Assembly (NCBI GenBank): GCA_041663165.1
Contig: JBAZRF010000001.1
Location: forward strand, 736-64,735
Source of the DNA: Minisyncoccota bacterium
GTDB taxonomy: Bacteria; Patescibacteriota; Minisyncoccia; Phycocordibacterales; XYD1-FULL-46-19
Length of the DNA: 64,000 bases
Direction of reading: 5' to 3'
Notes under the pieces: generated by a model
What the model was told of the DNA's origin: nothing
Database searches by the model: none
The model's input: only the letters and a program-made list of their open reading frames with translations
In this document: piece after piece, positions 1 to 64,000 of the stretch
Numbering within the stretch: position 1 is the first letter of the stretch
Layout of the letters: each line of letters begins with the position of its first letter
Program-made: the position numbers and the translations under genes

Positions 1-119
1 TTTTTGTTGTCGTTTTTCAACGTGAGCTTCGACAGTTTTTTGACTGGATTTTTGTCTCGACTAGGCGTCTAACTTCTCCGCGCGGCCAGGTTTTATCTAA
101 AGAGGTTTCCTTCTTAATT

Positions 120-644
120 ATGAAAGCGGTTCAAGAAATGGCTGATAAAAAAATTGGTGCCCTAATTGTTCTACCCGGTCAACTACCTCTTGATGGCGTA
201 ATTGAGGGCGGTTTCAGCTTAGATGGGCTAATTTCTGTACCGCTCCTCCTGTCGATTTTTGATGTCACCAGTCCGGGTCATGACGGCGCAGTGGTCGTTG
301 ATGATGATCGGGTTAAAATGTTTGGCGTTCATCTACCCTTGGCTGAAAATTATTCAGCTTCTCGGGTAACGGGGACTCGTCATCGGGCCGCCGTTGGGGT
401 TACCGAGAAGTCCGATGCTCTTGTCATCATTGTCTCTGAAGAACGGGGCGAAATTTCAGTCGCTGAGCATGGTCAATTAAAAAAAATTAAGGAAGCACAT
501 GTTTTAGAAGAACGGGTTAGCCACTTTCTTAGCGAAGCCCAAGAGCCCGAATTTAATCGTTTTTGGTGGGTTTTTTTGGTGCGCAATTGGCGGCTTAAGA
601 TTTTATCTATTGTTTTAGCCATTATTCTCTGGTTAATTATTTAA
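120..644 (+). CDS. Diadenylate cyclase (DAC/DisA_N domain) protein with C-terminal TM helix
   Basis: DAC motifs DGAVVV and GTRHRAAVGVTE are present, plus a C-terminal hydrophobic helix (ILSIVLAIILWLII). An in-frame stop at 99-101 means there is no N-terminal TM region in this frame. Confidence 0.6.
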   Translation: MKAVQEMADKKIGALIVLPGQLPLDGVIEGGFSLDGLISVPLLLSIFDVTSPGHDGAVVVDDDRVKMFGVHLPLAENYSASRVTGTRHRAAVGVTEKSDALVIIVSEERGEISVAEHGQLKKIKEAHVLEERVSHFLSEAQEPEFNRFWWVFLVRNWRLKILSIVLAIILWLII

Positions 645-656
645 GGAAGTATTTAT

Positions 657-2084
657 ATGTATACCAAAAAAACAAAAATCGTGGCAACGATCGGACCGGT
701 CTCGGAAGATGAAAAGACCTTGGAGCGCCTGATAAAACACGGTGTTAATGTTATTCGTCTCAATTTTTCCCACGGTTCTTTTGCTGAACATGGCTTAAGG
801 GTTAAAAAGGTCAGAGAAATTTCGTCTCGACTCGATATTCCCGTTGCTATCTTACAAGATCTTTGTGGCCCCAAGATCAGGATTGGCGATTTCAATGAAG
901 AACGAGTTACCTTGATTGCCGGTAAAGAATTTGTTTTAACGACGACCGAGGGAGTTGGCGACGAACATCGGGTTTGGGTTAATTATCATAATTTGCCTCA
1001 AGAGGTTAAGGCGGGGAATATCATTTTTCTTGATGACGGCAAAAAGAAATTAGTAGTTAAGAGGATCGAAGGTAACGATATTTATTGCGAGGTCATTATT
1101 GGTGGCGAAACTAAGGGGCGACGGGGCGTTAATGTCCCCGGCGCTTATTTATCGCTTAGCTCTTTAACCGACAAAGACAAAAAGGATCTAGAATTTGGCA
1201 TTGAGCAAGGGGTGGATTTTATGGCCCTATCCTTTGTTCGTCGGCCCGAGGACGTGCTTGAATTACGCGAAATATTAAAACAGAAAAAAGCCGGAGAGAT
1301 TAAGATAATTTCAAAAATCGAGACCGAAGAGGGGATCGACAATCTCGATGCCATTTTAGCCGTCTCTGACGGGGTGATGGTGGCTCGTGGCGATCTGGCG
1401 ATTGAGATTCCGGCTGAGCAAGTTCCTTTTGCGCAGAAAACGATCATCAAAAAATGTAATCGGCTAGGTTTACCGGTGATTACCGCCACCCAGATGCTTG
1501 AGTCAATGATCAAATCGCCAACTCCAACGCGGGCCGAGGTCAATGACGTAGCCAATGCCATTTTTGATGGCACGGACGCCGTGATGCTCTCCGAAGAAAC
1601 GACGCTGGGTGAGCATCCCGTCGAGGCGGTAGATGTTATGTCTCGAGTGGCGGTGCAAACTGAAAAGCATCTTGATCACGAAGATTTTTTGGCTAATATT
1701 TGCGCTGACGGCCATTGTCGGCGCAGTGTGGCCGACGCTTTTAGTGAGGCAGCTATCAATGTTGGCCATACAATCGACGCTAGCGCCATCGTGGTACTGA
1801 GCAATTCTGGCTTTACCGCGCGAATGATTTCACGCCTAAAACCTCATCGGCCGTTGATTGTTCTTACACCACAAGAAAAGACTTACAACCAGTTGGCCCT
1901 GTCTTATGCTTGCTATCCGTTGATGGAGAGAAATTTTTCTTCTCTCTCACAAGTTATTGAAGAGTCCAAAGCGATGTTGATTGATAAGAAATTAGTAAAG
2001 AAAAATGATCGAATTATTATTGTCGCCGGTTTGCCCTTGGGCCAGTCTGGGGCGACCAATACGGTTATTGCTGAGACGATCTAG
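657..2084 (+). CDS. pyk: Pyruvate kinase
   Basis: Full-length PK fold motifs (KIVATIGP, ...MVARGDLAIEIP...). RBS AAGGAAG lies upstream. Confidence 0.93.
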   Translation: MYTKKTKIVATIGPVSEDEKTLERLIKHGVNVIRLNFSHGSFAEHGLRVKKVREISSRLDIPVAILQDLCGPKIRIGDFNEERVTLIAGKEFVLTTTEGVGDEHRVWVNYHNLPQEVKAGNIIFLDDGKKKLVVKRIEGNDIYCEVIIGGETKGRRGVNVPGAYLSLSSLTDKDKKDLEFGIEQGVDFMALSFVRRPEDVLELREILKQKKAGEIKIISKIETEEGIDNLDAILAVSDGVMVARGDLAIEIPAEQVPFAQKTIIKKCNRLGLPVITATQMLESMIKSPTPTRAEVNDVANAIFDGTDAVMLSEETTLGEHPVEAVDVMSRVAVQTEKHLDHEDFLANICADGHCRRSVADAFSEAAINVGHTIDASAIVVLSNSGFTARMISRLKPHRPLIVLTPQEKTYNQLALSYACYPLMERNFSSLSQVIEESKAMLIDKKLVKKNDRIIIVAGLPLGQSGATNTVIAETI

Positions 2085-2177
2085 CTTTCCCTTAAACCAA
2101 TTGGCCGGCTGTTCGCGTATGCTATAATGCGAGCAGCAAAGCTCCCATTATTAATTTCGTTGTTAATATAAATTAAG

Positions 2178-2537
2178 ATGAGAATCAATATTAAAGCAAC
2201 CGGGATTGAGTTGACGCCAGCGTTAACCAATTACGTTAATGACAAGGTTGGCATGCTCGACAAACTGGTCGCTAATTTTGGCGAGGTATTGGCTAACGTG
2301 GAGATTGGCAAAGAAACTAATCATCATAAAACCGGCAATTGGTTTTTTGCCGAGATAAATCTTAATTACCCGGGCCGGACCTTGCGCCACGTGGTTGAAG
2401 AGTCAGATTTATACGCGGCGATTGATAAAGCTAAAGATGGTATGGCCGAAGAAATTCGCGCCTCTGAAAAAAAGAAAAAATCGTTGTTTCGCCGTGGCGC
2501 GCGGGCGCTCAAGAATGTCTTTAGCCGTGGCGCTTAA
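2178..2537 (+). CDS. hpf: Ribosome hibernation promoting factor / RaiA family
   Basis: N-terminus MRINIKATGIELTPAL...YVNDKV is typical of HPF/YfiA. About 119 aa. Confidence 0.8.
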   Translation: MRINIKATGIELTPALTNYVNDKVGMLDKLVANFGEVLANVEIGKETNHHKTGNWFFAEINLNYPGRTLRHVVEESDLYAAIDKAKDGMAEEIRASEKKKKSLFRRGARALKNVFSRGA

Positions 2538-2560
2538 TAAGTAAAATAAGGTGAAGCTGT

Positions 2561-3487
2561 TTATTTTTTAAAGCCGTTCAAAAAAGCTACCCAGGTCATT
2601 TCTTTGCGCCCTTCAGGGGTAACTAAATCATAAACAAGCTCATTCTCTTCAAGGTGGGCCTGCCTTATAATCACTCGAATTTTGCCGGTTGGACCGGGGT
2701 ACTCGAGGTAAGTACCGGGCCAAGGATTAAGCGCCAAGATTTTTCGGTAATTAATAAGAGTGGAGGAGCTTGGATCAAGGAAGCCGTCTGGCTTTACAAA
2801 CTTTTTGGTATAGGTGGCTTGATCGTGGCCCTGTTCTTGCAGTTCAATTTTACCTGCCTGCGCAGGCAGGTCAGACAAATAATCGGGCAAAAATTTTACC
2901 AACAATTCTGCGCCTAGCTCGGCCGTTTTGTCGCGCAATTGTTCAAAATTGTATAAGGGGACACCTTGTTCTGAACTCAAGTCGAAGGGTTCTTGCGCCA
3001 AAACCGGGCCATGATCCATCTCGGTATCCAATTTGATAATGGTTACCCCCGTCTCAGAATCGCCGTTTAGAATCGCTGTCTCGAGTGGCGACGGTCCGCG
3101 ATATTTAGGTAATAGCGATGGATGAATATTAAGTGTGCCATGAGTTGGTAAATCCAAAATTTCCTGTGGAATAATTTTGCCATAACTAGCGACGAGCGAA
3201 AAATCCAATTTTTCGAAGTCTTTTTTTGAAAGCTGGTCAGAAGTCGTACTTTGTGGAACTAAGTCCGACTTCGGGTCAGCGAGAAAGTTCTTCAAACTTG
3301 CCGGCTGAATTATCTTCACCCCATTTTCCTCTCCCCAAACCTTCACCAGCGGGGGAGTCATAATCATTTTTCGTCCCTTTGGTTTATCAGGCACCGTAAC
3401 AATCAAGGAGGGGACAAGCCCTCTGCCTTTTAATGTTTCCAAAACCTTTACACTAAACTCATCAGTGCCGAAAAAAGCAAAATTCAT
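2561..3487 (-). CDS. fmt: Methionyl-tRNA formyltransferase
   Basis: Fmt motifs (FFGTDEFS, SLLPKYRGPSPL). The start is moved to the internal Met MNFAFFG at 3487. A TATAAT and a GGAG-like RBS lie immediately upstream. The gene is adjacent to def. Confidence 0.88.
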   Translation of the reverse strand: MNFAFFGTDEFSVKVLETLKGRGLVPSLIVTVPDKPKGRKMIMTPPLVKVWGEENGVKIIQPASLKNFLADPKSDLVPQSTTSDQLSKKDFEKLDFSLVASYGKIIPQEILDLPTHGTLNIHPSLLPKYRGPSPLETAILNGDSETGVTIIKLDTEMDHGPVLAQEPFDLSSEQGVPLYNFEQLRDKTAELGAELLVKFLPDYLSDLPAQAGKIELQEQGHDQATYTKKFVKPDGFLDPSSSTLINYRKILALNPWPGTYLEYPGPTGKIRVIIRQAHLEENELVYDLVTPEGRKEMTWVAFLNGFKK

Positions 3488-3580
3488 GCTCCAATTATAG
3501 CAAAAATGATGATTCTGGTCACTTGACAAATTACTGATATAAGAGTATAATCAAGAGCAGGATTGGAAAGGAGATCTAGC

Positions 3581-3697
3581 ATGAACAAAATTGGCGCCTT
3601 CCTAACTGGCCTTGTGGCTGGCTACGGTAAGCAGGTGTCTCGCGCTTGGCAAGATGTTATTGCCGCGGCGATTGCCGTGGCGCGAGCTATCCACTAG
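3581..3697 (+). CDS. Small hypothetical protein (38 aa, hydrophobic/Ala-rich)
   Basis: ATG preceded by the strong RBS GGAAAGGAG in a fmt-def intergenic gap. It falls below the ORF-track size cutoff. Confidence 0.3.
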   Translation: MNKIGAFLTGLVAGYGKQVSRAWQDVIAAAIAVARAIH

Positions 3698-3757
3698 ACC
3701 GACTCCTCGTTTTTACAGGGATATCCCCTGGGGTCCGAGTTTGGGATTCCGGGGGGT

Positions 3758-4276
3758 TTATTTTTTAACTTCCGGTTTATATTCTTTTAACTCTTTTGTT
3801 TTTTCGATAAACAGAACGCCATTTAAGTGGTCGGTCTCGTGCTGAAAGATTTGGGCCAAGAGGCCGGTGCCAGAGCGAGTAAATTTTTTGCCATCAATAT
3901 CATAAGCAGTGACGGTGGCTTTGACTGAACGCCTCACTTCGCCATAAAGCCAGCGCACCGATAAGCAACCCTCCTCCATGGTCATTTTTTCTTTAGATAA
4001 TTTAGTTAATTCAGGATTAATAAAAACCAAATCCGGTTTTATTTTCTTTGCTTCAAAATCTTCCTCGTTTGTAAAAATTCGGCCCGAGACAACGAAAATT
4101 CGTAACGGCAGGCCGATTTGCGGCGCCGCTAGTGCCACCCCGTCGTCTTCTTTAGCCAGCGCTTCGCTCATATCGGTGATAATTTTTTTCAGTTTGGGCG
4201 TACCAAAAAGCTCCTTACCCACCTCCTCAGCGGGCTGATGAAGCACCTCATTTTCTTTTTGCACAATCTTGACCAT
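3758..4276 (-). CDS. def: Peptide deformylase
   Basis: Motifs EGCLS and QHETDHLNG. Classic def-fmt arrangement. Confidence 0.92.
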   Translation of the reverse strand: MVKIVQKENEVLHQPAEEVGKELFGTPKLKKIITDMSEALAKEDDGVALAAPQIGLPLRIFVVSGRIFTNEEDFEAKKIKPDLVFINPELTKLSKEKMTMEEGCLSVRWLYGEVRRSVKATVTAYDIDGKKFTRSGTGLLAQIFQHETDHLNGVLFIEKTKELKEYKPEVKK

Positions 4277-4831
4277 AGCTAATAACTATAATTTACAACA
4301 AAAAACTCAATAAGTCGAACCCAGTTCTGGACAAATGTTCTTTTGAGCCCATAATGGTAATAGAAAGAGTGCAGTTCAAACAGGATGAGGAGGCGCGCCA
4401 TGAAACTGTGCGTTATTGCCAGAGCATTACACCCTAATAAGGGTCGGAACCCCAGATCGGCCGTAGCCAACATAACCGCGGTCGAACTGGTTGCCGACAC
4501 CACACCCGTTTTTGGCCTACCGATGACTACTACGGTTGTCATCTACAACGGGGTGACATATCCACTGAAGGGGATTAGAGCCGATGGACTTAGTCCGGAG
4601 CAGGGGATCGTTTCTCTGTTGATCGGTTTGGAAAACGATTCCGAGGGTGTGGGGGAAAGGTGTATGGAATTGTTTACCGACCAGCCCTGGGGCAACGGCA
4701 CACCCTGTGCGGCTATCCGAGCCCTTGTTAAGACGCTGGTGGAAAAGAAGATGCGGCCACGGCGGTGGTGATTGAGTTGCCCGTCTCGCAACAACGAACC
4801 CGAATCGTTTGCGCGAGGCGGGTTCTGTTGC
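4277..4831. other. GC-rich (~57%) non-coding-looking block between priA and def; possible structured RNA or degraded foreign insert
   Basis: There is a sharp GC shift relative to the flanks. Only overlapping unconserved ORFs occur on both strands, with many GC-rich helices. I could not match it to RNase P, tmRNA, SRP RNA or group II domain V consensus by eye. Confidence 0.3.
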
Positions 4832-6748
4832 TTATAAAACACTCTCAGGGTCTACTCGGATGATAAAAGTTGGTGGTAATGATTTGAGAATGGACAATAG
4901 TTTTTTATCGGGCCAGGCAGAGGTCGAAAGTTTAACTAAAATATTTAGAACAGGGAAGCCCTTAATGCTTTTGGTTAATGAGGGATAGATAATTGGCTGC
5001 CACTCGGCTAGAGATTTTTCTAATTGGGTCATATCTTTTTTTATTTCTTCTTTTTTACCTTCGCGCGAAATTTTAATTAAGACTTTAAACGGCGGATAAC
5101 CGATCTGTCGGCGTTCTTCAATTTCGTCGCGGTAAAAATCAAGCAAATTGCCGGAGAGTACATACTGAAAGACCTTTTCGTCTGGATTGCGCGTCTGGAT
5201 AAAGAGGCGTTTGCTGGCTAAGAGTCGGAGGCGTAGCAATTCGCTAAATAGTTTTTCACCCAAGCGATAATCGGGTTTGGCAAATAAATGATCTAGGCCA
5301 ACCATGGCGATGTTCTCGATTTTTTCACCCAAATAGTTTAAGGCCATTTCTGTGCCGATGAGCACTGAGCCTGGCGATGAATAAAACTTGGCCATGATTT
5401 CTTTGGCTCTCGTCGGCGTTTTGGCGTTATCGCTATCAAGACGAAAAACATTAATGTTGGGCAAACTCTTTTTTATTTCCTGCTCAATTTTCTCAGCGCC
5501 TAAACCAAGTAGAGCCAAACGAACACCCCCGCAATTTGAACATTTGTCTTCTACTTCGACAACCTGTCCGCATTTGTGGCATAAAAATAAATGTTCATCG
5601 TTTACGGCCAGAGAATCCCTTTTATTTTTTTGATGAATAGTGAGTGCCGAGTGACAAATGTCACAAGCCATTACTAGTCCGCAATCATTACAAATGGTCA
5701 CCGGTGTTAGACCCCGCTGGCCGGCAAAAATAAAAAATTGTTCGTTATTGTCGCCAGCATTCTCGATTTGTGCCAGCAATCTTTCGCCAAGAGAATTCAA
5801 AATATCTAAATCATCCTTTTTGTCTTTTTTTATCAGGGGCCAGAGCTGCTGTTTAATGTCCGAATAAACTCGATATTTGATCGCTGTGGCTGGCGTAATC
5901 TCGCCTCGGCCGAGACGATAAATTGTTTCGCTACGCAGAGCAATGTCGCCAAAAATGAGGCGAATCTTTTTTTCTTCGGACAATTTCTCCGCGAAAAATC
6001 TCCAATCGACGTGTGGCCGGGAAAAATTTTTGTAGGTACTCGAATTTTCTTTTTCCAAAATTAAAGTGGTAATGTCGGCTCGGGGGAGGGATAAAAAGAG
6101 GGGAGTGGCAACGATCAAAACTGGATGAGTCGTGGTCAAAACCTTTTTCCATAAACTCAACAATTGATTTTTGGCCAGTCCGCCATGAAGGACTGTAACA
6201 TATTGTTCAATCCCTTTAGAAATTAAAGGGACTACTCGCTCGATGTCGGGGAGGGTTGGCAAGCAAAGGAAAATTGATTGTTTCTTGGCAAAACTCTCCC
6301 GAATGAGGCTTCGATAAAAAGACAGTCTCTCTTCGTCAGGTTCTTGGATCGCTAGAAATTCGGCCAGGATCTTTTCTCGGGGATCTTCCCAGTCTGGCAA
6401 TTTTACGTCCGGCAACCGGTCAAGAATTGTTTGCGGTATCAGAGATTTAATTACCTGACCGGGAAAAGTGGCATAATACTCGGCGGTTAAGTTGGCGGCC
6501 TTAATGAACTCCGGAGAAAAATACCCTTCCTTTTTTACCCGATTTATTTTTCGCCAGCCAAAGTCAGTTTTTTTAATTTGAATTTTGAGATCTTTGACTG
6601 ATTTTTCGGCAACGATTAAACCATCGATCATTTTATTTCTGATCGGTATCGAGACGAGCGATCCTAAGGGTATTTCTTTGGCGGTAAAATAAGAGAGAGA
6701 ATCCCGCCAAACGCCCTTGCTGATGGGAATAACACTAACGATTTTCAT
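4832..6748 (-). CDS. priA: Primosomal protein N' (PriA)-like, with degenerate helicase motifs
   Basis: PriA-type Cys4+Cys4 zinc-binding region (CNDCG...CDICH...CHKCG...CSNCGG) and PriA-like helicase core architecture. Walker A and DExH positions are not conserved (FLCLPT / EKENSS). Confidence 0.7.
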   Translation of the reverse strand: MKIVSVIPISKGVWRDSLSYFTAKEIPLGSLVSIPIRNKMIDGLIVAEKSVKDLKIQIKKTDFGWRKINRVKKEGYFSPEFIKAANLTAEYYATFPGQVIKSLIPQTILDRLPDVKLPDWEDPREKILAEFLAIQEPDEERLSFYRSLIRESFAKKQSIFLCLPTLPDIERVVPLISKGIEQYVTVLHGGLAKNQLLSLWKKVLTTTHPVLIVATPLFLSLPRADITTLILEKENSSTYKNFSRPHVDWRFFAEKLSEEKKIRLIFGDIALRSETIYRLGRGEITPATAIKYRVYSDIKQQLWPLIKKDKKDDLDILNSLGERLLAQIENAGDNNEQFFIFAGQRGLTPVTICNDCGLVMACDICHSALTIHQKNKRDSLAVNDEHLFLCHKCGQVVEVEDKCSNCGGVRLALLGLGAEKIEQEIKKSLPNINVFRLDSDNAKTPTRAKEIMAKFYSSPGSVLIGTEMALNYLGEKIENIAMVGLDHLFAKPDYRLGEKLFSELLRLRLLASKRLFIQTRNPDEKVFQYVLSGNLLDFYRDEIEERRQIGYPPFKVLIKISREGKKEEIKKDMTQLEKSLAEWQPIIYPSLTKSIKGFPVLNILVKLSTSAWPDKKLLSILKSLPPTFIIRVDPESVL

Positions 6749-6844
6749 GGCGATATATTACCCGGCAGTATATCGGCTTTGCTAGATATCCACAACTCGG
6801 CCAAAAACTTTCCTCTTTTCTGGTTAAGTTATATAATGAAATGA

Positions 6845-7483
6845 ATGAAAGGGGTTATCTGGTTAGCTTCCGGGTTGATGCTCTCGCTTTTGTTGGTGAG
6901 TGGCATTAGTGTGGGTTCTCAACTTGCCGAATCGGGCAATTTTTTCGCCACACAAGATTTAAAAGTTATTGGCCAGTCTTCAAGTCGAGCTTTAGGAAAA
7001 ATAAATCAAGGGCTTAATTCTCAACTCAGCCCCCTTAAAAATTCGGCCGCGGTCGTCACCACCGGGAATATTTTTTCTGCTTGGCTCCCTTCTCTTACTA
7101 ATTGGCTCGGTAACTTATGGCAGAGAGCAGTTAGCGCCTGGAAGAATTTTCTTGGCTTAACGTCCCAAGAATCGCAAATTACTCCAGCCATGCGAGAGCA
7201 AATTAGGCAAGAGCTGTTAGCCGAATTAAAAAATCAGGGCTTATTTAACTCAAACCTATCAACAAATACTGATGCTTTGGGCACCAGATATGGCATTATG
7301 GTGGCTCCGTCTACTGGCTCAACGACTCGCGACGAATTGTTAAAGAAGAGTTTAAGTCAAATGTTTGCCGATCAAGTTAGTTTGAGGTTTGATCAAACCG
7401 GAATGTCTGGTGTCGTTACTCCAACTTTTCGAGATGGTCGAAAAGGCGGCGATTATATCTTTGTGCTAACTCCTTTACCCTAG
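6845..7483 (+). CDS. Hypothetical secreted/membrane-anchored protein
   Basis: N-terminal signal/TM helix. No recognisable domain. Confidence 0.5.
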   Translation: MKGVIWLASGLMLSLLLVSGISVGSQLAESGNFFATQDLKVIGQSSSRALGKINQGLNSQLSPLKNSAAVVTTGNIFSAWLPSLTNWLGNLWQRAVSAWKNFLGLTSQESQITPAMREQIRQELLAELKNQGLFNSNLSTNTDALGTRYGIMVAPSTGSTTRDELLKKSLSQMFADQVSLRFDQTGMSGVVTPTFRDGRKGGDYIFVLTPLP

Positions 7484-7489
7484 ATTAAA

Positions 7490-9493
7490 ATGAAGAAATT
7501 ACTCATTGGTCTATTAGCGGCGACTTTTCTTATCTCGATAACTGCCGGGATTGCCTCGGCTTACGTGGCGGCCAGCCCCAATTATAAATTAGAGAAGGAT
7601 AGCTTTAATTTTGGTGGGACGGAGTCTTCAGCTTCGGCTAATTATTTAAATAGCGGTACCCTGGGCGAAATAGTTTCCGGTCTTTCTAACGGTAGTAGTT
7701 ATAATGCGAGCACGGGTTATCGCTATATGAATCTAGATTCAAACAGTCCACCAACTGTTATCCGTGGTTGTACCGACCCAAGAGCTTCTAACTATAATCC
7801 GAGGGCAACTCAAAATGATGGTAGTTGTACCTATCCTCCGAGTGGTGGAACTAGGGGTTGTACTGATTCAAGAGCTTCTAACTATAATCCCAGCGCGACG
7901 ATTGATGATGGTAGTTGTACCTACCCACCCGGGGTTATCCGTGGTTGTACCGACCCAAGAGCTTCTAACTATAATCCCAGCGCGACGATTGATGATGGTA
8001 ATTGTACCTACGTGACCGGAGGTATTTTGGGCTGTCTTGATCCTCGGGCCCTTAATTATAATCCGAGAGCAACCGAAGATAATGGCAATTGCACTTATCC
8101 TCCCGGGCCGAGTCTAATTGGTTGTACCAACCCCAAAGCCAACAACTATAATTCGGCCGCTACTCAAGACGATGGGAGCTGTATCTATAGCCCATTTTAC
8201 TCAACAAGCACTGAAGAAATTATTACTCAACCGTCAAGTGATTGGGATTTTCGCTTCATTCAGCCTCAAGAAAAGGTCAAAACTTTCGACAATAAAATGA
8301 GGGTTTGGGTCTTAGGCGAAAAAGATTTAACCATCCTTTTTAATTACAATTTGGCGCCAAGAACTTTAAAAACAATCGGGGTTACCCTAACTGATCCCAA
8401 AGACAAAACAAAGACCTTCTCCTTTTTAATGCATCAAAGTAAAGACGGGGCATCTTATGAAGCAACAATTGCCCCACTTCTTCGCCAGGGGACTTACCCG
8501 GCCGATATTTATATTATCAGTTATGACAGTCAGGCCGTAAAACATATTAAGGGGCGCCTAATTGTTTCGGGGGTGGGAATTTTACCAATCATTGCTCTTA
8601 CCGGATTAGCCCTTAGCTTTTTGCCTTCGCTCTATAATCTATTGGTTGCTCTTTACCAGTTATTTAGCTATTTCTTTGGCCGACGCAAGAATGATAACCC
8701 CTGGGGAACAGTGTATGACTCGGTAACTAAGCGCCCGCTCGATCCGGCCTATCTGACAGTTAGTCAGGGTAGTTTGCCGACTCAGGCTGGTAAAGAAATT
8801 TCGACGGCGATCACCGATATTGATGGACGTTTCAGCTTCTTTTTGCCGGCCGGGGTCTACACCATTAAGGCGAACAAAACTCATTATCGTTTTCCTTCAG
8901 AAAGGTTGGCGGGCAAGAATTCTGACGAGCTGTACAATCATCTTTATTTTGGTAATCAATTTACGACGAACGGCGAGTCGGTTATAAACATTAACATTCC
9001 CATGGACCCGCTTGATTTTGATTGGAACGAGTTTGCCAAAACCAAAACTAATTTCTTTGAATTTTATAATCGGCGCCAATTATGGCTCAGCCGGCTTTAT
9101 AAACTGATTTTTGCTTCGGGCTTTCTCTTGTCAGCTTATGTTTCTTTTGTTTCTCCTTCCGTTTGGAATATCATTATTTTTGCTCTCTACATCGTAATTT
9201 TAGCCATCAATCGCTTTTGGAATAATCGTCAAAAACCACTACAAATCATCGATTCTCGCACCGGTGAACCATTACCCTTTGCTATTCTGCGAGTCTTTTT
9301 GCCCGAACTTAACCAACAAATTAAATATACCGTCGCCGACAAATTGGGACGTTTTTACCTCTTAGTTCGTCCCGGTGCCTACTATTACACAATTGAAGAA
9401 AAACAGTCTGACGGCTCTTATCTTAAGGTTTTGCAATCAAATTTATTAAACCTGCCCAAGGGTATTTTGACAGGGAACATTTATGTGAAATAA
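7490..9493 (+). CDS. Large surface/membrane protein: signal peptide, 5 tandem Cys-containing ~29-aa repeats, TM helices, two CarboxypepD_reg-like beta domains
   Basis: Repeat units (R)GCTDPRASNYNPSATIDDGSCTYPP x5 span about 7760-8190. Hydrophobic helices follow. DGRFSF...GVYTIKA and GRFYLLVRPGAYYYT segments resemble carboxypeptidase regulatory-like folds. Confidence 0.6.
   Translation: MKKLLIGLLAATFLISITAGIASAYVAASPNYKLEKDSFNFGGTESSASANYLNSGTLGEIVSGLSNGSSYNASTGYRYMNLDSNSPPTVIRGCTDPRASNYNPRATQNDGSCTYPPSGGTRGCTDSRASNYNPSATIDDGSCTYPPGVIRGCTDPRASNYNPSATIDDGNCTYVTGGILGCLDPRALNYNPRATEDNGNCTYPPGPSLIGCTNPKANNYNSAATQDDGSCIYSPFYSTSTEEIITQPSSDWDFRFIQPQEKVKTFDNKMRVWVLGEKDLTILFNYNLAPRTLKTIGVTLTDPKDKTKTFSFLMHQSKDGASYEATIAPLLRQGTYPADIYIISYDSQAVKHIKGRLIVSGVGILPIIALTGLALSFLPSLYNLLVALYQLFSYFFGRRKNDNPWGTVYDSVTKRPLDPAYLTVSQGSLPTQAGKEISTAITDIDGRFSFFLPAGVYTIKANKTHYRFPSERLAGKNSDELYNHLYFGNQFTTNGESVININIPMDPLDFDWNEFAKTKTNFFEFYNRRQLWLSRLYKLIFASGFLLSAYVSFVSPSVWNIIIFALYIVILAINRFWNNRQKPLQIIDSRTGEPLPFAILRVFLPELNQQIKYTVADKLGRFYLLVRPGAYYYTIEEKQSDGSYLKVLQSNLLNLPKGILTGNIYVK
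7760..8190 (+). repeat. Tandem ~87-90 nt coding repeats (5 copies; copies 2 and 3 nearly identical at DNA level)
   Basis: Direct reading: the segment ggttgtaccgacccaagagcttctaactataatcccagcgcgacgattgatgatggta occurs twice, with diverged copies flanking it. Confidence 0.8.
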
Positions 9494-9571
9494 ATCTCTC
9501 CTCCCCCCGCCAGACCTCAAATGAGCCCGAGGTGTGGCGGGTTAGGTATTTTTGTGAAATAATGAGCCATA

Positions 9572-10897
9572 ATGATAGGAACAAATGATAAATTCGTAAT
9601 CACCGGTTTAGCCGGCAGGAAGACTCTGAGCGGACGTATTGGCGTCGGTGGGGCCAAAAATGCTATTTTGAAGGTGTTGGCGGCATCGATTCTTTTTCGC
9701 GATGGCTTTTCGGCCAGTAATGTGCCAATGATTGAAGATGTCGCGCAAATGCTCAACCTGCTTAAAGAGCTCGGCGGTCAAGTTAAGGCACTCGGTCCTC
9801 ATCTCTATGAATTAAAAGCCGATTCGTTTAATAATTTTACGCTCGCTTCAGATTTGTCAAAAAAATTAAGAGCCTCAATTGTTTTGACTGGACCGCTTCT
9901 CGCGCGTTTTGGCGAGGTCCATTTTCCTTTTCCTGGTGGTTGCATAATTGGCAAACGGCCGATTGATTTGTTTTTAGACGGCTTCAAAAAAATGGGTGCG
10001 CAAATTACTGAAACCGACGGACTATTTATTGTTAAAGCGCCTAACGCTAAATTAAAGGGCGCTGAAATATTTTTCAAAAAACAAAGCGTCACCGTGACCG
10101 AAACTTTTTTGATGGCCGCAGTATTGGCTACTGGTAAGACGATTCTGAAAAATTGTGCGTTTGAGCCGGAGATCGAGAGTCTTGGTGAATTCTTAATAAA
10201 ATGTGGCGCAAAGATTAAAGGTTTGGGCACTTCTACTTTAGAAATCGAGGGCGGGGAACTACTTTCTGGCTCTGGTCAAGAATATGTGACTGTTCCTGAT
10301 CGCATCGAAGCGGGCAGCTTCATTATTCTTGGGGCGCTAGCGGCGACCGATCTCACTGTCGAGAACTGCCGACCGGATCACTTGGATTCTCTCATTAATC
10401 TTCTTCGTGAAACCGGGGTTGAATTAGAGGTTGGCGACAGCTGGGTAAGAGTAAAAAATCTTCAACCTGAGAAACAATTTACCGCGGTTGATATAAAAAC
10501 ACATGAGTATCCCGGATTCCCGACCGACTTGCAAGCGCCACTTTCCATTTTTTTGACGCAGGCGGTTGGACAAAGTTTTATTTTTGAAACAATTTTCGAG
10601 GGCCGACTTAATTATTTGGAGGCTCTCAACCGACTTGGCGCTAAAACTAAGATCCTTGATGCTCATCGAGCGATAGTTGATGGCCCCACTCCTTTATCGG
10701 GCCACGAAATTGAGAGCCCCGATCTGCGGGCCGGGCTAGCCTACGTTTTAGCCGCTGTCATTGCTTATGGGCAGTCAGTGGTCCATAATGTCAAATACAT
10801 TGATCGAGGTTATGAACAAATCGAAAAACGACTCCGGGCGATTGGGGTCAAAATCGAAAGAATCGTTGGAAATAAAGATGATTTATGTCTATCTTAA
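9572..10897 (+). CDS. murA: UDP-N-acetylglucosamine 1-carboxyvinyltransferase
   Basis: MurA N-terminus (...ITGLAGRKTLSGRIGVGGAKNAILKVLAASIL...) and full-length EPT fold. Confidence 0.9.
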   Translation: MIGTNDKFVITGLAGRKTLSGRIGVGGAKNAILKVLAASILFRDGFSASNVPMIEDVAQMLNLLKELGGQVKALGPHLYELKADSFNNFTLASDLSKKLRASIVLTGPLLARFGEVHFPFPGGCIIGKRPIDLFLDGFKKMGAQITETDGLFIVKAPNAKLKGAEIFFKKQSVTVTETFLMAAVLATGKTILKNCAFEPEIESLGEFLIKCGAKIKGLGTSTLEIEGGELLSGSGQEYVTVPDRIEAGSFIILGALAATDLTVENCRPDHLDSLINLLRETGVELEVGDSWVRVKNLQPEKQFTAVDIKTHEYPGFPTDLQAPLSIFLTQAVGQSFIFETIFEGRLNYLEALNRLGAKTKILDAHRAIVDGPTPLSGHEIESPDLRAGLAYVLAAVIAYGQSVVHNVKYIDRGYEQIEKRLRAIGVKIERIVGNKDDLCLS

Positions 10898-11898
10898 CAA
10901 CAAAATTAGGAATTGATCTCGGTACGGCCAATACGCTGGTTTACGTGCCTGGCAAGGGGATTGTTCTTAATGAACCGTCAGTGGTGGCGGTTAATCAACT
11001 TGATAACCGGGTAGTGGCGGTCGGTTCGGAGGCTAAGGATATGGTTGGCAAGGCGCCAGATAATATCATGGTTTATAAACCGATGAAGGACGGGGTCATC
11101 GCCGATTATCGCATTACCGAAACGATGCTACGATATTATATTTCTAAGGCTTTGGGTCGTTTTAATTTATTTAAGCCCGATATCATGGTGTCGGTTCCGG
11201 CTGGGGTTACTTCAACTGAACGGCGAGCAGTGATTGAAGCGACAATGCGAGCCGGAGCGAAAAATGCTTACGTGGTTAAAGAACCAATTTTGGCAGCCAT
11301 TGGCGCCGGCATCCCAATTTATGAAGCTCACGGTCACATGATTGTTGATATCGGCGGCGGAACAACTGACGTAGCAGTCATTTCTTTGGGCGGAATTGTC
11401 TCCTCAACTTCGGTTAAGCACGCTGGCAACAAAATTGATCAATCGATCGCCGACTATATTAAGAAAACTTTCAACTTGGCCATTGGCGACAAAACAGCGG
11501 AAGAAGTTAAAGTGACAATAGGGTCAGCGATTCCCATCGAAGATGAGATATCCTACGTTATTAAGGGCCGAGACTTTTTAACCGGCTTGCCCCGCTCAGT
11601 TGAGGTTCGTACCAACGAGATTGTTCGCGCTATCGATAGTGAATTAAAAGAAATCGTTCGCGCCATTAAGACCGTATTCCAAGATACACCGCCCGAGTTA
11701 TCGGCCGATGTAATTGATCAGGGGATTACTTTGACTGGTGGGTCGTCGCAACTGCGTAATTTAGCCGAGCTCGTCTTTCGCAAGACTGGGGTTAAGGCTT
11801 ATGTCGCTGATGACCCGATATATTGTGTCGCGAAAGGCACGGGGATTGCCCTTGAACATCTTGATGTCTATAAAAAAAGCATTATCTCTAAACGCTAA
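10885..11898 (+). CDS. mreB: Rod shape-determining protein MreB (paralogue 1)
   Basis: Actin-fold motifs LGIDLGTANTLVYV and DIGGGTTDVAVISLGG. It overlaps the murA end. Confidence 0.9.
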   Translation: MSILTTKLGIDLGTANTLVYVPGKGIVLNEPSVVAVNQLDNRVVAVGSEAKDMVGKAPDNIMVYKPMKDGVIADYRITETMLRYYISKALGRFNLFKPDIMVSVPAGVTSTERRAVIEATMRAGAKNAYVVKEPILAAIGAGIPIYEAHGHMIVDIGGGTTDVAVISLGGIVSSTSVKHAGNKIDQSIADYIKKTFNLAIGDKTAEEVKVTIGSAIPIEDEISYVIKGRDFLTGLPRSVEVRTNEIVRAIDSELKEIVRAIKTVFQDTPPELSADVIDQGITLTGGSSQLRNLAELVFRKTGVKAYVADDPIYCVAKGTGIALEHLDVYKKSIISKR

Positions 11899-12598
11899 TT
11901 TATTTTCCCATCACGCCTTTTTATTAACGGGGGATAGGGAGTTTTGGAGAGGTATTGTAGAGAAAGAATTAAAGATTTTTCTTAAGCTTGAAAATTTGAA
12001 TAGCTCGCCAGATATCTTATGGCAGAGTTATGAATCGTTCGGAATCAAAGAGGCGCACACGCTGATCGAGCGAGAGGCGCGTAAAGGGTTCGGTACCCAG
12101 GGGCGTTTTTTTGTATTAGAGATTTCGTCAATTACGCCTGAAGCCCAAAATGCTTTACTCAAAACTTTTGAGGAGCCGGCGCCTGATGCCCACTTTTTTA
12201 TTATTGCCCGCAATGCTGAAATTTTTCTTCCCACTCTTCGTTCGCGAATGATTATCTTAAGTAGCGGGGCAGAATTCGGACAGAACGAAGTTGGACTTCA
12301 GGTGAGTCCGAAGTCCAACTTCGTGGATGCCGATCATTTTTTGAAGCTGGATTTCCCCGACCGTCTGGATTTTATCCAAAAAGAATTTCTAAAAAATAAG
12401 GAAACAAATAAAAGCGCCATTATTGATTTTGTGATTGAACTCGAAAAAACCTTACGCGATAAAATCGAGATAAAAAAAATTACCAAAGATGAAGAATTTG
12501 CCCTTCACGAACTTGAGAAATGTCAGCGTTATCTCCAAAATCCGCGCTCGTCTAATCGTTTGATTCTTGAACATCTAGCGCTCATTTTACCAAATTGA
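11864..12598 (+). CDS. holB: DNA polymerase III delta-prime (HolB)-like clamp-loader subunit
   Basis: HAFLLTGD...EISSITPEAQNALLKTFEEP...LPTLRSRM pattern (AAA+ sensor/SRC region). Walker A is degenerate, as in delta-prime. The start is moved to an internal Met and overlaps the mreB 3' end. Confidence 0.6.
   Translation: MSIKKALSLNANLFSHHAFLLTGDREFWRGIVEKELKIFLKLENLNSSPDILWQSYESFGIKEAHTLIEREARKGFGTQGRFFVLEISSITPEAQNALLKTFEEPAPDAHFFIIARNAEIFLPTLRSRMIILSSGAEFGQNEVGLQVSPKSNFVDADHFLKLDFPDRLDFIQKEFLKNKETNKSAIIDFVIELEKTLRDKIEIKKITKDEEFALHELEKCQRYLQNPRSSNRLILEHLALILPN
12290..12325. repeat. Perfect 13-bp inverted repeat (GAAGTTGGACTTC ... GAAGTCCAACTTC) with 10-nt loop inside the holB-like CDS
   Basis: Read directly from the sequence. 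It is in frame, encoding NEVGLQVSPKSNFVD. Confidence 0.8.
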
Positions 12599-12625
12599 AA
12601 AATTACTATATAATCCGGGGTATAT

Positions 12626-13177
12626 ATGGCATATAATTTTTCATCATTTAAGACAAAATTAGGAGAAGTCGAGGAGTGGCTTGGGCGGGAGTATTTGGGC
12701 ATTAGGACGGGTAAGGCGGCGCCAGCAGTATTGGATGGGGTGATGGTGGATGCCTATGGCTCGAAAACGCCGCTTAAACATGTGGCGGCCATCGGCATTG
12801 AGGACGCACGCACCGTGCGCGTTACTCCGTGGGACAAGGGGCAACTGTCAGCTATCCAAACAGCCATTGAGACGTCTAACCTGGGACTGTCGGTGGCGCC
12901 TGACTCGACCGGTTTGAGGGTCATCTTCCCGGCTCTGACTGAAGAGCGGCGCAAGATGCTAATTAAGTTAATGGGCGAAAAATTGGAGGATGCACGGATC
13001 TCGGTACGCAAGGAACGCGAAAAAGTTTGGGGCGAAATTCAAGCCGAAGAAAAAGCGGGAAAGTTGAGCGAAGACGAAAAATTTAAAGGAAAGGATGAAT
13101 TACAAAAACTGATTGATGAAGCCAACAAAAAACTTGAGGATTTGGCCAGTAAAAAGGAAACTGAAATAATGTCGTGA
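12626..13177 (+). CDS. frr: Ribosome recycling factor
   Basis: RRF signature throughout. 183 aa. Confidence 0.92.
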   Translation: MAYNFSSFKTKLGEVEEWLGREYLGIRTGKAAPAVLDGVMVDAYGSKTPLKHVAAIGIEDARTVRVTPWDKGQLSAIQTAIETSNLGLSVAPDSTGLRVIFPALTEERRKMLIKLMGEKLEDARISVRKEREKVWGEIQAEEKAGKLSEDEKFKGKDELQKLIDEANKKLEDLASKKETEIMS

Positions 13178-14277
13178 CCATCATCTTATTCATTATAATT
13201 CTCGCGATTTTGATTTTAACCCACGAAGTGGGGCATTTTGTTACCGCTAAGTTGGCAAAAATTCGTGTGGATGAATTCGGCCTCGGCTTACCACCGAAGA
13301 TTTGGGGTATTAAAAAAGGAGAGACGACCTATTCAATCAATTGGCTGCCACTTGGTGGGTTCGTCAAAATTTTTGGTGAGGACCCAAACGAGGAAAATAC
13401 AACTGGCCCCGACAGTGCCCACTCGTTTGTTAATCGACCTAAATGGATCCAGGCCATAGTGCTCGTGGCCGGAGTTACTCTTAATCTTGTTTTAGCCTGG
13501 CTTCTCATCTCAATCAATTTGGGTATTGGTATGCCGGTTGGACTCGACGGTTTGCCTCAAGGTCTTAAAATCCAAAATGAGTCGCTCTCGGTTGTTAATG
13601 TTCTTAAAGATTCTCCGGCAGCTAAAGCTGGTCTTGAGGTTGGCGATCAATTAATTTCTCTTTCGGCCGATGGAGAAAAAATCAATAATCTGACAGTTGA
13701 GACTGTTCATGATTTTACTAAAAAATTTCCCGGTGAGCCGGTCAGGGTTGAATATCACCGATCTCAAGACCCGACTAATTCTTTTATTTCGGTTACACCC
13801 AAATTAGGAGTTACGGGAGACGGCGCCGCGATTGGTATTGCTACTCAGAAAATTGGCATTGTCTCAACTACCTGGTGGCAGGCGCCGATCTATGGTTTGG
13901 TTTTTACTTATCATTTGATTGTTAATACCTTTCTTTCTTTTGAAACTTTTTTCAGCAATCTTTTTACCGAGGGACGAGGAGCGCTTGGGGCCATTGCCGG
14001 ACCAATCGGCATTTATAGTTTAGTGAGCGATGCCAGCCGTTTAGGTTTTGTTTATTTACTAAATTTCACCGCCTTAATCTCAATTAACTTAGCCATTCTT
14101 AACCTGTTGCCCTTCCCGGCGCTCGATGGTGGTCGCTTGCTTTTTGTTATTATTGAGGCTGTTATTCGTCGACCCATTAACCCTAAGGTGGCCAATACTC
14201 TCAACATGATTGGCTTTGCCCTCCTTCTTCTCCTGATGGCCGTTATCGCCGTGAGCGATGTCATGAAGCTGCTTTAA
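13174..14277 (+). CDS. rseP: RIP metalloprotease RseP (site-2 protease, M50)
   Basis: HEVGHF zinc motif, PDZ domain and LLPFPALDGG motif. Confidence 0.9.
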   Translation: MTIILFIIILAILILTHEVGHFVTAKLAKIRVDEFGLGLPPKIWGIKKGETTYSINWLPLGGFVKIFGEDPNEENTTGPDSAHSFVNRPKWIQAIVLVAGVTLNLVLAWLLISINLGIGMPVGLDGLPQGLKIQNESLSVVNVLKDSPAAKAGLEVGDQLISLSADGEKINNLTVETVHDFTKKFPGEPVRVEYHRSQDPTNSFISVTPKLGVTGDGAAIGIATQKIGIVSTTWWQAPIYGLVFTYHLIVNTFLSFETFFSNLFTEGRGALGAIAGPIGIYSLVSDASRLGFVYLLNFTALISINLAILNLLPFPALDGGRLLFVIIEAVIRRPINPKVANTLNMIGFALLLLLMAVIAVSDVMKLL

Positions 14278-14319
14278 GCTACTTTTGACCTGCCTGGTCT
14301 TTTGCGATAAGATAGGGCT

Positions 14320-15570
14320 ATGCGACAGTCTCAACTTTTCACTAAAACGCGCCGCGAAGATCCCAAGGACGAAGTAGCCAAAAACGCCAAATTGCTCATT
14401 CGCGCGGGCTATATCAATAAAGAATTAGCCGGTGTTTATTCTTATTTACCACTCGGTCTCCGAGTTTTAAATAAGATCAATAATATTATTCGCGAAGAAA
14501 TGGAGACGCTTGGCGCGGTGGAACTGGCGATGACCGCTTTGCAAAACCCCGAACTTTATGAAAAAACCAATCGTTGGGAAGACGCGGTTGTCGATAATTG
14601 GTTTAAGACACAATTAAAATCTGGCACGGAACTTGGTTTGGGTTTTACTCACGAAGAAATGATTACTGAATTGATGAAAAGCCATATCAGTTCGTATAAG
14701 GATTTGCCGGTTTATGCTTATCAAATCCAAACCAAGTTTCGTAACGAAGCACGTGCCAAGAGCGGGATTATGCGTGGTCGCGAATTTTTGATGAAAGATC
14801 TTTATTCGTTTAACGACAGTGAAGTCAGTCTGAACGACTTTTATGATCAAGCTAAGGGCGCTTATGAACGGATTTTTGAACGCGTTGGTTTGGGCGACAT
14901 TACTTATATCACTTTTGCTTCAGGCGGAACTTTCAGCAAATTTAGCCACGAGTTTCAAACCTTGTCTGATGCGGGCGAGGATACGATTTATGTGAGTGAG
15001 GAGAAAAAGTTCGCAATTAACAAAGAAGTGCTCGACGAAGAGACTCTGGCCGAAGTCGGTATCGCCCGCGAGGACTTGGTAGAGAAGAAGGCGATTGAAG
15101 TAGGTAACATTTTTAAGTTGGGTGATAAATTTTCGGCACCGCTTGGCCTCTCTTTTACTGACGAAAATGGAGCTAAACGCCCAGTTATTATGGGCAGTTA
15201 TGGTATTGGCCCGGGCCGAATTATGGGCACAGTAGTTGAGACTTTTGCTGATGAGAAGGGGATTGTTTGGCCTAAAAGCATCGCCCCTTTTGATGTTCAT
15301 TTGGTTTGGTTGCCGGGCGATGGCGAATTAGCGGCCGAATTGGCCGACAAGCTTTATGATAGTTTGACCGAATCAGGAATTGAAGTTTTTTACGATGACC
15401 GATCGGCCAGTGCCGGCGAGAAGTTTGCCAACGCCGATTTGCTGGGCATGCCTTATCGCCTAATTGTTAGTGACAAAACTTTAGGGGAAGGAAAGTTTGA
15501 ATTGATGGAAAGGGCGACTGGCGAAACCCGGTGGGTAAGCGAAGAAGAGTTATTCGATTTACTGAAATAA
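14320..15570 (+). CDS. proS: Prolyl-tRNA synthetase, short form lacking the editing (INS) domain
   Basis: N-terminus RQSQLFTKTRREDPKD...LIRAGYI is ProRS-typical. At 416 aa there is no room for an INS domain. Confidence 0.85.
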   Translation: MRQSQLFTKTRREDPKDEVAKNAKLLIRAGYINKELAGVYSYLPLGLRVLNKINNIIREEMETLGAVELAMTALQNPELYEKTNRWEDAVVDNWFKTQLKSGTELGLGFTHEEMITELMKSHISSYKDLPVYAYQIQTKFRNEARAKSGIMRGREFLMKDLYSFNDSEVSLNDFYDQAKGAYERIFERVGLGDITYITFASGGTFSKFSHEFQTLSDAGEDTIYVSEEKKFAINKEVLDEETLAEVGIAREDLVEKKAIEVGNIFKLGDKFSAPLGLSFTDENGAKRPVIMGSYGIGPGRIMGTVVETFADEKGIVWPKSIAPFDVHLVWLPGDGELAAELADKLYDSLTESGIEVFYDDRSASAGEKFANADLLGMPYRLIVSDKTLGEGKFELMERATGETRWVSEEELFDLLK

Positions 15571-15571
15571 C

Positions 15572-16624
15572 ATGCAGTGGAAGATGCCAAAATTTTTTTC
15601 CAGTGCCATCGGGGTTGACTTGGGTACCTCTAATACTCTTATCTATGTCAAAGGCCGGGGAATTATTATTGCCGAGCCTTCAATTGTCGCGGTTAACCAA
15701 AAAACTGGTCGGGTAGTGGCGGTTGGGAATGATGCCAGTCAAATGATTGGTCGGACACCCGCTCATATTCAAGCCATTCGGCCCTTGGTTAATGGCGTGA
15801 TTTCTAATTTTGAAATGGCCGAGGAGATGCTCTCTTATTTTTTAAAAAAGACTGCTGGTGCAGTTGGCAATAATTTTTTTCGTCCCCGGGTCGTAGTGGG
15901 TGTTCCCTCAAGTATCACCAATGTTGAAAGGAGGGCCGTAAGAGATGCTTTGGAGAGTGCCGGCGCAAGAGAAATTCATGTTATTGAGGAGTCAATGGCG
16001 GCCGCCATCGGTATTAACATGCCTGTTTATGATCCAGTTGGCAACATGATTGTTGATATTGGCGGCGGAACGACCGATATCGCGGTTATTTCACTTGGTG
16101 GAATCGTTCGCTCTAAAAGCTTACATATTGCCGGCGAGCGTTTCAATCAAGATATCATTAATTATGTTCGCGACGAATTTAAAATACTGTTGGGCGAAAG
16201 AACGGCCGAAGAGGTTAAGATAAATATTGGAGCCGCTCTGCGTCAAGGATCAGGTAATGAGGCCCTGGTTCGCGGTAGGGATTTGGTTACTGGTTTGCCA
16301 CGAGAGGTAGCGATTACTGACTCTGACATTCGCGAAGCCATCTTTAATTCCTTGGCAATTTTTGTTGATGCGGTTAAAGAAGTCTTGGAATCCACTCCGC
16401 CGGAAGTTGTGTCTGATATTATGCGTCGCGGCTTGGTGTTAACTGGTGGCAGTGCTAACATGCGGGGACTCCGTGAACTTTTGGAAAAAGAATTAGAAAT
16501 CCCGATTCATTTAGCCGAGGATCCTTTAACGGCCGTGGTTCGTGGCACGGGGGTTGTCCTGGATGATCTTGATCATTACCGGGATATTTTAATTGATAAT
16601 GAGGACGAATTACCTCCACGCTAA
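15572..16624 (+). CDS. mreB: Rod shape-determining protein MreB (paralogue 2)
   Basis: GVDLGTSNTLIYV and DIGGGTTDIAVISLGG. Followed by mreC and mreD. Confidence 0.9.
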   Translation: MQWKMPKFFSSAIGVDLGTSNTLIYVKGRGIIIAEPSIVAVNQKTGRVVAVGNDASQMIGRTPAHIQAIRPLVNGVISNFEMAEEMLSYFLKKTAGAVGNNFFRPRVVVGVPSSITNVERRAVRDALESAGAREIHVIEESMAAAIGINMPVYDPVGNMIVDIGGGTTDIAVISLGGIVRSKSLHIAGERFNQDIINYVRDEFKILLGERTAEEVKINIGAALRQGSGNEALVRGRDLVTGLPREVAITDSDIREAIFNSLAIFVDAVKEVLESTPPEVVSDIMRRGLVLTGGSANMRGLRELLEKELEIPIHLAEDPLTAVVRGTGVVLDDLDHYRDILIDNEDELPPR

Positions 16625-17431
16625 ATGCTTGACTATCGCAATCGTAAAAATAAAAACTACTGGTGGCTCGCCGTCTTCACTATTTTAATTGCCTGCCTGC
16701 TTTTTGTTTGGGGTAGTTTCGGTCGGAGTCTGTTCTCGGGATCGTTAGCCTTTTTCACCAAACCGCTTTGGCAAGCAAGCGATAATTTGGGAACGGTCGC
16801 GGCGAATCAACTTTCTGGCTTAGGCCAAAGTCGGTCAGCGCTTTTAGCTGAAAATAAAAATTTACGGGAAGAGAATCGTAAACTAAAAAATTCACTGCTA
16901 GCTCAAAACAGCATTATCGCTGATAATGTTCGGTTAAGATCTATTTTCGGTCGAAACCAAAACAGCATCAAACCAGTTGTTGCTCGAGTTATCTTTTTGC
17001 CGAATTTTGTTCCTTATAATAACCTATTGCTGGATATTGGTAAGAATAACCGGAGTCGTTCTTTTCAGGTTGGTGACCTGGTGGTGGCCGATGGCACAAT
17101 TCTAATTGGCCGAGTCGCCGAAATAGATGATACTTACACCAAAGTTCGATTAATTTCAGCCGAGGCCAATCTGTCGGTCACTATTGGCGTTAAAAACGTT
17201 CCAGCCATCGCTAGCGGGTCGGGAGTTGGTAATTTTACGATCACCTTACCCAAAGACACGCCAGTTTTTGAGGGCGACCGAGTTACTACTCCCTCCCTTG
17301 GTAATTACTTAATTGGTTCTGTTGGCCATATCGAGAAAATGGCTAGTCGTCCAACCCAAACAATTTTAGTCAGAACACCCGTAAACCTTTGGCAACTTAA
17401 GTGGTTAGAAATCTATGACACTAAGACTTAG
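16625..17431 (+). CDS. mreC: Rod shape-determining protein MreC
   Basis: N-terminal TM, coiled coil (LAENKNLREENRKLKNSL) and beta-rich C-terminal domain. Located downstream of mreB. Confidence 0.8.
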   Translation: MLDYRNRKNKNYWWLAVFTILIACLLFVWGSFGRSLFSGSLAFFTKPLWQASDNLGTVAANQLSGLGQSRSALLAENKNLREENRKLKNSLLAQNSIIADNVRLRSIFGRNQNSIKPVVARVIFLPNFVPYNNLLLDIGKNNRSRSFQVGDLVVADGTILIGRVAEIDDTYTKVRLISAEANLSVTIGVKNVPAIASGSGVGNFTITLPKDTPVFEGDRVTTPSLGNYLIGSVGHIEKMASRPTQTILVRTPVNLWQLKWLEIYDTKT

Positions 17432-17657
17432 CTTTGCCCTTTTGTCTATTATTTTAGTCACATTCTTGCCTTGGTGGGCAAGCGCCTTGATCTTGTTATT
17501 GTCAGTTTTTATTTTTCCTTGGTATTATGAGGCCGTTCTCTCCGTTCTTGTGTATGATCTCCTCTATGGATCGGGCATTTTTTGGCTAACCATCATTACT
17601 CTTTTTATAATCCCGTTAATTGAGGAACTCAAAAAAAGGCTGTATGTTTTTAATTAG
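17415..17657 (+). CDS. mreD: Small polytopic membrane protein, MreD-like
   Basis: 80 aa, two or three hydrophobic helices. Positioned between mreC and PBP2. Confidence 0.55.
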   Translation: MTLRLSFALLSIILVTFLPWWASALILLLSVFIFPWYYEAVLSVLVYDLLYGSGIFWLTIITLFIIPLIEELKKRLYVFN

Positions 17658-19326
17658 GCGAAAAAACAAAAGACGTTACACCAACTTGTCTCCCGATGAG
17701 ATTTTTGTCGATGCGAGTAATTTGCCATCTCATAACGAGCAGCAATTTGAGGGCCGAATTGAGAAACCGATAAATCGGCGGACTTTTTTGGGGGTGACGA
17801 TTTTTTGTTTGGCTCTTATCGCTGTTTTTGGTCTAAGAATTTTTTATCTCCAGGTGATCAATGGTTCGGCCTATGCCGAAAGAAGTCTTAATAATAGTTT
17901 AAATTTTACACCGATTTTTGCCGAGCGGGGAAATATTTATGATCGAAATGGTCAAGAACTAGCCTGGACCGACAAGTCTCGGGCCTATCTGGCCGAAGAG
18001 GGTTTGGGGCATCTTCTTGGTTACGTTAGCTATCCAAATACCAAGGAAATGGCGACAGCCAAATATGATCCCAAGGAATATTTAGGTCGGGCCGGGGTCG
18101 AAAAAGTTAAAAATGACAATTTACTTGGCGAGCGCGGGGTGCGGATTGTTGAAGTGGATGCCAAGGGAGAGCCTTTATCCGATCATACCGTGAAAAAATC
18201 TCTTCCTGGTAAAGAACTGAAACTATCAATCGATCATCGGGTTCAGGCCAAATTTTACGAAGCGATCAAACAACTAGCTTCTGATCGTGGTTTTTCTGGC
18301 GGTAGCGGGATAATTATGGATGTTCAAACGGGAGAAATTTTGGCCATGGTTAGCTACCCCGACTATGATCCCAATATTATTTCGAACGGCAAGGATGCAA
18401 AAACCATCAGTCAATATTTCTCTGATAAAAGTAATATTATGCTTAATCGAGCCGTGGGTGGACTCTATACGCCAGGGTCGATCTTTAAACCCTTTGTTGC
18501 CCTAGGGGCTTTGACCGAAAAGACTGTTGATCCGCAGAAAAATTTTGTTACTAATGGAGAGTTGGCAGTTCCTAATCCTTACGATAAAACCCAAAAAACG
18601 GTTTTTAAAGATTGGAAAAATAATGGTACTGTCGACATGCGTCGCGCCATCGCCATGTCGTCAAATGTTTATTTCTATATTATTGGTGGTGGTTTTGGCG
18701 GACAAAAGGGTTTAGGTATCGACAATATCGGTAAATACGCAAAACTTTTTGGCTTGAGTTTAAAAACCGGGATAGATTTGACGGGCGAAGAAGAGGGTGT
18801 TATTCCCAGTCCTGCCTGGAAGGCAGAAAACTTTAAGGGTGAACCCTGGCGGCTTGGCGATACCTATCATACCGCTATCGGTCAGTACGGTGTTTTGGTT
18901 ACGCCAATTCAAATGGCCAGAGCTTATGCGGCGATTGCCAATAACGGAAAATTAATTCAACCAACAGTGATGGCTATTAAACCAGAGCAGGCGATTATTC
19001 AAGCTTCAATTCCGATTAGTGCCGAAAACTTCAAAGTTATTCATGAGGGAATGAGGCGGGTGGTTCTTGAAGGTACAGCCCAAGGTCTTAATCTGCCCAA
19101 CGTAGAAATTGCCGCTAAAACTGGTACCGCCGAACTGGGGATAACCAAAGACAAGGTTAATTCTTGGTCTGTTGGCTTTTGGCCCTACCAATCGCCTCGC
19201 TATGCCTTTGTGGTGGCGATGGAGAAAGGTTCTCGCAGCAATTTGGTTGGAGGCGTTTTTGCGATGCGTCAATTATTTGACTGGATGACCATTTATACCC
19301 CAGAATATCTTAAACCAAAAATTTGA
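17644..19326 (+). CDS. mrdA: Penicillin-binding protein 2 (elongasome transpeptidase)
   Basis: SXXK (GSIFKP), SSN and KTGTA motifs. Located in the mreBCD cluster. The start codon is uncertain (17620 or 17644). Confidence 0.85.
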   Translation: MFLIRRKNKRRYTNLSPDEIFVDASNLPSHNEQQFEGRIEKPINRRTFLGVTIFCLALIAVFGLRIFYLQVINGSAYAERSLNNSLNFTPIFAERGNIYDRNGQELAWTDKSRAYLAEEGLGHLLGYVSYPNTKEMATAKYDPKEYLGRAGVEKVKNDNLLGERGVRIVEVDAKGEPLSDHTVKKSLPGKELKLSIDHRVQAKFYEAIKQLASDRGFSGGSGIIMDVQTGEILAMVSYPDYDPNIISNGKDAKTISQYFSDKSNIMLNRAVGGLYTPGSIFKPFVALGALTEKTVDPQKNFVTNGELAVPNPYDKTQKTVFKDWKNNGTVDMRRAIAMSSNVYFYIIGGGFGGQKGLGIDNIGKYAKLFGLSLKTGIDLTGEEEGVIPSPAWKAENFKGEPWRLGDTYHTAIGQYGVLVTPIQMARAYAAIANNGKLIQPTVMAIKPEQAIIQASIPISAENFKVIHEGMRRVVLEGTAQGLNLPNVEIAAKTGTAELGITKDKVNSWSVGFWPYQSPRYAFVVAMEKGSRSNLVGGVFAMRQLFDWMTIYTPEYLKPKI

Positions 19327-19360
19327 TTGTCTAAACCAAATCTGCTATAATCTTTCCGAC

Positions 19361-19825
19361 ATGGTGGCCGCCAATCACTATCTTAGCCAAGAAAAATATG
19401 AAGAGCTCAAGCAGGAGCTCTCTTATCTTAAGACTGAAGAACGCAAGAAAATTGCGGAGAACTTGGAGTATGCCAAATCGCTTGGCGATCTATCAGAAAA
19501 TGCTGAATACCATGAGGCCAGAGACAAACAGGCTGATGTCGAAGATCGTATTGTCGAGCTTGAAGAAATTTTGAAAAGCGCCGAAATTATCTCGGCACAT
19601 CATGCTAATATTGTTGAGGTGGGAACAACTGTTTCGACCAAGCGCGACGACGGGCGAAAGGAAGAATTCCAAATTGTCGGCCCCGAAGAAGCCGATTTGC
19701 CAGCGGGCCGAATCTCGCACGAGTCGCCACTGGGCTCATCTTTACTTGGACACAAAAAGGGCGAAACCGTAAAGGTAACAACCCCCAAAGGGGAGATCTC
19801 TTACAAGGTTGTTGAGATTAAATAA
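19361..19825 (+). CDS. greA: Transcription elongation factor GreA
   Basis: GreA coiled-coil N-terminus plus C-terminal FKBP-like domain. Confidence 0.9.
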   Translation: MVAANHYLSQEKYEELKQELSYLKTEERKKIAENLEYAKSLGDLSENAEYHEARDKQADVEDRIVELEEILKSAEIISAHHANIVEVGTTVSTKRDDGRKEEFQIVGPEEADLPAGRISHESPLGSSLLGHKKGETVKVTTPKGEISYKVVEIK

Positions 19826-21289
19826 ATGGCCTCGCTTGAAGAATTAAGAAAAGAACGAATCAAGAAGCTAGAAATTTTAAGGTCTGCTGGTTATAACCCT
19901 TATCCGGCACAAACTGAAATCAATACCGGCCTCGAGAAGGCCTTTCTAAACTTTGATAGCCTGGCTGAAAAAGGGAGAGAAATTACTTTAGGCGGCCGGA
20001 TCATGGCTTTACGTCGGCAGGGTGGCCTGATTTTTATCGATTTAGTCGAAGGTGTCCATCGCTTGCAAGGTTTATTAAAAGAAGATGAGCTTGGCCAGCA
20101 ATTTGATTTATTTGTTGAGACAATCGATATTGGCGATTTTGTGCAATTGACCGGTAAATTAATGACGACCAAACGTGGCGAAAAAACGATTCAAGCTATT
20201 GGCTGGAAGATTTTAGCCAAGAGTTTGCGCCCCTTGCCCGACCAGTGGTCTGGTTTACAAGACACCGAGGAGCGTTTACGTAAACGCTATCTCGATATTC
20301 TCTTAAACGACGAAGTTCGGGCGATGGTAATTAAACGGGGAGAATTTTGGCAGGCGGTGCGGAATTTTCTTTTGAGCAAAGATTTCATTGAAGTGGAGAC
20401 GCCGGTTTTAGAAAACACGACGGGTGGCGCTGATGCTAAACCTTTCGCTACTCACCACAATGCCCTTGATCTTGATGTTTATTTGCGGATTTCAACTGGT
20501 GAACTTTGGCAGAAAAAATTGATGGTCGCTGGCCTCGATCGGACTTTTGAAATTGGTCGGCAATTTCGCAATGAGGGAATGGATGCCGAACACCTTCAAG
20601 ATTATACTCAGATGGAGTTTTATATGGCCTATGCTGATTATGAAAAAGGGATGGAGCTAGTGGAAGACCTATTTAAGCATGTGGCTAAAAAAGTTTTTGG
20701 CACCCTGCAATTTACCATTGGCGAATTTGAAATTGATTTGGACCAAAAATGGGAACGCTATGATTTTTGCGAAACAGTTAAGAAGATGACGGGAATAAAT
20801 ATTTTAACAGCCGATTTGGCCGAAATTGAAAAAAAACTCAAAGAGTTAGAGATAGATTATGATAAAAAGGGTTTCAACATTACTCGCGGGATTGATAATT
20901 TGTGGAAATATTGCCGTAAACAAATCGCTGGGCCTGGCTTCCTAGTTGGCACACCAATCGATATTTCGCCCCTGGCTAAACGCGACGAAAAAAACTCGCG
21001 TCTCGCTCAACGTTTTCAGCCAATTATTGCTGGTTCCGAATTGGGCAATGGTTATAGTGAGCTCAATGACCCACAAGATCAACTGGCTCGTTTTAACGAG
21101 CAAATGAAATTGCGCGAGGCAGGGGATGAAGAGGCCCAGATGAAAGATGAAGAATTCGTCGAAGCGCTCGAATATGGCATGCCCCCGACCTGTGGTTTTG
21201 GCATGAGCGAACGTGTGTTTGCCTTCCTTAGTAATAAGTCGATGAGAGAGGCGCAGATATTTCCTCTTATGCGCCCGAAAGATAAATAA
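19826..21289 (+). CDS. lysS: Lysyl-tRNA synthetase, class II
   Basis: Class IIb motifs (FIEVETP, FEIGRQFRNEG) and N-terminal OB fold. Confidence 0.92.
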   Translation: MASLEELRKERIKKLEILRSAGYNPYPAQTEINTGLEKAFLNFDSLAEKGREITLGGRIMALRRQGGLIFIDLVEGVHRLQGLLKEDELGQQFDLFVETIDIGDFVQLTGKLMTTKRGEKTIQAIGWKILAKSLRPLPDQWSGLQDTEERLRKRYLDILLNDEVRAMVIKRGEFWQAVRNFLLSKDFIEVETPVLENTTGGADAKPFATHHNALDLDVYLRISTGELWQKKLMVAGLDRTFEIGRQFRNEGMDAEHLQDYTQMEFYMAYADYEKGMELVEDLFKHVAKKVFGTLQFTIGEFEIDLDQKWERYDFCETVKKMTGINILTADLAEIEKKLKELEIDYDKKGFNITRGIDNLWKYCRKQIAGPGFLVGTPIDISPLAKRDEKNSRLAQRFQPIIAGSELGNGYSELNDPQDQLARFNEQMKLREAGDEEAQMKDEEFVEALEYGMPPTCGFGMSERVFAFLSNKSMREAQIFPLMRPKDK

Positions 21290-21309
21290 TTTTTGTTTAG
21301 TTAAAAATT

Positions 21310-21645
21310 ATGACAGAAGACGCACCAAAACCAACTCCTAAAAAAGAGACCATTCTCGGTCCGGCCGAAAAAATTGAGCGGGCGAGTCATCATACCGATT
21401 TTACGGAGCTTTTTAAAGTTCTTGACGAAATTGGCCCGATTGAGGGCTCTTTGGGCACATATCCACCAGAAGTATTAAAGGATGCTATCCGAAAACTTTT
21501 TACTGGCGAGAGCACTATCACTCAGATTCCTGGTACTTATAAACTGAGAAGCGCTATTGCCCGGTTATCTCAAAGTCGAGCAGAAAAGATTATCGCAAGC
21601 ATAAAGTTTAGCGATCGCGCTCTCTCTGGCGAGCAAAATTGGTAA
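21310..21645 (+). CDS. Hypothetical protein
   Basis: ORF only. No recognisable motifs. Confidence 0.35.
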   Translation: MTEDAPKPTPKKETILGPAEKIERASHHTDFTELFKVLDEIGPIEGSLGTYPPEVLKDAIRKLFTGESTITQIPGTYKLRSAIARLSQSRAEKIIASIKFSDRALSGEQNW

Positions 21646-21686
21646 GCTAGAAAAGCTCTCAAATTTCTGCTAGGCTGTGTCTAGTT

Positions 21687-22751
21687 ATGAAAAAAACACT
21701 GCTAGTTTTAGTTGTTATCTTTTTGCCGTTGGTGTCGCAAGCCAAGGCGCTGGAATTTTCGGCCTGGGTGCCGTATTGGAAGAAGGCGGCGGCGGTGTCC
21801 GAGACGCAAACCAATCTGGCCAAACTGGCCACGATTATGCCATTTTCGTACGAAGTTAAAACTGACGGTACAGTTTGGGACCCAATGAAAATAACTAAGG
21901 ACCCCTGGCCGGCGTTACTAGCTTCGGCTCGGGCCAAGAATGTCAAAATTATTCCCTCGATTTTATGGACTAATGGCACGGCCATCCAAAAGGTTTTATC
22001 TACTCAAAAATCACGCCTAGCCCATGTCAAGCAAATTAGTGATATCGTCAAAAATAATAATTGGTCGGGGATCGACATTGATTATGAGAGCAAGACGGTT
22101 GGCAGCTTCAACACTTTTGCCGCTTTTATTCGTGATTTGTCGATCTCTCTGCATAAGGATAAAAAATTATTATCTTGTACCATCGAGCCGCGCCTGCCGC
22201 CGACCTCGCGTTTTGCCAAGGTGCCCGAGGAGATTCAATATGCCAATGATTACGTTAAACTTAACCAATATTGCGACGAAGTGCGCATTATGGCCTACGA
22301 TCAAATGACGGCCGACATTCTGCTTAATAAGCGTAAAAAGTCGCTAGGTTATTACGCGCCGGTGGCGGACATCGATTTTGTCAAAAAGGTGGTCGCTTAT
22401 GCCAGCCATCAAATCAAACCGTCAAAAATTGTAATTGGTGTGGCTAGTTACGGTTATGCTTATCAAATTATTGATAAGGGTACTTACTATGATTACAAAA
22501 AACTAAGTGCTTTATCCTACAAAACTTTTTACGATTTGGCCAAAAGTACGGGCTCAACTCCTACGCGCAATACGGCTGGCGAATTATCCTTTGTCTATCA
22601 TAAGGAGGGGCAGACTCGTTTTGCTACTCTGTCTGATTCGGTGGCGATTGCCTCAAAAATTAAGCTAGCCAAAAATCTTGGTCTCAAAGGCGTCGCCTTG
22701 TTTAAGGTAGATGGCGAGGGTGATCCCAATCTCTGGAAGGTAATAAAATAG
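21687..22751 (+). CDS. Secreted glycoside hydrolase family 18-like protein
   Basis: Signal peptide present. The GIDIDYE segment matches the GH18 DxDxE catalytic motif. Confidence 0.65.
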   Translation: MKKTLLVLVVIFLPLVSQAKALEFSAWVPYWKKAAAVSETQTNLAKLATIMPFSYEVKTDGTVWDPMKITKDPWPALLASARAKNVKIIPSILWTNGTAIQKVLSTQKSRLAHVKQISDIVKNNNWSGIDIDYESKTVGSFNTFAAFIRDLSISLHKDKKLLSCTIEPRLPPTSRFAKVPEEIQYANDYVKLNQYCDEVRIMAYDQMTADILLNKRKKSLGYYAPVADIDFVKKVVAYASHQIKPSKIVIGVASYGYAYQIIDKGTYYDYKKLSALSYKTFYDLAKSTGSTPTRNTAGELSFVYHKEGQTRFATLSDSVAIASKIKLAKNLGLKGVALFKVDGEGDPNLWKVIK

Positions 22752-22846
22752 AAAAATAAAAAAACTTGCCACGTGATCCCGCCCAAGGGTGGGGTTTTAC
22801 GTGGTTATGGTCATACGACCATTGCTCGGCTCGCTACGCTCGCCGG

Positions 22847-22855
22847 TTATCCACA
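22847..22855 (+). promoter_or_regulatory. Perfect DnaA-box consensus TTATCCACA
   Basis: Exact 9-mer, upstream of the mraZ promoter. Confidence 0.4.
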
Positions 22856-22872
22856 GGTTTATGCACTTTTGG

Positions 22873-22923
22873 GTGGGAAATTGGTGTTGTGAAGTGGGGA
22901 ATGGTGGGGTAGAATGGGAAGTA
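22873..22923 (+). promoter_or_regulatory. mraZ promoter (TTGTGA-17-TAGAAT) embedded in five ~10-bp-phased GTGGG direct repeats (MraZ operator-like)
   Basis: -35 at 22887-22892 and -10 at 22910-22915. GTGGG-like repeats start near 22873, 22884, 22894, 22904 and 22915. Confidence 0.6.
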
Positions 22924-23358
22924 ATGTTGATCGGCGAATTTAGGCATATCATTGACGATAAAAAACGCATCTCCATGCCTGCCTCTTTTCGTCGCGAAGT
23001 GGGCAAAAAAATGGTTATCACCAAGGGCCTCGATAGTTGCTTGTTCGCCTATACGATTGATGGGTGGAAAAAGGTTAGCGCTGAACTCGATAAATTACCG
23101 ATGACCCAAGGGGCAGCGCGCAGTTTTTCGCGCTTTATTTTAGGTAGCGCTTTTGAAGTGGAGATTGATGCGATGGGGCGCGTTTTGATTCCCGATCACT
23201 TAAAAGATTTTGCCGATTTGAAGAGTCGGGTTGTGGTGGTTGGTTTAAATGATCGAATCGAAATTTGGGATGAAAGAAAGTGGAAGGAGAATATTGATAA
23301 AGTGGAGAAGCAGGCCGACGTGCTGGCCGAGCGCTTAAGCGAGGTGGGGATGTTTTAG
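22924..23358 (+). CDS. mraZ: Transcriptional regulator MraZ
   Basis: The start is moved to MLIGEFRHIIDDKKRISMP (tandem MraZ-type DxxxR domains). It sits first in the dcw cluster, and the extended ORF track start would overlap the promoter. Confidence 0.8.
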   Translation: MLIGEFRHIIDDKKRISMPASFRREVGKKMVITKGLDSCLFAYTIDGWKKVSAELDKLPMTQGAARSFSRFILGSAFEVEIDAMGRVLIPDHLKDFADLKSRVVVVGLNDRIEIWDERKWKENIDKVEKQADVLAERLSEVGMF

Positions 23359-23360
23359 CT

Positions 23361-24263
23361 ATGCACGTACCGGTTCTTTTACAACCAACAATTGAGCTAC
23401 TGGATTTGAAGGAAGGTGAAACGGTAGTGGACACCACACTGGGTCTCGGCGGGCACGCCAGGGAAATGGCCAAGCGAATTGGCAAAGACGGGTTCCTCAT
23501 CGGTTTCGACGCTGACCAGGGACTCATGGCCCAAGCCAAAGAGAATCTCAAGGATGTAGATTGTCGAAAACTTTTTATAAATACCAATTTTCGGAACATC
23601 GGGTCGGTCTTAGACAAGGAGGGGATCGAACAAGTCGACAAAGTCTTGTTTGATCTAGGCTTGAATTCGGAACAATTCGACGAGTCGGGGAGGGGATTCA
23701 CTTTTCAGAAAGATGAGCCATTGCTAATGACTCTGGCTAATGATATCGGCGAAGAAACGTTAACTGCCCAAGAGATAGTGAACACTTGGGATGAAGAGCA
23801 CATTGCTGACATTATCTACGGTTACGGCGAAGAACGAATGTCACGACGGATTGCTCGGGCGATTGTTCTGGCTAGGGTTGATAAACCAATCCTTACCACC
23901 TTTGATTTAGTTGAGGTCATTAGACAGGCTGTTCCCGTTTTTTATACCAAAAAGAAAATTCATTTTGCCACCAAAACTTTTCAGGCATTACGAATTACCG
24001 TTAATGATGAGCTTGGCGCCTTGTCGGATGGGTTAGCTGGCGCTTGGGAGAAATTAAGCCATGGGGGGAGAGTTGCTGCCCTCTCCTTCCATAGCTTGGA
24101 GTCTCGAATGATCAAGAATTTTTTTAAAACTAAAATGGCGGAGGGTACGGGTAAATTAATTAACAAAAAAGCCATCAGTCCAGAAAGAGAGGAGGAGCTG
24201 GTCAATCCACGTTCGCGCAGTGCTCAATTGCGGGTAATTCAAAAGATAGAAAAACAATTTTAA
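23361..24263 (+). CDS. rsmH: 16S rRNA (cytosine1402-N4)-methyltransferase RsmH (MraW)
   Basis: SAM-binding motifs (VVDTTLGLGGHA, FDLGLNS). Located downstream of mraZ. Confidence 0.9.
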   Translation: MHVPVLLQPTIELLDLKEGETVVDTTLGLGGHAREMAKRIGKDGFLIGFDADQGLMAQAKENLKDVDCRKLFINTNFRNIGSVLDKEGIEQVDKVLFDLGLNSEQFDESGRGFTFQKDEPLLMTLANDIGEETLTAQEIVNTWDEEHIADIIYGYGEERMSRRIARAIVLARVDKPILTTFDLVEVIRQAVPVFYTKKKIHFATKTFQALRITVNDELGALSDGLAGAWEKLSHGGRVAALSFHSLESRMIKNFFKTKMAEGTGKLINKKAISPEREEELVNPRSRSAQLRVIQKIEKQF

Positions 24264-24267
24264 AAAC

Positions 24268-24555
24268 ATGATTTTGGGAAAAAGATTAAAACTGATAATG
24301 GCCGTGGCCATCCTTGTCCTCGCCGGGACATACGTCTACTTGGTGAAAAGTTCGGTTTTTGCCGTGGCTGAAAGGCGAGACAACGAAGAAAAAATTTCCC
24401 AACTTGAGGCCGATGTCTCAACCTTAGAGGCTGACTACATGGCGAGGTCTAATAATGTTACACTAGAATTAGCCAGGTCACTTGGTTTTCTTGATGCGAC
24501 CGGCAAAGCGAGTTTCGCAATCAAAGATCGTCCGGTTGGCCTAGCCCGTAATTAA
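24268..24555 (+). CDS. ftsL: Cell division protein FtsL-like (single TM + coiled coil)
   Basis: 95-aa bitopic protein between rsmH and ftsI. Confidence 0.55.
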   Translation: MILGKRLKLIMAVAILVLAGTYVYLVKSSVFAVAERRDNEEKISQLEADVSTLEADYMARSNNVTLELARSLGFLDATGKASFAIKDRPVGLARN

Positions 24556-24557
24556 GA

Positions 24558-26273
24558 ATGAAGTTTAGCGCTTCAAGAATTAGAGTCCTGTGTCTGGTTA
24601 TTTTTGCGGTGGCTTTTTTATTTGTCGCCCGTCTTTTTTTTGTTCAGGTAGTGAGAGCTGATTATTATGCTGATCTGGCCGATCGCCAATATCTTCGGCC
24701 CAGCGTCGGGGTTTTTGATCGAGGAAGCATCATCGCTCTCAAACGCGATGGCACCGTTTTTTCTTTGGCCGGGTTAAAAACGGCTTATATTATTGCTCTC
24801 AATCCCAAACAATTAGCCGAGGGCAAAGCTAATTTGGCAGAAATTTATCAGAAATTAAACCAAATTTTGCCAATTGATAGCAACAATTTTATGAAAAGCG
24901 CTACCAAGGCCAATGATCCTTATGAAGAGATTGCCACTAAAGTTGACCAGGTAACGGCTGATAAAATTAAAAAACTAGACATTAAGGGCTTAAACTTATA
25001 CAAGCAAAAATTACGTTCCTATCCTTTGGGGGTAACCGCTTCCCATGCCGTTGGCCTTTTGGGTTATGAGGGCGATACGCTGGCGGGGCGTTATGGTTTA
25101 GAGCGATCTTATGATCAAATTTTGTCTCGTCAGGGAGAAACAACCTTTGCTAATTTTTTTGTTGAACTTTTCTCGGGTCTAGGTAAGTCTCTAACAAAAG
25201 ACGAAGATAAAAGTCAGGGCGATATTACCACAACGATCGAGCCGATCGTTCAAAAATTACTAGAGAAAGAACTCGCTCAAACTAAAGAGACTTGGCAAGC
25301 TGATGGCATGGGCGGCATAATTATTGATCCTAAAACCGGTGAAATCTTGGCGATATCAGCCTTGCCCAATTTTGATCCGGGCCAAAAGCAAACAGATCTT
25401 GGCGTCCTGTCCAACCCAATGGTTGAGAAAGTTTATGAGATGGGATCAATTGTTAAACCCTTAACCCTGGCGGCGGGCCTGGATTCTGGCGTTATCACGG
25501 AAAAAACAACTTACGATGACAAGGGTTGTATTACTTTGAACAAAAAAGAATTTTGTAATTACGATGGCAAGGCCCGCGGAGTGATTCCCATGCAAGAGAT
25601 TCTCAATCAATCGCTTAACTTGGGGGCAACTTTTGTCGAACAACAATTAGGACCCGAACGTTTTCGCAATTATTTTACCGCCTTTGGTTTAGGAACTAAA
25701 ACGGGAATAGATTTACCGAGCGAGGGAGTTGGTTTAGTAAAAAATTTAAATAGCCGAGAACCTGTCGATTTGGCCAATATTTCTTTTGGACAGGGTATCG
25801 CTGTTACCCCTATTGAGATCACTCGGGCCCTTTGCGTTCTTGCTAATGGCGGTTACCTAATTCAGCCCCATTTGGTTAAACGCATTGATTATCAAAATAA
25901 ATTATCTCGTACCATTGAGCCCAAAATCGGGCCATCGGTCATTAAAAAAGAAACCAGTGAACGTATTACTCGAATGCTCGTTACCGTTGTTGATCAAAAA
26001 TTGGCGGGCGGTAAAGCTAAAATGGAAAATTATTCGATTGCTGCTAAAACTGGTACAGCCCAAATTGCCAATCCGGCAACTGGTAAATATTACCCAGACC
26101 GCTATCTTCACTCTTTCTTCGGCTATTTCCCTGCCTATGAGCCGCGCTTTCTTGTTTTTATGTTTATGGTGTATCCTAAAGGGGTGAAGTATTCGTCAGA
26201 AACTCTGACCGAACCGTTTATCGATATTTCGCGATCCCTATTAAATTATTATCAAGTCCCGCCAGATCGATGA
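24558..26273 (+). CDS. ftsI: Penicillin-binding protein (FtsI/PBP3-type transpeptidase)
   Basis: SXXK (GSIVKP), SxN and KTGTAQ motifs. Located in the dcw cluster. Confidence 0.85.
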   Translation: MKFSASRIRVLCLVIFAVAFLFVARLFFVQVVRADYYADLADRQYLRPSVGVFDRGSIIALKRDGTVFSLAGLKTAYIIALNPKQLAEGKANLAEIYQKLNQILPIDSNNFMKSATKANDPYEEIATKVDQVTADKIKKLDIKGLNLYKQKLRSYPLGVTASHAVGLLGYEGDTLAGRYGLERSYDQILSRQGETTFANFFVELFSGLGKSLTKDEDKSQGDITTTIEPIVQKLLEKELAQTKETWQADGMGGIIIDPKTGEILAISALPNFDPGQKQTDLGVLSNPMVEKVYEMGSIVKPLTLAAGLDSGVITEKTTYDDKGCITLNKKEFCNYDGKARGVIPMQEILNQSLNLGATFVEQQLGPERFRNYFTAFGLGTKTGIDLPSEGVGLVKNLNSREPVDLANISFGQGIAVTPIEITRALCVLANGGYLIQPHLVKRIDYQNKLSRTIEPKIGPSVIKKETSERITRMLVTVVDQKLAGGKAKMENYSIAAKTGTAQIANPATGKYYPDRYLHSFFGYFPAYEPRFLVFMFMVYPKGVKYSSETLTEPFIDISRSLLNYYQVPPDR

Positions 26274-27577
26274 TAAAGAGACTTTTTAAATCAATAATTG
26301 CTAAAATTCTTCAGCTGGAAGCTCGTTTGGTGTTGAAGAAATATCACCCCAAAATTATTGGGGTAACGGGGAGTGTGGGCAAAACTTCGACCAAGGATGC
26401 TGTCGCTTCGGTTTTGGGTAAAAGCTTATCGGTGCGTTCAAGCGAGAAAAGTTACAATTCGAGCGACTTCGGCGTGGCCTTAACTGTGCTTGGTTGCCAT
26501 TCGGCTTGGAACGATTTGTTCGGCTGGCTCGAAATTATGATCTATGGCTTGGTTTTAATTATCATCCGCAAACCTTATCCGGAGTGGCTTATCCTTGAGG
26601 TCGGTTTGGAGTATCCCGGTGAAATCAAGCGGGTCCTTAAATGGGTTAAATTTGATTTAGCGGTAATCACCCTCTTACCCGAAGTGCCCGTTCACGTCGA
26701 ATTTTTTAAATCTAAAAATGAGGTTATCGATGAAAAAATGCTCATTGCTAAAGCTGTTCCCGCTTCTGGTCACATTTTTCTCAATGCCGACGACTCCAAC
26801 TCTCTTAAATTTATGTCAGAATTAACTGGTGAGGTAAATACCATCGGCTTTTCTCCTCAGGCCGATTATCGTGCAACTAGTCCATCAATTGCCTATGACA
26901 ATGAGGATGAACACTTGGTGCCGGCTGGTTTGAATTTTAATCTTGATCATAACGAAAAGAGTTTAATGGTAAAAATCAACGGGGTTGTCGGCGAGCATCA
27001 AATTTACCCCGTCTTAACAGCGCTGGCGGTTGGCGATAAATTGGGACTGAAGATGATTGAGATGATCGAATCTCTCGGCGAGTATAAACCGCCCGCCGGT
27101 CGGTTGCGTTTAATCGAGGGGATTAAAAGGACGATAATTCTTGATGACACCTATAATGCTTCACCGGCCGCTGTTGCCGCTGGGCTCAAAACACTTGATG
27201 ATTTTGAAGCAATTGGTCAAAAAATTGTCGTTTTGGGAGACATGCTTCAATTGGGTAAGCATACTGTCGAAGCCCATAAGGAAATTGGTTATCAAGCTTC
27301 CCAAATTTGTGATTTGGTGATAACGGTGGGTTTACGTTCTAAATTTATTGATGAAGGCCTGCGCGAGAAAAAATATCCCGATAAGAGGATAAAGCATTTT
27401 GACGATTCGCTCGAAGCCGGGGAGTATCTACAAAAAATTATAAAAAAGGGTGATGTGATTTTTGTTAAAGGTTCGCAGGGGATGCGGATGGAAAAAGTGG
27501 TTGAAGAAATCATGGCTCATCCCGAAGGCAAAGCTAAGTTATTGGTTCGGCAAGATAAGGAGTGGCTGAGTAAGTAA
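26270..27577 (+). CDS. murF: Mur ligase family, probably UDP-MurNAc-pentapeptide synthetase MurF
   Basis: P-loop GVTGSVGKTSTK and three-domain Mur ligase layout. It follows ftsI. A MurE assignment cannot be excluded. Confidence 0.65.
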   Translation: MIKRLFKSIIAKILQLEARLVLKKYHPKIIGVTGSVGKTSTKDAVASVLGKSLSVRSSEKSYNSSDFGVALTVLGCHSAWNDLFGWLEIMIYGLVLIIIRKPYPEWLILEVGLEYPGEIKRVLKWVKFDLAVITLLPEVPVHVEFFKSKNEVIDEKMLIAKAVPASGHIFLNADDSNSLKFMSELTGEVNTIGFSPQADYRATSPSIAYDNEDEHLVPAGLNFNLDHNEKSLMVKINGVVGEHQIYPVLTALAVGDKLGLKMIEMIESLGEYKPPAGRLRLIEGIKRTIILDDTYNASPAAVAAGLKTLDDFEAIGQKIVVLGDMLQLGKHTVEAHKEIGYQASQICDLVITVGLRSKFIDEGLREKKYPDKRIKHFDDSLEAGEYLQKIIKKGDVIFVKGSQGMRMEKVVEEIMAHPEGKAKLLVRQDKEWLSK

Positions 27578-27668
27578 TAAATAAAAAAGTTATAAAAATA
27601 AAACTGGCCCAAACCACTTTCGTGATCTGGGCCTGCCAACGAGATTGTTCTTGTTGGACTTGCGTTCG

Positions 27669-28553
27669 CTATGGCTTGTAATTCTTGCAGGTCATCTCGG
27701 CCCGCCATACGTACCATTCGGCTTTCGTATGGTCGTCGTCCCTCTTGGCCGCTTCCGTTGAGGGAGTCCCGAAGCTGTAGGTGCTTGGGATGACCATCTT
27801 TTCCCCGCCCCAGTCTAGTTTTAGGCCGGTCAACTGCATGATCTTGGCCGGGTCGATGGTTGCCACGACCCTGGTCCCGTAGTTCGTGTAACTGTGGGGC
27901 TCTCCCTCGATCGGCTCTACGTGTGGCGCATACACCTTCAATCCCTCGGGGGGTATTGAGTAGATATACCGCTCTGTCGAGAATTCCCGCTTGCCACTGG
28001 GCACGCTTGCGTGGATCTCTTCGAGATCTCGGAGCAGTACATACTTTTCCCGACTGTCGTAGTCTGCCTTGTCCTCTGGGACGTTGTATTCCGAAGAGTC
28101 CTCGAGGACGAGCTTCCATCCGTCGGATTTCTTCTGGACTTCTCCCAGGATGGGTAGATCACGATTGTAGGGCAGGGGCCGCTCTTCCCGGATTTCTCCT
28201 TTCGTGTCAATCTTGCGGGAATATACGGGTAAGCTCTTCAGGCCACTCTTCATCCGGTAGAATGTTCCGCTGACGCGTACCATCGTATCGGCGAAGAAGA
28301 AGTGGGCCCCATTCTTGTCCCACCGATCGAGGTACAACCCCTTCGGAATGTACATTCGATCTCCCTTGATGACTGGGTTGATTATGACGGGACGGTCCCA
28401 TCCGACACCGTCCAGGACATAATCGCCGTCGGCCTGCTCCACGGCACTCCAAGCATGGCATGTTACCTTGCAGTACACAGCATCCTCCGCCATGGCGATT
28501 CCACTGACAAACCCAATGACAAACAACATTGCGACCCACATCGTCTTACGCAT
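27669..28553 (-). CDS. Hypothetical secreted protein encoded in a GC-rich (~57%) insert
   Basis: Signal peptide MRKTMWVAMLFVIGFVSGIAMA and strong RBS GGAAGGAG. Codon usage is GC3-rich, unlike its neighbours. No recognisable domain. Confidence 0.6.
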   Translation of the reverse strand: MRKTMWVAMLFVIGFVSGIAMAEDAVYCKVTCHAWSAVEQADGDYVLDGVGWDRPVIINPVIKGDRMYIPKGLYLDRWDKNGAHFFFADTMVRVSGTFYRMKSGLKSLPVYSRKIDTKGEIREERPLPYNRDLPILGEVQKKSDGWKLVLEDSSEYNVPEDKADYDSREKYVLLRDLEEIHASVPSGKREFSTERYIYSIPPEGLKVYAPHVEPIEGEPHSYTNYGTRVVATIDPAKIMQLTGLKLDWGGEKMVIPSTYSFGTPSTEAAKRDDDHTKAEWYVWRAEMTCKNYKP

Positions 28554-28624
28554 AAGCGTATTCTCCTTCCTTGGCGCATGGCGACCGGTACTTAACCGGG
28601 CCGTAACTTACTCTTCCAATGTTG

Positions 28625-28652
28625 ATTATAGCATCTACACAAAATTTGTCAA
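28625..28652 (-). promoter_or_regulatory. Consensus sigma70 promoter (TTGACA-16-TATAAT) for the GC-rich secreted protein gene
   Basis: Reverse complement reads TTGACAaattttgtgtagatgcTATAAT. Confidence 0.6.
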
Positions 28653-28706
28653 GTGTTTGGCATTGCCCCAAAGGGGCTTAAATGTTACTATATTTTTAAC
28701 AATTTA

Positions 28707-28780
28707 GGCCCCATCGTCTAATGGTTAGGACATCACCCTCTCACGGTGGTAATCCGGGTTCGACTCCCGGTGGGGTCGCA
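28707..28780 (+). tRNA. tRNA-Glu (anticodon CUC)
   Basis: Cloverleaf: acceptor GGCCCCA/TGGGGTC, anticodon loop CTCTCAC, T-loop GGGTTCGACTCCC. Close match to bacterial tRNA-Glu. CCA is not encoded. Confidence 0.9.
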
Positions 28781-28842
28781 AAATTTATCAAGGAGCCGAG
28801 TGAGATTCCCGGTGGTTTTTAATTGTGTTAAAATCTTAAGAC

Positions 28843-29436
28843 ATGTTTACCTTAGCCCAAGTTGTTGTTTTACTTAAGACCTACGGCTACGTGTTGATTT
28901 TCCCGATCGCTTTTGTCGAGGGGCCAATCATTACTGTAATTTGCGGGTGGCTCTCGGCTGTTGGGATTCTTAATTTTTTTGTCGTTTACGCGATTTTAAT
29001 TATCGCCAACTTGCTGGGTGATGCTTTTTATTATGCCATTGGCTATTGGGGCGGCCCGTCCTTAATTAGGAGGTGGGGCCATTGGCTAAGGCTTGACTTA
29101 GAACAAACCGTCAAATTGAAAAACCATTTCGACAACCATGGTGGTAAAATTTTATTGACGGCTAAAATTACTCCACACTTGGCAGCGGCCGCAGTGCTTG
29201 CTGGTGCCGGCCTGGCTAAATATCGCTTCACGCTTTTTATTCGCTACTGTCTCTTGGTTGAGGTTCCTAAAACTCTTATCCTGATGCTGGTCGGTTATTT
29301 TGTCGGCGACGCCTATCAAAAAATTGTTGTCTATCTTGATTATTTAGGGGCGGTTTTATCTGCTGTCTTAGTTCTCATCTTGGGTTACGGGTTTTATTAT
29401 TGGCGTCGAAATCTGAAGAATCAAGCAAAAGATTAA
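28843..29436 (+). CDS. DedA/TVP38 family membrane protein
   Basis: DedA signature around YVLIFPIAFVEGPIITVICG. Polytopic membrane protein. Confidence 0.7.
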   Translation: MFTLAQVVVLLKTYGYVLIFPIAFVEGPIITVICGWLSAVGILNFFVVYAILIIANLLGDAFYYAIGYWGGPSLIRRWGHWLRLDLEQTVKLKNHFDNHGGKILLTAKITPHLAAAAVLAGAGLAKYRFTLFIRYCLLVEVPKTLILMLVGYFVGDAYQKIVVYLDYLGAVLSAVLVLILGYGFYYWRRNLKNQAKD

Positions 29437-29439
29437 ATT

Positions 29440-30618
29440 ATGCGCATTGCTATTTTTGCTGATACTTTTTACCCTTGTTTAGGCGGGATTGAGGACTCAA
29501 CCGCGATGCTGGCCCGGGCCTTGGGTGAACATAATTATTTAGTTGATGTTTACGTGCCCAAGTTTTCTCGGCGCTATTTTATTAAACACGGATTGCCTAA
29601 TCGAGAAATTGATTTGGGTCCAAATGTTAAAATTCATCGCTTGCCATCCTTGCCCTTGCCAATGTGGCTTTTTGATACTCGTTTGACTCTTCCCACTCTG
29701 GCTGGTTATCGTCAGCTTAAAAAAAATCGGCCCGACCTAATTCACACGCAAACTATTTGGGGTGCCGGCCTTGAGGCTTTATGGTCGAGTCGCAAACTAA
29801 AAATTCCGCTGGTGGGAACCAACCATACTATTATTGGCGAGTTTGGCACCTATTTTCCTTTTGCCAAAAAAACTTTTGTTAAATTGGCCATTTGGTACGA
29901 GACCTGGTATTACCACCATTGTGCTTTCGTTACCGCCCCGTCGCGGATTGCCCTTGAGGCAATGCAAAAAAATAATGTTGGTTGCCAAAGTCGAATTATA
30001 TCTAATATTATTGATACTGAAAATTTTAAACCACTAAACAATCAGGCGGATAAAGAAAAATTGAAGGCCGAATTTGGCCTGGCCGGTCGCCCGGTGATTT
30101 CTTTTGCTGGTCGATTTGCCATCGAGAAAAGGGGTGAGATTTTATTTCAAGCTATTTCTCTTATTCGCGGACGATTTCCACGAGTGATTTTGGCTCTGGC
30201 CGGGTCGGGCATCCAGCGTGATAATTGGGACAAAGAAATTCGCCAGCTTGATTTGCAGAATAATATTAAATTTGTCGGGGTTTTAGACAAACCACGTTTG
30301 GTTAAACTTTTTCAAGCCTCCGATGCTTTCGCTATTGCCAGCGCTATTGAATCACAAGGGATGGTGGCCTTGCAGGCGATGGCTTGTGGTCTGCCAGTGG
30401 TGGGAGTTAATGGCCGGGCTTTGCCAGAATATGTTAATAGCCAGAACGGTTTTATTGTACCGATTAATGATTACCAAGAAATGTCAAAATGCCTAACTAA
30501 GTTACTGATTGACCCAGTCCTTGCTCGCCATCTCGGTCAAAATGGTCGGCAGCAGGTTGAGAAATATTCCAAACAAAATATTATTAAAGAATGGGAAGAG
30601 ATTTATAAAAAAATATGA
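29440..30618 (+). CDS. Glycosyltransferase family 4 (GT-B, retaining)
   Basis: C-terminal GT4 motif region (...FAIASAIESQGMVALQAMACGLPVV...). Confidence 0.8.
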   Translation: MRIAIFADTFYPCLGGIEDSTAMLARALGEHNYLVDVYVPKFSRRYFIKHGLPNREIDLGPNVKIHRLPSLPLPMWLFDTRLTLPTLAGYRQLKKNRPDLIHTQTIWGAGLEALWSSRKLKIPLVGTNHTIIGEFGTYFPFAKKTFVKLAIWYETWYYHHCAFVTAPSRIALEAMQKNNVGCQSRIISNIIDTENFKPLNNQADKEKLKAEFGLAGRPVISFAGRFAIEKRGEILFQAISLIRGRFPRVILALAGSGIQRDNWDKEIRQLDLQNNIKFVGVLDKPRLVKLFQASDAFAIASAIESQGMVALQAMACGLPVVGVNGRALPEYVNSQNGFIVPINDYQEMSKCLTKLLIDPVLARHLGQNGRQQVEKYSKQNIIKEWEEIYKKI

Positions 30619-31379
30619 AACTTAGTATTATCATTCCAGCCTATAACGAGGAAGTCGGACTAGCTGATTGTTTAAAGATGGTTCTTAGCCGGATATCTGA
30701 GCAGAATCGCGAGGTTGAAACAATCTTAGTTAATAACGCGAGTACTGATCGCACGAGAGAAATTGCCGAACTCTTTTCTAATATAAAAATTGTCGATGAG
30801 TCGAATAAGGGCCTGGTTCGGGCTCGCCAGGCCGGCTTTATGGCCTCGATTGGCGATTTAATCGCCAATGTTGATGCCGATAGCCGAATTCCGGCCGGTT
30901 GGATTGAAAAGATTTTTACGGAGTTTGAGCGTAACCCTAATCTTGTGGCTTTGAGTGGGCCGTACATTTATTATGATTTACCTTGGTGGTTTAATTGGCT
31001 CTCAAAGATTTATTATTGGCTGGGCTGGCTTTCTACTTATCTAAATTTGAACCCAGCTCGGCACGGAGCGATGCTGCAAGGTGGCAATTTCGTTTTGCGT
31101 CGGACAGCGCTTGAAAAAATCGGCGGCTATCGTTTTGAGAAATTTGATTTTTACGGCGAGGAGACTGATGTCGCCATGCGCATTTGCGAAGTGGGGAAAA
31201 TCAAATTTACTTTTGGTTTGTCGATGGTTACCTCGGGTCGGCGCTTGGCGACTGAAGGGATGTTACGAGTATCCACTCGTTATGCTGTCAATTATTTTTG
31301 GACGATTTTTCTTGGCCGGCCGTACACGCAAAAAAATATCGATATTAGGGCCACTCAAAAACCCTCGGGACCCCAGTAG
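30615..31379 (+). CDS. Glycosyltransferase family 2, possibly a polyprenyl-phosphate sugar transferase
   Basis: Motif MKLSIIIPAYNEE...ILVNNASTDRT, DxD region and C-terminal hydrophobic segment. Confidence 0.75.
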   Translation: MKLSIIIPAYNEEVGLADCLKMVLSRISEQNREVETILVNNASTDRTREIAELFSNIKIVDESNKGLVRARQAGFMASIGDLIANVDADSRIPAGWIEKIFTEFERNPNLVALSGPYIYYDLPWWFNWLSKIYYWLGWLSTYLNLNPARHGAMLQGGNFVLRRTALEKIGGYRFEKFDFYGEETDVAMRICEVGKIKFTFGLSMVTSGRRLATEGMLRVSTRYAVNYFWTIFLGRPYTQKNIDIRATQKPSGPQ

Positions 31380-31431
31380 TTCTCGAGGGCTTTTGATCTG
31401 CCGATGCTGGGACGGCGGGCATGTTCTGTGG

Positions 31432-31827
31432 TCATGCGGGACGCCATTCCGTCGCTTCCATGAGACCAAAGCGGTTGCCCTCAGTATCTTTAGCGCTCGC
31501 AAACCAACCAACGTGAGGGATCTCCGATTTCTCCTTGATAATTATTCCACCGTTTTTTCTCACGGCTTCCATCGTCTTGTCGAGATCAGAAACCAAAACT
31601 GTGCAGTCGTAAAGATAAAACATGTCTTCTTTTTTGGCTGGGCGCTGATAAAGACCGCCGTTAATACCCGCCTCGGCATCTCCCGTTACCACTCCCCAGT
31701 AGTCCATGCCACCTTGATCCTTGGTCATCATCGGATCAATTTGCCAGCCAAGAGTCTTCTCATAAAAGGTCTTGGCGCGCGAGACGTCATCAGCTTGGAT
31801 CTCAAAATGTACCACTCGATTACCCAT
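31432..31827 (-). CDS. VOC/glyoxalase-bleomycin resistance family protein
   Basis: Glyoxalase fold motifs (VVHFEI...A..FY...LGW; GNRFGLME). Confidence 0.7.
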   Translation of the reverse strand: MGNRVVHFEIQADDVSRAKTFYEKTLGWQIDPMMTKDQGGMDYWGVVTGDAEAGINGGLYQRPAKKEDMFYLYDCTVLVSDLDKTMEAVRKNGGIIIKEKSEIPHVGWFASAKDTEGNRFGLMEATEWRPA

Positions 31828-31837
31828 AGCTTTTTAA

Positions 31838-32014
31838 TTAATTTAGTTCTGATAATGCTTCGATGATCGTTTCCTCAAATTGATCTTCATCAGCACTCTT
31901 CGCTTCGCTGATGATTTGCTGAACTTGCCAATTGGGCCAGCCCGCCCGGCGGGCCTGATACTTGAAGTAGCCGAGTAAGTCATAGGGATAAGAACTTTTT
32001 GCCGAATTTCTCAT
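31838..32014 (-). CDS. Small hypothetical protein (58 aa) immediately upstream of the VOC gene
   Basis: ATG-initiated ORF filling the gap, below the ORF-track cutoff. No obvious RBS. Confidence 0.25.
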   Translation of the reverse strand: MRNSAKSSYPYDLLGYFKYQARRAGWPNWQVQQIISEAKSADEDQFEETIIEALSELN

Positions 32015-32228
32015 AAATTAATTTTATTTATTAACTTTAAGATCTAATAATTTTTATTTTATAATAATGTCGACCTTTAACTTTAGTTGCGAAATTGTGG
32101 CAATGGCCTAATCGTATCTTGGTGACTATTAAATTTTTATGAAATCAGCAAAAAGTAATCCTCACTAAGCTTCTTGAAATTTTTTTTTACTGTGTTATTG
32201 TTTAAAGTAAAGTTAAAAATCGTCAAAA

Positions 32229-32903
32229 ATGAAGATCTTAATTGTTGAGGATGACAATGATCTGTGCGGGCTGATTAAAAAAGGCCTCAAACAGGAGGGC
32301 TATGCCGTCGATTGTTTGTCGGACGGTAAAGCGGCACTGACACGAATTCACATGAATCATCGTGATTATGACCTGATTGTTTTAGATTTGGGTTTGCCCG
32401 GTAAAAGTGGTTATGAAATTTGCGGGAGTGCTCGCGAAGCTGGCATCCAAACACCAATTTTGATCTTAACCGCCAAACACGAACTTGATAGCAAGGTAAA
32501 GCTTCTAAATATTGGGGCTGATGATTATTTAACTAAACCGTTCGAGCTCAAAGAGCTTCTGGCTAGGATTAGGGCAATCACTCGCCGGCCCAAGGAGAAA
32601 TTACCTGAGAAGTTGAAATTACGAGATTTGATCCTAAATCCCTCAACGCAAAAAGTAACGCGTGCCGGCAAAGAACTGAAATTGTCGCTCAAGGAGTTTC
32701 GCCTGCTCGAATATCTCATGCGCCGACCGAACAAAGCGGTTAGCCGACAGGACCTCCTCGATAATGTTTGGGATTCAGATTTTGACTCGATGAGTAATGT
32801 GCTGGATGTTTTTATCAAAAAATTGCGCGATAAAGTTGACAAGGGTCGTGGGCCCAAGCTGATCGAAACTGTTTGGGGCGTGGGCTATCGGCTAAAAGAC
32901 TAA
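32229..32903 (+). CDS. OmpR/PhoB-family response regulator
   Basis: Receiver domain (DLIVLDLGLPGKSG) plus winged-helix C-terminus (...TVWGVGYRL). Confidence 0.9.
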   Translation: MKILIVEDDNDLCGLIKKGLKQEGYAVDCLSDGKAALTRIHMNHRDYDLIVLDLGLPGKSGYEICGSAREAGIQTPILILTAKHELDSKVKLLNIGADDYLTKPFELKELLARIRAITRRPKEKLPEKLKLRDLILNPSTQKVTRAGKELKLSLKEFRLLEYLMRRPNKAVSRQDLLDNVWDSDFDSMSNVLDVFIKKLRDKVDKGRGPKLIETVWGVGYRLKD

Positions 32904-33007
32904 ATTTATCCCGTATTGGTGGCGATTCATCATTTTTTAATCTTTAGTGTTGTTTAATTGTGGGGCGATACAATGGCCCGTTTTTTGTTGACAAAAATTA
33001 AAAAACC

Positions 33008-35422
33008 ATGAATGATTATTCAATGGCCAAGAAAAAACTTGTTGGCGATATGCCCGAAGGACTTGCCTATTTGGTGTTCAAACAAAGTCCAGCTTCAATT
33101 GTGGTTACCGACCCTAAGGGGGTAATTCAGTATGTTAATCCTAAATTTGTAAAATTGACCGGTTATAAATTAAAGGAGGCCATCGGTCAAAATCCGCGAA
33201 TTTTAAAATCGGGACGAACGAGCGATAAGGAGTATGCCACGATGTGGCAGACCATAACTTCGGGCCGGGAGTGGCGAGGCGAGTTTTTAAATAAGAAAAA
33301 GAGTGGAGAGTTATATTGGGAAATTGCCTCAATTTCTCCGGTCAAGAATAAAAAAGGAGAAATAACCTATTTCGTGGCCGTTAAGGAAGACATCACTGAT
33401 CGCAAAAAAGCCGAAACCGAATTTCTCAAGTCTAATCAAATTTTGCGAGCCATTTCGCGGGGCAGTCAAGCGGTAATGCGGGTAGCGGATGAATTCGAAT
33501 TTTTACGGGAGGCTTGCCGAATTATTACTAAAGATTGCGGTTACTCTATGGTTTGGGTTGGCTATGCTGAGAATAATAAGGAAAAAACCGTTAAGCCCGT
33601 TGCCTCGGCCGGTTTTGCCAAGGGCTATCTGGATAAGATTAAGGTAACTTGGGCTGATAATCAACTTGGACGCGGTCCGACCGGCACGGCGATTCGCACC
33701 GGCAAAATTACCAAGTGCGAAAATATGTTGACTGACCCAAAATTTGCTCCCTGGCGCGAAGCGGCACGCCAGCGCGGTTACGCTTCGTCCATTGTTTTTC
33801 CTCTTAAATTGGCTGGTCGGATTTTTGGCGCGATCAGCATTTATTCAGAAGAAACTAATCCATTCACCGAAGACGAAGTTAGATTATTGACGGAGTTAAT
33901 AAATGTTTTAGCGACTGGCATTGGCGCGGTGCGCCTGCGCCAAAAAGTTAATCATCTAGCCTCCTTTCCACGGCTCAATGTTATGCCAGTAATTGAAGTT
34001 AATTTGTCCGGCCAAGTTGCCTATGTTAATCCGGCCGGCCTGCGCGCTTTTCCTGACTTAAAGAAAAAAGGAGCCAATCATCCTCTCTTGCTTAAACTTA
34101 ATCTTAAAAAGCTTAAGGGCGGAGCTGAGCCGTTTTTATTTGAGGCAAAAATTGATGACCGATGGTATAGCTCGGCGGCCAAGTTTCTACCAGAGACAAG
34201 TCAGGTCAGGATCTACTGTATGGATATTACCAAACGAATGGAGGCGCTTGACGAATTAGCCCGAGAGAAAAATCGACTGATCGAAATGGAGGAGCGTCAA
34301 CGCAATTTTATTGCTATTCTTGGCCATGAATTGCGAAATCCTTTGGCCTCAATTGTCTTAGCGCTCGATCTGATTGCGACACAGAAAAATAGAACCCTAT
34401 CGATTCAAGAGGAACTTGATGTAATTGGCCACCAAACCAACAACATGAGTAAATTACTCAAGGACTTGCTCGATGTTTCCCGTCTTGATCGCGGCCGTTT
34501 GGAGCTCGAAATTAAAAACGTTGATTTGACCCGAATAATTTATAATACCCTCGGTTCAATTCGGCCACTCTTGGGAAAAAATAAGCGGCAACTTAAGATT
34601 TCTGGCCATCTTGAATCGGTCAAAATTTTAGCCGATCGCCTGCGGATTGAACAAATTTTAATTAATCTGTTGAGCAATGCCGTGAAATATTCAAAGGAGG
34701 GAAGCTTAATCGAGCTCTCGGTTGACAGACAAGGCGGCGAAGCCTTTGTTGTCGTTAGGGATAATGGTATGGGTATCCCGGCTAATAAGTTGCTTCATAT
34801 TTTTGATCTATTTTCTCAGGGTGAACAGAATGCTCAAACGAAAAAAAGCGGCGGACTTGGTGTTGGCCTGTACATGTCCCGCGAATTGGCGCGCTTGCAT
34901 GGCGGAGAGGTCACAGCTTCAAGCGAGGGAGTGGGTAAGGGTAGTGAGTTTACGTTAAGATTGCCGATCAAGGCGAAAGAGATTCCGGAAAAAGAAAATT
35001 TTAAAACAAAAAAATTAAGCCATCAGGTCAAAACCCCAACCAGCCAGAAGCTGCGCGTCTTGAGTGTTGATGATAATGTCGAGTTAGCGAAATTTATCGG
35101 TCAGTCTCTTAAATTGCTCGGTTGCGAGGCTAGGGTGGTTCATGACGGTCAGACCGCGCTCAAGGTTCTTCGCCGTTTCAAGCCCCAATTCGCTTTGCTT
35201 GATCTGGGTATGCCCAAGATGGATGGCTTTGAGTTAGCCCGGCGTATCAAGGCTGACAAAAAATTAGCCTCAATAACCTTGGTGGCGATTACCGGTTTTG
35301 GCCAGGAAAGAGACAAAGACAAAGCTAAGCGCGCTGGTTTTGAATATTATATTGTTAAACCGTTGCGAATTGATGACTTGTCGAAACTTTTATCTGAGGA
35401 AAAAAGTAGCTTTCAGCTATAA
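33008..35422 (+). CDS. Hybrid sensor histidine kinase (PAS + GAF + HisKA + HATPase_c + C-terminal receiver)
   Basis: H-box ILGHELRNPL, G-box region and C-terminal REC domain (LLDLGMPKMDGFEL). Confidence 0.88.
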   Translation: MNDYSMAKKKLVGDMPEGLAYLVFKQSPASIVVTDPKGVIQYVNPKFVKLTGYKLKEAIGQNPRILKSGRTSDKEYATMWQTITSGREWRGEFLNKKKSGELYWEIASISPVKNKKGEITYFVAVKEDITDRKKAETEFLKSNQILRAISRGSQAVMRVADEFEFLREACRIITKDCGYSMVWVGYAENNKEKTVKPVASAGFAKGYLDKIKVTWADNQLGRGPTGTAIRTGKITKCENMLTDPKFAPWREAARQRGYASSIVFPLKLAGRIFGAISIYSEETNPFTEDEVRLLTELINVLATGIGAVRLRQKVNHLASFPRLNVMPVIEVNLSGQVAYVNPAGLRAFPDLKKKGANHPLLLKLNLKKLKGGAEPFLFEAKIDDRWYSSAAKFLPETSQVRIYCMDITKRMEALDELAREKNRLIEMEERQRNFIAILGHELRNPLASIVLALDLIATQKNRTLSIQEELDVIGHQTNNMSKLLKDLLDVSRLDRGRLELEIKNVDLTRIIYNTLGSIRPLLGKNKRQLKISGHLESVKILADRLRIEQILINLLSNAVKYSKEGSLIELSVDRQGGEAFVVVRDNGMGIPANKLLHIFDLFSQGEQNAQTKKSGGLGVGLYMSRELARLHGGEVTASSEGVGKGSEFTLRLPIKAKEIPEKENFKTKKLSHQVKTPTSQKLRVLSVDDNVELAKFIGQSLKLLGCEARVVHDGQTALKVLRRFKPQFALLDLGMPKMDGFELARRIKADKKLASITLVAITGFGQERDKDKAKRAGFEYYIVKPLRIDDLSKLLSEEKSSFQL

Positions 35423-35544
35423 AATTATTTTCATAATTTTTTAATAACTACTCCGCTACAATTAACTGAATATATTATTAGCCTTAATTATTATTCAGTG
35501 TTTTTGGGGTCTTCTTGCTTTAATAGTAAATATAAAAAATAATC

Positions 35545-35832
35545 ATGACTTTGAGCAAAAAATTTTGGGGGCTGTTGGCCTTGGCCATCACCCTAGTTTC
35601 GTTGGGGGTAGCTAGTTATAGTTACCAAGCGCAAGCGGCCGCTTATTCGGCCAATATCTTTTCTAATAATAGTGTTTTTGGGCAAGCCACGATCGGCGAT
35701 ACTGTTACGGCCGCTTTTGGCTTTACGGATCCAGCCACTGTTTTGGCTGGTTTACCGACGGCGACCATCGACAACCAGCCCGCCTCAATTATGGATATGG
35801 GGGCAATTATTTTTGGGCTTCGCGCGCGATGA
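35545..35832 (+). CDS. Signal-peptide-bearing N-terminal fragment, probably the 5' part of the following surface-protein gene
   Basis: Carries a signal peptide and ends at a TGA that overlaps the ATG of the next ORF (ATGA). The downstream ORF lacks a signal peptide. Confidence 0.45.
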   Translation: MTLSKKFWGLLALAITLVSLGVASYSYQAQAAAYSANIFSNNSVFGQATIGDTVTAAFGFTDPATVLAGLPTATIDNQPASIMDMGAIIFGLRAR

Positions 35833-37133
35833 CGGCGACTGATCCGGTCGGACCGGTAAGTTTTGACGTTAACTACGTAGACCAAACCGGTTATGGCACA
35901 ATAAACTCTACGACCGATGGCTCGGGCGTAAATTTTTCCCTAACACCTCCTGTTCCGGACACCGTTCCCCCCGTTATTACTCTGGTCGGTCCCTCGTCGG
36001 TTGATGTTCTTCTTAACTCTAATTACGTTGATGCCGGTGCTACCGCCTTCGATAATGTCGATGGCAACCTAACAGCTAATCTGGGCGAGTCGGATAATGT
36101 TGATACTTCAACAATTGGCACTTACACGGTTACTTATACGGTTTCTGATTCTTCTGGTAATGCGGCAATACCGGTTAGTCGTACCGTAAATGTGGTCTCC
36201 ACTGTACCGAGCGCGGACGTAACCCCACCTGTCATTACCTTACTTGGCACAACTCCTGTTGATAGCCTAGTTGGCACTCCATATTTTGATGCCGGCGCTA
36301 CTGCTCTTGATAATGTTGACGGTAACATTACTGCCAACATTGTAACCACTAACCTTGTTGATCCTAACACGATTGGTCAATACATCGTTTCTTACAATGT
36401 TTCCGATGCGACCGGCAATGCAGCAATACCGGTTACGCGGACGGTCAATGTTGTGGCAGCGACGACCACTCCTCCAATTGCCACTACCACTCCCGACACC
36501 ACTCCTCCAGTTATCACCCTCTTGGGCGTCTCGCTGATTAATATTACGATGGGTACAACGTATACTGATGCCGGCGCCACCGCTCTCGACAGTGTGGATG
36601 GGGTTAGGCCGGTAACGGTGTCTGGCTCAGTTAATACCGGCGCGGTTGGTACCTACCAGTTGATTTATCAAGCTTCGGACATCTCAGGCAACCTTGCTTC
36701 TTCAACGAGAACCGTTAATGTTGTAGCTATTATTCCTCCGGCCGGCGGTGGTGGAGGCAGTAACCCTGGTCGCGGCGGGGGTGGTTCCTCAACCGCTAGT
36801 GGCGGGTCAACCTTTCCTTCTAATGGAAATAAAGATTTGCCCAAGATCGAAAGGGTTTTGGGGGCATCCGTCTTTCGCTTTGGACACAGTATTTTAAAGA
36901 TGGGAGATCAAAACGGCGATGTTAAAGCTTTGCAATTATTCTTGATAGACCAAAATTCTGGTTCTATTGCTAAACAATTGGCCAAGGTTGGGGCGACTGG
37001 CTACTTTGGCCCTATGACTAGTCGGGCTTTGATTGAGTATCAAAGGAAGGTGGGCGTGGGTCCTTATCTTGGCCGACTTTTTCCCAAGCTTGCTCGTTAT
37101 ATCTCTAACAAGATTAGCTTGAACCAAACTTAA
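35829..37133 (+). CDS. Cell-surface protein with four DUF5011-type Ig-like repeats, Gly-rich linker and C-terminal peptidoglycan-binding (PG_binding_1-like) domain
   Basis: Four repeats of PPVITL.G...V.....Y.DAGATA.DNVDGN.TAN...T.GTY...Y.VSD..GNAA. C-terminal LFLIDQNSG...GYFGPMTSRALIEYQRK. Confidence 0.7.
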   Translation: MTATDPVGPVSFDVNYVDQTGYGTINSTTDGSGVNFSLTPPVPDTVPPVITLVGPSSVDVLLNSNYVDAGATAFDNVDGNLTANLGESDNVDTSTIGTYTVTYTVSDSSGNAAIPVSRTVNVVSTVPSADVTPPVITLLGTTPVDSLVGTPYFDAGATALDNVDGNITANIVTTNLVDPNTIGQYIVSYNVSDATGNAAIPVTRTVNVVAATTTPPIATTTPDTTPPVITLLGVSLINITMGTTYTDAGATALDSVDGVRPVTVSGSVNTGAVGTYQLIYQASDISGNLASSTRTVNVVAIIPPAGGGGGSNPGRGGGGSSTASGGSTFPSNGNKDLPKIERVLGASVFRFGHSILKMGDQNGDVKALQLFLIDQNSGSIAKQLAKVGATGYFGPMTSRALIEYQRKVGVGPYLGRLFPKLARYISNKISLNQT

Positions 37134-37353
37134 GATCGTCGTCGTAGCTCCTAGTACAGAAGGCCCCCAGCCCCTAGTAGACAGGCTGGGGGTCTTCGTG
37201 CTACTATGACGGTAGGCTTTCAACAACGCGCGCTGCACTTTCTTTGATGGTCATTTCTCCATCCCCGTCAGGGGAACACAGCCGCCACGGTTCTCCGGGG
37301 CGGCTTCGTTGTTTGTATTGAAGGCCGGGCTAATTTATGGGATTATGTAGAAG

Positions 37354-37812
37354 ATGGATCCGAGCGCCAAAATCCTTAATTTTTTGGATGATCACCACAT
37401 CAAGTACGAAGTTTTAGAGCATGAGCCGGTTTTTACCAGTGAACAAGCGGCTAAGATCAGAGGCACCGAATTATGCCAGGGCGCTAAGACTCTACTGCTT
37501 AAAACCGGGGGAGAGTTTGTTTTGGCCGTTTTGCCGGGGGAACGCCGACTTGATACAAAGAAACTGAAAAAGATTCTGGGCGTAAAAGATCTTCGTTTTG
37601 CCTTGCCAGAAGAAGTGGAAAAAATAATGGGCTGTCAAATCGGCGCCTGCTATCCGTTTGGCAATTTGATCGGCGTGCGAATGGTGGTTGATCAGGCAAT
37701 GGGTGATAATGAGATAATAACCTTTAACATCGGCCGGCACGATCGTTCAGTTAAAATGCGCTGGGACGATTATAAAAATATCACCAAAGCCGAAGTCGTT
37801 GAGATAACCTAA
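37354..37812 (+). CDS. YbaK/ProX-type aminoacyl-tRNA deacylase (trans-editing domain)
   Basis: YbaK fold segments (...GAKTLLLKTGGEFVLAVLPGERRLD...GCQIGACYPFG...). Confidence 0.75.
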   Translation: MDPSAKILNFLDDHHIKYEVLEHEPVFTSEQAAKIRGTELCQGAKTLLLKTGGEFVLAVLPGERRLDTKKLKKILGVKDLRFALPEEVEKIMGCQIGACYPFGNLIGVRMVVDQAMGDNEIITFNIGRHDRSVKMRWDDYKNITKAEVVEIT

Positions 37813-37819
37813 AAATATT

Positions 37820-38254
37820 ATGATGTCAGAAACATTAAAAAAATTCCGTTACCCAGAATCGCTAGTCAAAGAATATGAGAATTGGTTATTATTATGTCGG
37901 CCCAAACAAAAAACCTTAGGGTCTCTTGTCTTGTTGTGCAAAGATGAGATAACTAGTTTCTCGGCGATTTCTGATAAAAGTTTTACTGAATTATCTCAAA
38001 TAATTCGCGAAGTAGAAGGTAAACTAAGAAAAGAATTCAATTACGACAAAATAAATTATCAGATGTGGATGATGGCCGATCCGGAAGTTCATTTTCATAT
38101 TTTCCCCCGATATTCCGTGGATAAGGAATTATTCGGTTTCGTCTTTAAAGATACCGCTTGGCCCGGCACGCTTGGAGACAATGACCTTAATCAAATAGGT
38201 GAGGAGGTCTATTTAAAATTGGCCAGTAAACTAAAAGAATTATTTAACAAATAA
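37820..38254 (+). CDS. HIT-like (histidine triad superfamily) protein with variant HxH motif
   Basis: C-terminal EVHFHIFPRY resembles the HIT motif H-phi-H-phi-H with the third His replaced. The overall length is HIT-like. Confidence 0.5.
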   Translation: MMSETLKKFRYPESLVKEYENWLLLCRPKQKTLGSLVLLCKDEITSFSAISDKSFTELSQIIREVEGKLRKEFNYDKINYQMWMMADPEVHFHIFPRYSVDKELFGFVFKDTAWPGTLGDNDLNQIGEEVYLKLASKLKELFNK

Positions 38255-38317
38255 TAATGCAGATGAGAATGACCGGTCCTTATGGTGGGGGACCGGCCGT
38301 GGGAATTATTCGGAGGA

Positions 38318-38734
38318 CTAATTGTCTGAGGGCCGAAAGGTTCTGGCCCGAGGTCTTGCTTCGGGATCGACCCCTGGAGATGTTGACTGGGTAGTAATTA
38401 CTCCCATGGCGCTCGCTCCGCCCTCGTAGCCTTCGTGAAGCGCTTTCGAGATCGTCGGGGGCAGATCTTTGTCGTACAGGACGGATACCTGAATCTGTCG
38501 ACGAAGCATCTCTCTCTCACTATCCGATATCCAGCCACTATCGGCAAGCCTCTCAACTTCTCTTAAGGCTTCCGGTTTGCTGAGTACTAAGATGGGCTTT
38601 CTGCCTTGGACAAAGATTTGCCCCATGGCGTTTCCCTGCACCTCAACCTTTGACCCAAGTTCTCCGAGACCCGTTTTGATGGCCGCTATTAGCTCTTCTC
38701 GGGGAGGGGTTACCAAAAGACATGGCTTTTTCAC
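38318..38734 (-). CDS. Hypothetical protein, GC-rich foreign-looking gene (GTG start)
   Basis: GC-rich ORF with RBS GAGGAG and upstream promoter-like TTTACA-17-TATTAT. No recognisable domain. Confidence 0.5.
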   Translation of the reverse strand: MKKPCLLVTPPREELIAAIKTGLGELGSKVEVQGNAMGQIFVQGRKPILVLSKPEALREVERLADSGWISDSEREMLRRQIQVSVLYDKDLPPTISKALHEGYEGGASAMGVITTQSTSPGVDPEARPRARTFRPSDN

Positions 38735-38820
38735 TTCTCAATCTCTCCTCAGTTCGGGTGAACGTTACCTGCCTCCCATAATAACATCTAATTGATATAT
38801 TGTAAATGCTGATATCTATT

Positions 38821-38849
38821 CTTGACGGTTAACGCTTTTTTGTGTATGG
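38821..38849 (+). promoter_or_regulatory. sigma70-like promoter TTGACG-17-TATGGT on the + strand, divergent from the 38318-38734 gene
   Basis: Read directly: ttcTTGACGgttaacgcttttttgtgTATGGTg. Confidence 0.5.
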
Positions 38850-38852
38850 TGT

Positions 38853-38946
38853 TGTATATCCCCGCGAATGCACTCGCTGTGTGGTGAGTGTGGCATCACA
38901 ACCGGTTTAGGGGGTGAGCCTCTCGGCTTCCCCCTTACCTTATTTT
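38853..38946 (+). ncRNA. Candidate ~90-nt leader or small RNA ending in an intrinsic terminator (GGGGGTGAGCC...GGCTTCCCCC + U-tract)
   Basis: A promoter lies upstream. A GC-rich hairpin is followed by TTATTTTTT. The next CDS start is about 120 nt further downstream. Confidence 0.35.
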
Positions 38947-38947
38947 T
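38905..38947 (+). terminator. Rho-independent terminator-like hairpin + T-run
   Basis: AGGGGGTGAGCCTCTCGGCTTCCCCCTTACCTTATTTTTT. Confidence 0.5.
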
Positions 38948-39066
38948 TAAAGATGGCGTTTGTCAGAACTTACTAGCGATAGTGGGTTTTTTCTTTGCCA
39001 AGAGGTCATTTTTGTGTTAATGATAAACTGGAAAGTTGGCCTGAGCCTTACGGCAGAAAGGAGATT

Positions 39067-39426
39067 ATGACTATGCCAACGGCGAGAGTGCGATATGTCA
39101 ATACAGGAATTGGTCACGATACGTTGACCAAATTGAGAGACCATCTTCGCCGGTTGATCGCTCAAATTCTGACCGAGGTGGAAACGGCTCGGCCTGTAAG
39201 CGAAGACGGGGTTCGTTTGTTCTTCAAGAAAAACGAACCCTTCGATGTAATGCCCGATGATATCTTCATTGTGGTTGAAATCGGGATTACAGAAAGGCGC
39301 CTTCAGGCCAAAGACGCCATCGCTCGAAAGATACACCGAGGACTCGTGGAGGTGCTGGACGAAGGGCTGAAGTTCGAAGTCCAGGTCCGTCCTGTCGAGC
39401 GTGGTCGAGCCAAGAGCGGGGGGTGA
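39067..39426 (+). CDS. Hypothetical protein, GC-rich foreign-looking gene
   Basis: Strong RBS GAAAGGAGATT before ATGACTATG. The longer ORF-track start (38995) lacks an RBS. No recognisable domain. Confidence 0.5.
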   Translation: MTMPTARVRYVNTGIGHDTLTKLRDHLRRLIAQILTEVETARPVSEDGVRLFFKKNEPFDVMPDDIFIVVEIGITERRLQAKDAIARKIHRGLVEVLDEGLKFEVQVRPVERGRAKSGG

Positions 39427-39504
39427 CGCGAGGGGTAAGACCCTCCTCCGAAGATTGAATCGGTTCACTGGCAACAGTGGGCCTTTTCTTTTATAATTGA
39501 ACTG

Positions 39505-40566
39505 ATGAATACTGTTATTTTTATCGTCGTTGGGTTAGTGGTTGGTTTTGCTTTGGCCGTCATTGCCGTTAAGTTTTTTGGGTCAAAAAAAGAGGAGAAT
39601 GGGACGGATAATTCAGCCATGATGTTATTGCAAAATCAGATTGAGAATTTGACCAAAACGATTGATAGCCGTTTGCACGAAACTAATAAGCAATCGGCCG
39701 AGAGTGTGCGTGAGCAATTTAGCGAATTTGCCCGACTGTCGCGCGAAGTAACCGAGAAGTTGGTAAGGTTAGAAGAGACAAATAAACAGGTTATTAATTT
39801 TACCGACCAGCTCCAATCGCTCCAAGATATTTTAAAGAATCCCAAACAGCGAGGGATCTTGGGCGAATATTATCTTGAAACTTTATTAAAAAATGTCCTC
39901 CCGCCCGGCTCGTATCAAATGCAATATCCTTTTCCTGATGGCACGATTGTTGACGCCGTGGTGTTTGTGAAAGATAAAATTATTCCTATCGACTCCAAAT
40001 TTTCGCTCGAAAATTATAATCGAATTGTGGAAGAAAAAAGTCCGGCCGAAAAAGAAAAACTCGAAAAGATTTTTGTTAATGACTTAAAAAATCGTATTAG
40101 CGAAACGGCCAAATATGTTCAGCCTGATCGGGGAACGATGGAATTTGCCTTTATGTTCATCCCTCACGAGGCCATTTATTATGACCTAATTATCAATAAA
40201 ATTGGGGCGCTAAAAGACGAAAATACCGAAAACTTAATCCAGCGGGCGGCCTCAAAATACCACGTTATTATCGTTTCGCCGACCTCCTTCTTGGCCTATC
40301 TCCAGACCGTCCTACAGGGCCTAAAAGCCCTCCAGATTGAAGAATCAGCTAAGGAGATACGACAGAGGGTTGAAGAACTAGGCAAGCATATCGGGGCTTA
40401 TGAGAGCTATATGGCCAAGCTAGGGGGTGCCTTGGGGACCACCGTTAGCCACTATAATTTGGCCTACAAGGAGCTTAAAAAGGTGGATAAGGATGTACTA
40501 CGGGTAACTGGCGTCTCGGCCGGATTTGAGACCCAAACACTCGATAAACCCAATTTGGAGGACTAA
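39505..40566 (+). CDS. rmuC: DNA recombination protein RmuC
   Basis: N-terminal TM, coiled coils and conserved RmuC blocks (RGILGEYYLETLL; FMFIPHEAIYY; VIIVSPTSFLAYLQTV). Confidence 0.82.
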   Translation: MNTVIFIVVGLVVGFALAVIAVKFFGSKKEENGTDNSAMMLLQNQIENLTKTIDSRLHETNKQSAESVREQFSEFARLSREVTEKLVRLEETNKQVINFTDQLQSLQDILKNPKQRGILGEYYLETLLKNVLPPGSYQMQYPFPDGTIVDAVVFVKDKIIPIDSKFSLENYNRIVEEKSPAEKEKLEKIFVNDLKNRISETAKYVQPDRGTMEFAFMFIPHEAIYYDLIINKIGALKDENTENLIQRAASKYHVIIVSPTSFLAYLQTVLQGLKALQIEESAKEIRQRVEELGKHIGAYESYMAKLGGALGTTVSHYNLAYKELKKVDKDVLRVTGVSAGFETQTLDKPNLED

Positions 40567-40622
40567 AAACCAAAGCGTCCCGGCACTAAACGATGCGCGG
40601 GACGCGAGAACACATATGAGGG

Positions 40623-40907
40623 TTAAGGGTTGGCAATCGGGGCGAGGACCCTATCTTCAAGCTGCCGAATGATGGCGTCTGGGTCAGTTCCCATAAGCCC
40701 TTCCCGAAGAGAAGAGAGAAACTGGGCAGCTAGGCAACCCTTGGCGTGTTGGAGATATCCTCCCCAACGTCCAGGGATCTCGGCCTGCTGGTCAATCTCT
40801 ACTCCCATTACCACGGCAACTTTTCTAAGGTCGCCACTTGTCAGAGCGTTCTTAAGATCTCTTCTCCCCTCCGGACTTATTCGTCCGGCCACAATCTTTT
40901 CGTCCAT
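40623..40907 (-). CDS. Hypothetical protein, GC-rich foreign-looking gene
   Basis: Start set at MDEKIVAGR with RBS AAAGGAG. A consensus promoter lies upstream. No recognisable domain. Confidence 0.45.
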   Translation of the reverse strand: MDEKIVAGRISPEGRRDLKNALTSGDLRKVAVVMGVEIDQQAEIPGRWGGYLQHAKGCLAAQFLSSLREGLMGTDPDAIIRQLEDRVLAPIANP

Positions 40908-40929
40908 AAGGACTCCTTTCCCCGAGGAC

Positions 40930-40975
40930 CCCCTCGGAACACCTACTTGACATAATAGCATTTTAATTATAAAAA
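40930..40975 (-). promoter_or_regulatory. Near-consensus sigma70 promoter (TTGACT-17-TATTAT) for the 40623-40907 gene
   Basis: Reverse complement reads TTGACTttttataattaaaatgcTATTAT. Confidence 0.5.
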
Positions 40976-40995
40976 GTCAAGCATAAATTTGTTTT

Positions 40996-41020
40996 ATTAA
41001 AAAGCCGAAGCCGCGGGATT
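40996..41020 (-). terminator. Intrinsic terminator hairpin (AGCCGCGG-GATTGAA-CCGCGGCT) + U-tract on the minus strand, downstream of the 41054-41572 gene
   Basis: Perfect 8-bp stem. The minus-strand read continues CTTCGGCTTTTTAATAAAAC. Confidence 0.6.
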
Positions 41021-41053
41021 GAACCGCGGCTGGGGGTCAAACAAATTGTCGGA

Positions 41054-41572
41054 CTAGAAGAGGTATCCATCTGGTGGTTCTTCTCCGTCGGATCCGTCGT
41101 CGCGCCGGGGATCAGGTCGGGCGAGTTCTCCCTCGGGTGGCTGTCCCAATGGCCATTTCCCCGAACTTTCGCTGACCGAAGACCTGCTGTCTCCATCTTG
41201 CTCTCCGGACGATTCTTCTGACGGGAAACAGTCCGGTCGTCTCGGCGGAGCTTCGTCTACCGGAGCCCTTCCCGTGATCCGGTCAAAGACTCTGGCTTGG
41301 AGTTTGGCGATCAAGGATTTGAACCCTTTGTCGTCGAAGTCTCCCTGACGCACTGTTTCCTCGAGAATTGCTCCAATTGTGCCATCGATCTCACGATCTT
41401 TGGTTTGATCGAAACGATTTCCTCTCGTCTGGAGATAGGCAGAACCATATTGACTCAGGATCGTTGTTCTTAGTGCCTCGAGAGACATCGCTGGTCTCCC
41501 TGGATGGCCCTTGGCCATCCACACCTCCCAGGCCCTTCTTATTTCCCCAGTGTAAGGGTCGATCTTGGCCAT
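41054..41572 (-). CDS. Hypothetical protein with acidic, disordered C-terminal tail; GC-rich foreign-looking gene
   Basis: RBS AAGGAAGGA. The C-terminus is rich in D/E/S/P/G. No recognisable domain. Confidence 0.5.
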   Translation of the reverse strand: MAKIDPYTGEIRRAWEVWMAKGHPGRPAMSLEALRTTILSQYGSAYLQTRGNRFDQTKDREIDGTIGAILEETVRQGDFDDKGFKSLIAKLQARVFDRITGRAPVDEAPPRRPDCFPSEESSGEQDGDSRSSVSESSGKWPLGQPPEGELARPDPRRDDGSDGEEPPDGYLF

Positions 41573-41697
41573 TTGGCACCATCCTTCCTTTTCGCTCTGG
41601 CGAGCGCTCTGCGTTCAGTTCCACCCTTAACTTTAAATGAAAAAGAAAAAACGAGCAATCTTGCCATTAAACGGCTTTTGTGTATAATATAGTGGTT

Positions 41698-42006
41698 ATG
41701 TTCGCCATTATCGAAACGGGAGGTAAGCAGTACAAAGTCGCCGCGGGCGACTCTTTAAAGGTAGAAAAATTGCCCAAGACAGACAAGGGCGAAGTTATTT
41801 TTGATAAAGTTTTACTCGTCGCTGATGGCGAAAAAGTTCAGGTTGGCGATCCTTATCTTAAAGGGGCAACCGTTACCGCTAAGTTTGAAGAAGATGGCCG
41901 AGCTAAAAAAATTGTGGTTATCAAGTACAAAGCCAAATCGCGCTATCGCATTAAGACTGGCCATCGCCAGCCTTTTACCAAAGTCAAAATCGAAAAAATC
42001 GCCTAA
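41698..42006 (+). CDS. rplU: 50S ribosomal protein L21
   Basis: [14 protein letters not shown]... is the canonical L21 N-terminus. The start is moved to the ATG at 41698. Confidence 0.9.
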
Positions 42007-42067
42007 GGGCGATTTTTTCTTCGCCAGCCAGACATTTTTTAAAAACAGCTGGCAGGCTCGAAAAAAA

Positions 42068-42688
42068 TTAATGCCTGTTTGTCAGCGCATTTTTAATAGT
42101 CTCGGGGTCGGCATATTCGAGTTCAGAGCCGGTAGAGAGGCCACGGCCAAGGAGAGAAATTTTTAGTTTAGCTTGACCTGCCAATGGTTGTAATTTTTCA
42201 ATTAGCCAATCGGTCGTATGGTCGCCTTCGGTCGTGGCCGATAAAGCGATAATTATTTCAACCAAACCATCTTTAAGCCGTTCTTCTAATTGGGCCAAGA
42301 GGGGAGAAAAGCGGATGTGATTTTCAGGTTGCGGATCAAGAATTGGGACATTGCCACCAAGCACAAAATAATAACCATGGTAAGTTCGCGCTTTTTCGAT
42401 CGCGTCTAAGTCAATATCTTTTTCGACAATCATTAAACTAGACTTATCTCGCTCGGGGTCAACGCAAATTTTGCATTTGTCGGCTTTTGATTGATAACTG
42501 TTCGTGAAAAAACGACCACAACTGGCACACTGCTTGATATCTTTTTTTAAGTTTTTTATTTTATCGCCTAGCTGGTTCAGATAATTTTGATCGGTGCCTA
42601 AGAGATAATAAACAAAGCGCCGGGCTTGGCGTGGGCCAATGCCGGGGAATTTTCTGAAAAGTTCGGTTAAGCTATTTATTGTTTCCAT
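42068..42688 (-). CDS. recR: Recombination protein RecR
   Basis: HhH N-terminus (FPGIGPRQARR), C4 zinc finger and Toprim domain. Confidence 0.9.
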   Translation of the reverse strand: METINSLTELFRKFPGIGPRQARRFVYYLLGTDQNYLNQLGDKIKNLKKDIKQCASCGRFFTNSYQSKADKCKICVDPERDKSSLMIVEKDIDLDAIEKARTYHGYYFVLGGNVPILDPQPENHIRFSPLLAQLEERLKDGLVEIIIALSATTEGDHTTDWLIEKLQPLAGQAKLKISLLGRGLSTGSELEYADPETIKNALTNRH

Positions 42689-42798
42689 GTTTTAATTTTG
42701 TCTTCGGACTTGGTTTTGCTTTCTGAAAAGTCCTCGGTTCTCCTCAATCTGCGATTTCGGCCAGACATTTTCATAAAGCAAAATCAAGTCCTTAGTGC

Positions 42799-44157
42799 TT
42801 AAAAATTACCAAAATCACCCTTCTCGATATCCGAAAAGCTGGTGCGCGCGGCGTCAAAGTAGAGTTCAGCCTTACCGGTTGGACCGTTGCGGTGTTTTTC
42901 AATTAAAATTTCGGCGATATCTTTTTTTTCATTACTCTCCTCATCTTTTTCGCGGTGAATAAACATGACCACATCGGCGTCCTGTTCAATTGAACCGGAG
43001 TCGCGCAAGTCGGAGAGGCGCGGTTTGCCACCCCGCTGCTCAACGGCGCGGGAAAGCTGAGAGAGGGCGAGCACTGGTACGTCGATCTCACGGGCGAGCG
43101 CTTTGAGTGATCGAGAAATTTCGGTGACCATTTGCACTTGCGAATCAGTTTCTCGGCGAGGGACCATGAGTTGGAGGTAATCAACAATAATCAGGCCTAA
43201 ATTGTGTTCGGCTTTGAGTTTTCGCGCCTCCGACTTCATCCGCAAAATATTGTTTGACGGTTCATCATCAATAAAAATCGGCGCTTGGGCGAGCGAATCG
43301 AGCGCATCGCGCAAACGAGCAAAATCTTCGTCGGCGCGGATGGCACCGGTACGCAATTTCCATGAATCAACAAAACTTTCAGCGGCGAGCAGGCGGTCAG
43401 TTAATTGCTGGGTGCTCATTTCGAGTGAGAAGATACAGGTTGGGATTTTTTCGCGGCAAGCCACATGGCGGGCGATATCTAAGGCGAGCGAGGTTTTACC
43501 CATCGAGGGGCGAGCGGCTAAAATGATTAGGTCAGATTTTTGCAAACCGGCGAGCTTGGCATCAATGTCGCGAAAGCCGGTCGGCACGCCACGCATGGCG
43601 CCATCAGTCTTACTTAAATGATCAAAACGTTCCCAGGCTTCAGATAAGGCATCTTTAATATTGGTAACTTTTTTGTTGGCGTAGGAACCGAGGTTAAAAA
43701 TAATTTTTTGGGCGCGGTCTAAGACGTCAGTAACATCCTCATTTTCACGGTAGCCCAGCTCGGAGATTTGGTCGGCTGAACTAATTAATCCGCGCAAAGC
43801 TGCTTTTTTGTGCACTAATTCGGCGTAATGTTTGATGTTCGAAGCGGAGGGAACTTTGTTGGCCAATTCGGCGAGATAACTTGAACCACCAACGCTATCG
43901 AGCTGTCCCGCATCCTTCAGCTTTGATGAGACCGAAACAATGTCGACAGGCGAGCCAACTTCAGATAAGTCGATCATCGCGCTATAAATTTTTTGATGGC
44001 GCGTTGAATAAAAATCTTCAGGCCGAAGAAAATCGGCAATTTCACCGAGAACTTTTGGGCTAATCATAATCGACCCGAGCAAGGCTTGCTCGGCGTCCCC
44101 ATCATTTGGCGGAATTCTTAATTTTGTTCCGGCGAAGGGCTGTTTGTTTACGGCCAT
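42799..44157 (-). CDS. dnaB: Replicative DNA helicase DnaB
   Basis: Walker A GARPSMGKTSLAL and the DnaB C-terminal domain. No intein. Confidence 0.92.
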   Translation of the reverse strand: MAVNKQPFAGTKLRIPPNDGDAEQALLGSIMISPKVLGEIADFLRPEDFYSTRHQKIYSAMIDLSEVGSPVDIVSVSSKLKDAGQLDSVGGSSYLAELANKVPSASNIKHYAELVHKKAALRGLISSADQISELGYRENEDVTDVLDRAQKIIFNLGSYANKKVTNIKDALSEAWERFDHLSKTDGAMRGVPTGFRDIDAKLAGLQKSDLIILAARPSMGKTSLALDIARHVACREKIPTCIFSLEMSTQQLTDRLLAAESFVDSWKLRTGAIRADEDFARLRDALDSLAQAPIFIDDEPSNNILRMKSEARKLKAEHNLGLIIVDYLQLMVPRRETDSQVQMVTEISRSLKALAREIDVPVLALSQLSRAVEQRGGKPRLSDLRDSGSIEQDADVVMFIHREKDEESNEKKDIAEILIEKHRNGPTGKAELYFDAARTSFSDIEKGDFGNF

Positions 44158-44261
44158 GCTCCTATTCTATCACAAGCAAAAAGTTAAAAGAAAAGCATAA
44201 AAAATGAGAAATTCTCTTTAATTTGGGGACAAAATGTTATTAAAAGGGGGAGAAGAAAATA

Positions 44262-44292
44262 GTAAAGGGCCCTCCTCCCGGGGGCCCTTTGG
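44262..44292 (-). terminator. GC palindrome (GGGCCC...GGGCCC) flanked by A/T runs; likely terminator downstream of the antiporter gene
   Basis: aaagggccctcctcccgggggccctttgg. Confidence 0.4.
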
Positions 44293-44311
44293 TTGAAATG
44301 TTTGCGGCTAT

Positions 44312-46057
44312 TTAAGCCGCTCCTTTGCGATCTAACTCCTTTAAGCTGTCCCAGTGTTCTTTTCCGCGGTGTCGGAGTTCTTCTCCTGGTTTCAAGAGGA
44401 CATCGAGACTAACGTTCTGGGCATCGCTGCCTCGGTAACAACCGAGAGTCTCCGCCGCTAGCATGTGGGTCACAAGGACGAAATGGACCCCACGCTCGTA
44501 CAGGGCCAACGCGGTCCTGTTGGACGAAGTAATCGCTACGAAATTCGCGGTGGGGTTATCCCTGCTCAGGTGGGCAGCGAGAACCCCGTTGTCTTTGATG
44601 TCGGGCGCGGTTGAGATCATCGTCTCGACTTCGGAGAAATCGATACCCGCTCGAGACTCTTCACTGCAAGCGTCTCCGAATCGGCAGGGGACACGATCTT
44701 TCAACAATCTTGCGAAAATGTCTGGATCATGGTCAATCACGAGGTAATCAGTCTCTCTTCCTTTGAGCCCAAGCCCGATTGACTTACCGAGCCTGTCATA
44801 TCCCACTAGCACTATTTTGGGGTGCATGGTCTCGTCTGGCGCCAGTGGTTCCTGCTTCCATACTGTCAACTTGTCCAACCACCAAAGCTGTGAACGTAGC
44901 TTTTGGTAAAGGTCCAAATTGTACTTGATCAAGTATGACGATATCGTCATACTGACCACCGTCACCACAATGAAGGGTGGTAGGATCGTTGGATCCAGGT
45001 GCTTCAAGGCCACACCCTGGGCCACGAGCACGAGGCTAAACTCCGACAACTGGCCGAGGGCCAAACCGGAGTTAAAGGCCGAGGACCTTTCGTACCCGAA
45101 CAGGCCGACGATGATCATTACTAGGAGCGGCTTGATGACGATGACCGCAACAGACATCAGCACGATTAGGGTCAAATGGTTATAGATAATCAGGCCAAAT
45201 GATCCCAGCGAAGCACCACTGGTTGTCGGAGCGAGTTGGAGCCCTAGCGCCGCGAAGAACAAGACGGTGAAGAACGACTTCAACGCCTTGAAGTCCCCGA
45301 TGATCTCATGCTGGTACGCTAACGACGCCATCGCTAGGCCGGCTAGGAACGAGCCGATGCCCATCGACAGTTTCATCTTGGCCGCGTAAAAGGCGCAGAC
45401 GAACAGCACTCCCATAGCTACGACAAAAAGGGTTTCCCTTTCCCTCGCTACGCACCAGAACAGCCGTGGAAAAACGAACTTTCCGCAAACCATTACGATG
45501 AGTAAAATCAACCCGGCGGTAATCGTTCCTGTGCTTATCAACTCCGTCACTGAAAAATCATTGGCGGTAGTTAATATTGACAGGGCGAAAATCGCCATCA
45601 CGTCCTGCATTACTAGAATGCCTATGGAGATGCGTCCGTACAGGGTGTTAAGGTCGTATTTCTCGCCTAAGACCTTGACGACCAGCATCGTGGAGGAAAA
45701 GGATGTTGCGAAGCCGATGTAAGCACCCGCAATGCTAGTCATTCCCAGTAGCTTGGCCAGACCAAAACCTAAACCGAAGCTGGCGATGACTTGAAGACAT
45801 CCTCCGCCAATTGCGACAAGGCCGAGTTTCTTCAGGCGTGACAAGTCCATCTCGATTCCGATTACGAACAACATGATCGTAGCGGCGATTCCAGACATGT
45901 CACCGATCGACTCTACCTGGTTTATCCAGCCAAGGCAGAGAGGTCCTACTACTACTCCCGCCAAGACGTAGGCGGGGATCATGGGTTGCCGGGCTATTTT
46001 GAAAACTAGCCCAAACAATGCCGCTAACACGAACAAAATTCCTATATCCTGTTGCAT
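44312..46057 (-). CDS. Monovalent cation:proton antiporter-2 (CPA2/Kef-type) with C-terminal RCK/TrkA-N domain; GC-rich
   Basis: About 12 TM Na_H exchanger core. The segment KIVLVGYDRLGKSIGLGL is a Rossmann-type RCK fold. GC content is well above the flanks. Confidence 0.8.
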   Translation of the reverse strand: MQQDIGILFVLAALFGLVFKIARQPMIPAYVLAGVVVGPLCLGWINQVESIGDMSGIAATIMLFVIGIEMDLSRLKKLGLVAIGGGCLQVIASFGLGFGLAKLLGMTSIAGAYIGFATSFSSTMLVVKVLGEKYDLNTLYGRISIGILVMQDVMAIFALSILTTANDFSVTELISTGTITAGLILLIVMVCGKFVFPRLFWCVARERETLFVVAMGVLFVCAFYAAKMKLSMGIGSFLAGLAMASLAYQHEIIGDFKALKSFFTVLFFAALGLQLAPTTSGASLGSFGLIIYNHLTLIVLMSVAVIVIKPLLVMIIVGLFGYERSSAFNSGLALGQLSEFSLVLVAQGVALKHLDPTILPPFIVVTVVSMTISSYLIKYNLDLYQKLRSQLWWLDKLTVWKQEPLAPDETMHPKIVLVGYDRLGKSIGLGLKGRETDYLVIDHDPDIFARLLKDRVPCRFGDACSEESRAGIDFSEVETMISTAPDIKDNGVLAAHLSRDNPTANFVAITSSNRTALALYERGVHFVLVTHMLAAETLGCYRGSDAQNVSLDVLLKPGEELRHRGKEHWDSLKELDRKGAA

Positions 46058-46235
46058 GGTCCAAACCCTTCCGCCGATCTGGTTAAAACGCTAGAGTTAG
46101 TTAAATTGGTAGAGAACATCTCTCCATTTTCATTACTGGCACATTTTATTTATTATGTCAAGTATTAAAAACAGCAAAAAATCCCCAAAAAAGGATTAAA
46201 TTCAAGAAAGATCTTAAATTAATTTTAGCTCTAGT

Positions 46236-46688
46236 TTATTGCACTATTCTAGGCAGGGGTACGCCATCTCGGCCGTAATATAAGTAGTTACCCCTCCAGT
46301 TGTTATGACTAGATGAATAGAGAGCTGTTTGACACACTTCTCCTTCCTCGGGCATTTCCACTTGGCCGATAATTCGCTCAAAGAGGGTGATTGACTTGTT
46401 GTCATTATCTTCGGAATAAAAGGGTCCAGTTTTCGAACCAATATTACAATTAAAGATCTCTGTTCGCCAACAATTTTCCTCTAGTTTGTCAGGGCAATCT
46501 TTAGTTTGTTTGTAATTTTTTGACCAACAATCATTATCTTTTAAGGAGCAATTTCGAAAAACCATAATCCCTGTTGGGCTCAGTATCTCCATTCGGGGAG
46601 CATTAAAAACAGAATAAATTCCCCAAAGGACAAAGCCAATAACAACTAATAAGAAAATAAAAATCAGGTACTTTAATAGTTTTTTCAT
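46236..46688 (-). CDS. Hypothetical membrane-anchored Cys-rich protein
   Basis: N-terminal TM. About 8 Cys in the extracytoplasmic part. Confidence 0.45.
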   Translation of the reverse strand: MKKLLKYLIFIFLLVVIGFVLWGIYSVFNAPRMEILSPTGIMVFRNCSLKDNDCWSKNYKQTKDCPDKLEENCWRTEIFNCNIGSKTGPFYSEDNDNKSITLFERIIGQVEMPEEGEVCQTALYSSSHNNWRGNYLYYGRDGVPLPRIVQ

Positions 46689-47899
46689 AGAAGCTTAAGT
46701 CCCAAGACCTGATCAAATTTCGAGATAAGTTCCAGCTTTTGGGCGGAGGGGAGATCTTTAGCTGATAGAACCGCTTGTAGAACGGCGAGGGCGGAGGCGA
46801 TATTAAGGTTGGAGATTTTGGAGGTAAAGTCTGATAGATAACTTTCAGTTACCCGAAGTCCAACTTCGGGCGCATTTGAAACTGAAGTTTTGGTAGTTTT
46901 ATTTTTTAAGTTTTTATAGCCCTTGCTGGCCGCCTCAAGCGATTCCCAAGTGAAATTAACTTTTTGTTTGTAACTGGTTTGCAAAAGCAAGTAGCGGTAG
47001 GCGAGCGGGTCGTAATCTTTTTGCTCCAAGTCTTCTAGCGTGTAGAAATTGTTAGCGCTTTTGGCCATTTTTTTGCCGTCAACTAGCATATGTTCGGAAT
47101 GCAACCACTCGCGTACAAAAGTTTGGCCGGTCAGCGCCTCACTCTGGGCGATCTCATTAGTGTGATGGGGAAAAATTAAATCGACTCCACCGGTATGGAT
47201 ATCGGTGGTCTGACCATTAAAGGCGACATAATTGATAACGGAACATTCAATATGCCAGCCCGGCCGACCCTCGCCTAATTTTTCACTCGGCCAAAAAATA
47301 TTGGCATCGCTTTCGTCACGCGCCTTCCATAACGCGAAGTCGCTTAAATTATCTTTAGTGTATTCGTCAGCTTTAACGCGCGCGGAGGCTGATATTGAAC
47401 CACCGATTTTTTTGCCCTCCAAAAATTTCTCGCCGACCAACTCGCCATAATGGCCAAAGTCTTGCTGATATTTTTCGATGCTAAAATAGGTGCTGCCATC
47501 GTCGGCTTTATAAGCGTAACCTTTCTCAATTAATTTGACGATAAAGTCTTGAATTTGCGGCACTACCTCGCTGACTTTGATAAATTTTATCTCGTCAACC
47601 GAGACGTTTAACTTTTTTAAATCTTGCAAAAAGGCCTGGTAATATTTGTCAGTGTATTTTTTTAACTCTGCTACGTCGGCATCTTTCCCGAATTCTTCAA
47701 CGGTGTTTCTGATAGTTTTATCATCAATATCGGTAATATTCATTACCCACTTTGGGTTTTGACCAGCGAACTTTTTCGCGCGATAAACAAGATCAGCAAA
47801 AACATAACTGCGCAAATTGCCAATATGGGCAAAGTTATAAACTGTCGGCCCGCAGGTGTATAAGTTAAGATTTGAAGATTTTAGCGGTTCTAAATCCAT
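46685..47899 (-). CDS. cysS: Cysteinyl-tRNA synthetase
   Basis: HIGH region (CGPTVYNFAHIGN) and KMAKS (KMSKS) motif. Confidence 0.9.
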   Translation of the reverse strand: MDLEPLKSSNLNLYTCGPTVYNFAHIGNLRSYVFADLVYRAKKFAGQNPKWVMNITDIDDKTIRNTVEEFGKDADVAELKKYTDKYYQAFLQDLKKLNVSVDEIKFIKVSEVVPQIQDFIVKLIEKGYAYKADDGSTYFSIEKYQQDFGHYGELVGEKFLEGKKIGGSISASARVKADEYTKDNLSDFALWKARDESDANIFWPSEKLGEGRPGWHIECSVINYVAFNGQTTDIHTGGVDLIFPHHTNEIAQSEALTGQTFVREWLHSEHMLVDGKKMAKSANNFYTLEDLEQKDYDPLAYRYLLLQTSYKQKVNFTWESLEAASKGYKNLKNKTTKTSVSNAPEVGLRVTESYLSDFTSKISNLNIASALAVLQAVLSAKDLPSAQKLELISKFDQVLGLKLL

Positions 47900-48837
47900 T
47901 TTTTCGCTTTGGCAATAATGGTCATTACCACGGCGATAATGGCCATTAATGCCACCGCGATATAAAAGCCATCGGCGGATTTAATAATGGGCATATTAAG
48001 ATCGGTACCACTCATGCCAAAGATGGTGCCCATGAGAGTGACGGGTAGGAAGATAGCCGTGAGGGTCGTTAAGGCCTTCATGGTGTTGTTGGTTTTGATG
48101 GAGAGTAGAGATTCATTGGTGGAGCGTAATTCAGAAAAGTTTTCGCGATTGCTATCAACCAAGTTCGAAATTTTTTCGTATTCGCCGATGATTGAGCGCA
48201 GATAGTAATCAAATTTTTCACCGTAAAACTCACGAGCGGCGAGCTCCAGCGATTCTAAAACTTCACGGTGGAACTTTAAGGCCCATTTAAAATCAAGCAG
48301 ACAGCGATTTAAACCAGAGAGTGTTTTGACTATCTCGGCCTCTTGGCCAGCAAAAATCTTCTGCTCAGCCCGCTTCAAACTTAAATTAATATTATCTAAG
48401 CCGGTCTCTAGTGATTGATATAGCTGGCGGATAATATAGTAGAAAAGGTGTCCCGCATGGATATTTTTGTCTTTTCGGCCGTTGATCAATCCCGCACTGG
48501 CCTCCAGGATTTTGGAAAATTCTTCGAGCGGGGGAATGTTTTCATAATGGGTCGTGATTAAAAAATCTTTACCGAGGACAAAGTCAATCTCGTAGGTGTC
48601 ATCTTCGTGCAAGCCGTCGCCATAATTAGGCTGACAAACTTTGTCAACCGGGAAGTGGAGGATTAGGTAGAGATAGTCATCATAAATGTCAACCTTGGCT
48701 CGAACACTTGGGTGAAGCAATTCTTCACTCACCAACGGGTGGATGCTGTACTCTTGGCCAAGCTTGGCCACCTCATCCTTGGTCGGAGCAATCAAGCTAA
48801 GCCAGGTAATATTCTGGTACTTTAATTGTTTAATCAT
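47890..48837 (-). CDS. CorA-like Mg2+/Co2+ transporter (GMS variant of the GMN motif)
   Basis: Two C-terminal TM helices preceded by FGMSGTDLNMP, and a CorA-like cytoplasmic domain. Confidence 0.6.
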   Translation of the reverse strand: MIKQLKYQNITWLSLIAPTKDEVAKLGQEYSIHPLVSEELLHPSVRAKVDIYDDYLYLILHFPVDKVCQPNYGDGLHEDDTYEIDFVLGKDFLITTHYENIPPLEEFSKILEASAGLINGRKDKNIHAGHLFYYIIRQLYQSLETGLDNINLSLKRAEQKIFAGQEAEIVKTLSGLNRCLLDFKWALKFHREVLESLELAAREFYGEKFDYYLRSIIGEYEKISNLVDSNRENFSELRSTNESLLSIKTNNTMKALTTLTAIFLPVTLMGTIFGMSGTDLNMPIIKSADGFYIAVALMAIIAVVMTIIAKAKKWI

Positions 48838-48900
48838 TAGGTTTAATCATATCTTTTTCCCAGTTTGACCACAAGTGGATAGTTTGCGATAATGTAATTA

Positions 48901-50142
48901 ATGCTAAATCGTTCGTCTGCCAAATTTGTTATTTGGTTTGTTGTTTTGGTGGCAATTATTGCCGCCTTTGGTCTGGGCAATTATTGGGGTCAATCTCGCG
49001 CCGCTAGTCAAATCGCCCTTGACTTAGTTGGTCAAGAAGTTGGTAAACCAGACAAAGTTGATTTTTCACCCTTTTGGAAGGCTTGGAATCTAATTAACGA
49101 AAAATATATTGCCGATAATGGTAATAATCATAGCACGACGACCAAAATCGCCACTGATCAAGACAAGGTTTGGGGGGCAATTGAAGGTCTGACCACCTCG
49201 CTCGGCGATCCTTACTCCGTATTCTTGCCACCCGAAAAGAAAAAACGCTTCGAAGAAGATATCCGCGGTAATTTTAGCGGTGTTGGCATGGAAGTGGGGA
49301 TTAAGGATGAGGTCTTAACTGTCATTACCCCTCTGCCTGATTCGCCGGCAAAGAAAGCCGGAGTGCAAGCCGGTGACCAAGTCGTTAAAATTAACGATAC
49401 AATTACAGCCGGCCTCTCAGCTGATGAAGGGGTTAACCTTATTCGTGGTGAAGAGGGGACAACGGTTCGCTTAACTTTGGTGCGAGGCAAAGAAAAGCCA
49501 TTTGAAATTTCTATCACTCGTGCGGTCATTACCATCCCAACGCTTGACACAAAAAAACTGGCTGATGGAATTTTCGAAATTAAACTTTATAACTTTTCGG
49601 CTACCTCGCCAAATCTTTTTCGAGCGGCCTTGCGCCAATTTATTGAATCTGGTTCAACCAAATTAATTGTTGATCTGCGTGGCAACCCGGGCGGTTTTCT
49701 TGATGCAGCCGTCGACATGGCTAGCTGGTTTTTGCCAGCCGGCAAACCGGTCGTAATCGAGAAACATGGTGGGGGAGTAGAAGACAAAATTTATCGCAGT
49801 GCCGGTTATGATATTTTTAATGACAAACTAAAGATGGTAATTTTGGTTGATCAGGGTAGTGCCTCGGCCGCTGAAATTTTGGCAGGCGCTTTAGCTGAAT
49901 ATGGCAAGGCGATTTTGGTTGGTCAAAAAACTTTTGGCAAGGGTTCGGTTCAAGAACTGATCCCGGTAACGGGTGGCAGCTCGCTTAAATTAACCATTGC
50001 TAAATGGTACACACCCAAAGGCAAATCCATTTCAATTAACGGCTTAATGCCTGATATCTTGGTACCGGTTACTGAAGAAGATATTAAGGCCGGCCAAGAT
50101 CCGCAACTTGAGAAGGCTATTGAAATTTTGGGTAATAAGTGA
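48901..50142 (+). CDS. ctpA: Carboxyl-terminal processing protease (S41, Ctp/Prc)
   Basis: PDZ domain plus S41 catalytic region (DLRGNPGG, ...GSASAAE...). Confidence 0.85.
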   Translation: MLNRSSAKFVIWFVVLVAIIAAFGLGNYWGQSRAASQIALDLVGQEVGKPDKVDFSPFWKAWNLINEKYIADNGNNHSTTTKIATDQDKVWGAIEGLTTSLGDPYSVFLPPEKKKRFEEDIRGNFSGVGMEVGIKDEVLTVITPLPDSPAKKAGVQAGDQVVKINDTITAGLSADEGVNLIRGEEGTTVRLTLVRGKEKPFEISITRAVITIPTLDTKKLADGIFEIKLYNFSATSPNLFRAALRQFIESGSTKLIVDLRGNPGGFLDAAVDMASWFLPAGKPVVIEKHGGGVEDKIYRSAGYDIFNDKLKMVILVDQGSASAAEILAGALAEYGKAILVGQKTFGKGSVQELIPVTGGSSLKLTIAKWYTPKGKSISINGLMPDILVPVTEEDIKAGQDPQLEKAIEILGNK

Positions 50143-50157
50143 TAAGTATTTAATTAT

Positions 50158-50601
50158 ATGAAAATAATTTTACTTCAAGATGTTGCTAAGGTGGGGCGCA
50201 AAAATGAGGTTAAGGAAGTTAATGATGGTTTCGCCCGGAATTTTTTGCTAGGGGCTGGGAGAGCAATTCTAGCCACGGCGGCTAATATTGCCAAAATCGA
50301 GGGATTGAAAAAAGGTAAAAATGAACAGCAGGCCAAAACCATTTCTTCGGCCCAGCAATTAATCGAAACTCTTGGTGATCAGGCGATTGAAATTAAGGCT
50401 AAGGCGAGCGAAGAGGGGCATTTATTTGCGGCGCTCCATGCTAAAGATTTAAGCGCCGAGATCAAAAAGCAATTTGGCTTGGATCTAGCCGAACATCTAA
50501 TTGACCTACCCAAACCGCTCAAAGAATTAGGTGAACACAAAATCGCCCTTCAATTGGGCGATCGCGCGGTACCTCTTAAAATTTCGTTGACGTCTATTTA
50601 A
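50158..50601 (+). CDS. rplI: 50S ribosomal protein L9
   Basis: [21 protein letters not shown] is a typical L9 N-terminus. Confidence 0.88.
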
Positions 50602-50875
50602 CCGCCACTACCTCAACGGTTGATTTTGTTTTGACCAAACCAGCAAAACTCAATTTACGTTTGGAGCCAAATTTAACTACACCCGGGACACTGGCGAAAA
50701 TAGTGTGGTCCTTGCCGAGGCGAGTATTTTTGCCAGCCATGATTTTCGTCCCGCGCTGGCGCACAATAATACTGCCCGCTTTAGCCGTTTGACCATCAGC
50801 CAACTTTGTTCCTAGATATTTAGGATTAGAATCACGTAGGTTTTTAGCAGTACCCCCTGCCTTACGATGTGCCAT
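50594..50875 (-). CDS. rpmA: 50S ribosomal protein L27
   Basis: [16 protein letters not shown]...IIVRQRGTK. Its 3' end overlaps rplI convergently by 8 nt. Confidence 0.9.
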
Positions 50876-50895
50876 ATTGGTATAATATTAACGAC

Positions 50896-51084
50896 ATGAG
50901 TATAAAGGAAATGACAGAAAAAGTAAAGTTTTATTCGTCTTGGTGGCGAGCTCGCGAGAAGGAATTATTTGTTGCTCTACTGGTTGTTTTGGTTGCCCTG
51001 TTATCGTTCGGCCTTGGCCGTTTATCAAAAATTGAAGGTTGCCAACAGCCGGTTCAGATTGAGAATGCTTTACAGACGCAGTAA
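50896..51084 (+). CDS. Small hypothetical membrane protein
   Basis: A TATAAT element lies at about 50881-50889. One TM helix. The start is moved to MSIKEM. Confidence 0.35.
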   Translation: MSIKEMTEKVKFYSSWWRAREKELFVALLVVLVALLSFGLGRLSKIEGCQQPVQIENALQTQ

Positions 51085-51152
51085 CGCCCCGGATCATACC
51101 GATCGATCCGAGGCGCCGTTGATGGGGAAGGAATATACGGGCGTTGTCGTTG

Positions 51153-51665
51153 CTAGTCCCAAACCAGCTCGGAGTATTCGAGCATGATCTGGTCGAGGCG
51201 TTCGGCCGTGAACTTGCCGGCGTCAACCTCTTCCTGGGTGACAATACCACACTTGACCATGTCGTTGATGATGGCCAAGGTTACTGCTGGACAGTTCTTG
51301 CTACGAGCGGCGTTGGTCACTCGCGACCAGAGTGTCTTCCCGCGGAAGTTTAGGCGAGACCATTCCCACCAATCCGTGTCTCTGGGGTCGCCAGCTAGGT
51401 TGGAGGTCCAGACGAAGTGCCACTCCAGATACTCTGGGTTGAAGTAGAAAGTTCGTTCGCCTAGAACTAGTGGCCAGACAAGTAGTCCGCCGTCCCAGCA
51501 TGGGCCGGCTAACTGATCGCCCTCGGGCATTTCCCAGTACCAGGCGGGGACGTCCAACCCTCGGATCCAATAGCACCCCTCAAAGGGGTTTCCGTCGGCT
51601 TGAACGGTTTGACAAACTGCAACCGACAACAACACGAGAACAAAGAACGCATACGACGACTTCAT
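51153..51665 (-). CDS. Hypothetical secreted Trp-rich protein, GC-rich foreign-looking gene
   Basis: Signal peptide MKSSYAFFVLVLLSVAVCQTVQA. 13 Trp. No recognisable domain. Confidence 0.5.
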   Translation of the reverse strand: MKSSYAFFVLVLLSVAVCQTVQADGNPFEGCYWIRGLDVPAWYWEMPEGDQLAGPCWDGGLLVWPLVLGERTFYFNPEYLEWHFVWTSNLAGDPRDTDWWEWSRLNFRGKTLWSRVTNAARSKNCPAVTLAIINDMVKCGIVTQEEVDAGKFTAERLDQIMLEYSELVWD

Positions 51666-51782
51666 GGGCAAATCCTTTCGCGTGGCGCCCTTTATTGGGC
51701 TGTGGGCGCCGGTAGTTCATCCGTGAAAAATTATAGGACAAAAATAAGATAAAAGCAAGTAATAGAATTATTATGAAAAAGA

Positions 51783-52075
51783 CAATTGCTCCCGGCGGTT
51801 TACCCTAACCGGGAGCAATTAGCCAAATGAATCCGTTTGAGATCAGGCACGACAGAGGAAGTGCCTTTGCCTTACACACCGCGGCTTGAAGCCCTTGACA
51901 GATGCGACAATCGAGCTGCCCTTTTCCCCGATATTCGATCTTCCTTCCGGGGTGGGGGATTTGCTCGACGTACTCTTTGTTTCTGCTGGGGGACTCCCAA
52001 GTCTTCGGAAGTGCATAGTTCTTTCTCCTGATTCGGAGTGGCCACAACGGTCACTCATCCTTCCATAAAAATCTT
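51783..52075 (-). ncRNA. Candidate GC-rich non-coding transcript (promoter TTGACT-17-TTAAGAT at ~52075-52110; 12-bp perfect IR terminator at 51784-51820)
   Basis: Only overlapping unconserved ORFs occur on both strands. A promoter-like element and a hairpin plus U-rich tract are on the minus strand. Confidence 0.25.
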
Positions 52076-52134
52076 AACATCGCAGTTGCCATGAAGTCAA
52101 CACATTGTCAACGGGGGATATTTAAAAAGCTGGC

Positions 52135-52143
52135 TGTGGATAA
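52135..52143 (-). promoter_or_regulatory. Perfect DnaA-box consensus (TTATCCACA on the minus strand)
   Basis: The plus strand reads TGTGGATAA, immediately upstream of the iteron-like repeats. Confidence 0.4.
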
Positions 52144-52152
52144 CTACTATAT

Positions 52153-52274
52153 ATGTCGCACAACATAGATTTTGCGACATAGCGCTAGAGCTAATCTAGC
52201 GCTAATGTTGCAAAATCTAATCTTGGCGCGACGTGCTTCCCTATCATGTCGCGCAAGATATTTTGCGGCATAGC
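52153..52274. repeat. Iteron-like array: three copies (direct, inverted, direct) of a ~30-34-bp element with core TAGATTTTGCGACATAGCGCT, plus a 9-bp palindrome AGCGCTAGA/TCTAGCGCT
   Basis: R1 52153-52186, inverted copy 52198-52234, R2 52246-52274. Aligned by eye. Confidence 0.6.
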
Positions 52275-52418
52275 TTTAATTTAATTATTTTATTTAAAAT
52301 ATTTTTCTCGCTTCTCCTAAACTCCGTCACTAATTTTACTAGTCCTTACCCCTAACATTTACTACCAAAAAACCGAAGGATTTAACCCTCCGGTTTTTTG
52401 GTTTTTTGCGTTGATCGA

Positions 52419-52928
52419 TTAGACAGACTTGCCAGTATCCTTACCCCAACAGGGCTTGCTCCAATTCCAATGACGGTTGCCTTCTTTCTTCATTAACCAC
52501 ATGGCGTACTCAATATTGTCGTTGGTCTTATGAATATCGAAGCCCAGAGCCTGACTTTGGCTAAGGTGGTACTTCTCATTGATTTGAAAGATGCCAACAT
52601 CTAGCGGATTTTTATCTCCGCGCATGGCTTTGCCATTTTCATCGTATTGACGAAAGGTGCTCTCGCAATTAGCGATCCGTAGAGCGGTATCGGCATGAAG
52701 ACCGTACTTGGCGCTCGTTTCGATGATTTGATCATAAACAGCGGCGCTGGCGGTAGTTGTTGGGCGCTCAATTGAATAAGTCTTCTCGATAACCGGTTGA
52801 TTGTTATCAAACCTGCTAGCAAGTAAGGGGTTAAGAGCCAAAGCTGGTCCCGTTGTTGAGCTCGCCGTAATGATGAGGCTTGCTAAGCCTATTTGTAGGG
52901 TTGAATAAATAAGCCAATTGAAAACCAC
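52419..52928 (-). CDS. Secreted lysozyme-like / transglycosylase-like domain protein
   Basis: N-terminal hydrophobic anchor. ...IANCEST...GDKNPLDVGIFQINEKYH resembles the catalytic Glu region of lysozyme-like (SLT/Rpf-type) folds. Confidence 0.5.
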   Translation of the reverse strand: MVFNWLIYSTLQIGLASLIITASSTTGPALALNPLLASRFDNNQPVIEKTYSIERPTTTASAAVYDQIIETSAKYGLHADTALRIANCESTFRQYDENGKAMRGDKNPLDVGIFQINEKYHLSQSQALGFDIHKTNDNIEYAMWLMKKEGNRHWNWSKPCWGKDTGKSV

Positions 52929-53191
52929 CTATCGCTTAAGGGCCACAACGGCCAAGCGGTAAATAGTTTAATAAAAACGAGCCTTTTTCTTAATTTCGAC
53001 GATGCCAGCCTTACGGCCGGTTTATCCTACCCAACTAATGCTATTGGTGTAAGCTAACTCTTGACAATAGTAGGATATATGTAGTCTAGCATAAGAGGGC
53101 TTAAAAGTCAACCCAAAAGGGGAGTTTCTACTCCCCTTTTGACTAAAAAACCCTTATTTTATAACGTTATTTTAGAATTAAGGTTTTCTGC

Positions 53192-53482
53192 CTATTTACT
53201 TAAAAATGGTATTTTTAATCCCGAGAGCCAATTGGGCAGACCTTGGCCTTTAAATATCGTATTCCAAGCCTGGCCAATCGGCCCGGCGAGGTATTCTTGA
53301 TACAAATCGGCCAACCAATCCCAGGCCCTAAGGACTATTTGCCAAACGTAGCCAAAATTGGCCCGCCCGGTGTCACTCTCAGCAATCTTCTGCAGATTGA
53401 TTCCCAGATAGCTTAAGATGATAATGGCCACAATTAGTAAAATTATTAATTTTACTAAACCCGATTGAGAGTTGTTGTTCAT
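53192..53482 (-). CDS. Small hypothetical membrane protein
   Basis: One N-terminal TM helix. 96 aa. Confidence 0.4.
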   Translation of the reverse strand: MNNNSQSGLVKLIILLIVAIIILSYLGINLQKIAESDTGRANFGYVWQIVLRAWDWLADLYQEYLAGPIGQAWNTIFKGQGLPNWLSGLKIPFLSK

Positions 53483-53491
53483 ATGCTTATA

Positions 53492-54778
53492 TTATAAATA
53501 ATTTAAGGGATTTAGGTAAGCGTTATAGGAAGCAATTGGCAAAGTATAGGTACCGCAACCAGGCACTTTGCTCTTGAGCGAACTTACTTTTACTCCGTCT
53601 GAAGCATAGAGCGAAAAATGCAAATGGGGTCCAGTTGAGTAGCCGGTGTTACCAGAAAGAGCAATGACCTCTCCCCGCTTAACGCTTTGGCCAATATTAA
53701 CTTTGATTGAAGAAAGATGACCATAGAGCGTCGAAAGCCCATTATCATGTTTGATCAAAATCCATTTACCGAAAGAAGCTCCGGCACAGGTTTTATCGGT
53801 ATCGCCGGTTCCCGCAACCTGTCCATTTTCGGCAGAACGTATTTGGTCGCCAATATTGGCCGCGAGGTCAATGCCATTATGGCCTTTGCCGTTATAGACT
53901 GTCTGATGGCTCTGGGCGAAGTCGGTATTGCCAAAACCCTGAGTGATAAGATGTTTAAGCAATGGCCAGCCGATGGTGCCGGTACCGGTGCTTGGTAATT
54001 TGCTCGGATCAAGAGCGTAGCGCAAATCGGCTTCAGCTTTGGCAATCTCGGCCTCGACTTCCTGTTTTTTCTTTTTGCGGTCGGCGAGCAGTTTTTGGTA
54101 AGCCGATTCTTTGCTCTTGGTCTCAGTTAGCAAGGTGTTCTTAACTTGCTTGGTAATATCAACGGCTTGTTTTTGATCAGAGAGATCTCCTTTTAAATCA
54201 GCTAACTTGTTTTTTTCTTGCTCCTTTTGGCTCTTGTTTACTTCGAGAATCTGTTTGTCGCCCCTTAAGCTGGCAACATGATTATTTAGTTTTTCGCTCA
54301 AGGATTGAAATTTACCGAGATTGTCCCAGAGATCAGTCAGACGGTTAACACTCGCTATTATCTCTGGCAGGTTGCTAGTTTCGGTTTGCTTAATTTCGCG
54401 TAGCGTCTCAGCGAGAACAGTTTTATCATCGGTGATTTTTTCAGCTGTCGTCTGAATATTTTTTGCCAGGTTATTAATATTACTATCGGTTATCACAATC
54501 TTGTTTTGCGTTGAGACGAGGCTTGTTTGTAGTTTTTGTCTCGTCAAGTCAATTTGCTGAATTTCTTTTTTGAGAGAGTTGCCCTGTTGCCTCGTCGTGT
54601 CGATTTTTTGTTCATATTGTTTTATTTCCTCATCCAATTTTTTTACCGTATTTTGCCGATCACTAATTGTGCTCTTAATTTCATCAACCGAAACTGCTAA
54701 CAAAACGCTAAAAGTAAATAAATTAACGATTACAAAAAGTAAACTTAAAAATATATTAATTAAGAATTTTTTGTGCAT
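53492..54778 (-). CDS. M23 family metallopeptidase with N-terminal coiled coil (EnvC-like)
   Basis: HNGIDLAA...GNTGYSTGPHLHFSLY (HxxxD / HxH M23 motifs). Long coiled coil. Confidence 0.85.
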   Translation of the reverse strand: MHKKFLINIFLSLLFVIVNLFTFSVLLAVSVDEIKSTISDRQNTVKKLDEEIKQYEQKIDTTRQQGNSLKKEIQQIDLTRQKLQTSLVSTQNKIVITDSNINNLAKNIQTTAEKITDDKTVLAETLREIKQTETSNLPEIIASVNRLTDLWDNLGKFQSLSEKLNNHVASLRGDKQILEVNKSQKEQEKNKLADLKGDLSDQKQAVDITKQVKNTLLTETKSKESAYQKLLADRKKKKQEVEAEIAKAEADLRYALDPSKLPSTGTGTIGWPLLKHLITQGFGNTDFAQSHQTVYNGKGHNGIDLAANIGDQIRSAENGQVAGTGDTDKTCAGASFGKWILIKHDNGLSTLYGHLSSIKVNIGQSVKRGEVIALSGNTGYSTGPHLHFSLYASDGVKVSSLKSKVPGCGTYTLPIASYNAYLNPLNYL

Positions 54779-56054
54779 GCTTTAATCTTTGAAGACTTTC
54801 CTTTTTGCCTAAAATCGAAGCTACGGTAAATGGGTCGGGCGATTTCTCTCGGCCCGTTAAAGCGACGCGCATTGGCCACAAAACATCGGCCCTCCCCTGC
54901 TCGGTGGCAAAATCCCATAATTTATTTTTTATTTTTTCGGCCGACCAATCACCCCCATCCAGCTTTTCTAAGAGGTCGATTGTCTCATCCAAGAATTTTC
55001 CTTCTCTTAATAATTCTTTCGTCGGTTCGGGTGGCGCGAAAAAGAAATCAAACTCTCCGTTCCCCACTAAATTTTTGGCCTCGCTCAAATTATTAATGCG
55101 TTCCGAAATTATTTTGGCAAGTGGCAAAAACTTTTCTGGTATAAATCTGGTTAGCTCTTCCTCTAACCTGGCTAGGGAGAGACGTTTAATGAACTCGCGA
55201 TTGATCCAATCCAATTTTATTTGGTCAAAAATAGCGCCTCCTTTTTGCACCCTTGACAGATCAAATGATTTTATCAATTCTTCTTTATAAAATATTTCCT
55301 GTTCTGTGCCTGGGTTCCAACCCAAGAGGGCCATATAATTTAAAATTGCTTCAGGCAGATATCCTCGCTTTCGGTATTCAGCAATAGCCACAGCCCCGTG
55401 TCTTTTTGATAGCTTGGACCGATCGGGCGAAAGAACCAGAGGCAAGTGGGCATAGATGGGTGTCGGCGCTCCAATTGCTTCTTGAATTAAAATCTGTCGC
55501 GGAGTGTTAGAAATGTGATCCTCGCCTCGTATCACCTCGTTAACGCCCAGCTCAAAGTCGTCAACAACGACGGCTAGATGAAAGATGGGCTCATCAAGAC
55601 TCTTGGCGATCACAAAGTCGCCGAGATCGGTAGTATCCATCTCTACTAATCCCCTGATCTTATCTTGAAAGCTAACCTTTTTATTCGGATTACGGAAACG
55701 AATGACCTCTTCTCGCCAATCTTTGTCCGGTTCAAGATCGGCCGGCTTTTCTTCTTTGGATAGATAAGCCTTATCTTCGTTGATCAATTGTTGCAGATAC
55801 TTTTTATGAATGCTAACCCGTTTTGATTGATAATGTAGTTCATCATAATCTAACCCAAGCCAATCGAGGCTTTCAATAATGTCGTCAGCGTATTCTTTTT
55901 TTGAGCGTTCGCGGTCGGTGTCTTCAATTCGCAAAATAAATTTGCCACCAGCTTGTCTCGCGGCCAGGTAGCTAAAAACGGCCGTGCGATAGTTCCCGGC
56001 ATGAAAAAGTCCTGTTGGACTCGGGGCAAATCTGGTAACGACATTATTCTTCAT
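54756..56054 (-). CDS. gltX: Glutamyl-tRNA synthetase
   Basis: HIGH-region variant (PSPTGLFHAGN) and KLSKRHG (KMSKS). 432 aa. Confidence 0.88.
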   Translation of the reverse strand: MKNNVVTRFAPSPTGLFHAGNYRTAVFSYLAARQAGGKFILRIEDTDRERSKKEYADDIIESLDWLGLDYDELHYQSKRVSIHKKYLQQLINEDKAYLSKEEKPADLEPDKDWREEVIRFRNPNKKVSFQDKIRGLVEMDTTDLGDFVIAKSLDEPIFHLAVVVDDFELGVNEVIRGEDHISNTPRQILIQEAIGAPTPIYAHLPLVLSPDRSKLSKRHGAVAIAEYRKRGYLPEAILNYMALLGWNPGTEQEIFYKEELIKSFDLSRVQKGGAIFDQIKLDWINREFIKRLSLARLEEELTRFIPEKFLPLAKIISERINNLSEAKNLVGNGEFDFFFAPPEPTKELLREGKFLDETIDLLEKLDGGDWSAEKIKNKLWDFATEQGRADVLWPMRVALTGREKSPDPFTVASILGKKESLQRLKHAQKILN

Positions 56055-57183
56055 GACGCAGGGCGATTTTAAGCACTTCTTCGGCTATCAACTTGGCCGC
56101 CTCGGGCCGGGCAAAACTTTTGGCGCCCCTAGACATCTCAGCGTGCAATTTCTCATCAGTCATAATGCGATCGACCTCAGATAAAACGATTGAAGGGGTC
56201 AAGTTTTTTTCTTCGATTACCACCGCTCCTCCACTTCGAGCATAGGTCAGGGCGTTGGTCCTCTGGTCATGGCTAATTTCTTCGGGAATCGGAATAACAA
56301 TAGACGGTAGCCCCCAATTGGCAATCTCAAACAGGGCTGAACCGGCGCGAGTAATAACAAGCGAGGACACACCCGCCGTCATCCGCATGGCCGAATTATT
56401 AAGATAGTCAAAAATGCGATAACGATTAGCCAAAGGATTATCTTTTAGTAAAAAATTTGCCCGAGCTTGGACCTCGGCAAAATTATTTTTGCCAACCTGG
56501 TGGATAATCTGATATTTGGCTAGGAGCTTCGGTAAAATATCAAGAATAACACCATTGATTTTCATTGCACCGAGCGATCCGCCAACAACGAAGATTACCG
56601 GAGCGTCTTTCTCTAGACGTAAAAATTCTCGCGCGCCAATTTTGACGGGGGTCATTATTTCTTGGCGCAGAGGATTTCCCGTTACTGCCGTGCGATCTTT
56701 TGGAAAATATTCTGTGGCTTCAGGATAAGAGAGGGCAATTCGAACGGCAAATTTACCCGCCCAAAGATTGACTCGTCCCGGGTGTGAGTCCGATTCATGA
56801 ATGATTACCGGGATGCGCAAAATCCTGGCAGCAAGCAACGCTGGGAAACTGGCATAACCACCTTTGCCAAAGATGACATCGGGGTAAATAGCAAAAACTT
56901 TAAAGAGGGCTTTTACCGAGCCCAGCAAAGTTTTAAATAAATCAAAAAAGTTTTTCAGCAGACTTAAGGGCGATTTGTCTCGGCGCAATTTGCCGGCCGA
57001 AATAGGGACAAATTTAATGTTGTTTTCAAATAGGACTTGCTTATTATATGGCGCGTCAGACATAAGAATAAGTTCTGGCTCAACTAATTTCTCAGCCGTG
57101 GCCAAAAGTCTAATTTCTTGAGCGACGGCAATTATCGGATAAAAATGCCCGCCGGTGCCACCACCGGTAAATAAAATCTTCAT
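56044..57183 (-). CDS. murG: UDP-GlcNAc:undecaprenyl-PP-MurNAc-pentapeptide GlcNAc transferase MurG
   Basis: MKILFTGGGTGGHFYP is typical of MurG (GT28). Confidence 0.9.
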   Translation of the reverse strand: MKILFTGGGTGGHFYPIIAVAQEIRLLATAEKLVEPELILMSDAPYNKQVLFENNIKFVPISAGKLRRDKSPLSLLKNFFDLFKTLLGSVKALFKVFAIYPDVIFGKGGYASFPALLAARILRIPVIIHESDSHPGRVNLWAGKFAVRIALSYPEATEYFPKDRTAVTGNPLRQEIMTPVKIGAREFLRLEKDAPVIFVVGGSLGAMKINGVILDILPKLLAKYQIIHQVGKNNFAEVQARANFLLKDNPLANRYRIFDYLNNSAMRMTAGVSSLVITRAGSALFEIANWGLPSIVIPIPEEISHDQRTNALTYARSGGAVVIEEKNLTPSIVLSEVDRIMTDEKLHAEMSRGAKSFARPEAAKLIAEEVLKIALRHEE

Positions 57184-58277
57184 ATTTTTGTTTCGTTTTT
57201 AGATATGTTCAGTATAATACCGACCCCGATTAAAGCAAAGAGAAGTGCTGTTCCGCCATGGCTGATAAAGGGCAGGGGGACACCGGTTAATGGTAGGAGG
57301 CCAAGCATGGCGCCAATGTTGATAAACGCTTGGCTAGTGATGAGCACAATCAGGCCTGTGCCCAAAAGCCGACCAAAAGGGTCAATTACTTTAGACATGA
57401 TCTTGAGTCCCCAAATCGCAAAAGCTAAATACAAGAAAACCAATAAAGAAGCGCCTAACAAGCCAAATTCTTCGCTGGCAACGGCAAAAATAGAGTCCCC
57501 GATTGGTTGGGGTAAGAAGTTAAATTTTTGAACGCTTTGACCAAAACCCCGGCCCATTAATCCGCCCGAACCAATGGCAATCAGGGATTGGTTTATTTGG
57601 TAGGAAGAACCAGTTACATCATGTTTAGGGTTCAAAAATGTTTCAATCCGATCGCGAACATAGGGCCGGGTAAAAGCTAAAAGACCAACCGCCACGATAC
57701 CAAGTAGGAAAAGCAAAAAAAGGTGTCGCCAATGGCCGCCAGCGGCAACAAAAATACCCAAAGCACCGGCGACAATAACCATGAGCGTGCCAGTATCTGG
57801 CTGTAGAAGCATTAACCCACCAACTATTCCTAAAAAAATTAAAAATGGCAAAAAGCCATTACTTAAACTCTGTAAGCGATCTTTCCTAACGCTAGCCCAA
57901 GCGGCCAAAAAAATAATAAAAGTAAATTTAAGAAATTCTGACGGCTGAATCGTGAAGGGTCCAAGGAGAAGCCAGCGTTTGGCTCCACCATAAACAAAAC
58001 CGAGACCGGGAACAAAAACTAGTCCAGTCAAAACAACAGCCAAAGCAAAAAGATAAGGTGAATACGGCTTAATACTCCTGTAGGGTGTATTAGCAAAAAC
58101 AATTGTTAAAATAAGTCCACTCAACAGGACACCTAATTGTTTGAGGGCGACGGTAGTAAAGCTAGCACTATCACGGCCCATTTGACCGAGCGAGGCTGAC
58201 ATAAAAATAGCAAAACCAACCACGATTAAGGTTAGAACGATCAACAACAAAACTCGGTCTGGTCTTTTTGCTCGCAT
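57180..58277 (-). CDS. ftsW: SEDS family peptidoglycan polymerase (FtsW/RodA); FtsW by context
   Basis: 10-TM SEDS protein, co-directional with murG and overlapping it. Confidence 0.8.
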   Translation of the reverse strand: MRAKRPDRVLLLIVLTLIVVGFAIFMSASLGQMGRDSASFTTVALKQLGVLLSGLILTIVFANTPYRSIKPYSPYLFALAVVLTGLVFVPGLGFVYGGAKRWLLLGPFTIQPSEFLKFTFIIFLAAWASVRKDRLQSLSNGFLPFLIFLGIVGGLMLLQPDTGTLMVIVAGALGIFVAAGGHWRHLFLLFLLGIVAVGLLAFTRPYVRDRIETFLNPKHDVTGSSYQINQSLIAIGSGGLMGRGFGQSVQKFNFLPQPIGDSIFAVASEEFGLLGASLLVFLYLAFAIWGLKIMSKVIDPFGRLLGTGLIVLITSQAFINIGAMLGLLPLTGVPLPFISHGGTALLFALIGVGIILNISKNETKI

Positions 58278-58321
58278 TAGCTGGTTATTTTACTGTTTAA
58301 TTATTGATAGAGAATCCGTAA

Positions 58322-58843
58322 TTAATGATTTCGTTCATCATATTCATCATCCGTTAATAAATTCGCATACATTCTTGCTGTTTCCTCGTCTTTGACGCCA
58401 ATGGCCGCTTGAGCGGCCTCAAAAAGTGCATCAGCGAGACTTCTTCGCCAGGCAGGATTTCTTTCTGTTCGTTCCATGTAAAAGGCCACAAGCACCTTAT
58501 TAAAAGCGGCCGGATCATAGGTTTTGTCTTCAAATTTGCCTTGAATCAGGCCAATCTGAACGTTCAAGATCGGTGTAGCTTCAGGGTTTTCTGGGCCGAG
58601 GGTCGCTAATTTTTCGACGGCTTCTTCTCGCGACAGCCCACTCTCTGTTATCGGGGTGTTATTCGTTCTTCTCTCAACAACATCTGGATCATCATCTTTG
58701 AAGGGAAAAGGGACTTCTTTTTTCTCGTCGGGAACCCGGCCTTCCTCCTTTTGTTCTCGAGCTGCTTCTGAAAGTTCTGAAGCGCTAGTCATGGCGCCTG
58801 TTGACAACGGCGCCTGATCGGGTCCTGGTTCATCCCATCTCAT
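58322..58843 (-). CDS. Hypothetical protein with acidic N-terminal region
   Basis: ORF only. Confidence 0.4.
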   Translation of the reverse strand: MRWDEPGPDQAPLSTGAMTSASELSEAAREQKEEGRVPDEKKEVPFPFKDDDPDVVERRTNNTPITESGLSREEAVEKLATLGPENPEATPILNVQIGLIQGKFEDKTYDPAAFNKVLVAFYMERTERNPAWRRSLADALFEAAQAAIGVKDEETARMYANLLTDDEYDERNH

Positions 58844-58934
58844 GTTTTTATTTTATTAAGGTTATTAATTTTAATAACTTAGACTCTTGTCTATAATAAC
58901 AAAAATCTCCGAAAGGTGGTATACTCACAGGGCG

Positions 58935-59930
58935 ATGTTATTAGATGAAGTCAAAATCAAGGTAATCGCTGGCCATGGCGGGAGAGGCGCGGTGGCTTTT
59001 AATAAACTTAAACTGGTGCAGGGGCCCAACGGCGGCAATGGTGGCAAGGGTGGGAGCATTATCTTTGAGGGGGTTTCGGACCTTGGCGCCCTGTCTCAAT
59101 TTCGTTATCAAAAAGATGTTATTGCCTCAGATGGTGGTCGTGGCCATGGTAATTTTGTTGACGGTCCTGATGCGGAGAACCTGATTTTGAGAATTCCCGT
59201 AGGCACGGTTATTCATAATTTAACGACCGGTAAAGATGTCGAAATGACCGCCATTGGTGAACAACTCTTAATTGCTAAAGGGGGCAAAGCGGGCAAGGGT
59301 AATTTTAAATTTCGTTCTTCGACTAATACTACCCCAAAAGAATTTCAGCCCGGCCTACCCGGAGAAAGTTTCGAATTAGAGCTCGAATTAAAACTAATTG
59401 CCGACGTTGGTCTAATTGGTTTGCCCAATGTTGGCAAATCTACTTTGCTCAATTTACTCACTAATGCCAAAAGTAAGGTGGCTAATTACCCTTTTACCAC
59501 TCTCGAACCCAATCTCGGTGTTTATTATGATTTGGTTCTGGCTGATATCCCTGGTTTAATTGAGGGTGCCTCCGAGGGTAAGGGTTTGGGTCATAAATTT
59601 TTGCGTCACGTTGAACGAACTAAAACTCTTTTTCACCTTGTCTCGGCCGATAGTGCTGATCTTAAAAAAGATTACGAAACGATTCGGGCCGAACTCTCGG
59701 CTTACAACCCCAAACTGGCCGAAAAGCCTGAATATTTAATTATTGCCAAAACCGACATGGTCTCCCCCGCCGAACTCAAAAAACTAATTACCAAAGCCAA
59801 AAAACTAAAATGTTCGTCACTCGGTGACCAACAAAGTGATGTTCTTACCCTCTCAATTATCGATGACGCCTCGCTTGAGCCAATCAAAAAAGTGCTTAAC
59901 AGAATTGCTGACGGAAAAAAGAAAAGTTAA
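58935..59930 (+). CDS. obg: GTPase Obg
   Basis: Gly-rich Obg fold (GGRGAVAFNKLK, GGNGGKGG) and G domain GLIGLPNVGKSTLLN. The start is moved to MLLDEVKIKV. Confidence 0.9.
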   Translation: MLLDEVKIKVIAGHGGRGAVAFNKLKLVQGPNGGNGGKGGSIIFEGVSDLGALSQFRYQKDVIASDGGRGHGNFVDGPDAENLILRIPVGTVIHNLTTGKDVEMTAIGEQLLIAKGGKAGKGNFKFRSSTNTTPKEFQPGLPGESFELELELKLIADVGLIGLPNVGKSTLLNLLTNAKSKVANYPFTTLEPNLGVYYDLVLADIPGLIEGASEGKGLGHKFLRHVERTKTLFHLVSADSADLKKDYETIRAELSAYNPKLAEKPEYLIIAKTDMVSPAELKKLITKAKKLKCSSLGDQQSDVLTLSIIDDASLEPIKKVLNRIADGKKKS

Positions 59931-60991
59931 ATTTTGGGTCCGCCGATGAGGGTGATAATCATGCCAATGATGGCGAAGACGATGCCGATGATCCAGTAGC
60001 GCATCACGACTTTGTAAGCGGGCCAGCCGATGGCTTCGAAATGATGATGAAGAGGTGCTACGAGAAAAATCTTTTTGCCATGGCGGAATTTTTTTGAGGC
60101 CATCTGGATAATATTTGAGAGAACGGTGGCGACAAGTGGCAAAGCAATAATTGGCAAAGTGGCAACTGAATCAGTAAGGAAGGCGACAACTGTTAAGGCG
60201 GTAGTTAGGCCTAAAATACCTGTTTCGGACATATAAAAGCGCGCTGGTGGGATATTAAACCACAAAAAAGCTAAGAGTCCGCCGGTGACTGCTCCACAAA
60301 AAGCGGCCAGGTCGATTTGATTTTGAAAGAAAGCGATAACCGTGTAAGAAGCAAAAATAATGGCCATTACACCGCCGGAAAGGCCATCTAACCCATCAAT
60401 CACTCCGCTTGCGAATAAAGCAATCATCACTAAAACAAATAGCGGGATAATCAGCCAGCCGAGCGTTAGGATACCAACAAAAGGTAGGGTGATGGCCGTT
60501 ACTCCTAACTTAAAATAAAACCAATAAGCGCCAATTAGGCCCAAAAGGGTGACAATAAGTAGGCGGTGTGAGAAGGGCAAGCCGGCATTTTTACAGTCTT
60601 GCTCAGCTTTAACCTGGCGCCAGTCATCAACTAAGCCAACGATCGAGCCGACCAGGAGAGTAAAGAGCGGTAACCAAGTTTGATTACGGCTAAAGAAATT
60701 GAATTTATCTGTCCCAGCCCAAAACGAAGTAATAAGCCAAAAAAGCAGGGTAGTAATTAAGACGCTGCCCCAAATCACAATTCCGCCCATGCGCGGTGTG
60801 CCGGTATCTCGATTTTTATGAAGTTCATTAAAAATGGGTGTGGCGCAGCCATCGGGAGCAATCTTGCCAGCCTTTTTCTTCCACATTTTATTTTTATATA
60901 ACCAGTTAGTCAGAAACGGGGTTATCCCCATCCCAATAAAAAAGGCCACGGCCGCCGGCAAAAAAACTTTCAATAAACTCAAGTAAGCCAT
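59927..60991 (-). CDS. mraY: Phospho-N-acetylmuramoyl-pentapeptide transferase MraY
   Basis: Motif VIDGLDGLSGG and the 10-TM PNPT family layout. Confidence 0.8.
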   Translation of the reverse strand: MAYLSLLKVFLPAAVAFFIGMGITPFLTNWLYKNKMWKKKAGKIAPDGCATPIFNELHKNRDTGTPRMGGIVIWGSVLITTLLFWLITSFWAGTDKFNFFSRNQTWLPLFTLLVGSIVGLVDDWRQVKAEQDCKNAGLPFSHRLLIVTLLGLIGAYWFYFKLGVTAITLPFVGILTLGWLIIPLFVLVMIALFASGVIDGLDGLSGGVMAIIFASYTVIAFFQNQIDLAAFCGAVTGGLLAFLWFNIPPARFYMSETGILGLTTALTVVAFLTDSVATLPIIALPLVATVLSNIIQMASKKFRHGKKIFLVAPLHHHFEAIGWPAYKVVMRYWIIGIVFAIIGMIITLIGGPKI

Positions 60992-60997
60992 AGTTAG

Positions 60998-61942
60998 TTA
61001 TTTGTTAGAATAATAATTTAAGGTGGCCTCGACTAACTTTTGAGTGTCGGTAAATCGCCCTTGCTCGCTCGAACCAAGCACCACAATTGCTACCGGTCGG
61101 CGTAAGCCAAGGTTAGCGGCAATTGCCAAATTGCCTCCAGCCAAGTCGGTGAGCCCGGTCTTTGAGGCAAGTAGCCCTGGGATCTCATTAACAATCTCGT
61201 CTGTATTTAAAACCGTATGATTAAAGTTGTCCAAACTCTTCTCTGTTATCGAGGCTTCCCTTGTGGCCGACAAAAGTTTTGGATTATTTTTTATAACATA
61301 AGAAAATAATTTAGCTACCGACAGGGCTGAGCCGGAGCCTCCGGGCTGAAAGTTTTCGTCCAAGCCAGTTGGATTGATAAAGCGGAGATCGATTAGACCC
61401 AGTTCAAGCGCTTTATTGTTCATCTGGTCGATAAATTCTGTTTGGTTCGGGCCGGCGAGGGCGGTCGCGCCATCGTTTGACGAACCGACTAAAGTCAGGG
61501 CGGCGAGATTAGCTAATGACCATTTTTCGCCCAGACGCAATCCCCCGCTACTGTCGTTGCTTGTCTTGTCGATGGTAATCGACTTTTGGGGTGTTCCCGT
61601 TTCGCTGGCCACTAACACGGTCATTAATTTGGTAATCGAGGCGAGCGGTAAAACCTGCTCCTCTTTTTTCCCGGCAATGAGCTCGCCCTTTTCGATGTCG
61701 TAAACGGCAAAGGCTTTAGCTTCTAAATTTAAACGACCAAAGGCCAGGGCTCGATCTACTTCTTTTTGTTCCTCAACTTTTTGAGCCGCAATCTGGTTGG
61801 CTTTTTCTTGAAGTTCAAAAAAATTAGGATAAGAAAAATAAAATCCACCCCAAATTAAAAGCAGGGCCAAAATTAAACTAATGATGACGCCATTGTCATA
61901 TTTGTTCTTAATTTTCGGTTCCATCTTCGTTTGACTGTTCAA
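60998..61942 (-). CDS. D-alanyl-D-alanine carboxypeptidase (S11, PBP5/6-like)
   Basis: SXXK (LASITK), SxN (GSSND) and KTG (SKTGLTD). Confidence 0.8.
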   Translation of the reverse strand: MNSQTKMEPKIKNKYDNGVIISLILALLLIWGGFYFSYPNFFELQEKANQIAAQKVEEQKEVDRALAFGRLNLEAKAFAVYDIEKGELIAGKKEEQVLPLASITKLMTVLVASETGTPQKSITIDKTSNDSSGGLRLGEKWSLANLAALTLVGSSNDGATALAGPNQTEFIDQMNNKALELGLIDLRFINPTGLDENFQPGGSGSALSVAKLFSYVIKNNPKLLSATREASITEKSLDNFNHTVLNTDEIVNEIPGLLASKTGLTDLAGGNLAIAANLGLRRPVAIVVLGSSEQGRFTDTQKLVEATLNYYSNK

Positions 61943-62480
61943 TATTGACCAAAACCTGTTCGGTCAGAAAATTAGCGACTTGTTTTTTTATTGTCTCAAA
62001 TTCGGGCAAATCCTCAACTTTTTCAATACCAAGGTGTCGTAATAGGTCGAGTGTTGGTCGATAAATAAAACGTCGAGCATCTTTTTTATCAATCTCACGT
62101 TCAATTAAACCACGAACGAGGAGATGGCGCAAAATAAAGCTGGAGTTAACTCCGCGCACATAATCAATCTCGGCCCGCGCCAGCGGTCCCTCATAGATAA
62201 TTAAGGTCAAAGTTTCAAGCGCCGCTTTGCCCAAATCGCGCGATAACTCCTCCTTGGTAATTTGTTCAATAATCGCTCCGGCCTCGCTCGCGGTGCCGAG
62301 CATTACTTCTTCACCCTGCCTAATTATTCTAACTCCCCTTTCAGCGAGGTTCCCTCCCAGCTGATTAAGGCTGGACTCAATTTCTTCAGTCGAAACGCTA
62401 AGCCATTTAACCAATTGGCTCACAGTTACCGCTTCGGCTTTGTAAAATAAAATAGCCTCTATTTTTGCTTCTAAACTCAT
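61908..62480 (-). CDS. scpB: Segregation and condensation protein B
   Basis: Tandem winged-helix ScpB sequence (EAILFYKAEAVTVSQL...; LETLTLIIYEGPLARAEID). Confidence 0.85.
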   Translation of the reverse strand: MSLEAKIEAILFYKAEAVTVSQLVKWLSVSTEEIESSLNQLGGNLAERGVRIIRQGEEVMLGTASEAGAIIEQITKEELSRDLGKAALETLTLIIYEGPLARAEIDYVRGVNSSFILRHLLVRGLIEREIDKKDARRFIYRPTLDLLRHLGIEKVEDLPEFETIKKQVANFLTEQVLVNIEQSNEDGTEN

Positions 62481-62535
62481 GATTATTTTTTTATATTATA
62501 CCCTACCCGACATTCTAAATACTAATCCCGAAATA

Positions 62536-63261
62536 CTAATATCTCGGTACACCAACCGATTTATTTTCCATCTCAATTTCGGCAAAGTGCGCTTTTTGTT
62601 CGATATTGATGGCGCCTTGTTTAACGAGCTCAAGCATGCCGAGAAAACTGACAATAATATTAACTTTATCTTTTTTGTCCTTAACAAAATCACCGAACGA
62701 CATTTTGAGAGCTCGGCTAACCCGTTCAGCCAAGTCGCTAATCACCTCCTCCAAACTAATCACTTTTTTAATGATTGTTTGCGGAATAATTTCTTTAGTC
62801 GGCAAATTATTGAGCAGTCGCTTAACGGCCTCGAATAGGCCGGGCAAAGTTATTTCGCGCGTTGGCGAAAAAACAATTACCGGCGCCGAACCCTCTTCCC
62901 GGCCAAAAATGATGTCCTTACCGAATCTTTCTTTAAGATGCCGGCTTAGGTCACGGACGCGTTGTAAACGCTTGAGTCGGTCTTCGAGGTCTGACACGCT
63001 TTCTTTTTCTTCTTCACTCAACTGTAATCCTGGGAGTAAGGCTAGGGACTTAATGAGCATGAGGGTCGAAGCGACCATAATAAAATTGGCCATCAGCTCC
63101 ATCGATTGATTCTCTTGGTTTTTCAGATAATTAACATAGCCATCTGCCACTTGCGCTAAAGACACCTGCGAGATGTGCATTTTGCGCTTCTCGATCAGGT
63201 TGAGTAGCAAATCCAAAGGACCCTCAAAATCCGCGATTTTAACCCTAAAATTCTCTTCCAT
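62536..63261 (-). CDS. scpA: Segregation and condensation protein A
   Basis: ScpA N-terminus (FEGPLDLLLNLIEKRKMHISQVSLAQVAD). Confidence 0.85.
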   Translation of the reverse strand: MEENFRVKIADFEGPLDLLLNLIEKRKMHISQVSLAQVADGYVNYLKNQENQSMELMANFIMVASTLMLIKSLALLPGLQLSEEEKESVSDLEDRLKRLQRVRDLSRHLKERFGKDIIFGREEGSAPVIVFSPTREITLPGLFEAVKRLLNNLPTKEIIPQTIIKKVISLEEVISDLAERVSRALKMSFGDFVKDKKDKVNIIVSFLGMLELVKQGAINIEQKAHFAEIEMENKSVGVPRY

Positions 63262-63301
63262 TAAGCCAATTTTACCTTTTTATGGTGAGCTTGTCGAACT
63301 A

Positions 63302-64000
63302 CTATTTGTCGGTCGATAACAGATTGTCTATACGATTCATGTCCCTCGGGAAAGAGGTGGCCTCCTTGATGTTTGCGAGTTCAAGCAGTCGGGCAGTGAA
63401 GCGCTCAAGGCCAGTTGAGGATCCGCCATGGGGAGGCATACCATATTTGAAGGTTTGTAGATAAAACTTAAATTTCTCTGGATCCATGCCTCGGCTCTTT
63501 ATTTTTTCTACCAACTCTTCGTAATTATGAATTCGCTGGCTACCACTATTGATTTCCAATCCACGAAAGATTAAGTCAAAACTGAGCGATAACTTCGGAT
63601 TGGTTGGATCGGCATAAGTGTAAAAAGCTCGCTTTGATGTTGGGAAATGGGTAATGAAGACAAAGTCTGATCCTTTTTCTCTTTTTGCCCACTCGCAAAT
63701 TTGTCGCTCATGTTCCGGTTCCATGTCCGGTTCACCAACCGCTTTTGTGCCGAATTCTTTTTCGAGAATTTCTTGCGCTTCAAGCAGGGTTAAGATTGGA
63801 AATTTTTCGGGGATCAAGGGCTTTTCGGTGTTAAATTCTTTAAAAACCTCGGCATGTCTATCGGCTACCGCATTAACCGAATCTTTGATCGCTTGTTCGA
63901 GCACGGCCATCGGATCCAAATGATTTTTGATGAAACCCATCTCAAAGTCCATCTGGGTGATTTCGCTGATATGTCTCGTCGTCGCTGATTTCTCGGCGCG
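63302..64000 (-). CDS. Aspartyl/asparaginyl-tRNA synthetase (class IIb), C-terminal part; 5' end lies beyond the window
   Basis: Motif 2 end (FEMGFI), FDLIFRGLEINSGSQR and motif 3 GMPPHGGSSTGLER. The ORF stays open to the window edge. Confidence 0.8.
   Translation of the reverse strand, partial: RAEKSATTRHISEITQMDFEMGFIKNHLDPMAVLEQAIKDSVNAVADRHAEVFKEFNTEKPLIPEKFPILTLLEAQEILEKEFGTKAVGEPDMEPEHERQICEWAKREKGSDFVFITHFPTSKRAFYTYADPTNPKLSLSFDLIFRGLEINSGSQRIHNYEELVEKIKSRGMDPEKFKFYLQTFKYGMPPHGGSSTGLERFTARLLELANIKEATSFPRDMNRIDNLLSTDK

Follow-up and report, generated by a model that had tools for sequence, protein, structure and literature searches.

GC-rich one- and two-gene cassettes in gaps between core genes of a Paceibacterota bacterium: a probable flexible-genome mosaic

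Genes and features of the locus

The window, that is, the whole 64,000-nucleotide stretch of DNA analysed here, comes from an uncultured, Vogelbacteria-like member of the Paceibacterota (CPR). Its core genes lie in the syntenic blocks def-priA, murF-tRNA-Glu-VTT, rmuC-rplU-recR-dnaB, cysS-corA and rplI-rpmA, and this order was kept in the relatives L002–L010, L039 and L063–L067. A sequence-only reading had announced at least eight GC-rich inserts and listed seven intervals; these seven segments are numbered below with the slots and genes in which they lie.

Segment 1, 4277–4831, + strand: slot between def (3758–4276, −) and priA (4832–6748, −)
4400–4771 (4385–4771 in the ORF list), + strand: antisense ORFan of 123 aa (ribosome-binding site GAGGAGG; shared hairpin terminator)
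Segment 2, 27578–28706, − strand: slot between murF (26270–27577, +) and tRNA-Glu(CTC) (28707–28779, +)
27669–28553, − strand: signal-peptide protein of 294 aa with putative tandem SH3b-like beta repeats
Segment 3, 37134–37353, + strand: 3' untranslated region of the Ig-like surface protein gene (35829–37133), with a long GC-rich hairpin and a terminator-like hairpin
Segment 4, 38255–39504, both strands: divergent two-ORF cassette with ORFs 38318–38734 (−, 138 aa) and 39067–39426 (+, 119 aa)
Segment 5, 40567–41660, − strand: two-gene cassette between rmuC (39505–40566, +) and the rplU promoter (41661–41688)
41054–41572, − strand: first ORF, 172 aa, followed by a terminator (41031–41009)
40623–40907, − strand: second ORF, 94 aa, with its own promoter (40980–40952)
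Segment 6, 44158–46688, − strand: slot between dnaB (42799–44157) and cysS (46685–47899)
44312–46057, − strand: GC-rich Kef/CPA2 antiporter with Na_H_Exchanger and TrkA_N domains
46236–46688, − strand: small AT-rich membrane ORF (37.5% GC) in the same insertion as Kef
Segment 7, 51085–52134, − strand: slot between a conserved small ORF (50869–51084, +) next to rpmA and a dif-like element
51153–51671, − strand: secreted-protein gene under its own promoter, with a terminator hairpin upstream (51784–51820)

The segment edges fell on gene or intergenic boundaries, with core genes within ~100 bp on either side of each segment. The ORFs of segments 1, 2, 4 and 5 ran antisense to their neighbours, so these four do not share the strand context of the flanking genes as had been stated. 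The cargo was as first described: a Kef antiporter along with proteins bearing signal peptides, hypotheticals and some non-coding DNA. Judged by their sequence signals, the cassettes comprise one or two genes with their own host-type promoters, ribosome-binding sites and terminators. They are predicted to encode a CPA2/Kef antiporter, several lineage-restricted ORFans and a pair of signal-peptide proteins, of which one has putative SH3b-like repeats. No family matches were obtained for the ORFs of segments 1 and 4 in Pfam, NCBIfam, PHROGs and PADLOC. In segment 4, back-to-back promoters occupied 38778–38850 (promoter-like sites 38806→38778 on the − strand and 38822–38850 on the + strand), a leader of ~200 nt preceded the + strand ORF, and a terminator lay at 39462–39483.

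The Kef protein showed strong domain hits (PF00999, E = 8.6e-51; PF02254, E = 2e-13) and, like CPA2/Kef antiporters, has the Na_H_Exchanger membrane domain first and the TrkA_N (RCK) domain after it. Its scores fell far under the equivalog cut-offs for KefB, KefC and YbaL. Its nearest relatives with a source name were Patescibacteria (43–73% identity), and the next tier reached at most 36%. It is predicted to represent a Patescibacteria-specific CPA2 branch.

Segment 3 (37134–37350), previously counted as an insert, turned out to be a 3' untranslated hairpin and terminator region. Over its 217 nt the GC content was 55.3% and the RNA fold had an energy of −92.8 kcal/mol (z = −4.3), without an Rfam match. 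In segment 7, the GC-rich sequence 51672–52080 follows the secreted-protein gene, and the fold of 51672–52100 was unremarkable (z = −1.4). The tRNA-Glu gene is the sole RNA gene in the window. An Rfam search of the window, even at E ≤ 1, returned no other RNA family, and structured RNA genes were rejected as the cause of the GC-rich patches.

Base composition

The GC content was 44.7% for the window overall and 43.8% outside the seven listed intervals. For these intervals (4277–4831, 27600–28620, 37134–37350, 38318–39430, 40623–41572, 44312–46057 and 51100–52080, for segments 1 to 7), the values were 51.5, 54.7, 55.3, 50.1, 53.1, 52.2 and 52.8%, respectively, and 52.5% when pooled. The GC-rich patches are therefore real by computed GC, GC3 and dinucleotides, but milder than claimed: the segments lie at 50–55% instead of 55–60%, with 0.56–0.60 reached by 300-nt peaks alone, and the backbone is at ~44%, not ~42%. 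Similar 300-nt peaks were seen in the backbone genes frr (12603–13094; 0.59), pyk, dnaB and the Ig-like surface gene.

After correction for amino-acid composition, GC3 z was 9.0 for 27669–28553, 9.5 for 44312–46057, 5.8 for 51153–51671 and 3.4 for 4385–4771 (GC3 0.62). The first three genes, similar in third-position usage, drive the mosaic through their third codon positions (GC3 0.64–0.71; 0.64 for Kef and 0.69 for 51153–51671). The ORFs of segments 4 and 5 had a GC3 z of just 0.8–2.1, and their GC was raised at all codon positions.

By composition-normalised dinucleotides, delta* of the pooled segments from the backbone was 140, compared with 28 ± 10 in size-matched backbone samples. Among segments 2, 4, 6 and 7 delta* was 57–89, and each stood 120–182 from the backbone. 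Segment 5 had a dinucleotide signature unlike that of the other segments, an observation that runs against a common source pool.

Slot content in related genomes

The content of the slot varied among relatives for all six gene-bearing segments, the slot being empty, filled with unrelated DNA, or holding an ortholog whose divergence far exceeded that of the flanks; for segment 4 this was assessed within a larger stretch of ~8 kb (31.4–39.5 kb). That stretch was missing in L003 and L067, where the glycosyltransferase gene adjoins rmuC. The def-priA slot was empty (70 bp) in L064 and held 0.9–2.3 kb of different, mainly GC-rich DNA in L063, L065 and L066. In the murF-tRNA slot, the gene showed 39–43% identity between genomes whose MurF identity was 87%, and searches of 5.8 and 1.8 billion proteins found orthologs of 27669–28553 in relatives only.

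Segment 5 was lineage-specific among the sampled genomes. The rmuC-rplU spacer measured 35–76 bp in L002, L003, L005 and L009, four relatives in which the segment is absent. The same slot in L067 held two unrelated GC-rich ORFs (GC3 0.59 and 0.71) between flanks that were 88–97% identical to those of the window. For the 172-aa ORF, searches of protein databases (billions of proteins) and viral contigs gave no homolog.

The cysS-dnaB gap was ~100 bp in L003 and L005. Both Kef and the small membrane ORF were present in L006, and other content filled the slot in L002, L039 and L007. That an AT-rich ORF shares the Kef insertion speaks against a uniformly GC-rich pool. Syntenic orthologs of 51153 with 25–44% identity, all GC-elevated, were found in L039, L006, L007, L008 and L009, and the gene was absent from L002 and L003. 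Identity within this family followed the core-gene order (L039 > L006/L007 > L008/L009), a ranking that resembles vertical descent with fast divergence and argues against pool exchange.

Across a clade survey of 43 related loci with 795 ORFs, widely shared ORFs were never more than 0.15 off in GC3. Rare ORFs in the same loci did deviate by more than 0.15, with 9.9% high and 7.0% low; since they deviate both ways, a GC-rich accessory pool is not universal.

As their content differs between close relatives, the six gene-bearing segments belong to the accessory or turnover DNA, not to the housekeeping genes, in agreement with the original distinction between inserts and core. The mosaic is probably the flexible genome of this Paceibacterota bacterium, ordinary for the group, with cassettes in fixed gaps between core genes.

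Third-position composition and the host background

Gene GC3 exceeded host backbone GC3 by 0.07–0.33 in 16 of 16 family-genome cases (Kef in 8 genomes, the 51153 family in 6 and the 27669 family in 2), which are not independent because the compared genomes are related. Gene GC3 also followed host GC3 (r = 0.75 overall; r = 0.83 for Kef), and the logit offset stayed at ~0.8–1.0 across hosts with backbone GC3 of 0.22–0.55. In L055 and L057, with backbone GC3 of 0.22 and 0.37, Kef occupied the same neighbourhood with a similar offset. This near-constant offset of Kef from its host agrees at least as well with a force acting in place as with a mobile pool.

It is possible, and we advance it tentatively, that the GC-rich genes are long-term residents whose high GC3 reflects a persistent local force and not their origin. 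Such a force could be selection on synonymous sites or, where loci are prone to recombination, GC-biased gene conversion. This reading overlaps with the flexible-genome explanation and differs solely in the cause of the GC excess. The elevation in every case with its host correlation, the similar Kef offset in L055 and L057, and the syntenic 51153 orthologs ranked like core genes all favour it. By amelioration theory, silent sites should have equilibrated to the host at 25–44% identity. Gene GC content has also been linked with recombination in bacteria (PMC4450053), and GC-biased gene conversion predicts that recombination-prone genes exceed the remaining genome in GC3, an excess superimposed on the host background that matches Kef and the 51153 family. 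That work dealt with core genes carrying intragenic recombination signals, whereas here gene conversion is a candidate cause.

Against such residence, the unrelated GC-rich genes of the L067 rplU-rmuC slot sit between near-identical flanks and therefore must have arrived already GC-rich. Kef often adjoins other GC-rich accessory genes (L055, L058, L059), resembling GC-rich islands. The slot-flanking 60 codons of core genes showed a slight GC3 rise (0.47 vs 0.43 in the remainder; n = 12, not significant), and the shared ancestry of the genomes weakens the 16 cases.

The reading first proposed for this DNA, repeated single-gene acquisition from a high-GC donor, fared poorly. We consider it unlikely that the segments are recent, unameliorated acquisitions from beyond the phylum, with a donor such as the bacterium that hosts this presumed episymbiont. 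The GC rise at all codon positions, the distinct dinucleotides, the indel status relative to sister genomes and the lineage specificity of segment 5 would fit such a donor. However, no non-Patescibacteria Kef homolog was closer than 36%, and in the searches of 5.8 and 1.8 billion proteins 41054–41572 had no homologs and 27669–28553 only relatives' orthologs. The nearest named Kef relatives are Patescibacteria, and the other ORFs lack homologs beyond close relatives. The promoters and ribosome-binding sites are host-type, and relatives already hold orthologs in the same slots, two of the three GC3-rich families being diverged same-slot orthologs. The GC3 excess in 16 of 16 cases, together with host tracking, disfavours a single high-GC donor from which the genes were simply and recently imported.

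Insertion mechanism and assembly

A dedicated insertion route, by a tRNA-targeting integrase, Xer/dif-exploiting elements, transposons or MITE-like elements, is very improbable. Segment 2 adjoins tRNA-Glu, and 42 nt downstream of the matching tRNA stretch (start to start) the tRNA 3' end recurs as a 16/20 copy; the insert, however, is 5' of the tRNA and the repeat (28796–28815) is 3' of it. A conserved 28-nt dif-like site (52153–52180) lies 73 bp from the end of segment 7; it stands alone and does not form a pair around the segment. Nowhere else in the window did an 11-(5 to 7)-11 site reach 16/22 arm matches, and a degenerate 11-4-11 dif copy lay on the same side as the dif-like site. A Xer/dif-exploiting element (IMEX) was rejected for segment 7, the site being unpaired. 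Around segment 5 there is an inverted match of 9 nt (GTTAAGGGT), but 9-mers of this kind were at chance level (20 matches vs 13 expected, one mismatch).

Searches of Pfam, NCBIfam, PHROGs and PADLOC found no integrase, transposase or recombinase domains in or beside the segments. Neither flanking direct or inverted repeats at any segment nor DNA-level similarity between segments was found; there is therefore no sign of the specific insertion mechanism that had been suggested. A transposon or MITE family was rejected, as the segments have no terminal inverted repeats and no related copies among themselves. Like tRNA-linked integrase islands, the segments are of atypical composition and one adjoins a tRNA gene. 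Unlike those islands, they carry no integrase or att repeats, stay far under the usual >10 kb, and segment 2 lies 5' of its tRNA.

The genome is metagenome-assembled, so reads of a GC-richer organism might in principle have been spliced into the contig, but an assembly or binning artefact is extremely unlikely. The murF/27669 junction was found again in a Logan assembly. A different JGI sample (3300014208) and a Logan assembly each contained the segment 5 cassette with both junctions, and an ENA contig carried its gene alone. Recurrence in independent assemblies shows that segments 2 and 5 do not have chimeric junctions. Independently assembled relatives hold same-slot orthologs for segments 2, 6 and 7, and the close bounding of every segment by core genes on both sides also argues against splicing.

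Flexible-genome exchange and comparison with known islands

In the favoured flexible-genome explanation, the cell would take up DNA and recombine it homologously through the conserved flanking genes, and cassettes would thereby be gained, lost and swapped without a dedicated integrase. They would be drawn from an accessory gene pool confined to Patescibacteria. Against this reading, none of the cassettes had a copy in a donor. The pool may have a composition of its own (GC3-rich, T3-poor, with a distinct dinucleotide signature), a difference that would set the cassettes apart from the 44% GC core. To account for the high GC of the pool we favour, as a sub-hypothesis, GC-biased repair or gene conversion at loci with unusually frequent recombination.

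Marine-bacteria pangenomes contain "replacement" flexible islands, in which different or diverged cassettes, typically surface-related, are exchanged at one locus via conserved flanks. The slots here resemble them in their fixed inter-core position and in holding unrelated or very diverged content in a near-identical background (the window compared with L067), and some products are secreted or membrane proteins. They differ in that the segments are far smaller than classical islands and exported products are demonstrable for some alone. Recombination in the flanks is a feature of replacement islands and, for these slots, is suggested by the pattern.

A survey of Patescibacteria (PMC12455944, mSystems 2025) reports hundreds of genomic islands and single transferred genes that account for up to 13% of genome length, with single-gene exchange mostly within the phylum. 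The phylum and the phenomenon are the same here, with Kef's named relatives in Patescibacteria and cassettes of one or two genes. The present units differ in being gene-sized (0.5–2.5 kb), in lying in fixed inter-core gaps common across genomes and in having a higher GC content than the core, an excess that three families retain in every examined host. A fixed-gap, persistently GC-rich pattern was not seen in the searched passages of that report.

The gene-bearing segments are probably ordinary flexible-genome islets for this group, with the GC3 offset as their odd feature. The GC3 pattern points to a compositionally distinct, phylum-internal accessory pool or to a persistent GC-raising force.

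Base composition of the window

The overall GC content of the window was 44.7%. The sequence-only reading had proposed at least eight inserts of 55–60% GC in a backbone of about 42% GC, but the intervals that it listed are seven:

4277–4831: segment 1, 51.5% GC
27600–28620: segment 2, 54.7% GC
37134–37350: segment 3, 55.3% GC
38318–39430: segment 4, 50.1% GC
40623–41572: segment 5, 53.1% GC
44312–46057: segment 6, 52.2% GC
51100–52080: segment 7, 52.8% GC

The pooled segments had a GC content of 52.5% compared with 43.8% for the remainder, and the heterogeneity is therefore real, although its amplitude (50–55%) was lower than proposed. The segment edges coincided with gene or spacer edges. Similarly high GC windows were also observed within backbone genes, namely frr, pyk, dnaB, and the gene for an Ig-like surface protein. 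The segments had been described as sharing the strand context of their neighbours; the ORFs of segments 1, 2, 4, and 5 are instead antisense to them.

At the codon level, the GC signal fell into two classes, three genes with extreme GC3 versus the ORFs of segments 4 and 5. The GC3 z values, corrected for amino-acid content, and the ORF of segment 1 are as follows:

27669–28553: GC3 of 0.70, z = 9.0
44312–46057: Kef (CPA2/Kef antiporter gene), GC3 of 0.64, z = 9.5
51153–51671: GC3 of 0.69, z = 5.8
4385–4771: ORF with a GC3 excess of z = 3.4

In segments 4 and 5, GC3 of the ORFs was only slightly elevated (z of 0.8–2.1), GC being raised at all three codon positions. The GC3-rich genes were alike in being T3-poor and C3/G3-rich. 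Amino-acid composition was rejected as the source of their high GC3, as it predicts values of 0.46–0.49 against the observed 0.64–0.70. After normalisation for composition, the pooled segments had a dinucleotide signature at a delta* of 140 from the backbone, versus 28 ± 10 for backbone samples of matched size. Segments 2, 4, 6, and 7 were 57–89 from one another and 120–182 from the backbone, and segment 5 stood apart from these four.

The core gene frr (12603–13094) and the 3' half of dnaB (42802–43640) were reproducibly GC-richer than their surroundings, the latter in every relative, including a genome of 36% GC (L009). Gene-specific GC offsets therefore also occur in vertically inherited core genes.

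Variable slots in related genomes

A DnaB search gave relatives at 77–92% identity in Paceibacterota/Vogelbacteria MAGs, and a PriA search gave four more from JGI metagenomes. The closest relative, L067 (RmuC 97%, MurF 87%), was reached via homolog look-up. Core gene order was conserved across the relatives, and every gene-bearing GC-rich segment was located in, or beside, a variable gap.

Occupancy of the gaps between core genes (slots) in contigs of related genomes
priA–def (segment 1): 70 bp in L064; 0.9–2.3 kb of other, mostly GC-rich DNA in L063, L065, and L066
murF–tRNA-Glu (segment 2): empty in L003; unrelated GC-rich ORF in L002; ortholog just 39–43% identical in L067, where MurF is 87% identical
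Segment 4: inside a stretch of about 8 kb missing from L003 and L067, where a glycosyltransferase gene abuts rmuC
rmuC–rplU (segment 5): 35–76 bp in L002, L003, L005, and L009; two unrelated GC-rich ORFs (GC3 0.59 and 0.71) in L067
cysS–dnaB (segment 6): about 100 bp in L003 and L005; Kef with the small ORF 46236–46688 in L006; different genes in L002, L039, and L007
Slot by rpmA (segment 7): orthologs of 25–44% identity in L039, L006, L007, L008, and L009; this gene missing from L002 and L003

Contigs with identical rplU, sought for alternative cassettes in the same population, contained the same cassette only. The stretch of about 8 kb that L003 and L067 lack (~31380–39504), a larger variable region mostly of normal GC, had not been flagged by the sequence-only reading. 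Its genes encode a response regulator, a histidine kinase, an Ig-like/peptidoglycan-binding surface protein, a tRNA-editing-domain protein, and a HIT-like protein, and it also includes segment 4.

Junctions and insertion mechanism

The junction between murF and 27669–28553 was found again in a Logan assembly. A Logan assembly and a further JGI sample each contained the whole segment 5 cassette with both junctions, and its gene was also present on an ENA contig. These recurring junctions, together with orthologs in the same slots of relatives, make chimeras very unlikely, and we regard an assembly artefact as having a negligible chance of explaining the patches. The junctions of segments 2 and 5 were thus reproduced in independent assemblies.

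A specific insertion mechanism had also been suggested. No integrase or transposase was found in the segments, and a search for flanking repeats in six of them found none bounding any segment. All-against-all comparison of the segments at the DNA and protein level detected nothing in common apart from a weak N-terminal motif of 27669–28553 and 51153–51671 (E 0.02–0.08). A dedicated mechanism is therefore not supported, and we consider it very improbable. Two candidates were rejected: the putative terminal inverted repeat GTTAAGGGT around segment 5, a 9-nt inverted match, was at chance level, and for an IMEX model a second dif-like site was sought and not found.

Near segment 2, a 20-nt copy (16/20; 28796–28815) of the 3' end of tRNA-Glu (28754–28773) was observed 42 nt downstream, start to start. 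It precedes a VTT-domain gene, the tRNA separating it from the GC-rich gene, and may be the scar of a former tRNA-targeted integration.

Gene content and expression signals

Kef showed Na_H_Exchanger and TrkA_N domains and encodes a CPA2 antiporter, while 27669–28553 and 51153–51671 encode signal-peptide proteins. The small ORFs 4400–4771, 38318–38734, 39067–39426, 40623–40907, and 41054–41572 had no match in Pfam, NCBIfam, PHROGs, or PADLOC, and hence no phage, defence, or mobile-element signature; a viral-contig scan with 41054–41572 gave no relatives. The single-sequence structure prediction for 51153–51671 had a pLDDT of 43.6, too low for use.

A Shine-Dalgarno sequence preceded each segment ORF, and sigma-70-type promoters and intrinsic terminators were predicted in segments 4, 5, and 7, including:

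38778–38850: segment 4, predicted back-to-back promoters
39462–39483: segment 4, predicted terminator
40980–40952: segment 5, predicted promoter
41031–41009: segment 5, predicted terminator

Judged by these sequence signals, the segment ORFs look like expressed host genes. Within segment 4, at 38822–39066, a promoter-like TTGACG-17-TATGGT is followed by a leader of about 200 nt and ORF 39067–39426. The leader, which matched no Rfam family, contains a GC-rich hairpin and a T-run (about 38910–38950), an arrangement reminiscent of an attenuator or riboswitch.

Segment 3 was rejected as an insert: its 217 nt lie 3' in the gene for the Ig-like protein, as a region that folds into long GC-rich hairpins (z = −4.3). 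Known RNA genes were likewise rejected as the nature of the patches, since Rfam (gathering threshold and E ≤ 1) gave tRNA-Glu alone (28707–28779), the sole RNA gene in the window.

The protein of 27669–28553 and its homologs P0083–P0092 form a hitherto unnamed family of small secreted proteins with 2–3 tandem repeats of G-x-R-V-Y-I-P...F-F-Y-x-D-L and a predicted SH3b-like fold; one similar motif lies at the N-terminus of 51153–51671. In CPR bacteria, these proteins are candidates for binding to the cell wall or to the host surface.

Beside Kef, the AT-rich (37.5% GC) small membrane ORF 46236–46688, with a 4-nt overlap at the cysS stop, occurs only alongside Kef (the window and L006), so the two are taken as one insertion of two genes with opposite compositional deviation. 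Next to rpmA, the 71-aa ORF 50869–51084 (+), with a C-terminal transmembrane segment, is conserved in all close relatives and belongs to the backbone; it mostly overlaps the 5' part of the segment 7 neighbourhood.

Persistence and origin of the GC3 excess

Kef had a higher GC3 than its neighbours in all eight contigs, in differing contexts and with host backbone GC3 of 0.22 to 0.55. The family of 51153–51671 showed the excess in 6/6 genomes and that of 27669–28553 in 2/2, giving 16/16 for the three families. Gene GC3 correlated with host GC3 (r = 0.75 overall, 0.83 for Kef), with a roughly constant logit offset of 0.8–1.0. The GC excess is a property of the gene families, not of the window's genome.

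Identities within the 51153 family ranked in the order of core-gene identities, a sign of probable long residence. Genes so diverged would be expected to have lost any foreign composition through simple amelioration. Recent acquisition from an outside high-GC donor appears improbable to us.

GC-biased gene conversion at recombination-prone loci (PMC4450053) is a speculative cause of the GC3-rich pool, to which we give rather less than even weight; the constant GC3 offset fits it. In a wider form, which we put forward only tentatively and find somewhat doubtful, hypervariable accessory genes at fixed inter-core slots of Paceibacterota would show a lasting GC3 excess (about +0.2), specific to each gene family, from a GC-favouring force (e.g., such conversion) at recombination hot spots, not from foreign origin. 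The excess would ride on host background composition and outlast divergence to 25–45% protein identity, in ultra-small, AT-leaning CPR genomes where several slot genes encode exported or membrane proteins. Other observations point away from a GC force acting in place: the L067 rplU–rmuC slot holds unrelated, already GC-rich genes between near-identical flanks, Kef elsewhere often adjoins other GC-rich accessory genes, and an AT-rich ORF shares the Kef slot. So does the rise in GC3 at core-gene ends by the slots, which was slight and non-significant.

A survey covering 43 related loci (795 ORFs) points the same way: none of the widely shared ORFs had a GC3 deviation above 0.15, and among rare ORFs 9.9% deviated upwards and 7.0% downwards. 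The proposal that all accessory genes of this clade are GC-rich was rejected on these two-way deviations and on the AT-rich occupants 46236–46688 and L002 9287–9811.

We favour, as the probable reading, ordinary flexible-genome biology with a phylum-internal accessory pool. Small self-expressed cassettes would occupy fixed gaps between core genes and would be gained, lost, and swapped, probably via recombination in the conserved flanks, their source being a pool within the phylum with its own composition. This fits the genomic islands and transfers of individual genes, for the most part inside the phylum, described for Patescibacteria in PMC12455944.

In a Patescibacteria contig (L059), a Kef homolog lies within a GC3-rich block of about 9 kb (8724–17154) with purine-biosynthesis genes (SAICAR synthase, FGAM synthase, AIR synthase-like), at +0.19 to +0.29 GC3 over the locus median. 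It looks like a larger GC-rich island.

Putative replication terminus element

A non-coding element at 52135–52180 was invariant in eight relatives. It consists of TGTGGATAACT, which includes a perfect DnaA-box 9-mer, then 7–8 variable nt, then a 28-nt site composed of ATGTCGCACAA, CATAGA, and TTTTGCGACAT. The site has an 11-6-11 layout with arms inverted at 10/11 positions, a dif-like Xer-site architecture. The element coincides with the cumulative GC-skew maximum and sits close to a point where gene orientation switches, so that it probably marks the replication terminus. An origin was rejected, as only isolated DnaA boxes and no cluster were found. A degenerate 11-4-11 copy of the site (52243–52268), about 90 nt away, is shared with L006, L007, and L010 only. 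Five of the seven segments are within 15 kb of the element.

Significance

In a metagenome-assembled CPR genome, screens based on composition would take these patches for foreign DNA or contamination. On the present comparisons they appear to be genuine accessory cassettes in recombination-type slots, apparently expressed by the host. Their cargo (secreted SH3b-like proteins that diverge fast, a presumed K+/H+ antiporter specific to the lineage, and ORFans) is the seat of strain-level, possibly host-interaction, differences. If the constant GC3 offset does reflect GC-biased conversion, the slots would provide a natural gene-sized readout of recombination in unculturable organisms.

Follow-up and report, generated by a model that had tools for sequence, protein, structure and literature searches.

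In type II toxin–antitoxin pairs the genes as a rule point the same way and lie close together, and ToxIN-like type III systems follow the order promoter, RNA repeats, terminator, toxin gene. The window that we analysed, a 64,000-nucleotide stretch from a metagenome-derived genome of Ca. Paceibacterota (Vogelbacteria-like) in the candidate phyla radiation, holds a locus comparable to both: two divergent genes upstream of rmuC, here called A and B, which the initial annotation took for a horizontally acquired two-gene module, possibly a toxin/antitoxin or effector/immunity pair. Like a type II pair, A and B are small, lie next to each other and have a promoter region of their own; unlike one, they are divergent, have a 332-bp spacer (38735-39066) with separate promoter-like sites, form no operon and carry no toxin or antitoxin domain, and the partner is missing where A recurs. 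Like a ToxIN-type system, the B locus runs from a promoter through a structured RNA and an intrinsic terminator to a small protein gene; unlike one, its leader has no tandem repeats, B matches neither ToxN/AbiQ in Pfam nor anything in PADLOC, and the predicted fold of B is ferredoxin-like. The leader of B, about 210 nt long, recalls those of attenuators and riboswitches in that a helix might compete with its strong intrinsic terminator; it differs from them in having no Rfam match, no demonstrable aptamer-like core that is conserved, two terminators in tandem and an alternative fold that is only a thermodynamic suggestion.

Orphan genes offer another parallel. Passages of one report describe rare 'cloud' orphans as richer in GC than other orphans (PMC11293555), and passages of another describe hundreds of islands, together with transferred genes, in Patescibacteria genomes (PMC12455944). 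Like ORFan genes in variable slots and Patescibacteria islands, A and B are short, family-less, patchy among relatives and atypical in composition; unlike the reported islands and ORFans, the A–B locus has no integrase, tRNA or repeat at its boundary. The ORFans here also differ from core genes in carrying a Shine–Dalgarno (SD) sequence where most core genes have none, a feature that these passages of PMC11293555 and PMC12455944 do not cover. Our preferred reading, which we consider probable, is that A and B do not form a functional pair: each is an accessory gene in its own right, restricted to its lineage, and both lie in a hypervariable slot upstream of rmuC. Coding statistics favour both annotated frames, and both genes look real.

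Table 1. Features of the A–B locus and its borders, in window coordinates
Feature	Position	Strand	Details
GC-rich inverted repeat	38271-38297		Separates gene A from the convergent HIT-like gene; 9-bp stem on both strands (minus: z -2.7); no clean U tract
Gene A	38318-38734	-	138 aa; GTG start, TAG stop; NCBI MFA6253674.1, hypothetical protein
Gene A Shine–Dalgarno	38745-38750	-	GAGGAG; 10 nt upstream of GTG; anti-SD duplex -8.6 kcal/mol
Gene A promoter-like site	38778-38806	-	TTTACA-17-TATTAT; TG before -10; 10/12 consensus matches
Leader/gene B promoter-like site	38822-38850	+	TTGACG-17-TATGGT; 9/12 matches
First leader hairpin	38870-38891	+	9-bp stem, GUGU loop; from folding
Intrinsic terminator 1	38904-38949	+	Hairpin 38904-38939, interrupted 14-bp GC-rich stem, then UUAUUUUUU
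Terminator-like hairpin 2	38965-38996	+	Stem-loop 38965-38990, GCGA tetraloop, then UUUUUUCUUU; dG -15.8, z -4.1
Weak proximal promoter-like site	38995-39024	+	TTGCCA-18-AATGAT; 9/12 matches
Gene B Shine–Dalgarno	39057-39063	+	AAAGGAG; anti-SD duplex -10.5 to -11.7 kcal/mol
Gene B	39067-39426	+	119 aa from ATG 39067, or 117 aa from ATG 39073; NCBI MFA6253675.1
Gene B intrinsic terminator	39462-39493	+	Hairpin 39462-39483, 9-bp stem, then UUUUCUUUU; overlaps -35 of rmuC promoter
rmuC promoter	39468-39497	+	CTGGCA-18-TATAAT; -10 ends 7 nt before ATG 39505; right edge of variable slot

Much of the architecture in the initial annotation was borne out (Table 1): the two divergent ORFs, a ribosome-binding site before each, a shared region of about 330 bp with back-to-back sigma70-like promoters, and the lack of any recognizable family for either protein. 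Its leader of about 210 nt with an intrinsic terminator was also found, although not its single terminator, as two terminator-like hairpins are present. Its GC values of 55-58% in a genome of about 42% had to be revised; we measured 53.2% for A, 52.5% for B and 44.7% for the window.

The protein encoded by gene A combines a conserved core (about 105 aa) with a variable, basic C-terminal tail that is probably disordered, and the dicodon score of its frame is the highest of the six. Up to an E-value of 1, A matched nothing in Pfam, NCBIfam, PADLOC or PHROGs apart from a sub-threshold CtsR_C (E 0.15-0.24), and no DNA-binding domain was detected. Sequence comparison with the PDB was negative too: single sequences and A1/A2 profiles yielded noise, namely designed TIM barrels that accumulate their score across repeats and 28 aa of the P22 portal (E 0.07). 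An AF2 model of A from a two-sequence alignment (pLDDT 44.5) was unusable and was left out of the fold search. Exhaustive phmmer searching found one homolog, P0003, at 49% identity (E 2e-21), and a second lies at L005:2215-2544 (32% identity, hmmsearch E 2.5e-4, alignment z 8.3); the family has three members, all head-to-head with rmuC. The phmmer matches P0004-P0006 are long tandem-repeat proteins and were rejected as spurious because their scores add up across 5-13 weak repeats, and a metagenome scan with the A profile returned the same strain only. The product of gene A is probably a soluble protein with very few relatives, and the only genomic context that this family conserves is the head-to-head position with rmuC.

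The start of gene B is disputed, gene callers giving lengths of 97, 117, 119 and 143 aa; ATG 39073 is the more likely start, since the Shine–Dalgarno sequence lies 9 nt before it versus 3 nt before ATG 39067, and the JGI gene call is likewise 117 aa. Its dicodon score of 0.252 is the highest of the six frames and exceeds those of 33 of 34 shadow ORFs, versus -0.108 for a 175-aa antisense ORF that overlaps it, and its codon-position GC (GC1 62%, GC2 38%, GC3 57%) has a coding pattern. The protein is basic, with a pI of 9.5. A single-sequence AF2 model (pLDDT 63.8, pTM 0.58) predicts, at moderate confidence, a beta-alpha-beta-beta-alpha-beta arrangement, and a fold search with this model gave generic ferredoxin-like matches only; because these are spread across many unrelated superfamilies, 'ferredoxin-like' is to be read as a fold class only. 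B has the sequence signature of none of the ferredoxin-like proteins compared (dimeric alpha/beta-barrel, ribosomal protein S6, ACT and PII-like). The tautomerase superfamily, defined by beta-alpha-beta units with an N-terminal catalytic Pro and by family-level similarity in sequence or structure, was considered for B and rejected after the fold search. B had no counterpart in Pfam, NCBIfam, PADLOC or PHROGs at E-values up to 1 or among PDB sequences; also negative were a word-indexed, not exhaustive, search of 5.8 billion proteins and tblastn and phmmer comparisons with 80 related loci. L005 orf113 (1767-2108) looked B-like by eye and was rejected as a homolog at an alignment z of 0.35. We judge that B is probably restricted to one strain or species, with a small, basic, ferredoxin-like product as modelled. 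The P0003 contig (ERZ1426827) carries, between rmuC and rplU, a 119-aa ORF without a Pfam match, which might be a counterpart of B and so counts against the reading of A without B.

The initial annotation had set down in advance that failure of the two genes to co-occur elsewhere would tell against a module; A was found in two other genomes and B in neither. A keeps the same position in both relatives, and since it recurs there beside rmuC without B, the two genes are not a conserved pair. The gap between the A homolog and rmuC, 124 and 133 bp in the P0003 contig and L005 respectively, leaves no room for B, and both genes are missing from L003, L004, L006 and further relatives. Phage and plasmid collections and IMG/VR gave no match to A or B, nor was any toxin/antitoxin, defence, phage or plasmid similarity found for either. 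What stood of the earlier proposal is that the DNA fits an accessory or horizontally acquired origin, given its GC, its Shine–Dalgarno sequences, its absence from most relatives and the variable slot; what did not is the module.

The slot upstream of rmuC is hypervariable among close relatives: it spans 32 bp in L004, roughly 290 bp in L006 and, in L005, 1.5-2.5 kb. The gene order downstream, rmuC-rplU-recR-dnaB, is kept. L001 and L002, near-identical contigs from other samples, show no variation in the island. In the window, the rmuC ATG follows gene B and its terminator; rmuC mRNA is probably leaderless because the -10 box ends 7 nt before this ATG, and relatives likewise place a -10 box 6-7 nt ahead of the ATG. 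At the other border, the inverted repeat at 38271-38297 may be a weak bidirectional terminator. As expected of an islet, the locus is atypical in composition and absent from the orthologous position in L003, L004 and L006; mobility hallmarks were not found within 37354-41680, nor was a donor or mobile-element relative among phages, plasmids and IMG/VR. A Pfam scan of 37354-41680 detected no integrase, transposase or other mobility gene, the sole tRNA is at 28707, away from the island, and no flanking direct repeats above chance were found around it; that no such element marks an insertion is a point against our preferred reading. A 14-nt match between 38308-38321 and the rmuC 3' end was considered as a target duplication and dismissed, since about two such matches would arise by chance in 5.5 kb. 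For the neighbouring orphans o112 and o172, searches of Pfam, NCBIfam, PADLOC, PHROGs and IMG/VR came back empty, and A, B, these two orphans and the other GC-rich ORFs showed no paralogy to one another.

Promoter calls in the spacer are sigma70-like consensus matches and thus predicted sites; there are three versus about 0.4 expected at the regional shuffle rate, none being significant singly. The -35 boxes of the back-to-back A and leader/B sites are 15 bp apart. Downstream of the latter, terminator 1 has a dG of -22.8 kcal/mol and a z of -3.9, none of 200 shuffles being as stable; a consensus scan missed it, probably owing to a bulge in its stem. An RNA started near 38857 and ended there would be about 85-95 nt long. 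A competing helix can form between 38892-38899 and 38913-38920, and with the terminator 5' arm forced to pair upstream the leader folds at -29.7 versus -35.7 kcal/mol, about 6 kcal/mol weaker in purely thermodynamic terms. No credible Rfam match to the leader was obtained at gathering and E-value thresholds, no homologous leader was present in any fetched related locus, TRF (minimum score 30) found no tandem repeats in 38200-39600, and a repeat search of the leader was also empty. Intrinsic terminators do lie between promoter and regulated gene, as in attenuators (38904-38939 and 38965-38996), and attenuator control of B is plausible on these predicted structures; the proximal site at 38995-39024 could also drive B independently of the leader.

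We weighed several other accounts of the locus. That A and B are a functional toxin/antitoxin or effector/immunity module acquired jointly would have been, if true, a new system, and it draws on the two genes being adjacent, small and GC-atypical around a common divergent promoter region; neither belongs to a known family, so a new toxin/antitoxin type is formally possible. The evidence does not support it: A has homologs twice without B, the divergent genes lie too far apart to resemble type II pairs, the leader lacks the tandem repeats of a ToxIN-like type III system, and Pfam, NCBIfam and PADLOC gave no matches while the B fold is generic. With no family matches, a divergent 332-bp layout and a B fold that is only generic, nothing supports a toxin/antitoxin or effector/immunity role, and we regard the joint module as highly improbable. 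A different division of the locus, in which the plus-promoter transcript of about 90 nt is a stand-alone sRNA gene with tandem terminators and B is a separate gene under the proximal promoter, fits the succession of two terminator-like hairpins after a well-folded RNA (z -3.2) and the extra promoter-like site between terminator 2 and B. Against it stand the weakness of that promoter, with AATGAT as its -10, the lack of an Rfam match and the finding of no homologous sequence among the fetched loci that would show conservation; we regard this as possible, though not likely.

It might also be that A alone is genuine and B a chance ORF in GC-rich, stop-poor DNA, since a 119-codon open frame at 53% GC is not rare (an estimated 0.6 or so expected in the island), the antisense frame is long, no B homolog was found and callers disagree on its start. 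However, B has a strong Shine–Dalgarno sequence at the right distance and a terminator after its stop, its dicodon score and codon-position GC are of the coding type and its AF2 model is regular, which makes chance unlikely. Gene A could instead be tied functionally to rmuC, as a regulator or partner with a common divergent control region, B being merely inserted between them: all three genomes keep A head-to-head with rmuC, whereas the genes on its far side vary (HIT here, a GT2 fragment and orphans in L005, a 184-aa gene in the P0003 contig). Yet with just three closely related genomes this adjacency may be simple inheritance; L003, L004 and L006 lack A though their RmuC is equally similar, and A has no detected DNA-binding domain, CtsR_C being sub-threshold. 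This tie therefore seems improbable to us, as does the chance origin of B. Rather unlikely, too, is the more ambitious composite in which the plus promoter, 90-nt RNA and tandem terminators form a new cis-regulatory attenuator or sRNA that controls a foreign-type gene, A and B exemplify a GC-rich, SD-led accessory class in an SD-poor, often leaderless genome, and A is an rmuC-associated factor.

Under the preferred reading of two independent accessory genes, B and its structured leader would either have entered the interval that separates A from rmuC or have disappeared from the two relatives with A. The minus promoter would give an A mRNA with an SD-bearing 5' UTR of about 37 nt. From the plus promoter, with a start near 38857, most transcripts would halt at the tandem terminators as RNAs of about 85-140 nt, and B would depend on read-through unless the weak proximal site (38995-39024) drives it. 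The B terminator may insulate the leaderless rmuC promoter. The locus is then a clean example of how streamlined Paceibacterota genomes gather accessory genes at fixed variable sites that flank rmuC on either side, and the three-member A family and the orphan B are candidates for structural and functional genomics.

The higher GC, canonical Shine–Dalgarno sequences and classic promoter and intrinsic-terminator units of A and B suggest a horizontal origin of both, which would be older for A and recent for B. Across 68 ORFs, GC averages 45.5% (sd 3.9), which places A 2.0 sd and B 1.8 sd above the mean; this is a modest shift, and both genes score positively with the host-trained dicodon statistic. 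Most core genes in the window have no Shine–Dalgarno sequence, whereas A and B have canonical ones. Eight ORFs of the window have a GC of at least 52%, and 5 of these 8 carry a Shine–Dalgarno sequence at -7 kcal/mol or stronger versus 2 of 58 others (Fisher p 1.2e-4). GC and the translation-initiation signal (SD versus SD-less or leaderless) can tell accessory from core genes, and their combination could serve as a cheap marker of foreign DNA. The A-like gene of L005 is GC-rich too (55.5%, GC3 69%), so high GC may be a property of the family and not a sign of recent transfer.

By comparison with related loci, genes A and B sit in a hypervariable slot upstream of rmuC, since the DNA at this position differs in each relative; both are lineage-restricted orphan genes, of a kind that is already familiar. 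When species-representative genomes were scanned with RmuC, the matches came from Ca. Paceibacterota, Vogelbacteria and Nomurabacteria MAGs, with protein identity reaching 85-89% in the best of them. Downstream, the rmuC-rplU-recR-dnaB order is conserved among these relatives; upstream, they share nothing with the window. In locus L004, 32 bp separate the end of an intact GT2 glycosyltransferase gene from rmuC; the gap is ~290 bp in L006, and 1.5-2.5 kb of other ORFs precede rmuC in L005, where three orphan ORFs, one of them A-like, come after a truncated GT2 gene. The slot is rebuilt in each close relative (L005:1131-2677; L004:5276-6000; L006:5712-5999). Two short contigs from other samples have overall identities of 99.96% and 100% to the window and show no difference inside the island.

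Features of the A-B region, and the ORFs of the window with GC of at least 52%
Feature	Position	Strand	Details
ORF	4385-4771		GC >= 52%
ORF	27669-28553	-	GC >= 52%
YbaK-type editing domain	37354-37812		neighbour
HIT-like gene	37820-38254		neighbour; 35.2% GC
Gene A	38318-38734	-	138 aa, GTG start; GC >= 52%
Promoter-like site	38806..38778	-	TTTACA-17-TATTAT, consensus scan
Promoter-like site	38822..38850	+	TTGACG-17-TATGGT, consensus scan
Leader hairpin	38870-38891	+	fold
Leader terminator 1, strong	38904-38939 then UUAUUUUUU	+	dG -22.8 kcal/mol, z -3.9
Leader terminator-like hairpin 2	38965-38990 + U tract	+	dG -15.8, z -4.1
Weaker promoter-like site	38995-39024	+	TTGCCA-18-AATGAT, consensus scan
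Gene B	39067-39426	+	119 aa from ATG 39067; GC >= 52%
Terminator of B	39462-39483	+	downstream of B
RmuC	39505-40566		neighbour
Orphan o112	40623-40961	-	neighbour; GC >= 52%
Orphan o172	41054-41572	-	neighbour; GC >= 52%
Ribosomal protein L21, RecR, DnaB			further downstream
Na+/H+ exchanger	44312-46057	-	GC >= 52%
ORF	51153-51671	-	GC >= 52%

Both ORFs lie where the initial annotation had placed them, and NCBI lists them as hypothetical proteins of a Ca. Paceibacterota MAG (MFA6253674.1 for A, MFA6253675.1 for B). Gene A has a GAGGAG SD site 10 nt 5' of its GTG, its frame has the top dicodon score of the six (0.171), and homologs confirm it as genuine. A word-indexed search of 5.8 billion proteins with either query returned the same strain only; an exhaustive phmmer search with A found a single true relative, P0003 (152 aa, 49% identity over residues 1-120, E 2e-21). 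Three long tandem-repeat proteins also matched in that search were rejected, their scores being sums over many weak repeats. A profile of A and P0003, run against all ORFs of 80 related loci, recovered a third member at L005:2215-2544 (-) (109 aa, E 2.5e-4, 32% identity, alignment z 8.3). Within the family core of ~105 aa, which is near neutral in A, some stretches are invariant (VLSK-EA and H..Y, for example); the C-terminal tail, basic in A, varies between members or is missing. The AF2 model of A, from a two-sequence alignment, was unusable (pLDDT 44.5), and inspection revealed no signal peptide or membrane segment in A or B.

The pair had been proposed as an acquired two-gene module, possibly toxin/antitoxin or effector/immunity, a reading that by its own account would fall if the genes did not co-occur elsewhere. 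On the P0003 contig the order, in window orientation, is a cut 184-aa gene, P0003 (-), a 124-bp gap, rmuC (+), a 119-aa ORF (-), rplU, recR and dnaB; in L005 the A-like gene is divergent from rmuC and 133 bp away. Both further occurrences of A thus face rmuC with no B in between, and the module finds no support. A caveat is the 119-aa ORF between rmuC and rplU on the P0003 contig, which has no Pfam match and was not recovered by the word-indexed search with B. Neither A nor B has a domain match, and the two genes are divergent, 332 bp apart, and form no operon. The promoter-RNA-terminator-gene layout is like that of type III loci, but this leader is without tandem repeats and B is not ToxN-like.

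Gene B is very probably real: a regular predicted fold, a terminator, an SD site and the frame statistics all speak for it. The SD site, AAAGGAG, is followed by ATG 39067 at 3 nt and by ATG 39073 at 9 nt, the latter being the more likely start; the JGI gene call is 117 aa. Under a dicodon model for which 30 long genes from the window served as training set, the B frame is the top of six at 0.252, against -0.108 for a 175-aa antisense ORF; real genes left out of the training reach 0.48 +/- 0.12 (minimum 0.158), and of 34 shadow ORFs 33 fall below both A and B. The codon-position pattern of both genes, GC1 > GC3 > GC2, is of the coding type. B is basic (pI 9.5), and no relatives were found in related loci (tblastn, phmmer), IMG/VR, phage records or plasmid records. 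A single-sequence AF2 model (pLDDT 63.8, pTM 0.58) has beta-alpha-beta-beta-alpha-beta topology, without a Foldseek match below E 1e-3 in PDB or BFVD; this indicates fold class only. An early tautomerase idea was rejected.

Consensus scanning found both of the back-to-back promoters that had been quoted, and three promoter-like matches fall inside the single A-B spacer. The 4.2-kb region scanned held 10 matches versus 5.1 +/- 2.4 in shuffles, so single promoter matches are weak evidence. The leader of B, predicted to run from ~38857, would indeed be roughly 210 nt long, and it is terminator-containing as annotated, though with two terminator-like hairpins rather than one. A competing helix (38892-38899/38913-38920), about 6 kcal/mol weaker, could act as the antiterminator of a possible attenuator; Rfam gave no match for the leader, and related loci yielded no homologous leader for covariation. 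A 50-aa ORF (38868-39020, +), which opens ~11 nt past the predicted transcription start, has a coding score near zero and is probably not a gene; ribosome-dependent read-through is conceivable because this ORF runs across both leader terminators. We infer that A and B would be transcribed independently, each from one of the two back-to-back promoters: most plus-strand transcripts would stop at the tandem terminators as an RNA of ~85-140 nt, and B would be expressed through read-through or the weak proximal promoter, its own terminator shielding a leaderless rmuC promoter that overlaps it.

The contrast in composition had been overstated at 55-58% GC in a 42% genome; A is 53.2%, B 52.5% and the window 44.7%. 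Among 68 non-overlapping ORFs (mean GC 45.5%, sd 3.9), A and B stand about 2 sd above the mean, and eight ORFs reach 52%, seven of them lacking Pfam domains, with the exchanger as the exception. In L005 the A-like gene, too, is SD-led and GC-rich (55.5%, GC3 69%, in a locus of 42.8%), so the atypical look travels with the A family; in the case of A, it is no proof of recent transfer. No integrase, tRNA or flanking repeats were found at the islet, nor a donor. Of the proposed horizontal acquisition, what stands is accessory, foreign-looking DNA, not a two-gene module, and the islet is partly foreign in character. This fits published accounts that describe orphans as ubiquitous, with rare 'cloud' orphans GC-richer than other orphans (PMC11293555), and islands and transferred genes as common in Patescibacteria (PMC12455944).

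The most useful by-product is a split of the genes into SD-led accessory and SD-less core ones. Judged at the first start codon, five of the eight GC-rich ORFs reach an anti-SD duplex of -7 kcal/mol or stronger, versus 2 of the 58 remaining (Fisher p 1.2e-4); counting any start within 40 codons, SD sites occur in 8/8 versus 8/58. Higher G content is estimated to raise chance GGAG matches only ~1.4-fold. Core genes have A/T-rich upstream regions and no SD sites, and some, including rmuC (box-to-ATG region at 39492-39507) and rplU (at 41683-41700), carry a TATAAT box 6-9 nt 5' of the ATG, a placement that suggests leaderless mRNAs. The same box-to-ATG spacing recurs upstream of rmuC in L005, L009, L010, L011, L013 and L017.

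Several further features were observed in and around the region. The HIT-like gene has the lowest GC in the window and barely passes the Pfam HIT threshold (23.2 vs 21.5 bits). A second GC-rich islet (40567-41679, 53-55% GC) lies between rmuC and rplU and holds two minus-strand orphans (112 and 172 aa). Each has a promoter-like or terminator-like site of its own, and neither has a family or IMG/VR match; the rmuC-rplU gap is ~45-75 bp in L003, L006, L007 and L012, within an overall range of 45-1670 bp among relatives. A 219-aa orphan ORF unrelated to A or B occupies a variable gap at L003:3288-3947 (-), at 54.5% GC vs 44.6%. The Na+/H+ exchanger, which has a TrkA-N domain, is the sole GC-rich ORF of recognised family (52% GC, GC3 64%, SD-like site) and may also be acquired. 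The ORFs at 27669-28553 and 51153-51671 have GC3 near 70%, no Pfam domain, signal-peptide-like N termini and W/Y-rich sequences, and show weak mutual similarity; the former, which adjoins tRNA-Glu (28707-28779), has a relative of 32% identity at L006:3202-3570.

Follow-up and report, generated by a model that had tools for sequence, protein, structure and literature searches.

Stand-alone trans-acting small RNAs (sRNAs) are recognized by an orphan promoter that is followed by a Rho-independent terminator. In attenuators and riboswitch platforms, among them the T-box, PyrR and LicT/SacY-type leaders, the promoter, the leader, the intrinsic terminator and the gene follow one another in this order. 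Type III toxin-antitoxin systems of the ToxIN kind place a short non-coding RNA and a terminator directly 5' of a small gene. For CPR/Patescibacteria, searches of the literature gave no publication that deals with sRNAs or intrinsic terminators.

The DNA studied here is a window of 64 kb from an uncultured Candidatus Paceibacterota (Vogelbacteria-like) CPR bacterium. The 338-nt gap between two divergent hypothetical genes, h138 (− strand) and h119 (+ strand), holds a candidate RNA unit. A preliminary description of this DNA had pointed out a promoter-like site, then some 90 nt of structured RNA that end in an intrinsic terminator, and a co-oriented gene downstream; this layout is real. Our preferred but tentative reading, to which we assign a probability of roughly 0.4, is that of a stand-alone, lineage-specific small RNA on a recently acquired island of ORFan genes.

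The terminator T1 and the promoter-like site P1

The intrinsic terminator T1 occupies positions 38904-38948 of the + strand. Its stem is built from GGU..AGGGGG.GAGCC and GGCUUCCCCCU.ACC around a UCUC loop (38904-38939) and is followed by the U-tract UUAUUUUUU (38940-48), which corresponds to the T-run TTATTTTTT in the DNA (38940-38948). The GC-rich hairpin said to close the stretch of about 90 nt is present as GGGGGTGAGCC/GGCTTCCCCC at 38910-38934, and its sequence is unique in the window. The preliminary description named this hairpin together with the U-tract. Both elements are there, but they are not adjacent, as five bases (TTACC) lie between the GC stem and the U-tract; for this reason, a simple terminator scan missed T1. 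Folding adds the pairs GGU/ACC (38904-06 with 38937-39) to the stem, so that the U-tract directly abuts the T1 helix. The free energy of the hairpin is −21.7 kcal/mol, with pair probabilities of 0.87-1.0. The − strand has no U-tract, and T1 is specific to the + strand because no A-tract is found 5' of it.

The window was scanned for hairpins that end at most 3 nt from a run of 9 positions of which 7 or more are T. Seven sites have a ΔG of −20 kcal/mol or lower, compared to 0.17 ± 0.55 in locally dinucleotide-shuffled sequence; sites of the quality of T1 are about 40-fold enriched over shuffles. Each of the other six sites, one of which belongs to a 38-aa gene unit at 3523-3766, is located 3' of a co-oriented ORF, and T1 alone has none upstream. 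Statistically, T1 is far beyond chance and is a genuine intrinsic terminator, at which termination is predicted.

The nearest upstream gene on the + strand, HIT, ends at 38254. T1 is unlikely to serve as the terminator of the YbaK-HIT operon, since a separate GC hairpin (38272-38299) lies 3' of HIT and about 690 nt with the antisense gene h138 are in between. The hairpin at 38272-38299 has 9 bp, is GC-rich (GACCGGUCC...GGACCGGCC) and is situated between the convergent genes HIT and h138. Its U-rich tail is weak and confined to the − strand. Probably, this hairpin is a terminator common to HIT and h138.

The promoter-like site P1 (38822-38850, + strand) consists of a −35 hexamer TTGACG (38822-27), a 17-nt spacer and a −10 hexamer TATGGT (38845-50), in agreement with the preliminary description. 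P1 scores 9/12, the minimum accepted by the promoter scan, and has no extended −10 element. By expectation, sites that match as well as P1 turn up about once in 1.7 kb of each strand (7.2 per 6 kb on both strands), which corresponds to a chance probability of about 0.1 within the roughly 135 usable positions. On its own, the P1 match is weak, near-chance evidence and adds about ten-fold likelihood. The start of transcription would be near 38857.

The chance-level score of P1 suits a rival reading, possible though doubtful, in which the unit has no dedicated RNA function. T1, perhaps together with a second hairpin T2 described below, would then be a real terminator that came with the island. 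It may have been orphaned from a former gene, or it may shield h119 from stray transcription that originates at the divergent promoters. P1, the hairpin H1 and the alternative pairing described below would be coincidences. It speaks against this reading that P1 is placed exactly where it is needed.

Fold of the candidate RNA, alternative pairing and downstream signals

The candidate RNA (38857-38948, about 92 nt) folds on the + strand with −35.7 kcal/mol (z = −3.2). The ensemble is tight, with an MFE frequency of 0.12 and a centroid almost equal to the MFE structure. The − strand of the same 92 nt reaches z = −2.3 and has a diffuse ensemble. In the 5' part, the hairpin H1 (38870-38891, + strand) is formed by GCACUCGCU-GUGU-GGUGAGUGU and comprises 9 bp, including three G-U pairs, with pair probabilities of 0.78-0.93. 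Its base can be extended to 38864-38894. All three non-Watson-Crick pairs of H1 are G-U on the + strand and C-A mismatches on the − strand, and in H1, T1 and T2 taken together every non-Watson-Crick pair is G-U on the + strand. An RNA without dedicated function accounts poorly for the strand-specific G-U pairs of H1 and for the low z-score with its well-defined ensemble; on the other hand, neither H1 nor the alternative pairing is more than moderately unusual by itself.

The candidate RNA contains no ORF with a Shine-Dalgarno (SD) sequence. The sole ORF there (38868-39020, 50 aa) lacks an SD, has a coding score of −0.01 and crosses both terminators, and was rejected as a leader peptide on these grounds.

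According to the preferred reading of a stand-alone sRNA, RNA polymerase would start at P1 near 38857 and make about 92 nt from the + strand. The predicted RNA would consist of a free C-rich 5' tail (UAUCCCCGCGAAU), the stable 9-bp hairpin H1, a single-stranded linker of 12 nt and T1, and most transcripts would end at 38940-48. As in other sRNAs, a target mRNA may be bound by base pairing with the C-rich, unpaired 5' tail or with the linker. The analysis shows T1, the structured segment of about 50 nt that precedes it and the plausibly placed P1, and the ~92-nt transcript itself is inferred. A duplex-folding target scan of 62 translation-initiation regions gave no outlier.

The linker has a second potential partner. 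GGC-A-UCAC (38892-99) can pair with GUGAGCC (38914-20), the inner 5' arm of T1, and the resulting antiterminator-like hairpin (38892-38920, + strand) and T1 are mutually exclusive. An alternative pairing of this type had been suggested as a point to check in the preliminary description, and it was indeed found. As long as the growing RNA lacks the 3' arm of T1, this hairpin is its MFE structure and gains −14.1 kcal/mol. This gain is equalled by 2-4% of shuffled upstream sequences (shuffle mean −9) and refers to a single sequence. In the same measure, T1 has z = −2.1, and seven of eight other strong terminator-like hairpins range from −0.2 to +1.4. One of these eight controls, located inside a gene, has z = −1.68. 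Additionally, the extended base of H1 and the antiterminator-like hairpin compete for G38892-C38894. Thus, one can draw a scheme with three states, namely anti-antiterminator, antiterminator and terminator.

These observations bear on the reading of the unit as a terminator-based 5' leader, or attenuator, of the ORFan gene h119, which we consider possible though doubtful. The linker at 38892-99 would first pair with the 5' arm of T1 and form the antiterminator hairpin. Read-through to 39073 would be set by whether the extended base of H1 (38864-65 and 38869 with 38892-94), possibly held by a protein or ligand, releases the arm for T1. The alternative hairpin gives modest support to such an attenuator and fits it more naturally than a stand-alone sRNA. 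The mutually exclusive, co-transcriptional nature of this hairpin, its rarity among shuffled sequences, the seven of eight other strong hairpins without such pairing and the competition with the H1 base all point in this direction, as does the common orientation of the unit and the adjoining h119 on the + strand. The support is modest, however: the result is a single test with p of about 0.03, and the G-rich arm pairs easily, as the shuffle mean indicates. In stability, the alternative hairpin falls short of T1 by 8.5 kcal/mol. Furthermore, the search for a sensing element in the leader yielded neither an Rfam aptamer match nor a leader ORF with an SD, and homologous leaders that would permit a covariation test are lacking. 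A more specific version, in which a protein- or ligand-controlled attenuator of an undescribed class on a mobile island gates h119, possibly under the control of h138, appears improbable; in it, H1 with its extended base would sense the signal, the hairpin 38892-38920 would be the antiterminator and T1 would terminate transcription.

The region between T1 and h119 contains further signals. The terminator-like hairpin T2 (38967-38996, + strand) is formed by AACUUACUA-GCGA-UAGUGGGUU (38967-38988), followed by UUUUCUUU, with a ΔG of about −9 to −11 kcal/mol. There are 80 real sites of this energy compared to 55 expected in shuffles, and individually T2 is at chance level. The promoter-like site P2 (38995-39024, + strand; TTGCCA, 18 nt, AATGAT) scores 9/12, which again is chance-level evidence, and could be the own promoter of h119. 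For an attenuator, the position of T2 between T1 and h119, with no evident antiterminator, and the distance of 111 nt from the U-tract of T1 to the SD of h119 are unfavorable, whereas the poor −10 element of P2 (AATGAT) is favorable, as it leaves h119 with a weak candidate promoter.

The stand-alone RNA is ranked first: the succession of two terminator-like hairpins, together with P2 and an SD that h119 has for itself, suggests that transcription is meant to stop before h119. It is supported by the strength of T1, the orphan position of T1 and the suitably placed P1, and also by the fold of the + strand, the absence of an SD-bearing ORF, the 338-nt gap and the presence of T2 and P2. Against it stand the near-chance score of P1, the lack of conservation, of a paralogue and of an Rfam family, and the individually chance-level T2 and P2. 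The uninformative target scan and the leader-like position directly upstream of a co-oriented gene likewise count against it.

Behind h119, a further terminator, T3 (39462-39493, + strand), is formed by GGUUCACUG-GCAA-CAGUGGGCC and followed by UUUUCUUUUA. T2 and T3 bracket h119 at a distance of 495 nt and have 20 of 25 bases in common. All eight stem differences between them retain pairing, and three are double compensatory changes. The likeness is not statistically compelling once the dependence between the arms is counted. The pair could be the trace of a duplication or an insertion scar, or merely two similar terminators.

The ORFan island and the search for relatives

The unit is part of a strain-specific island of 1.25 kb (38256-39504), which contains h138, P1, H1, T1, T2, P2, h119 and T3 and has a GC content of 0.50 compared to 0.447 in the window. 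The island, H1, T2 and P2 go beyond what the preliminary description had recorded. The adjoining gene, RmuC (39505-40566), encodes a protein 85-88% identical to those of MAGs of the Vogelbacteria-like Paceibacterota group. DNA or protein similarity to the island was sought in the RmuC loci of 80 related GTDB genomes and was present in none of them. In these relatives, the genes 5' of RmuC are unrelated ones, and the spacers measure about 40 nt. The only further copies found are a Logan contig (SRR18595301), identical to the window over 2492 bp, and a JGI contig (3300014208), which over 2367 bp differs by a single base inside RmuC and is identical in the RNA unit. Conservation of the hairpin and the U-tract cannot be assessed, since the whole 1.25-kb segment is absent in relatives and the other copies are identical. 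Judged by its ORFan genes, its GC content and its absence from relatives, the island looks foreign and is apparently young and recently acquired.

This character of the island is also in line with the reading that denies the unit a dedicated RNA function: an orphaned or insulating terminator may have arrived on a foreign-looking, apparently young segment with ORFans and deviating GC content, and the lack of conservation, paralogue and family agrees with it. The genome is compact, however, with a median intergenic gap in the window of 43 nt compared to 338 nt at the unit. An inert spacer of this length would be unusual, even if a young insertion could keep one.

The divergent ORFan gene h138 (38318-38734, − strand) has a GTG start, an SD GAGGAG at 38750-38745 and a marginal coding score of 0.11. 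It is called in the JGI and NCBI annotations and is missing from the gene calls of the Logan contig. A protein search with h138 matched only itself, and its AF2 model (pLDDT 52) is too poor for a structure search. The promoter of h138 (38778-38806, − strand) consists of TTTACA, 17 nt and TATTAT with an extended TG and scores 10/12. Its −35 hexamer is 15 nt away from that of P1, back to back. Between these two promoters lie two copies of the hexamer TGATAT (38793-98 and 38810-15) at a distance of 17 nt. They could form an operator, or they could have arisen by chance, the DNA being AT-rich.

The downstream ORFan gene h119 (39059-39426, + strand) includes an SD AGGAG at 39059-63, has a stop codon ending at 39426 and reaches a coding score of 0.20. 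The preliminary description had placed the next start codon a further 120 nt downstream, which is correct: the candidate starts are 119-125 nt beyond the T-run, namely ATG 39067, 3 nt after the SD, and ATG 39073 (MPTARV...), 9 nt from the SD. ATG 39073, which gives 117 aa, is the likely start, favored by the SD spacing. The four annotations differ in the start they assign, with a length of 97 aa at NCBI (MFA6253675.1), 117 and 143 aa at JGI and 119 aa in Logan. At NCBI, the ORFs on either side of the RNA unit are WC640_00215 and WC640_00220, from a MAG labelled Candidatus Paceibacterota bacterium.

Members of the h119 protein clusters are merely alternative start-codon calls of the same contig. 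A word-indexed search of 5.8 billion proteins returned no homologue, and a full HMMER pass over 1.84 billion representatives likewise yielded none; the one marginal extra match, P0003, is a repetitive, probably spurious protein and was rejected. The PADLOC, Pfam, NCBIfam and PHROG models gave no match to h119. Its AF2 model (pLDDT 66) shows, with low confidence, a generic ferredoxin-like β-α-β-β-α-β fold, for which Foldseek found no informative match. A relationship to IS200/RAYT proteins was rejected, as the Foldseek matches are weak (TM of about 0.3) and an HUH motif is absent.

A second island (40570-41673) with a GC content of 0.53 and two − strand ORFs is located on the other side of RmuC and is also absent in the 80 relatives. 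In relatives, rplU directly follows RmuC, and no more than about 35 nt separate the two genes in L002 and other close relatives. The two islands flanking RmuC comprise four ORFan ORFs (h138, h119, h112 and h172). Each of these has promoter-like signals, and three of the four have terminator-like signals. A protein search with h172 matched only itself. Elsewhere in the window, the region 50602-53491 has several long gaps (551, 747 and 563 nt) in which all ORFs are short and many begin with GTG or TTG. Terminator-like hairpins, strong or bidirectional, are found there at about 51785 (− strand) and at 52372/52397. Rfam gave no match in this region at gathering score.

Searches for relatives of the RNA itself covered known families as well as exact patterns. 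At gathering score, Rfam 15 returned no family match near the candidate RNA when run on the whole window. At E ≤ 10, the regions 38700-39110 and 38200-41750 gave spurious short matches alone, three of four on the opposite strand. The covariance scan named in the preliminary description therefore provides no family even at this permissive threshold, and H1, with its 9 bp and its GUGU loop, is the only candidate for a sensor. Of the proposed riboswitch/attenuator leader or sRNA, the terminator is solid and pairing of the antiterminator type exists; a riboswitch of a known class finds no support. A tRNA/tmRNA scan found none, and according to TRF the region 38200-41800 is free of tandem repeats. 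Searched with a covariance model of the RNA, the window and 0.9 Mb of the relatives' loci yielded the RNA itself alone and no paralogue. Exact-pattern scans of viral contigs and phage blastn produced nothing, and an exact-pattern metagenome scan returned the JGI contig, identical at the RNA unit, and no other.

Comparison with known systems

Taken as a whole, the unit is a singleton of an ordinary kind and, as far as its sequence features go, a plausible sRNA or leader. If real, it would be a new lineage-specific example of a promoter-to-terminator sRNA gene or of a terminator-based leader. A validated sRNA or attenuator in CPR bacteria would be a useful first example, and validation would imply that control at the RNA level can travel with small accessory islands. 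At present, the practical value of the unit is that of a candidate for metatranscriptome inspection.

Two toxin-antitoxin types were considered and rejected. With type III systems, the unit shares a short non-coding RNA and a terminator directly 5' of a small gene on an accessory island. Unlike in those systems, there are no tandem repeats (TRF), and h119 matches no ToxN, AbiE, other PADLOC or Pfam model, so that a toxin homologue is missing. A type I system was rejected as well, since there is no SD-bearing toxin ORF and the sole ORF of 50 aa has a coding score of −0.01.

The order of promoter, leader, intrinsic terminator and gene is shared with the T-box, PyrR and LicT/SacY-type leaders, and so are a predicted alternative hairpin in which the 5' arm of the terminator takes part and a competing third helix, here the extended base of H1. 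In contrast to these leaders, the unit has no recognizable aptamer, RAT, specifier or leader peptide, and the candidate sensor is a 9-bp hairpin. Moreover, T2 and more than 110 nt intervene between T1 and the SD, and no Rfam family matches.

Stand-alone trans-acting sRNAs found by the orphan promoter and Rho-independent terminator criterion resemble the unit in their promoter (here the promoter-like site P1), in the length of about 92 nt, in a 5' stem-loop and in a single-stranded stretch. The strong terminator, the long U-tract, the non-coding nature and the unusually long intergenic region are further common traits. The unit differs from them in that it shows no conservation and belongs to no known family, is positioned directly upstream of a co-oriented gene, comes from a CPR host and is known from sequence alone.

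The window itself offers one more object for comparison, a mini transcription unit at 3523-3766. It has a perfect TTGACA-17-TATAAT promoter, an SD, a 38-aa ORF (3582-3698; MNKIGAFLTGLVAGYGK...) and a terminator with a ΔG of −22.3 kcal/mol. Judging from its sequence, the 38-aa product is probably a small membrane peptide. The two units differ in their promoters, with 12/12 matches in the mini unit compared to 9/12 in P1, and in the SD and the clear 38-aa ORF of the mini unit, which contrast with the lack of an SD-bearing ORF in the candidate RNA. They are alike in size, in the sigma-70-type promoter, in the short transcript that each would give and in the strong hairpin with a U-tract as terminator. 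The window also shows that this Paceibacterota genome relies on sigma-70-type promoters of canonical form and on strong intrinsic terminators, which is useful for annotation.

Follow-up and report, generated by a model that had tools for sequence, protein, structure and literature searches.

Bacterial small open reading frames (sORFs) with a promoter and terminator of their own form monocistronic units that carry a Shine-Dalgarno sequence, an ATG, a stabilising 5' hairpin and an intrinsic terminator, and the frame can be maintained under little sequence constraint. The trp, his and pheA attenuators place a promoter, a short ORF, an intrinsic terminator and a structural gene in that order. SH3b domains that bind the cell wall are found in lysostaphin, as the CBDs of phage endolysins, and in association with NlpC/P60 (PDB 9ovi_B, 6rk4_A, 6ilu_B). 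Long palindromic operators exist (e.g., the 28-bp IR1 operator of QacR), and the dif/Xer core sites share an 11-6-11 inverted-arm layout and a location at the terminus. We compare with these systems a GC-rich patch in a Candidatus Paceibacterota (CPR) genome, within a window of 64,000 nucleotides (the whole stretch of DNA analysed), where the surrounding genes are cell-envelope genes. The gene order is M23 peptidase, small membrane protein, SLT-like (lysozyme-like) protein, cassette, tiny membrane protein and rpmA. We conclude that the patch is probably a fast-evolving, vertically inherited two-gene cassette, in which a short and poorly conserved coding gene is followed by the gene for a secreted protein.

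An earlier note, based on the sequence alone, had described the patch as a GC-rich island with a secreted Trp-rich protein and an apparently non-coding transcription unit; the features it listed are real, with small corrections, and its overall observation is confirmed in part. The GC content is 0.52-0.58 over 50950-51700 and 0.47-0.50 over 51700-52150 (0.447 for the whole window), and the GC3 of the Trp-rich gene is 0.69, against 0.38-0.50 for neighbouring genes. The comparison set consists of nine loci, the window and eight syntenic relatives (L001, L002, L004, L006, L007, L011, L013 and L014). The cassette is syntenic in all relatives found and is GC-rich there too (0.53-0.59 versus 0.42-0.50 for the locus background). 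Thus, the elevated GC stands, but the term island, if taken to mean a recent insertion, does not apply, because an equally GC-rich cassette lies at the same place in every relative found. Acquisition as a recent genomic island was rejected: the composition is atypical, but the site is occupied in 8/8 relatives and mobility genes are absent. There is no integrase or transposase near the cassette, nor are there viral relatives. A phage or mobile origin was also rejected, as IMG/VR contained no match to the 24-mer core of the palindrome described below or to the Trp-rich family, and PHROG gave no match. We infer that high GC is a lasting feature of the cassette throughout the lineages rather than a sign of recent import.

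The Trp-rich protein is encoded at 51153..51665 on the minus strand (170 aa when read from the ATG, 172 aa if an upstream TTG is the start) and is a 100% match to the NCBI protein WC640_00295. It contains 12 Trp, one fewer than the 13 reported previously, amounting to 8.2% of the mature chain. Residues 1-23, encoded at 51597..51665 (-), form a signal peptide (MKSSYAFFVLVLLSVAVCQTVQA, with predicted cleavage before DGNPF) whose n-h-c layout reads MKSS / YAFFVLVLLSVAV / CQTVQA, with D as the next residue. The A-x-A cleavage motif followed by D is kept in all eight aligned homologues. The n-h-c signal peptide together with A-x-A, read directly from the sequence, marks the protein as a probable Sec substrate. 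There was no match to the protein in Pfam (E <= 1), NCBIfam or PHROG, so the earlier description of a secreted Trp-rich protein lacking a recognisable domain holds.

The AF2 model (pLDDT 84.3) places a helix at residues 3-17 and a low-pLDDT linker at 16-24, and predicts two domains, an SH3b-like beta-barrel (~30-86) and a five-helix domain (98-169), with a conserved DPRxTxWW motif at their junction. Foldseek searches of PDB and BFVD returned nothing significant for the protein (the helical domain is without an informative structural neighbour), and no sequence relatives with solved structures were identified. Unlike the SH3b wall-binding domains cited above, the protein does not match the SH3b families of Pfam (SH3_3, SH3_5, etc.) at E <= 1 and lacks a catalytic domain, and its barrel is joined through DPRxTxWW to the conserved five-helix domain. 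The family has 75 cluster representatives at E<=1e-3, of which 44 reach E<=1e-10 (clusters defined at 50% identity), and also occurs in at least one Nanoarchaeota (DPANN) MAG. Longer members carry no extra Pfam domains. One family match, P0065, is a TPR protein and is unlikely to be a true relative. The dN/dS of the Trp-rich gene is 0.13-0.33, and the protein is under purifying selection.

The second transcription unit lies upstream of this gene, on the same strand. Its promoter, P1 (52071..52111), has a -35 TTGACT at 52100..52095 and an extended -10 (TG-n-TAAGAT) with the hexamer at 52076..52071; a further TTGACA lies upstream at 52111..52106. The promoter scan scored it as TTGACT-18-TAAGAT with TG before the -10 (9/12 matches), which is the promoter given in the earlier note as TTGACT-17-TTAAGAT, now placed at 52100..52071 (-). 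Transcription is predicted to start at about 52064. The P1 hexamers are conserved, with a variable spacer in L001, L002 and L004; the L006 clade has TTGACG-17-TAATCT with TGn. P1 as a whole is more conserved than the neighbouring coding DNA. The predicted leader folds into a hairpin (GAGUGaCC-GUUGU-GGcCACUC, 52036..52056 (-)) that is weaker than its counterparts: in single-sequence folds, 8/8 relatives have, in the corresponding position, a hairpin of 8-9 bp whose sequence differs. The alignment-based consensus for this hairpin is weak because the alignment is poor. The unit ends in a terminator (51775..51820 (-)), whose perfect 12-bp stem (51784-51795 / 51809-51820), as noted earlier, is followed by a U-tract at 51775-51783 (GUCUUUUUC on the minus strand). 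A strong terminator of unrelated sequence occupies the same place in every split-type relative. Judged from these signals, the description of a unit running from promoter to terminator holds, and its promoter/terminator logic is seen to be conserved while the sequences differ.

The secreted protein gene has a predicted promoter of its own after this terminator. P2 (51730..51758 (-)) consists of TTGCTT (51758..51753), a 17-nt spacer and TATAAT (51735..51730); it was missed by the promoter scanner because the -35 matches at only 3/6 positions. An identical TTGCTT-17-TATAAT is found in L001, and TTGACT/TTGACA with TATAAA/TAATAT/TATAAT occur at the P2 position in L006, L007, L011, L013 and L014. 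The 5' UTR of the gene (51673..51710 (-)) has a hairpin, GGCGCCC...GGGCGCC (51684-51710), and a Shine-Dalgarno sequence, AAAGGA (51673-51678), both the same in L001, with analogous UTR hairpins in the L006 clade. At the other end, a bidirectional terminator hairpin (52361..52407) ends the upstream SLT-like gene and borders the intergenic region.

We identified within the P1 unit an ORF of 57 aa at 51843..52016 on the minus strand (MHFRRLGSPPAETKSTSSKSPTPEGR...; peptide sequence MHFRRLGSPPAETK...), with AGGAG (52025-52029) 8 nt upstream of its ATG at 52016. A GGAG-type Shine-Dalgarno sequence precedes the ATG (TTG in L006) by 5-12 nt in 9/9 loci, and the eight relatives have at the equivalent position either an ORF of 55-98 aa or an in-frame fusion. 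In the two fused loci (L002 and L004) the small ORF runs in frame into the Trp-rich protein, with neither terminator nor P2 between, such that the same start forms the N-terminus of the Trp-rich protein itself. The DNA of the small ORF is unalignable even between close relatives, yet the frame stays open: against shuffles, the openness has a Fisher P of about 2e-5 over the nine loci and 0.12 for the window alone, and other forward frames have 0-7 stops. When the relatives' peptides are matched to the translated window, the top match falls in the frame of ATG 52016. Between the window and L001, 8/16 N-terminal residues are identical, and four of those eight codons differ synonymously (ACC/ACT, CCG/CCT). 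The alignable part of the peptide comprises only the ~16-25 N-terminal residues; beyond ~25 the sequences of relatives are unrelated. Peptide similarity reaches E 1e-5 for L011-L014 and 1.5e-4 for L002-L004, values that come from a tiny database. No dN/dS could be computed for the small ORF, whose DNA defies alignment even for L006 versus L011.

Thus, although within this genome alone the frame is no longer than chance could give, the 57-aa peptide is the probable product of the unit that had been called non-coding. The overlapping small ORFs seen earlier are present (over 51783-52075, five of the six frames contain ORFs of 38-80 aa), but one of them is not an arbitrary choice: the frame of ATG 52016 has a conserved position in every relative. 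The earlier note had held that a conserved ORF under purifying selection would speak against its idea; such conservation extends to the placement of the ORF, its start signals and its N-terminal motif, and not to the remainder of the peptide. Compared with the sORFs described above, the P1 unit has the same monocistronic architecture and the same maintenance of a frame under little sequence constraint. Unlike type I toxins and many membrane sORFs, it encodes no hydrophobic segment, and it differs from known sORFs in belonging to no known family and in sometimes being fused, as a cytoplasmic tail, to the downstream secreted protein.

If the P1 transcript were a structured non-coding RNA, the main idea of the earlier note, this would account for a discrete, GC-rich unit of ~290 nt with a conserved 5' hairpin, but we consider it very improbable. 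The Rfam/Infernal search proposed at that time was run and yielded no relevant family: at gathering thresholds the whole 64-kb window contains one tRNA and nothing else, and at E <= 10 over 50800-52500 there are only sub-threshold chance matches (to the bidirectional terminator and elsewhere). The fold z-scores are -2.2 for the sense and -2.9 for the antisense strand, much of the sense signal coming from the terminator; neither the low fold energy nor the covarying body helices of structured RNAs generally were found. Between close relatives the body of the unit cannot be aligned, and thus structural conservation is limited to the 5' hairpin and the terminator. What is kept instead is the Shine-Dalgarno sequence, the start codon and the open frame, and not the nucleotide sequence between. 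A somewhat better case can be made that the small ORF is a regulatory leader, whose translation modulates termination at 51775-51820 and so sets read-through from P1, with P2 providing basal expression. The attenuators of trp, his and pheA have the same order of elements, which is conserved here; in most loci 12-30 nt separate the stop codon from the terminator stem that follows it, what selection maintains seems to be translation itself and not the sequence of the peptide, and Pro-rich stretches (SPPAE, PPPE, PPPPLP) could stall ribosomes. However, MFE folds show the terminator only, with no evident antiterminator, the ORFs (55-98 codons) are long for leader peptides and have no evident run of regulatory codons, every split locus has an independent promoter after the terminator, and the fused loci lack a terminator altogether, making this reading unlikely.

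More weight, though still well short of an even chance, goes to the view that the P1 unit of the window and of L001 is what remains of a gene in decay, with a non-functional ORF and a transcript that is a leftover or at most a promoter-proximal spacer. This was the fallback of the earlier note (a decayed gene), and it retains some force for this genome, where the ORF has 57 codons (the second shortest), nearly all frames are open, and ORF length has P = 0.12. The Arg/Cys/His-rich C-terminal half resembles translated junk, as it does in L001, GC by codon position is atypical in both (0.47/0.59/0.59 in the window; typical in L007, L011 and L014), and the L006 small ORF carries a frameshift, so its loss is tolerated. 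Against decay, none of the signals (Shine-Dalgarno sequence, ATG, leader hairpin, promoter, terminator) is damaged, conservation of the promoter exceeds that of adjoining coding DNA, and the window and L001 have the N-terminal motif in common, with synonymous changes in its codons. A possibility of slightly greater weight, which is compatible with the two-gene cassette rather than exclusive of it, is that the cassette is a horizontally exchanged "replacement" islet, whose alleles move among Paceibacterota by homologous recombination in the conserved flanks. Exchange would explain the foreign GC3 (0.69) and the fast divergence of the Trp-rich protein, which is much faster than that of neighbouring ribosomal proteins and does not scale with housekeeping divergence; highly conserved DNA flanks the cassette. 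L27, L9 and S41 peptidase assign L002 to a third lineage, but its cassette is of the window type (66% identity) and, like that of L004, a member of the window's housekeeping clade, has the fused N-terminal extension. On the other hand, the dS of the Trp-rich gene (0.94) matches that of rplI (1.09) in L006-L011, the one unsaturated pair, the comparison covers only nine loci, and mobility genes and viral or plasmid relatives are absent. The Trp-rich protein appears to be vertically inherited, as the two-gene cassette reading has it.

Both genes of the cassette lie downstream of an unusually conserved palindromic DNA element. This single-copy array (52124..52296), outside the flagged interval and upstream of P1, is built of three units, in each of which 11-nt arms (ATGTCGCAAAA / TTGTGCGACAT) flank an inner spacer (4, 8 or 6 nt), and the units form two long hairpins and a closing stem. 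An invariant 28-mer at 52153-52180 has an 11-6-11 layout of inverted arms. The 54-nt core is 81-93% identical between clades, compared with 61-75% for rpmA DNA, and compensatory change was found in 12/36 pairs, whereas shuffles gave 4.3 (0/500) and slid controls 2-4. An nhmmer profile detects one copy per locus, and Rfam has no match for the array. Within it is a perfect DnaA-box 9-mer (TTATCCACA, 52135..52143 (-)), about 35 nt upstream of the P1 -35 and kept in 7/8 loci (ATATCCACA in L002); a 42-nt core reads GTCGCAAAATCTATGTTGTGCGACATAT...TTATCCACA. The box is one of two perfect copies in the 64 kb, without a cluster.

Several known roles were considered for the array and rejected. A repeated regulon motif is not indicated, the half-site ATGTCGCAAAAT occurring elsewhere in the window only at chance level. 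A strand-specific RNA is not supported, as G.U cells (10) and A.C cells (11) are balanced and no promoter was found on either strand; this favours a DNA-level element. The setting is terminus-like (gene strand flips at ~41 kb, and the cumulative GC skew has its maximum at 50-52 kb), and the 28-mer shares both layout and location with dif/Xer core sites. However, its identity to E. coli dif (17/28) is matched or exceeded by 11 other sites, and so is ordinary for the window in a comparison with E. coli or B. subtilis dif; 48882-48909 (19/28) and 46136-46163 (18/28) are better dif-like candidates. An oriC is also not indicated, since the single DnaA box is unclustered, the skew is at a maximum rather than a minimum, and genes converge. 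In contrast to dif and to long palindromic operators, the array has three units with spacers of 4, 8 and 6 nt and hairpin-covarying linkers, and lies directly upstream of a promoter.

We predict that the strongly conserved P1, downstream of the array and the DnaA-box 9-mer, starts a transcript of ~290 nt with a 5' hairpin, Shine-Dalgarno sequence, ATG, 57-codon ORF and strong intrinsic terminator, followed in order by P2, the UTR hairpin and the gene for the 170-aa secreted protein. The P1 transcript would be the mRNA of a small Pro/Ser/Glu-rich protein of low-complexity appearance, constrained only over its N-terminal ~25 residues (SPPAE-x7-SPTPE here). We infer that the secreted protein may bind peptidoglycan or another envelope polymer via its SH3b-like barrel, and it may act alongside the neighbouring wall hydrolases or on the cell wall of a host. 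Proteins binding the array and the DnaA box may control P1. It is a speculative step further that the array and the box constitute a new DNA-level control or recombination element of Paceibacterota, governing a hypervariable, GC3-rich, secreted SH3b-like protein; such an element could be a DnaA-dependent switch coupled to the cell cycle, or an anchor for allelic exchange.

The comparison with relatives has corrective value, as an apparent RNA gene, with its promoter-to-terminator layout and overlapping ORFs, is thereby recognised as probably a small, fast-evolving coding gene. The array with its DnaA box is among the most constrained non-coding sequences of the neighbourhood and represents a concrete target for regulator discovery in organisms with almost no characterised transcription control. 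If the more speculative reading of the array is true, the element would govern a protein used by episymbionts in interaction with the cell wall or the host surface. Around the Trp-rich protein, an unnamed family of secreted proteins (~75 clusters) can be delimited, with a confident two-domain model; its members come from ultra-small bacteria of the CPR and at least one archaeon of the DPANN group. Little is known of the envelope and host-attachment proteins of such organisms, and both the family and the array have some wider use.

The flagged ORF (51153-51665, minus strand) is 100% identical to the NCBI protein WC640_00295 from a metagenome-assembled genome of Candidatus Paceibacterota (CPR), and the flagged stretch is also 100% identical in two further public contigs. 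Along the minus strand, genes for glutamyl-tRNA synthetase, an M23 peptidase (53492-54778), a 96-aa membrane protein and an SLT-like, lysozyme-like protein of 169 aa (52419-52928) are followed by a 747-bp intergenic region, the Trp-rich gene, a tiny convergent membrane-protein ORF on the plus strand (50896-51084), and then rpmA, rplI and an S41 peptidase. Elsewhere the window encodes MurG, FtsW, MraY, a D-Ala-D-Ala carboxypeptidase, MraW and two MreB paralogues. Given these and the M23 and SLT-like genes, the cassette (a small ORF plus the Trp-rich gene) lies in a neighbourhood of cell-envelope genes.

Protein searches and locus look-ups identified eight independent relatives of the Trp-rich gene, three closer (59-63% identity; loci L001, L002 and L003/L004/L005, counted as one) and five more distant (28-40%; L006, L007, L011, L013 and L014). 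In all eight the gene lies between the SLT-like gene and rpmA. The tiny ORF that faces it encodes a single-pass membrane protein (62-71 aa) without a family match, and is kept in every relative (called as genes of 49-63 aa). The slot between the SLT-like gene and a conserved palindrome element is a variable insertion spot adjoining an invariant element. It holds a different small gene per relative (a 75-aa membrane protein in L006, 2668-2895; a 72-aa Cys-rich protein in L007, 2827-3045; a 134-aa response-regulator-like protein in L011, 2616-3020) and none in the window. A symmetric hairpin at 52361-52407, between A-runs and T-runs, can serve as a bidirectional terminator; it gave several spurious sub-threshold Rfam miRNA/sRNA matches.

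The GC-rich region reported in the earlier note is present (0.52-0.58 over ~50950-51700, then 0.47-0.50 on to ~52150; window mean 0.447). The Trp-rich gene has a GC3 of 0.69, compared with 0.38-0.50 for 28 other genes of the window, and in all relatives its GC content (0.53-0.59) exceeds the locus background (0.42-0.50). We rejected a recently inserted island, as a GC-rich gene occupies the same syntenic place in all relatives; the feature is thus old and shared. No mobility genes or viral relatives were identified for the cassette locus. A second GC-rich gene in the window (44312-46688; GC 0.52, GC3 0.64) encodes a Na+/H+ exchanger with a TrkA_N domain. It sits between cysS and dnaB, as does a 150-aa ORF that belongs to no known family, and the two look like an insertion because cysS directly adjoins dnaB in L001.

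The Trp-rich protein has 170 aa and 12 Trp (not 13, as first counted). The n-h-c layout of a Sec signal peptide is recognisable at its N-terminus (MKSSYAFFVLVLLSVAVCQTVQA/DGNPF), and the A-x-A/D site is present in 8/8 aligned homologues. Searches of Pfam, NCBIfam, PHROGs and PDB sequences returned no match, consistent with the original description of a secreted protein lacking a recognisable domain. A profile search of 1.84 billion cluster representatives recovered 75 relatives at E <= 1e-3 (44 at E <= 1e-10), with a DPRxTxWW junction motif and a helical domain as family-wide features. The few named members, from Paceibacterota and one Nanoarchaeota MAG, are all annotated as hypothetical protein, and no Pfam domains were found in the long members scanned (eight of 283-533 aa, and P0069 of 675 aa). 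Among family members, P0058 (408 aa) is encoded in the Nanoarchaeota (DPANN archaeal) MAG, and P0014 (331 aa) carries the family unit in tandem duplication inside one protein. The protein is best read as a secreted member of an undescribed family with a predicted SH3b-like barrel. It may bind peptidoglycan, given the fold resemblance and the neighbouring M23 and SLT-like genes.

The Trp-rich gene is under purifying selection (dN/dS 0.13-0.33). Its product is diverging much more quickly than the neighbouring proteins: L27 is 96%, L9 86% and the Trp-rich protein 63% identical when the window is compared with L001, and for L006 and L007 the values are 96%, 90% and 41%. In the one unsaturated pair, dS of the Trp-rich gene (0.94) resembles that of rplI (1.09), which argues for vertical descent. 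The gene has its own predicted promoter (P2, TTGCTT-17-TATAAT, identical in L001), followed by a UTR hairpin (51684-51710) and a Shine-Dalgarno site.

Upstream, the unit at 51783-52075 had been described as non-coding, and its sequence was described accurately. Its promoter-like site P1 (52071..52111, minus strand) reads TTGACT, 18 nt, TAAGAT, preceded at the -10 by TG, and no other strong promoter match turned up in the region. The overlapping ORFs (38-80 aa) occupy 5/6 frames, and a perfect 12-bp inverted repeat (51784-51795 / 51809-51820) is a plausible intrinsic terminator because GUCUUUUUC comes after it on the minus strand. The intergenic alignment of relatives reveals a shared order of P1, 5'-proximal hairpin, GGAG-type Shine-Dalgarno site and start codon. 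The -35 and extended -10 of P1 are kept while the spacer varies, which argues that P1 is a real promoter. The hairpin (8-9 bp) is fixed in position, locus-specific in sequence and weakly supported by the alignment. In the window, AGGAG (52025-52029) precedes ATG 52016, which opens a 57-codon frame (51843..52016, minus strand) whose stop is 22 nt ahead of the terminator stem. Syntenic ORFs in relatives have 67, 55, 71, 82, 66 and 98 codons, and gene callers independently annotated the small ORF in L001, L011, L013 and L014.

The most likely reading of the unit is an mRNA that encodes a small Pro/Ser/Glu-rich protein, rather than the structured RNA or decayed gene proposed from the sequence. The structured RNA is unsupported: no RNA family matches the unit, and much of its fold z-score of -2.2 comes from the terminator. 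DNA from start codon to terminator is not alignable even for the pair L006 and L011, which have 77% identity in the Trp-rich protein and identical L27 proteins; the frame from the conserved start nevertheless remains open, and the other two forward frames contain 0-7 stops over the same spans. Compared with dinucleotide shuffles, openness has per-locus P values of 0.013-0.12 and a Fisher combination of ~2e-5, somewhat generous because the shuffled segment takes in AT-rich downstream DNA. An N-terminal motif recurs (SPPAE-x7-SPTPE in the window, TPPPE-x8-SPTPE in L001, SPAGE-x8-SPADLE in L002), with synonymous differences among the conserved codons of the window and L001 (ACC/ACT, CCG/CCT), and a translated search of window 51780-52070 with the relatives' peptides found its best match in the ATG 52016 frame. 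The product looks low-complexity, with apparent constraint only on the first ~25 residues. The copy in this genome may be decaying, since the window ORF taken alone does not stand out from chance (P = 0.12), its codon positions have an atypical GC pattern (0.47/0.59/0.59, compared with ~0.6/0.42/0.65 in L007, L011 and L014) and the ORF is frameshifted in L006. There (3448-3796) it is broken into two overlapping frames of 55 aa and then 72 aa, by a frameshift that is either real or an assembly error; the 72-aa frame ends in RTGTDN, resembling the L011 and L014 C-termini.

In L002 (1138-1908) and L004 (4274-4960) the terminator and second promoter are absent, and the conserved start codon opens an in-frame fusion of 256 or 228 aa whose C-terminal 160 residues are the Trp-rich domain. 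The signal peptide is predicted to have become a transmembrane anchor with a cytoplasmic tail of 65-90 aa. The two extensions are alike (E 1.5e-4, in a very small database), and the two lineages with the fusion are not sister groups in their housekeeping genes. L27, L9 and the S41 peptidase place L002 in a third lineage, about equally far from the two clades. Its cassette is nonetheless of the window type, and it has the fused architecture and the extension in common with L004, a member of the window's housekeeping clade. Occasional allelic replacement by homologous recombination would fit this incongruence, the foreign GC3 of the cassette and its conserved flanks, a lead only, from nine loci. 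Overall, we read the locus as a small, fast-evolving protein-coding gene, perhaps decaying here, and, after it, a gene for a secreted protein with a predicted SH3b-like barrel.

The replication terminus region probably lies within the window. Genes are almost all on the plus strand at 6.8-40.6 kb and mostly on the minus strand at 41-64 kb (switch at ~40600-41050), and cumulative GC skew is maximal at 50-52 kb. The best dif-like 28-mers of the window are CTGGCACATTTTATTTATTATGTCAAGT (46136-46163, intergenic, 18/28 to E. coli dif) and GTTTGCGATAATGTAATTAATGCTAAAT (48882-48909, overlapping the S41 peptidase start, 19/28).

The best-conserved DNA of the neighbourhood is a palindrome array upstream of P1 and beyond the flagged interval (52124-52296). 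Between the two clades its 54-nt core (52130-52183; CTATGTCGCAAAATCTATGTTGTGCGACATAT..TAGTTATCCACAG) is 81-93% identical, compared with 61-75% for rpmA DNA and 37-49% for the Trp-rich gene. The array is built of three palindromic units whose arms are 11 nt long and whose inner spacers measure 4, 8 and 6 nt; two long hairpins and a closing stem describe it equally well. One copy is present in the window and one in each locus, with no match in Rfam or among viral sequences. A perfect DnaA-box 9-mer (52135-52143) lies ~35 nt upstream of the P1 -35. Both sides changed in 12/36 pairs, compared with 4.3 in shuffles (0/500) and 2-4 in slid controls, so the hairpins appear to be kept by compensatory change. 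The signal extends to the linkers that join the units, a result not expected from a simple three-operator model. A DNA-level element is favoured over a strand-specific RNA, because G.U and A.C cells are balanced (10 and 11) and no promoter feeding the array was identified. It could consist of protein-bound inverted repeats or a cruciform, or the apparent covariation could come from quasi-palindrome correction during replication. The 11-6-11 layout and terminus-like region recall dif, but 17/28 matches with E. coli dif is a level often reached in this window, and a dif site was rejected; the single DnaA box and the sign of GC skew exclude oriC. The position of the array suggests that it controls P1. 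The flagged finding itself is of modest interest; it is the palindrome array with its DnaA box that most deserves follow-up.
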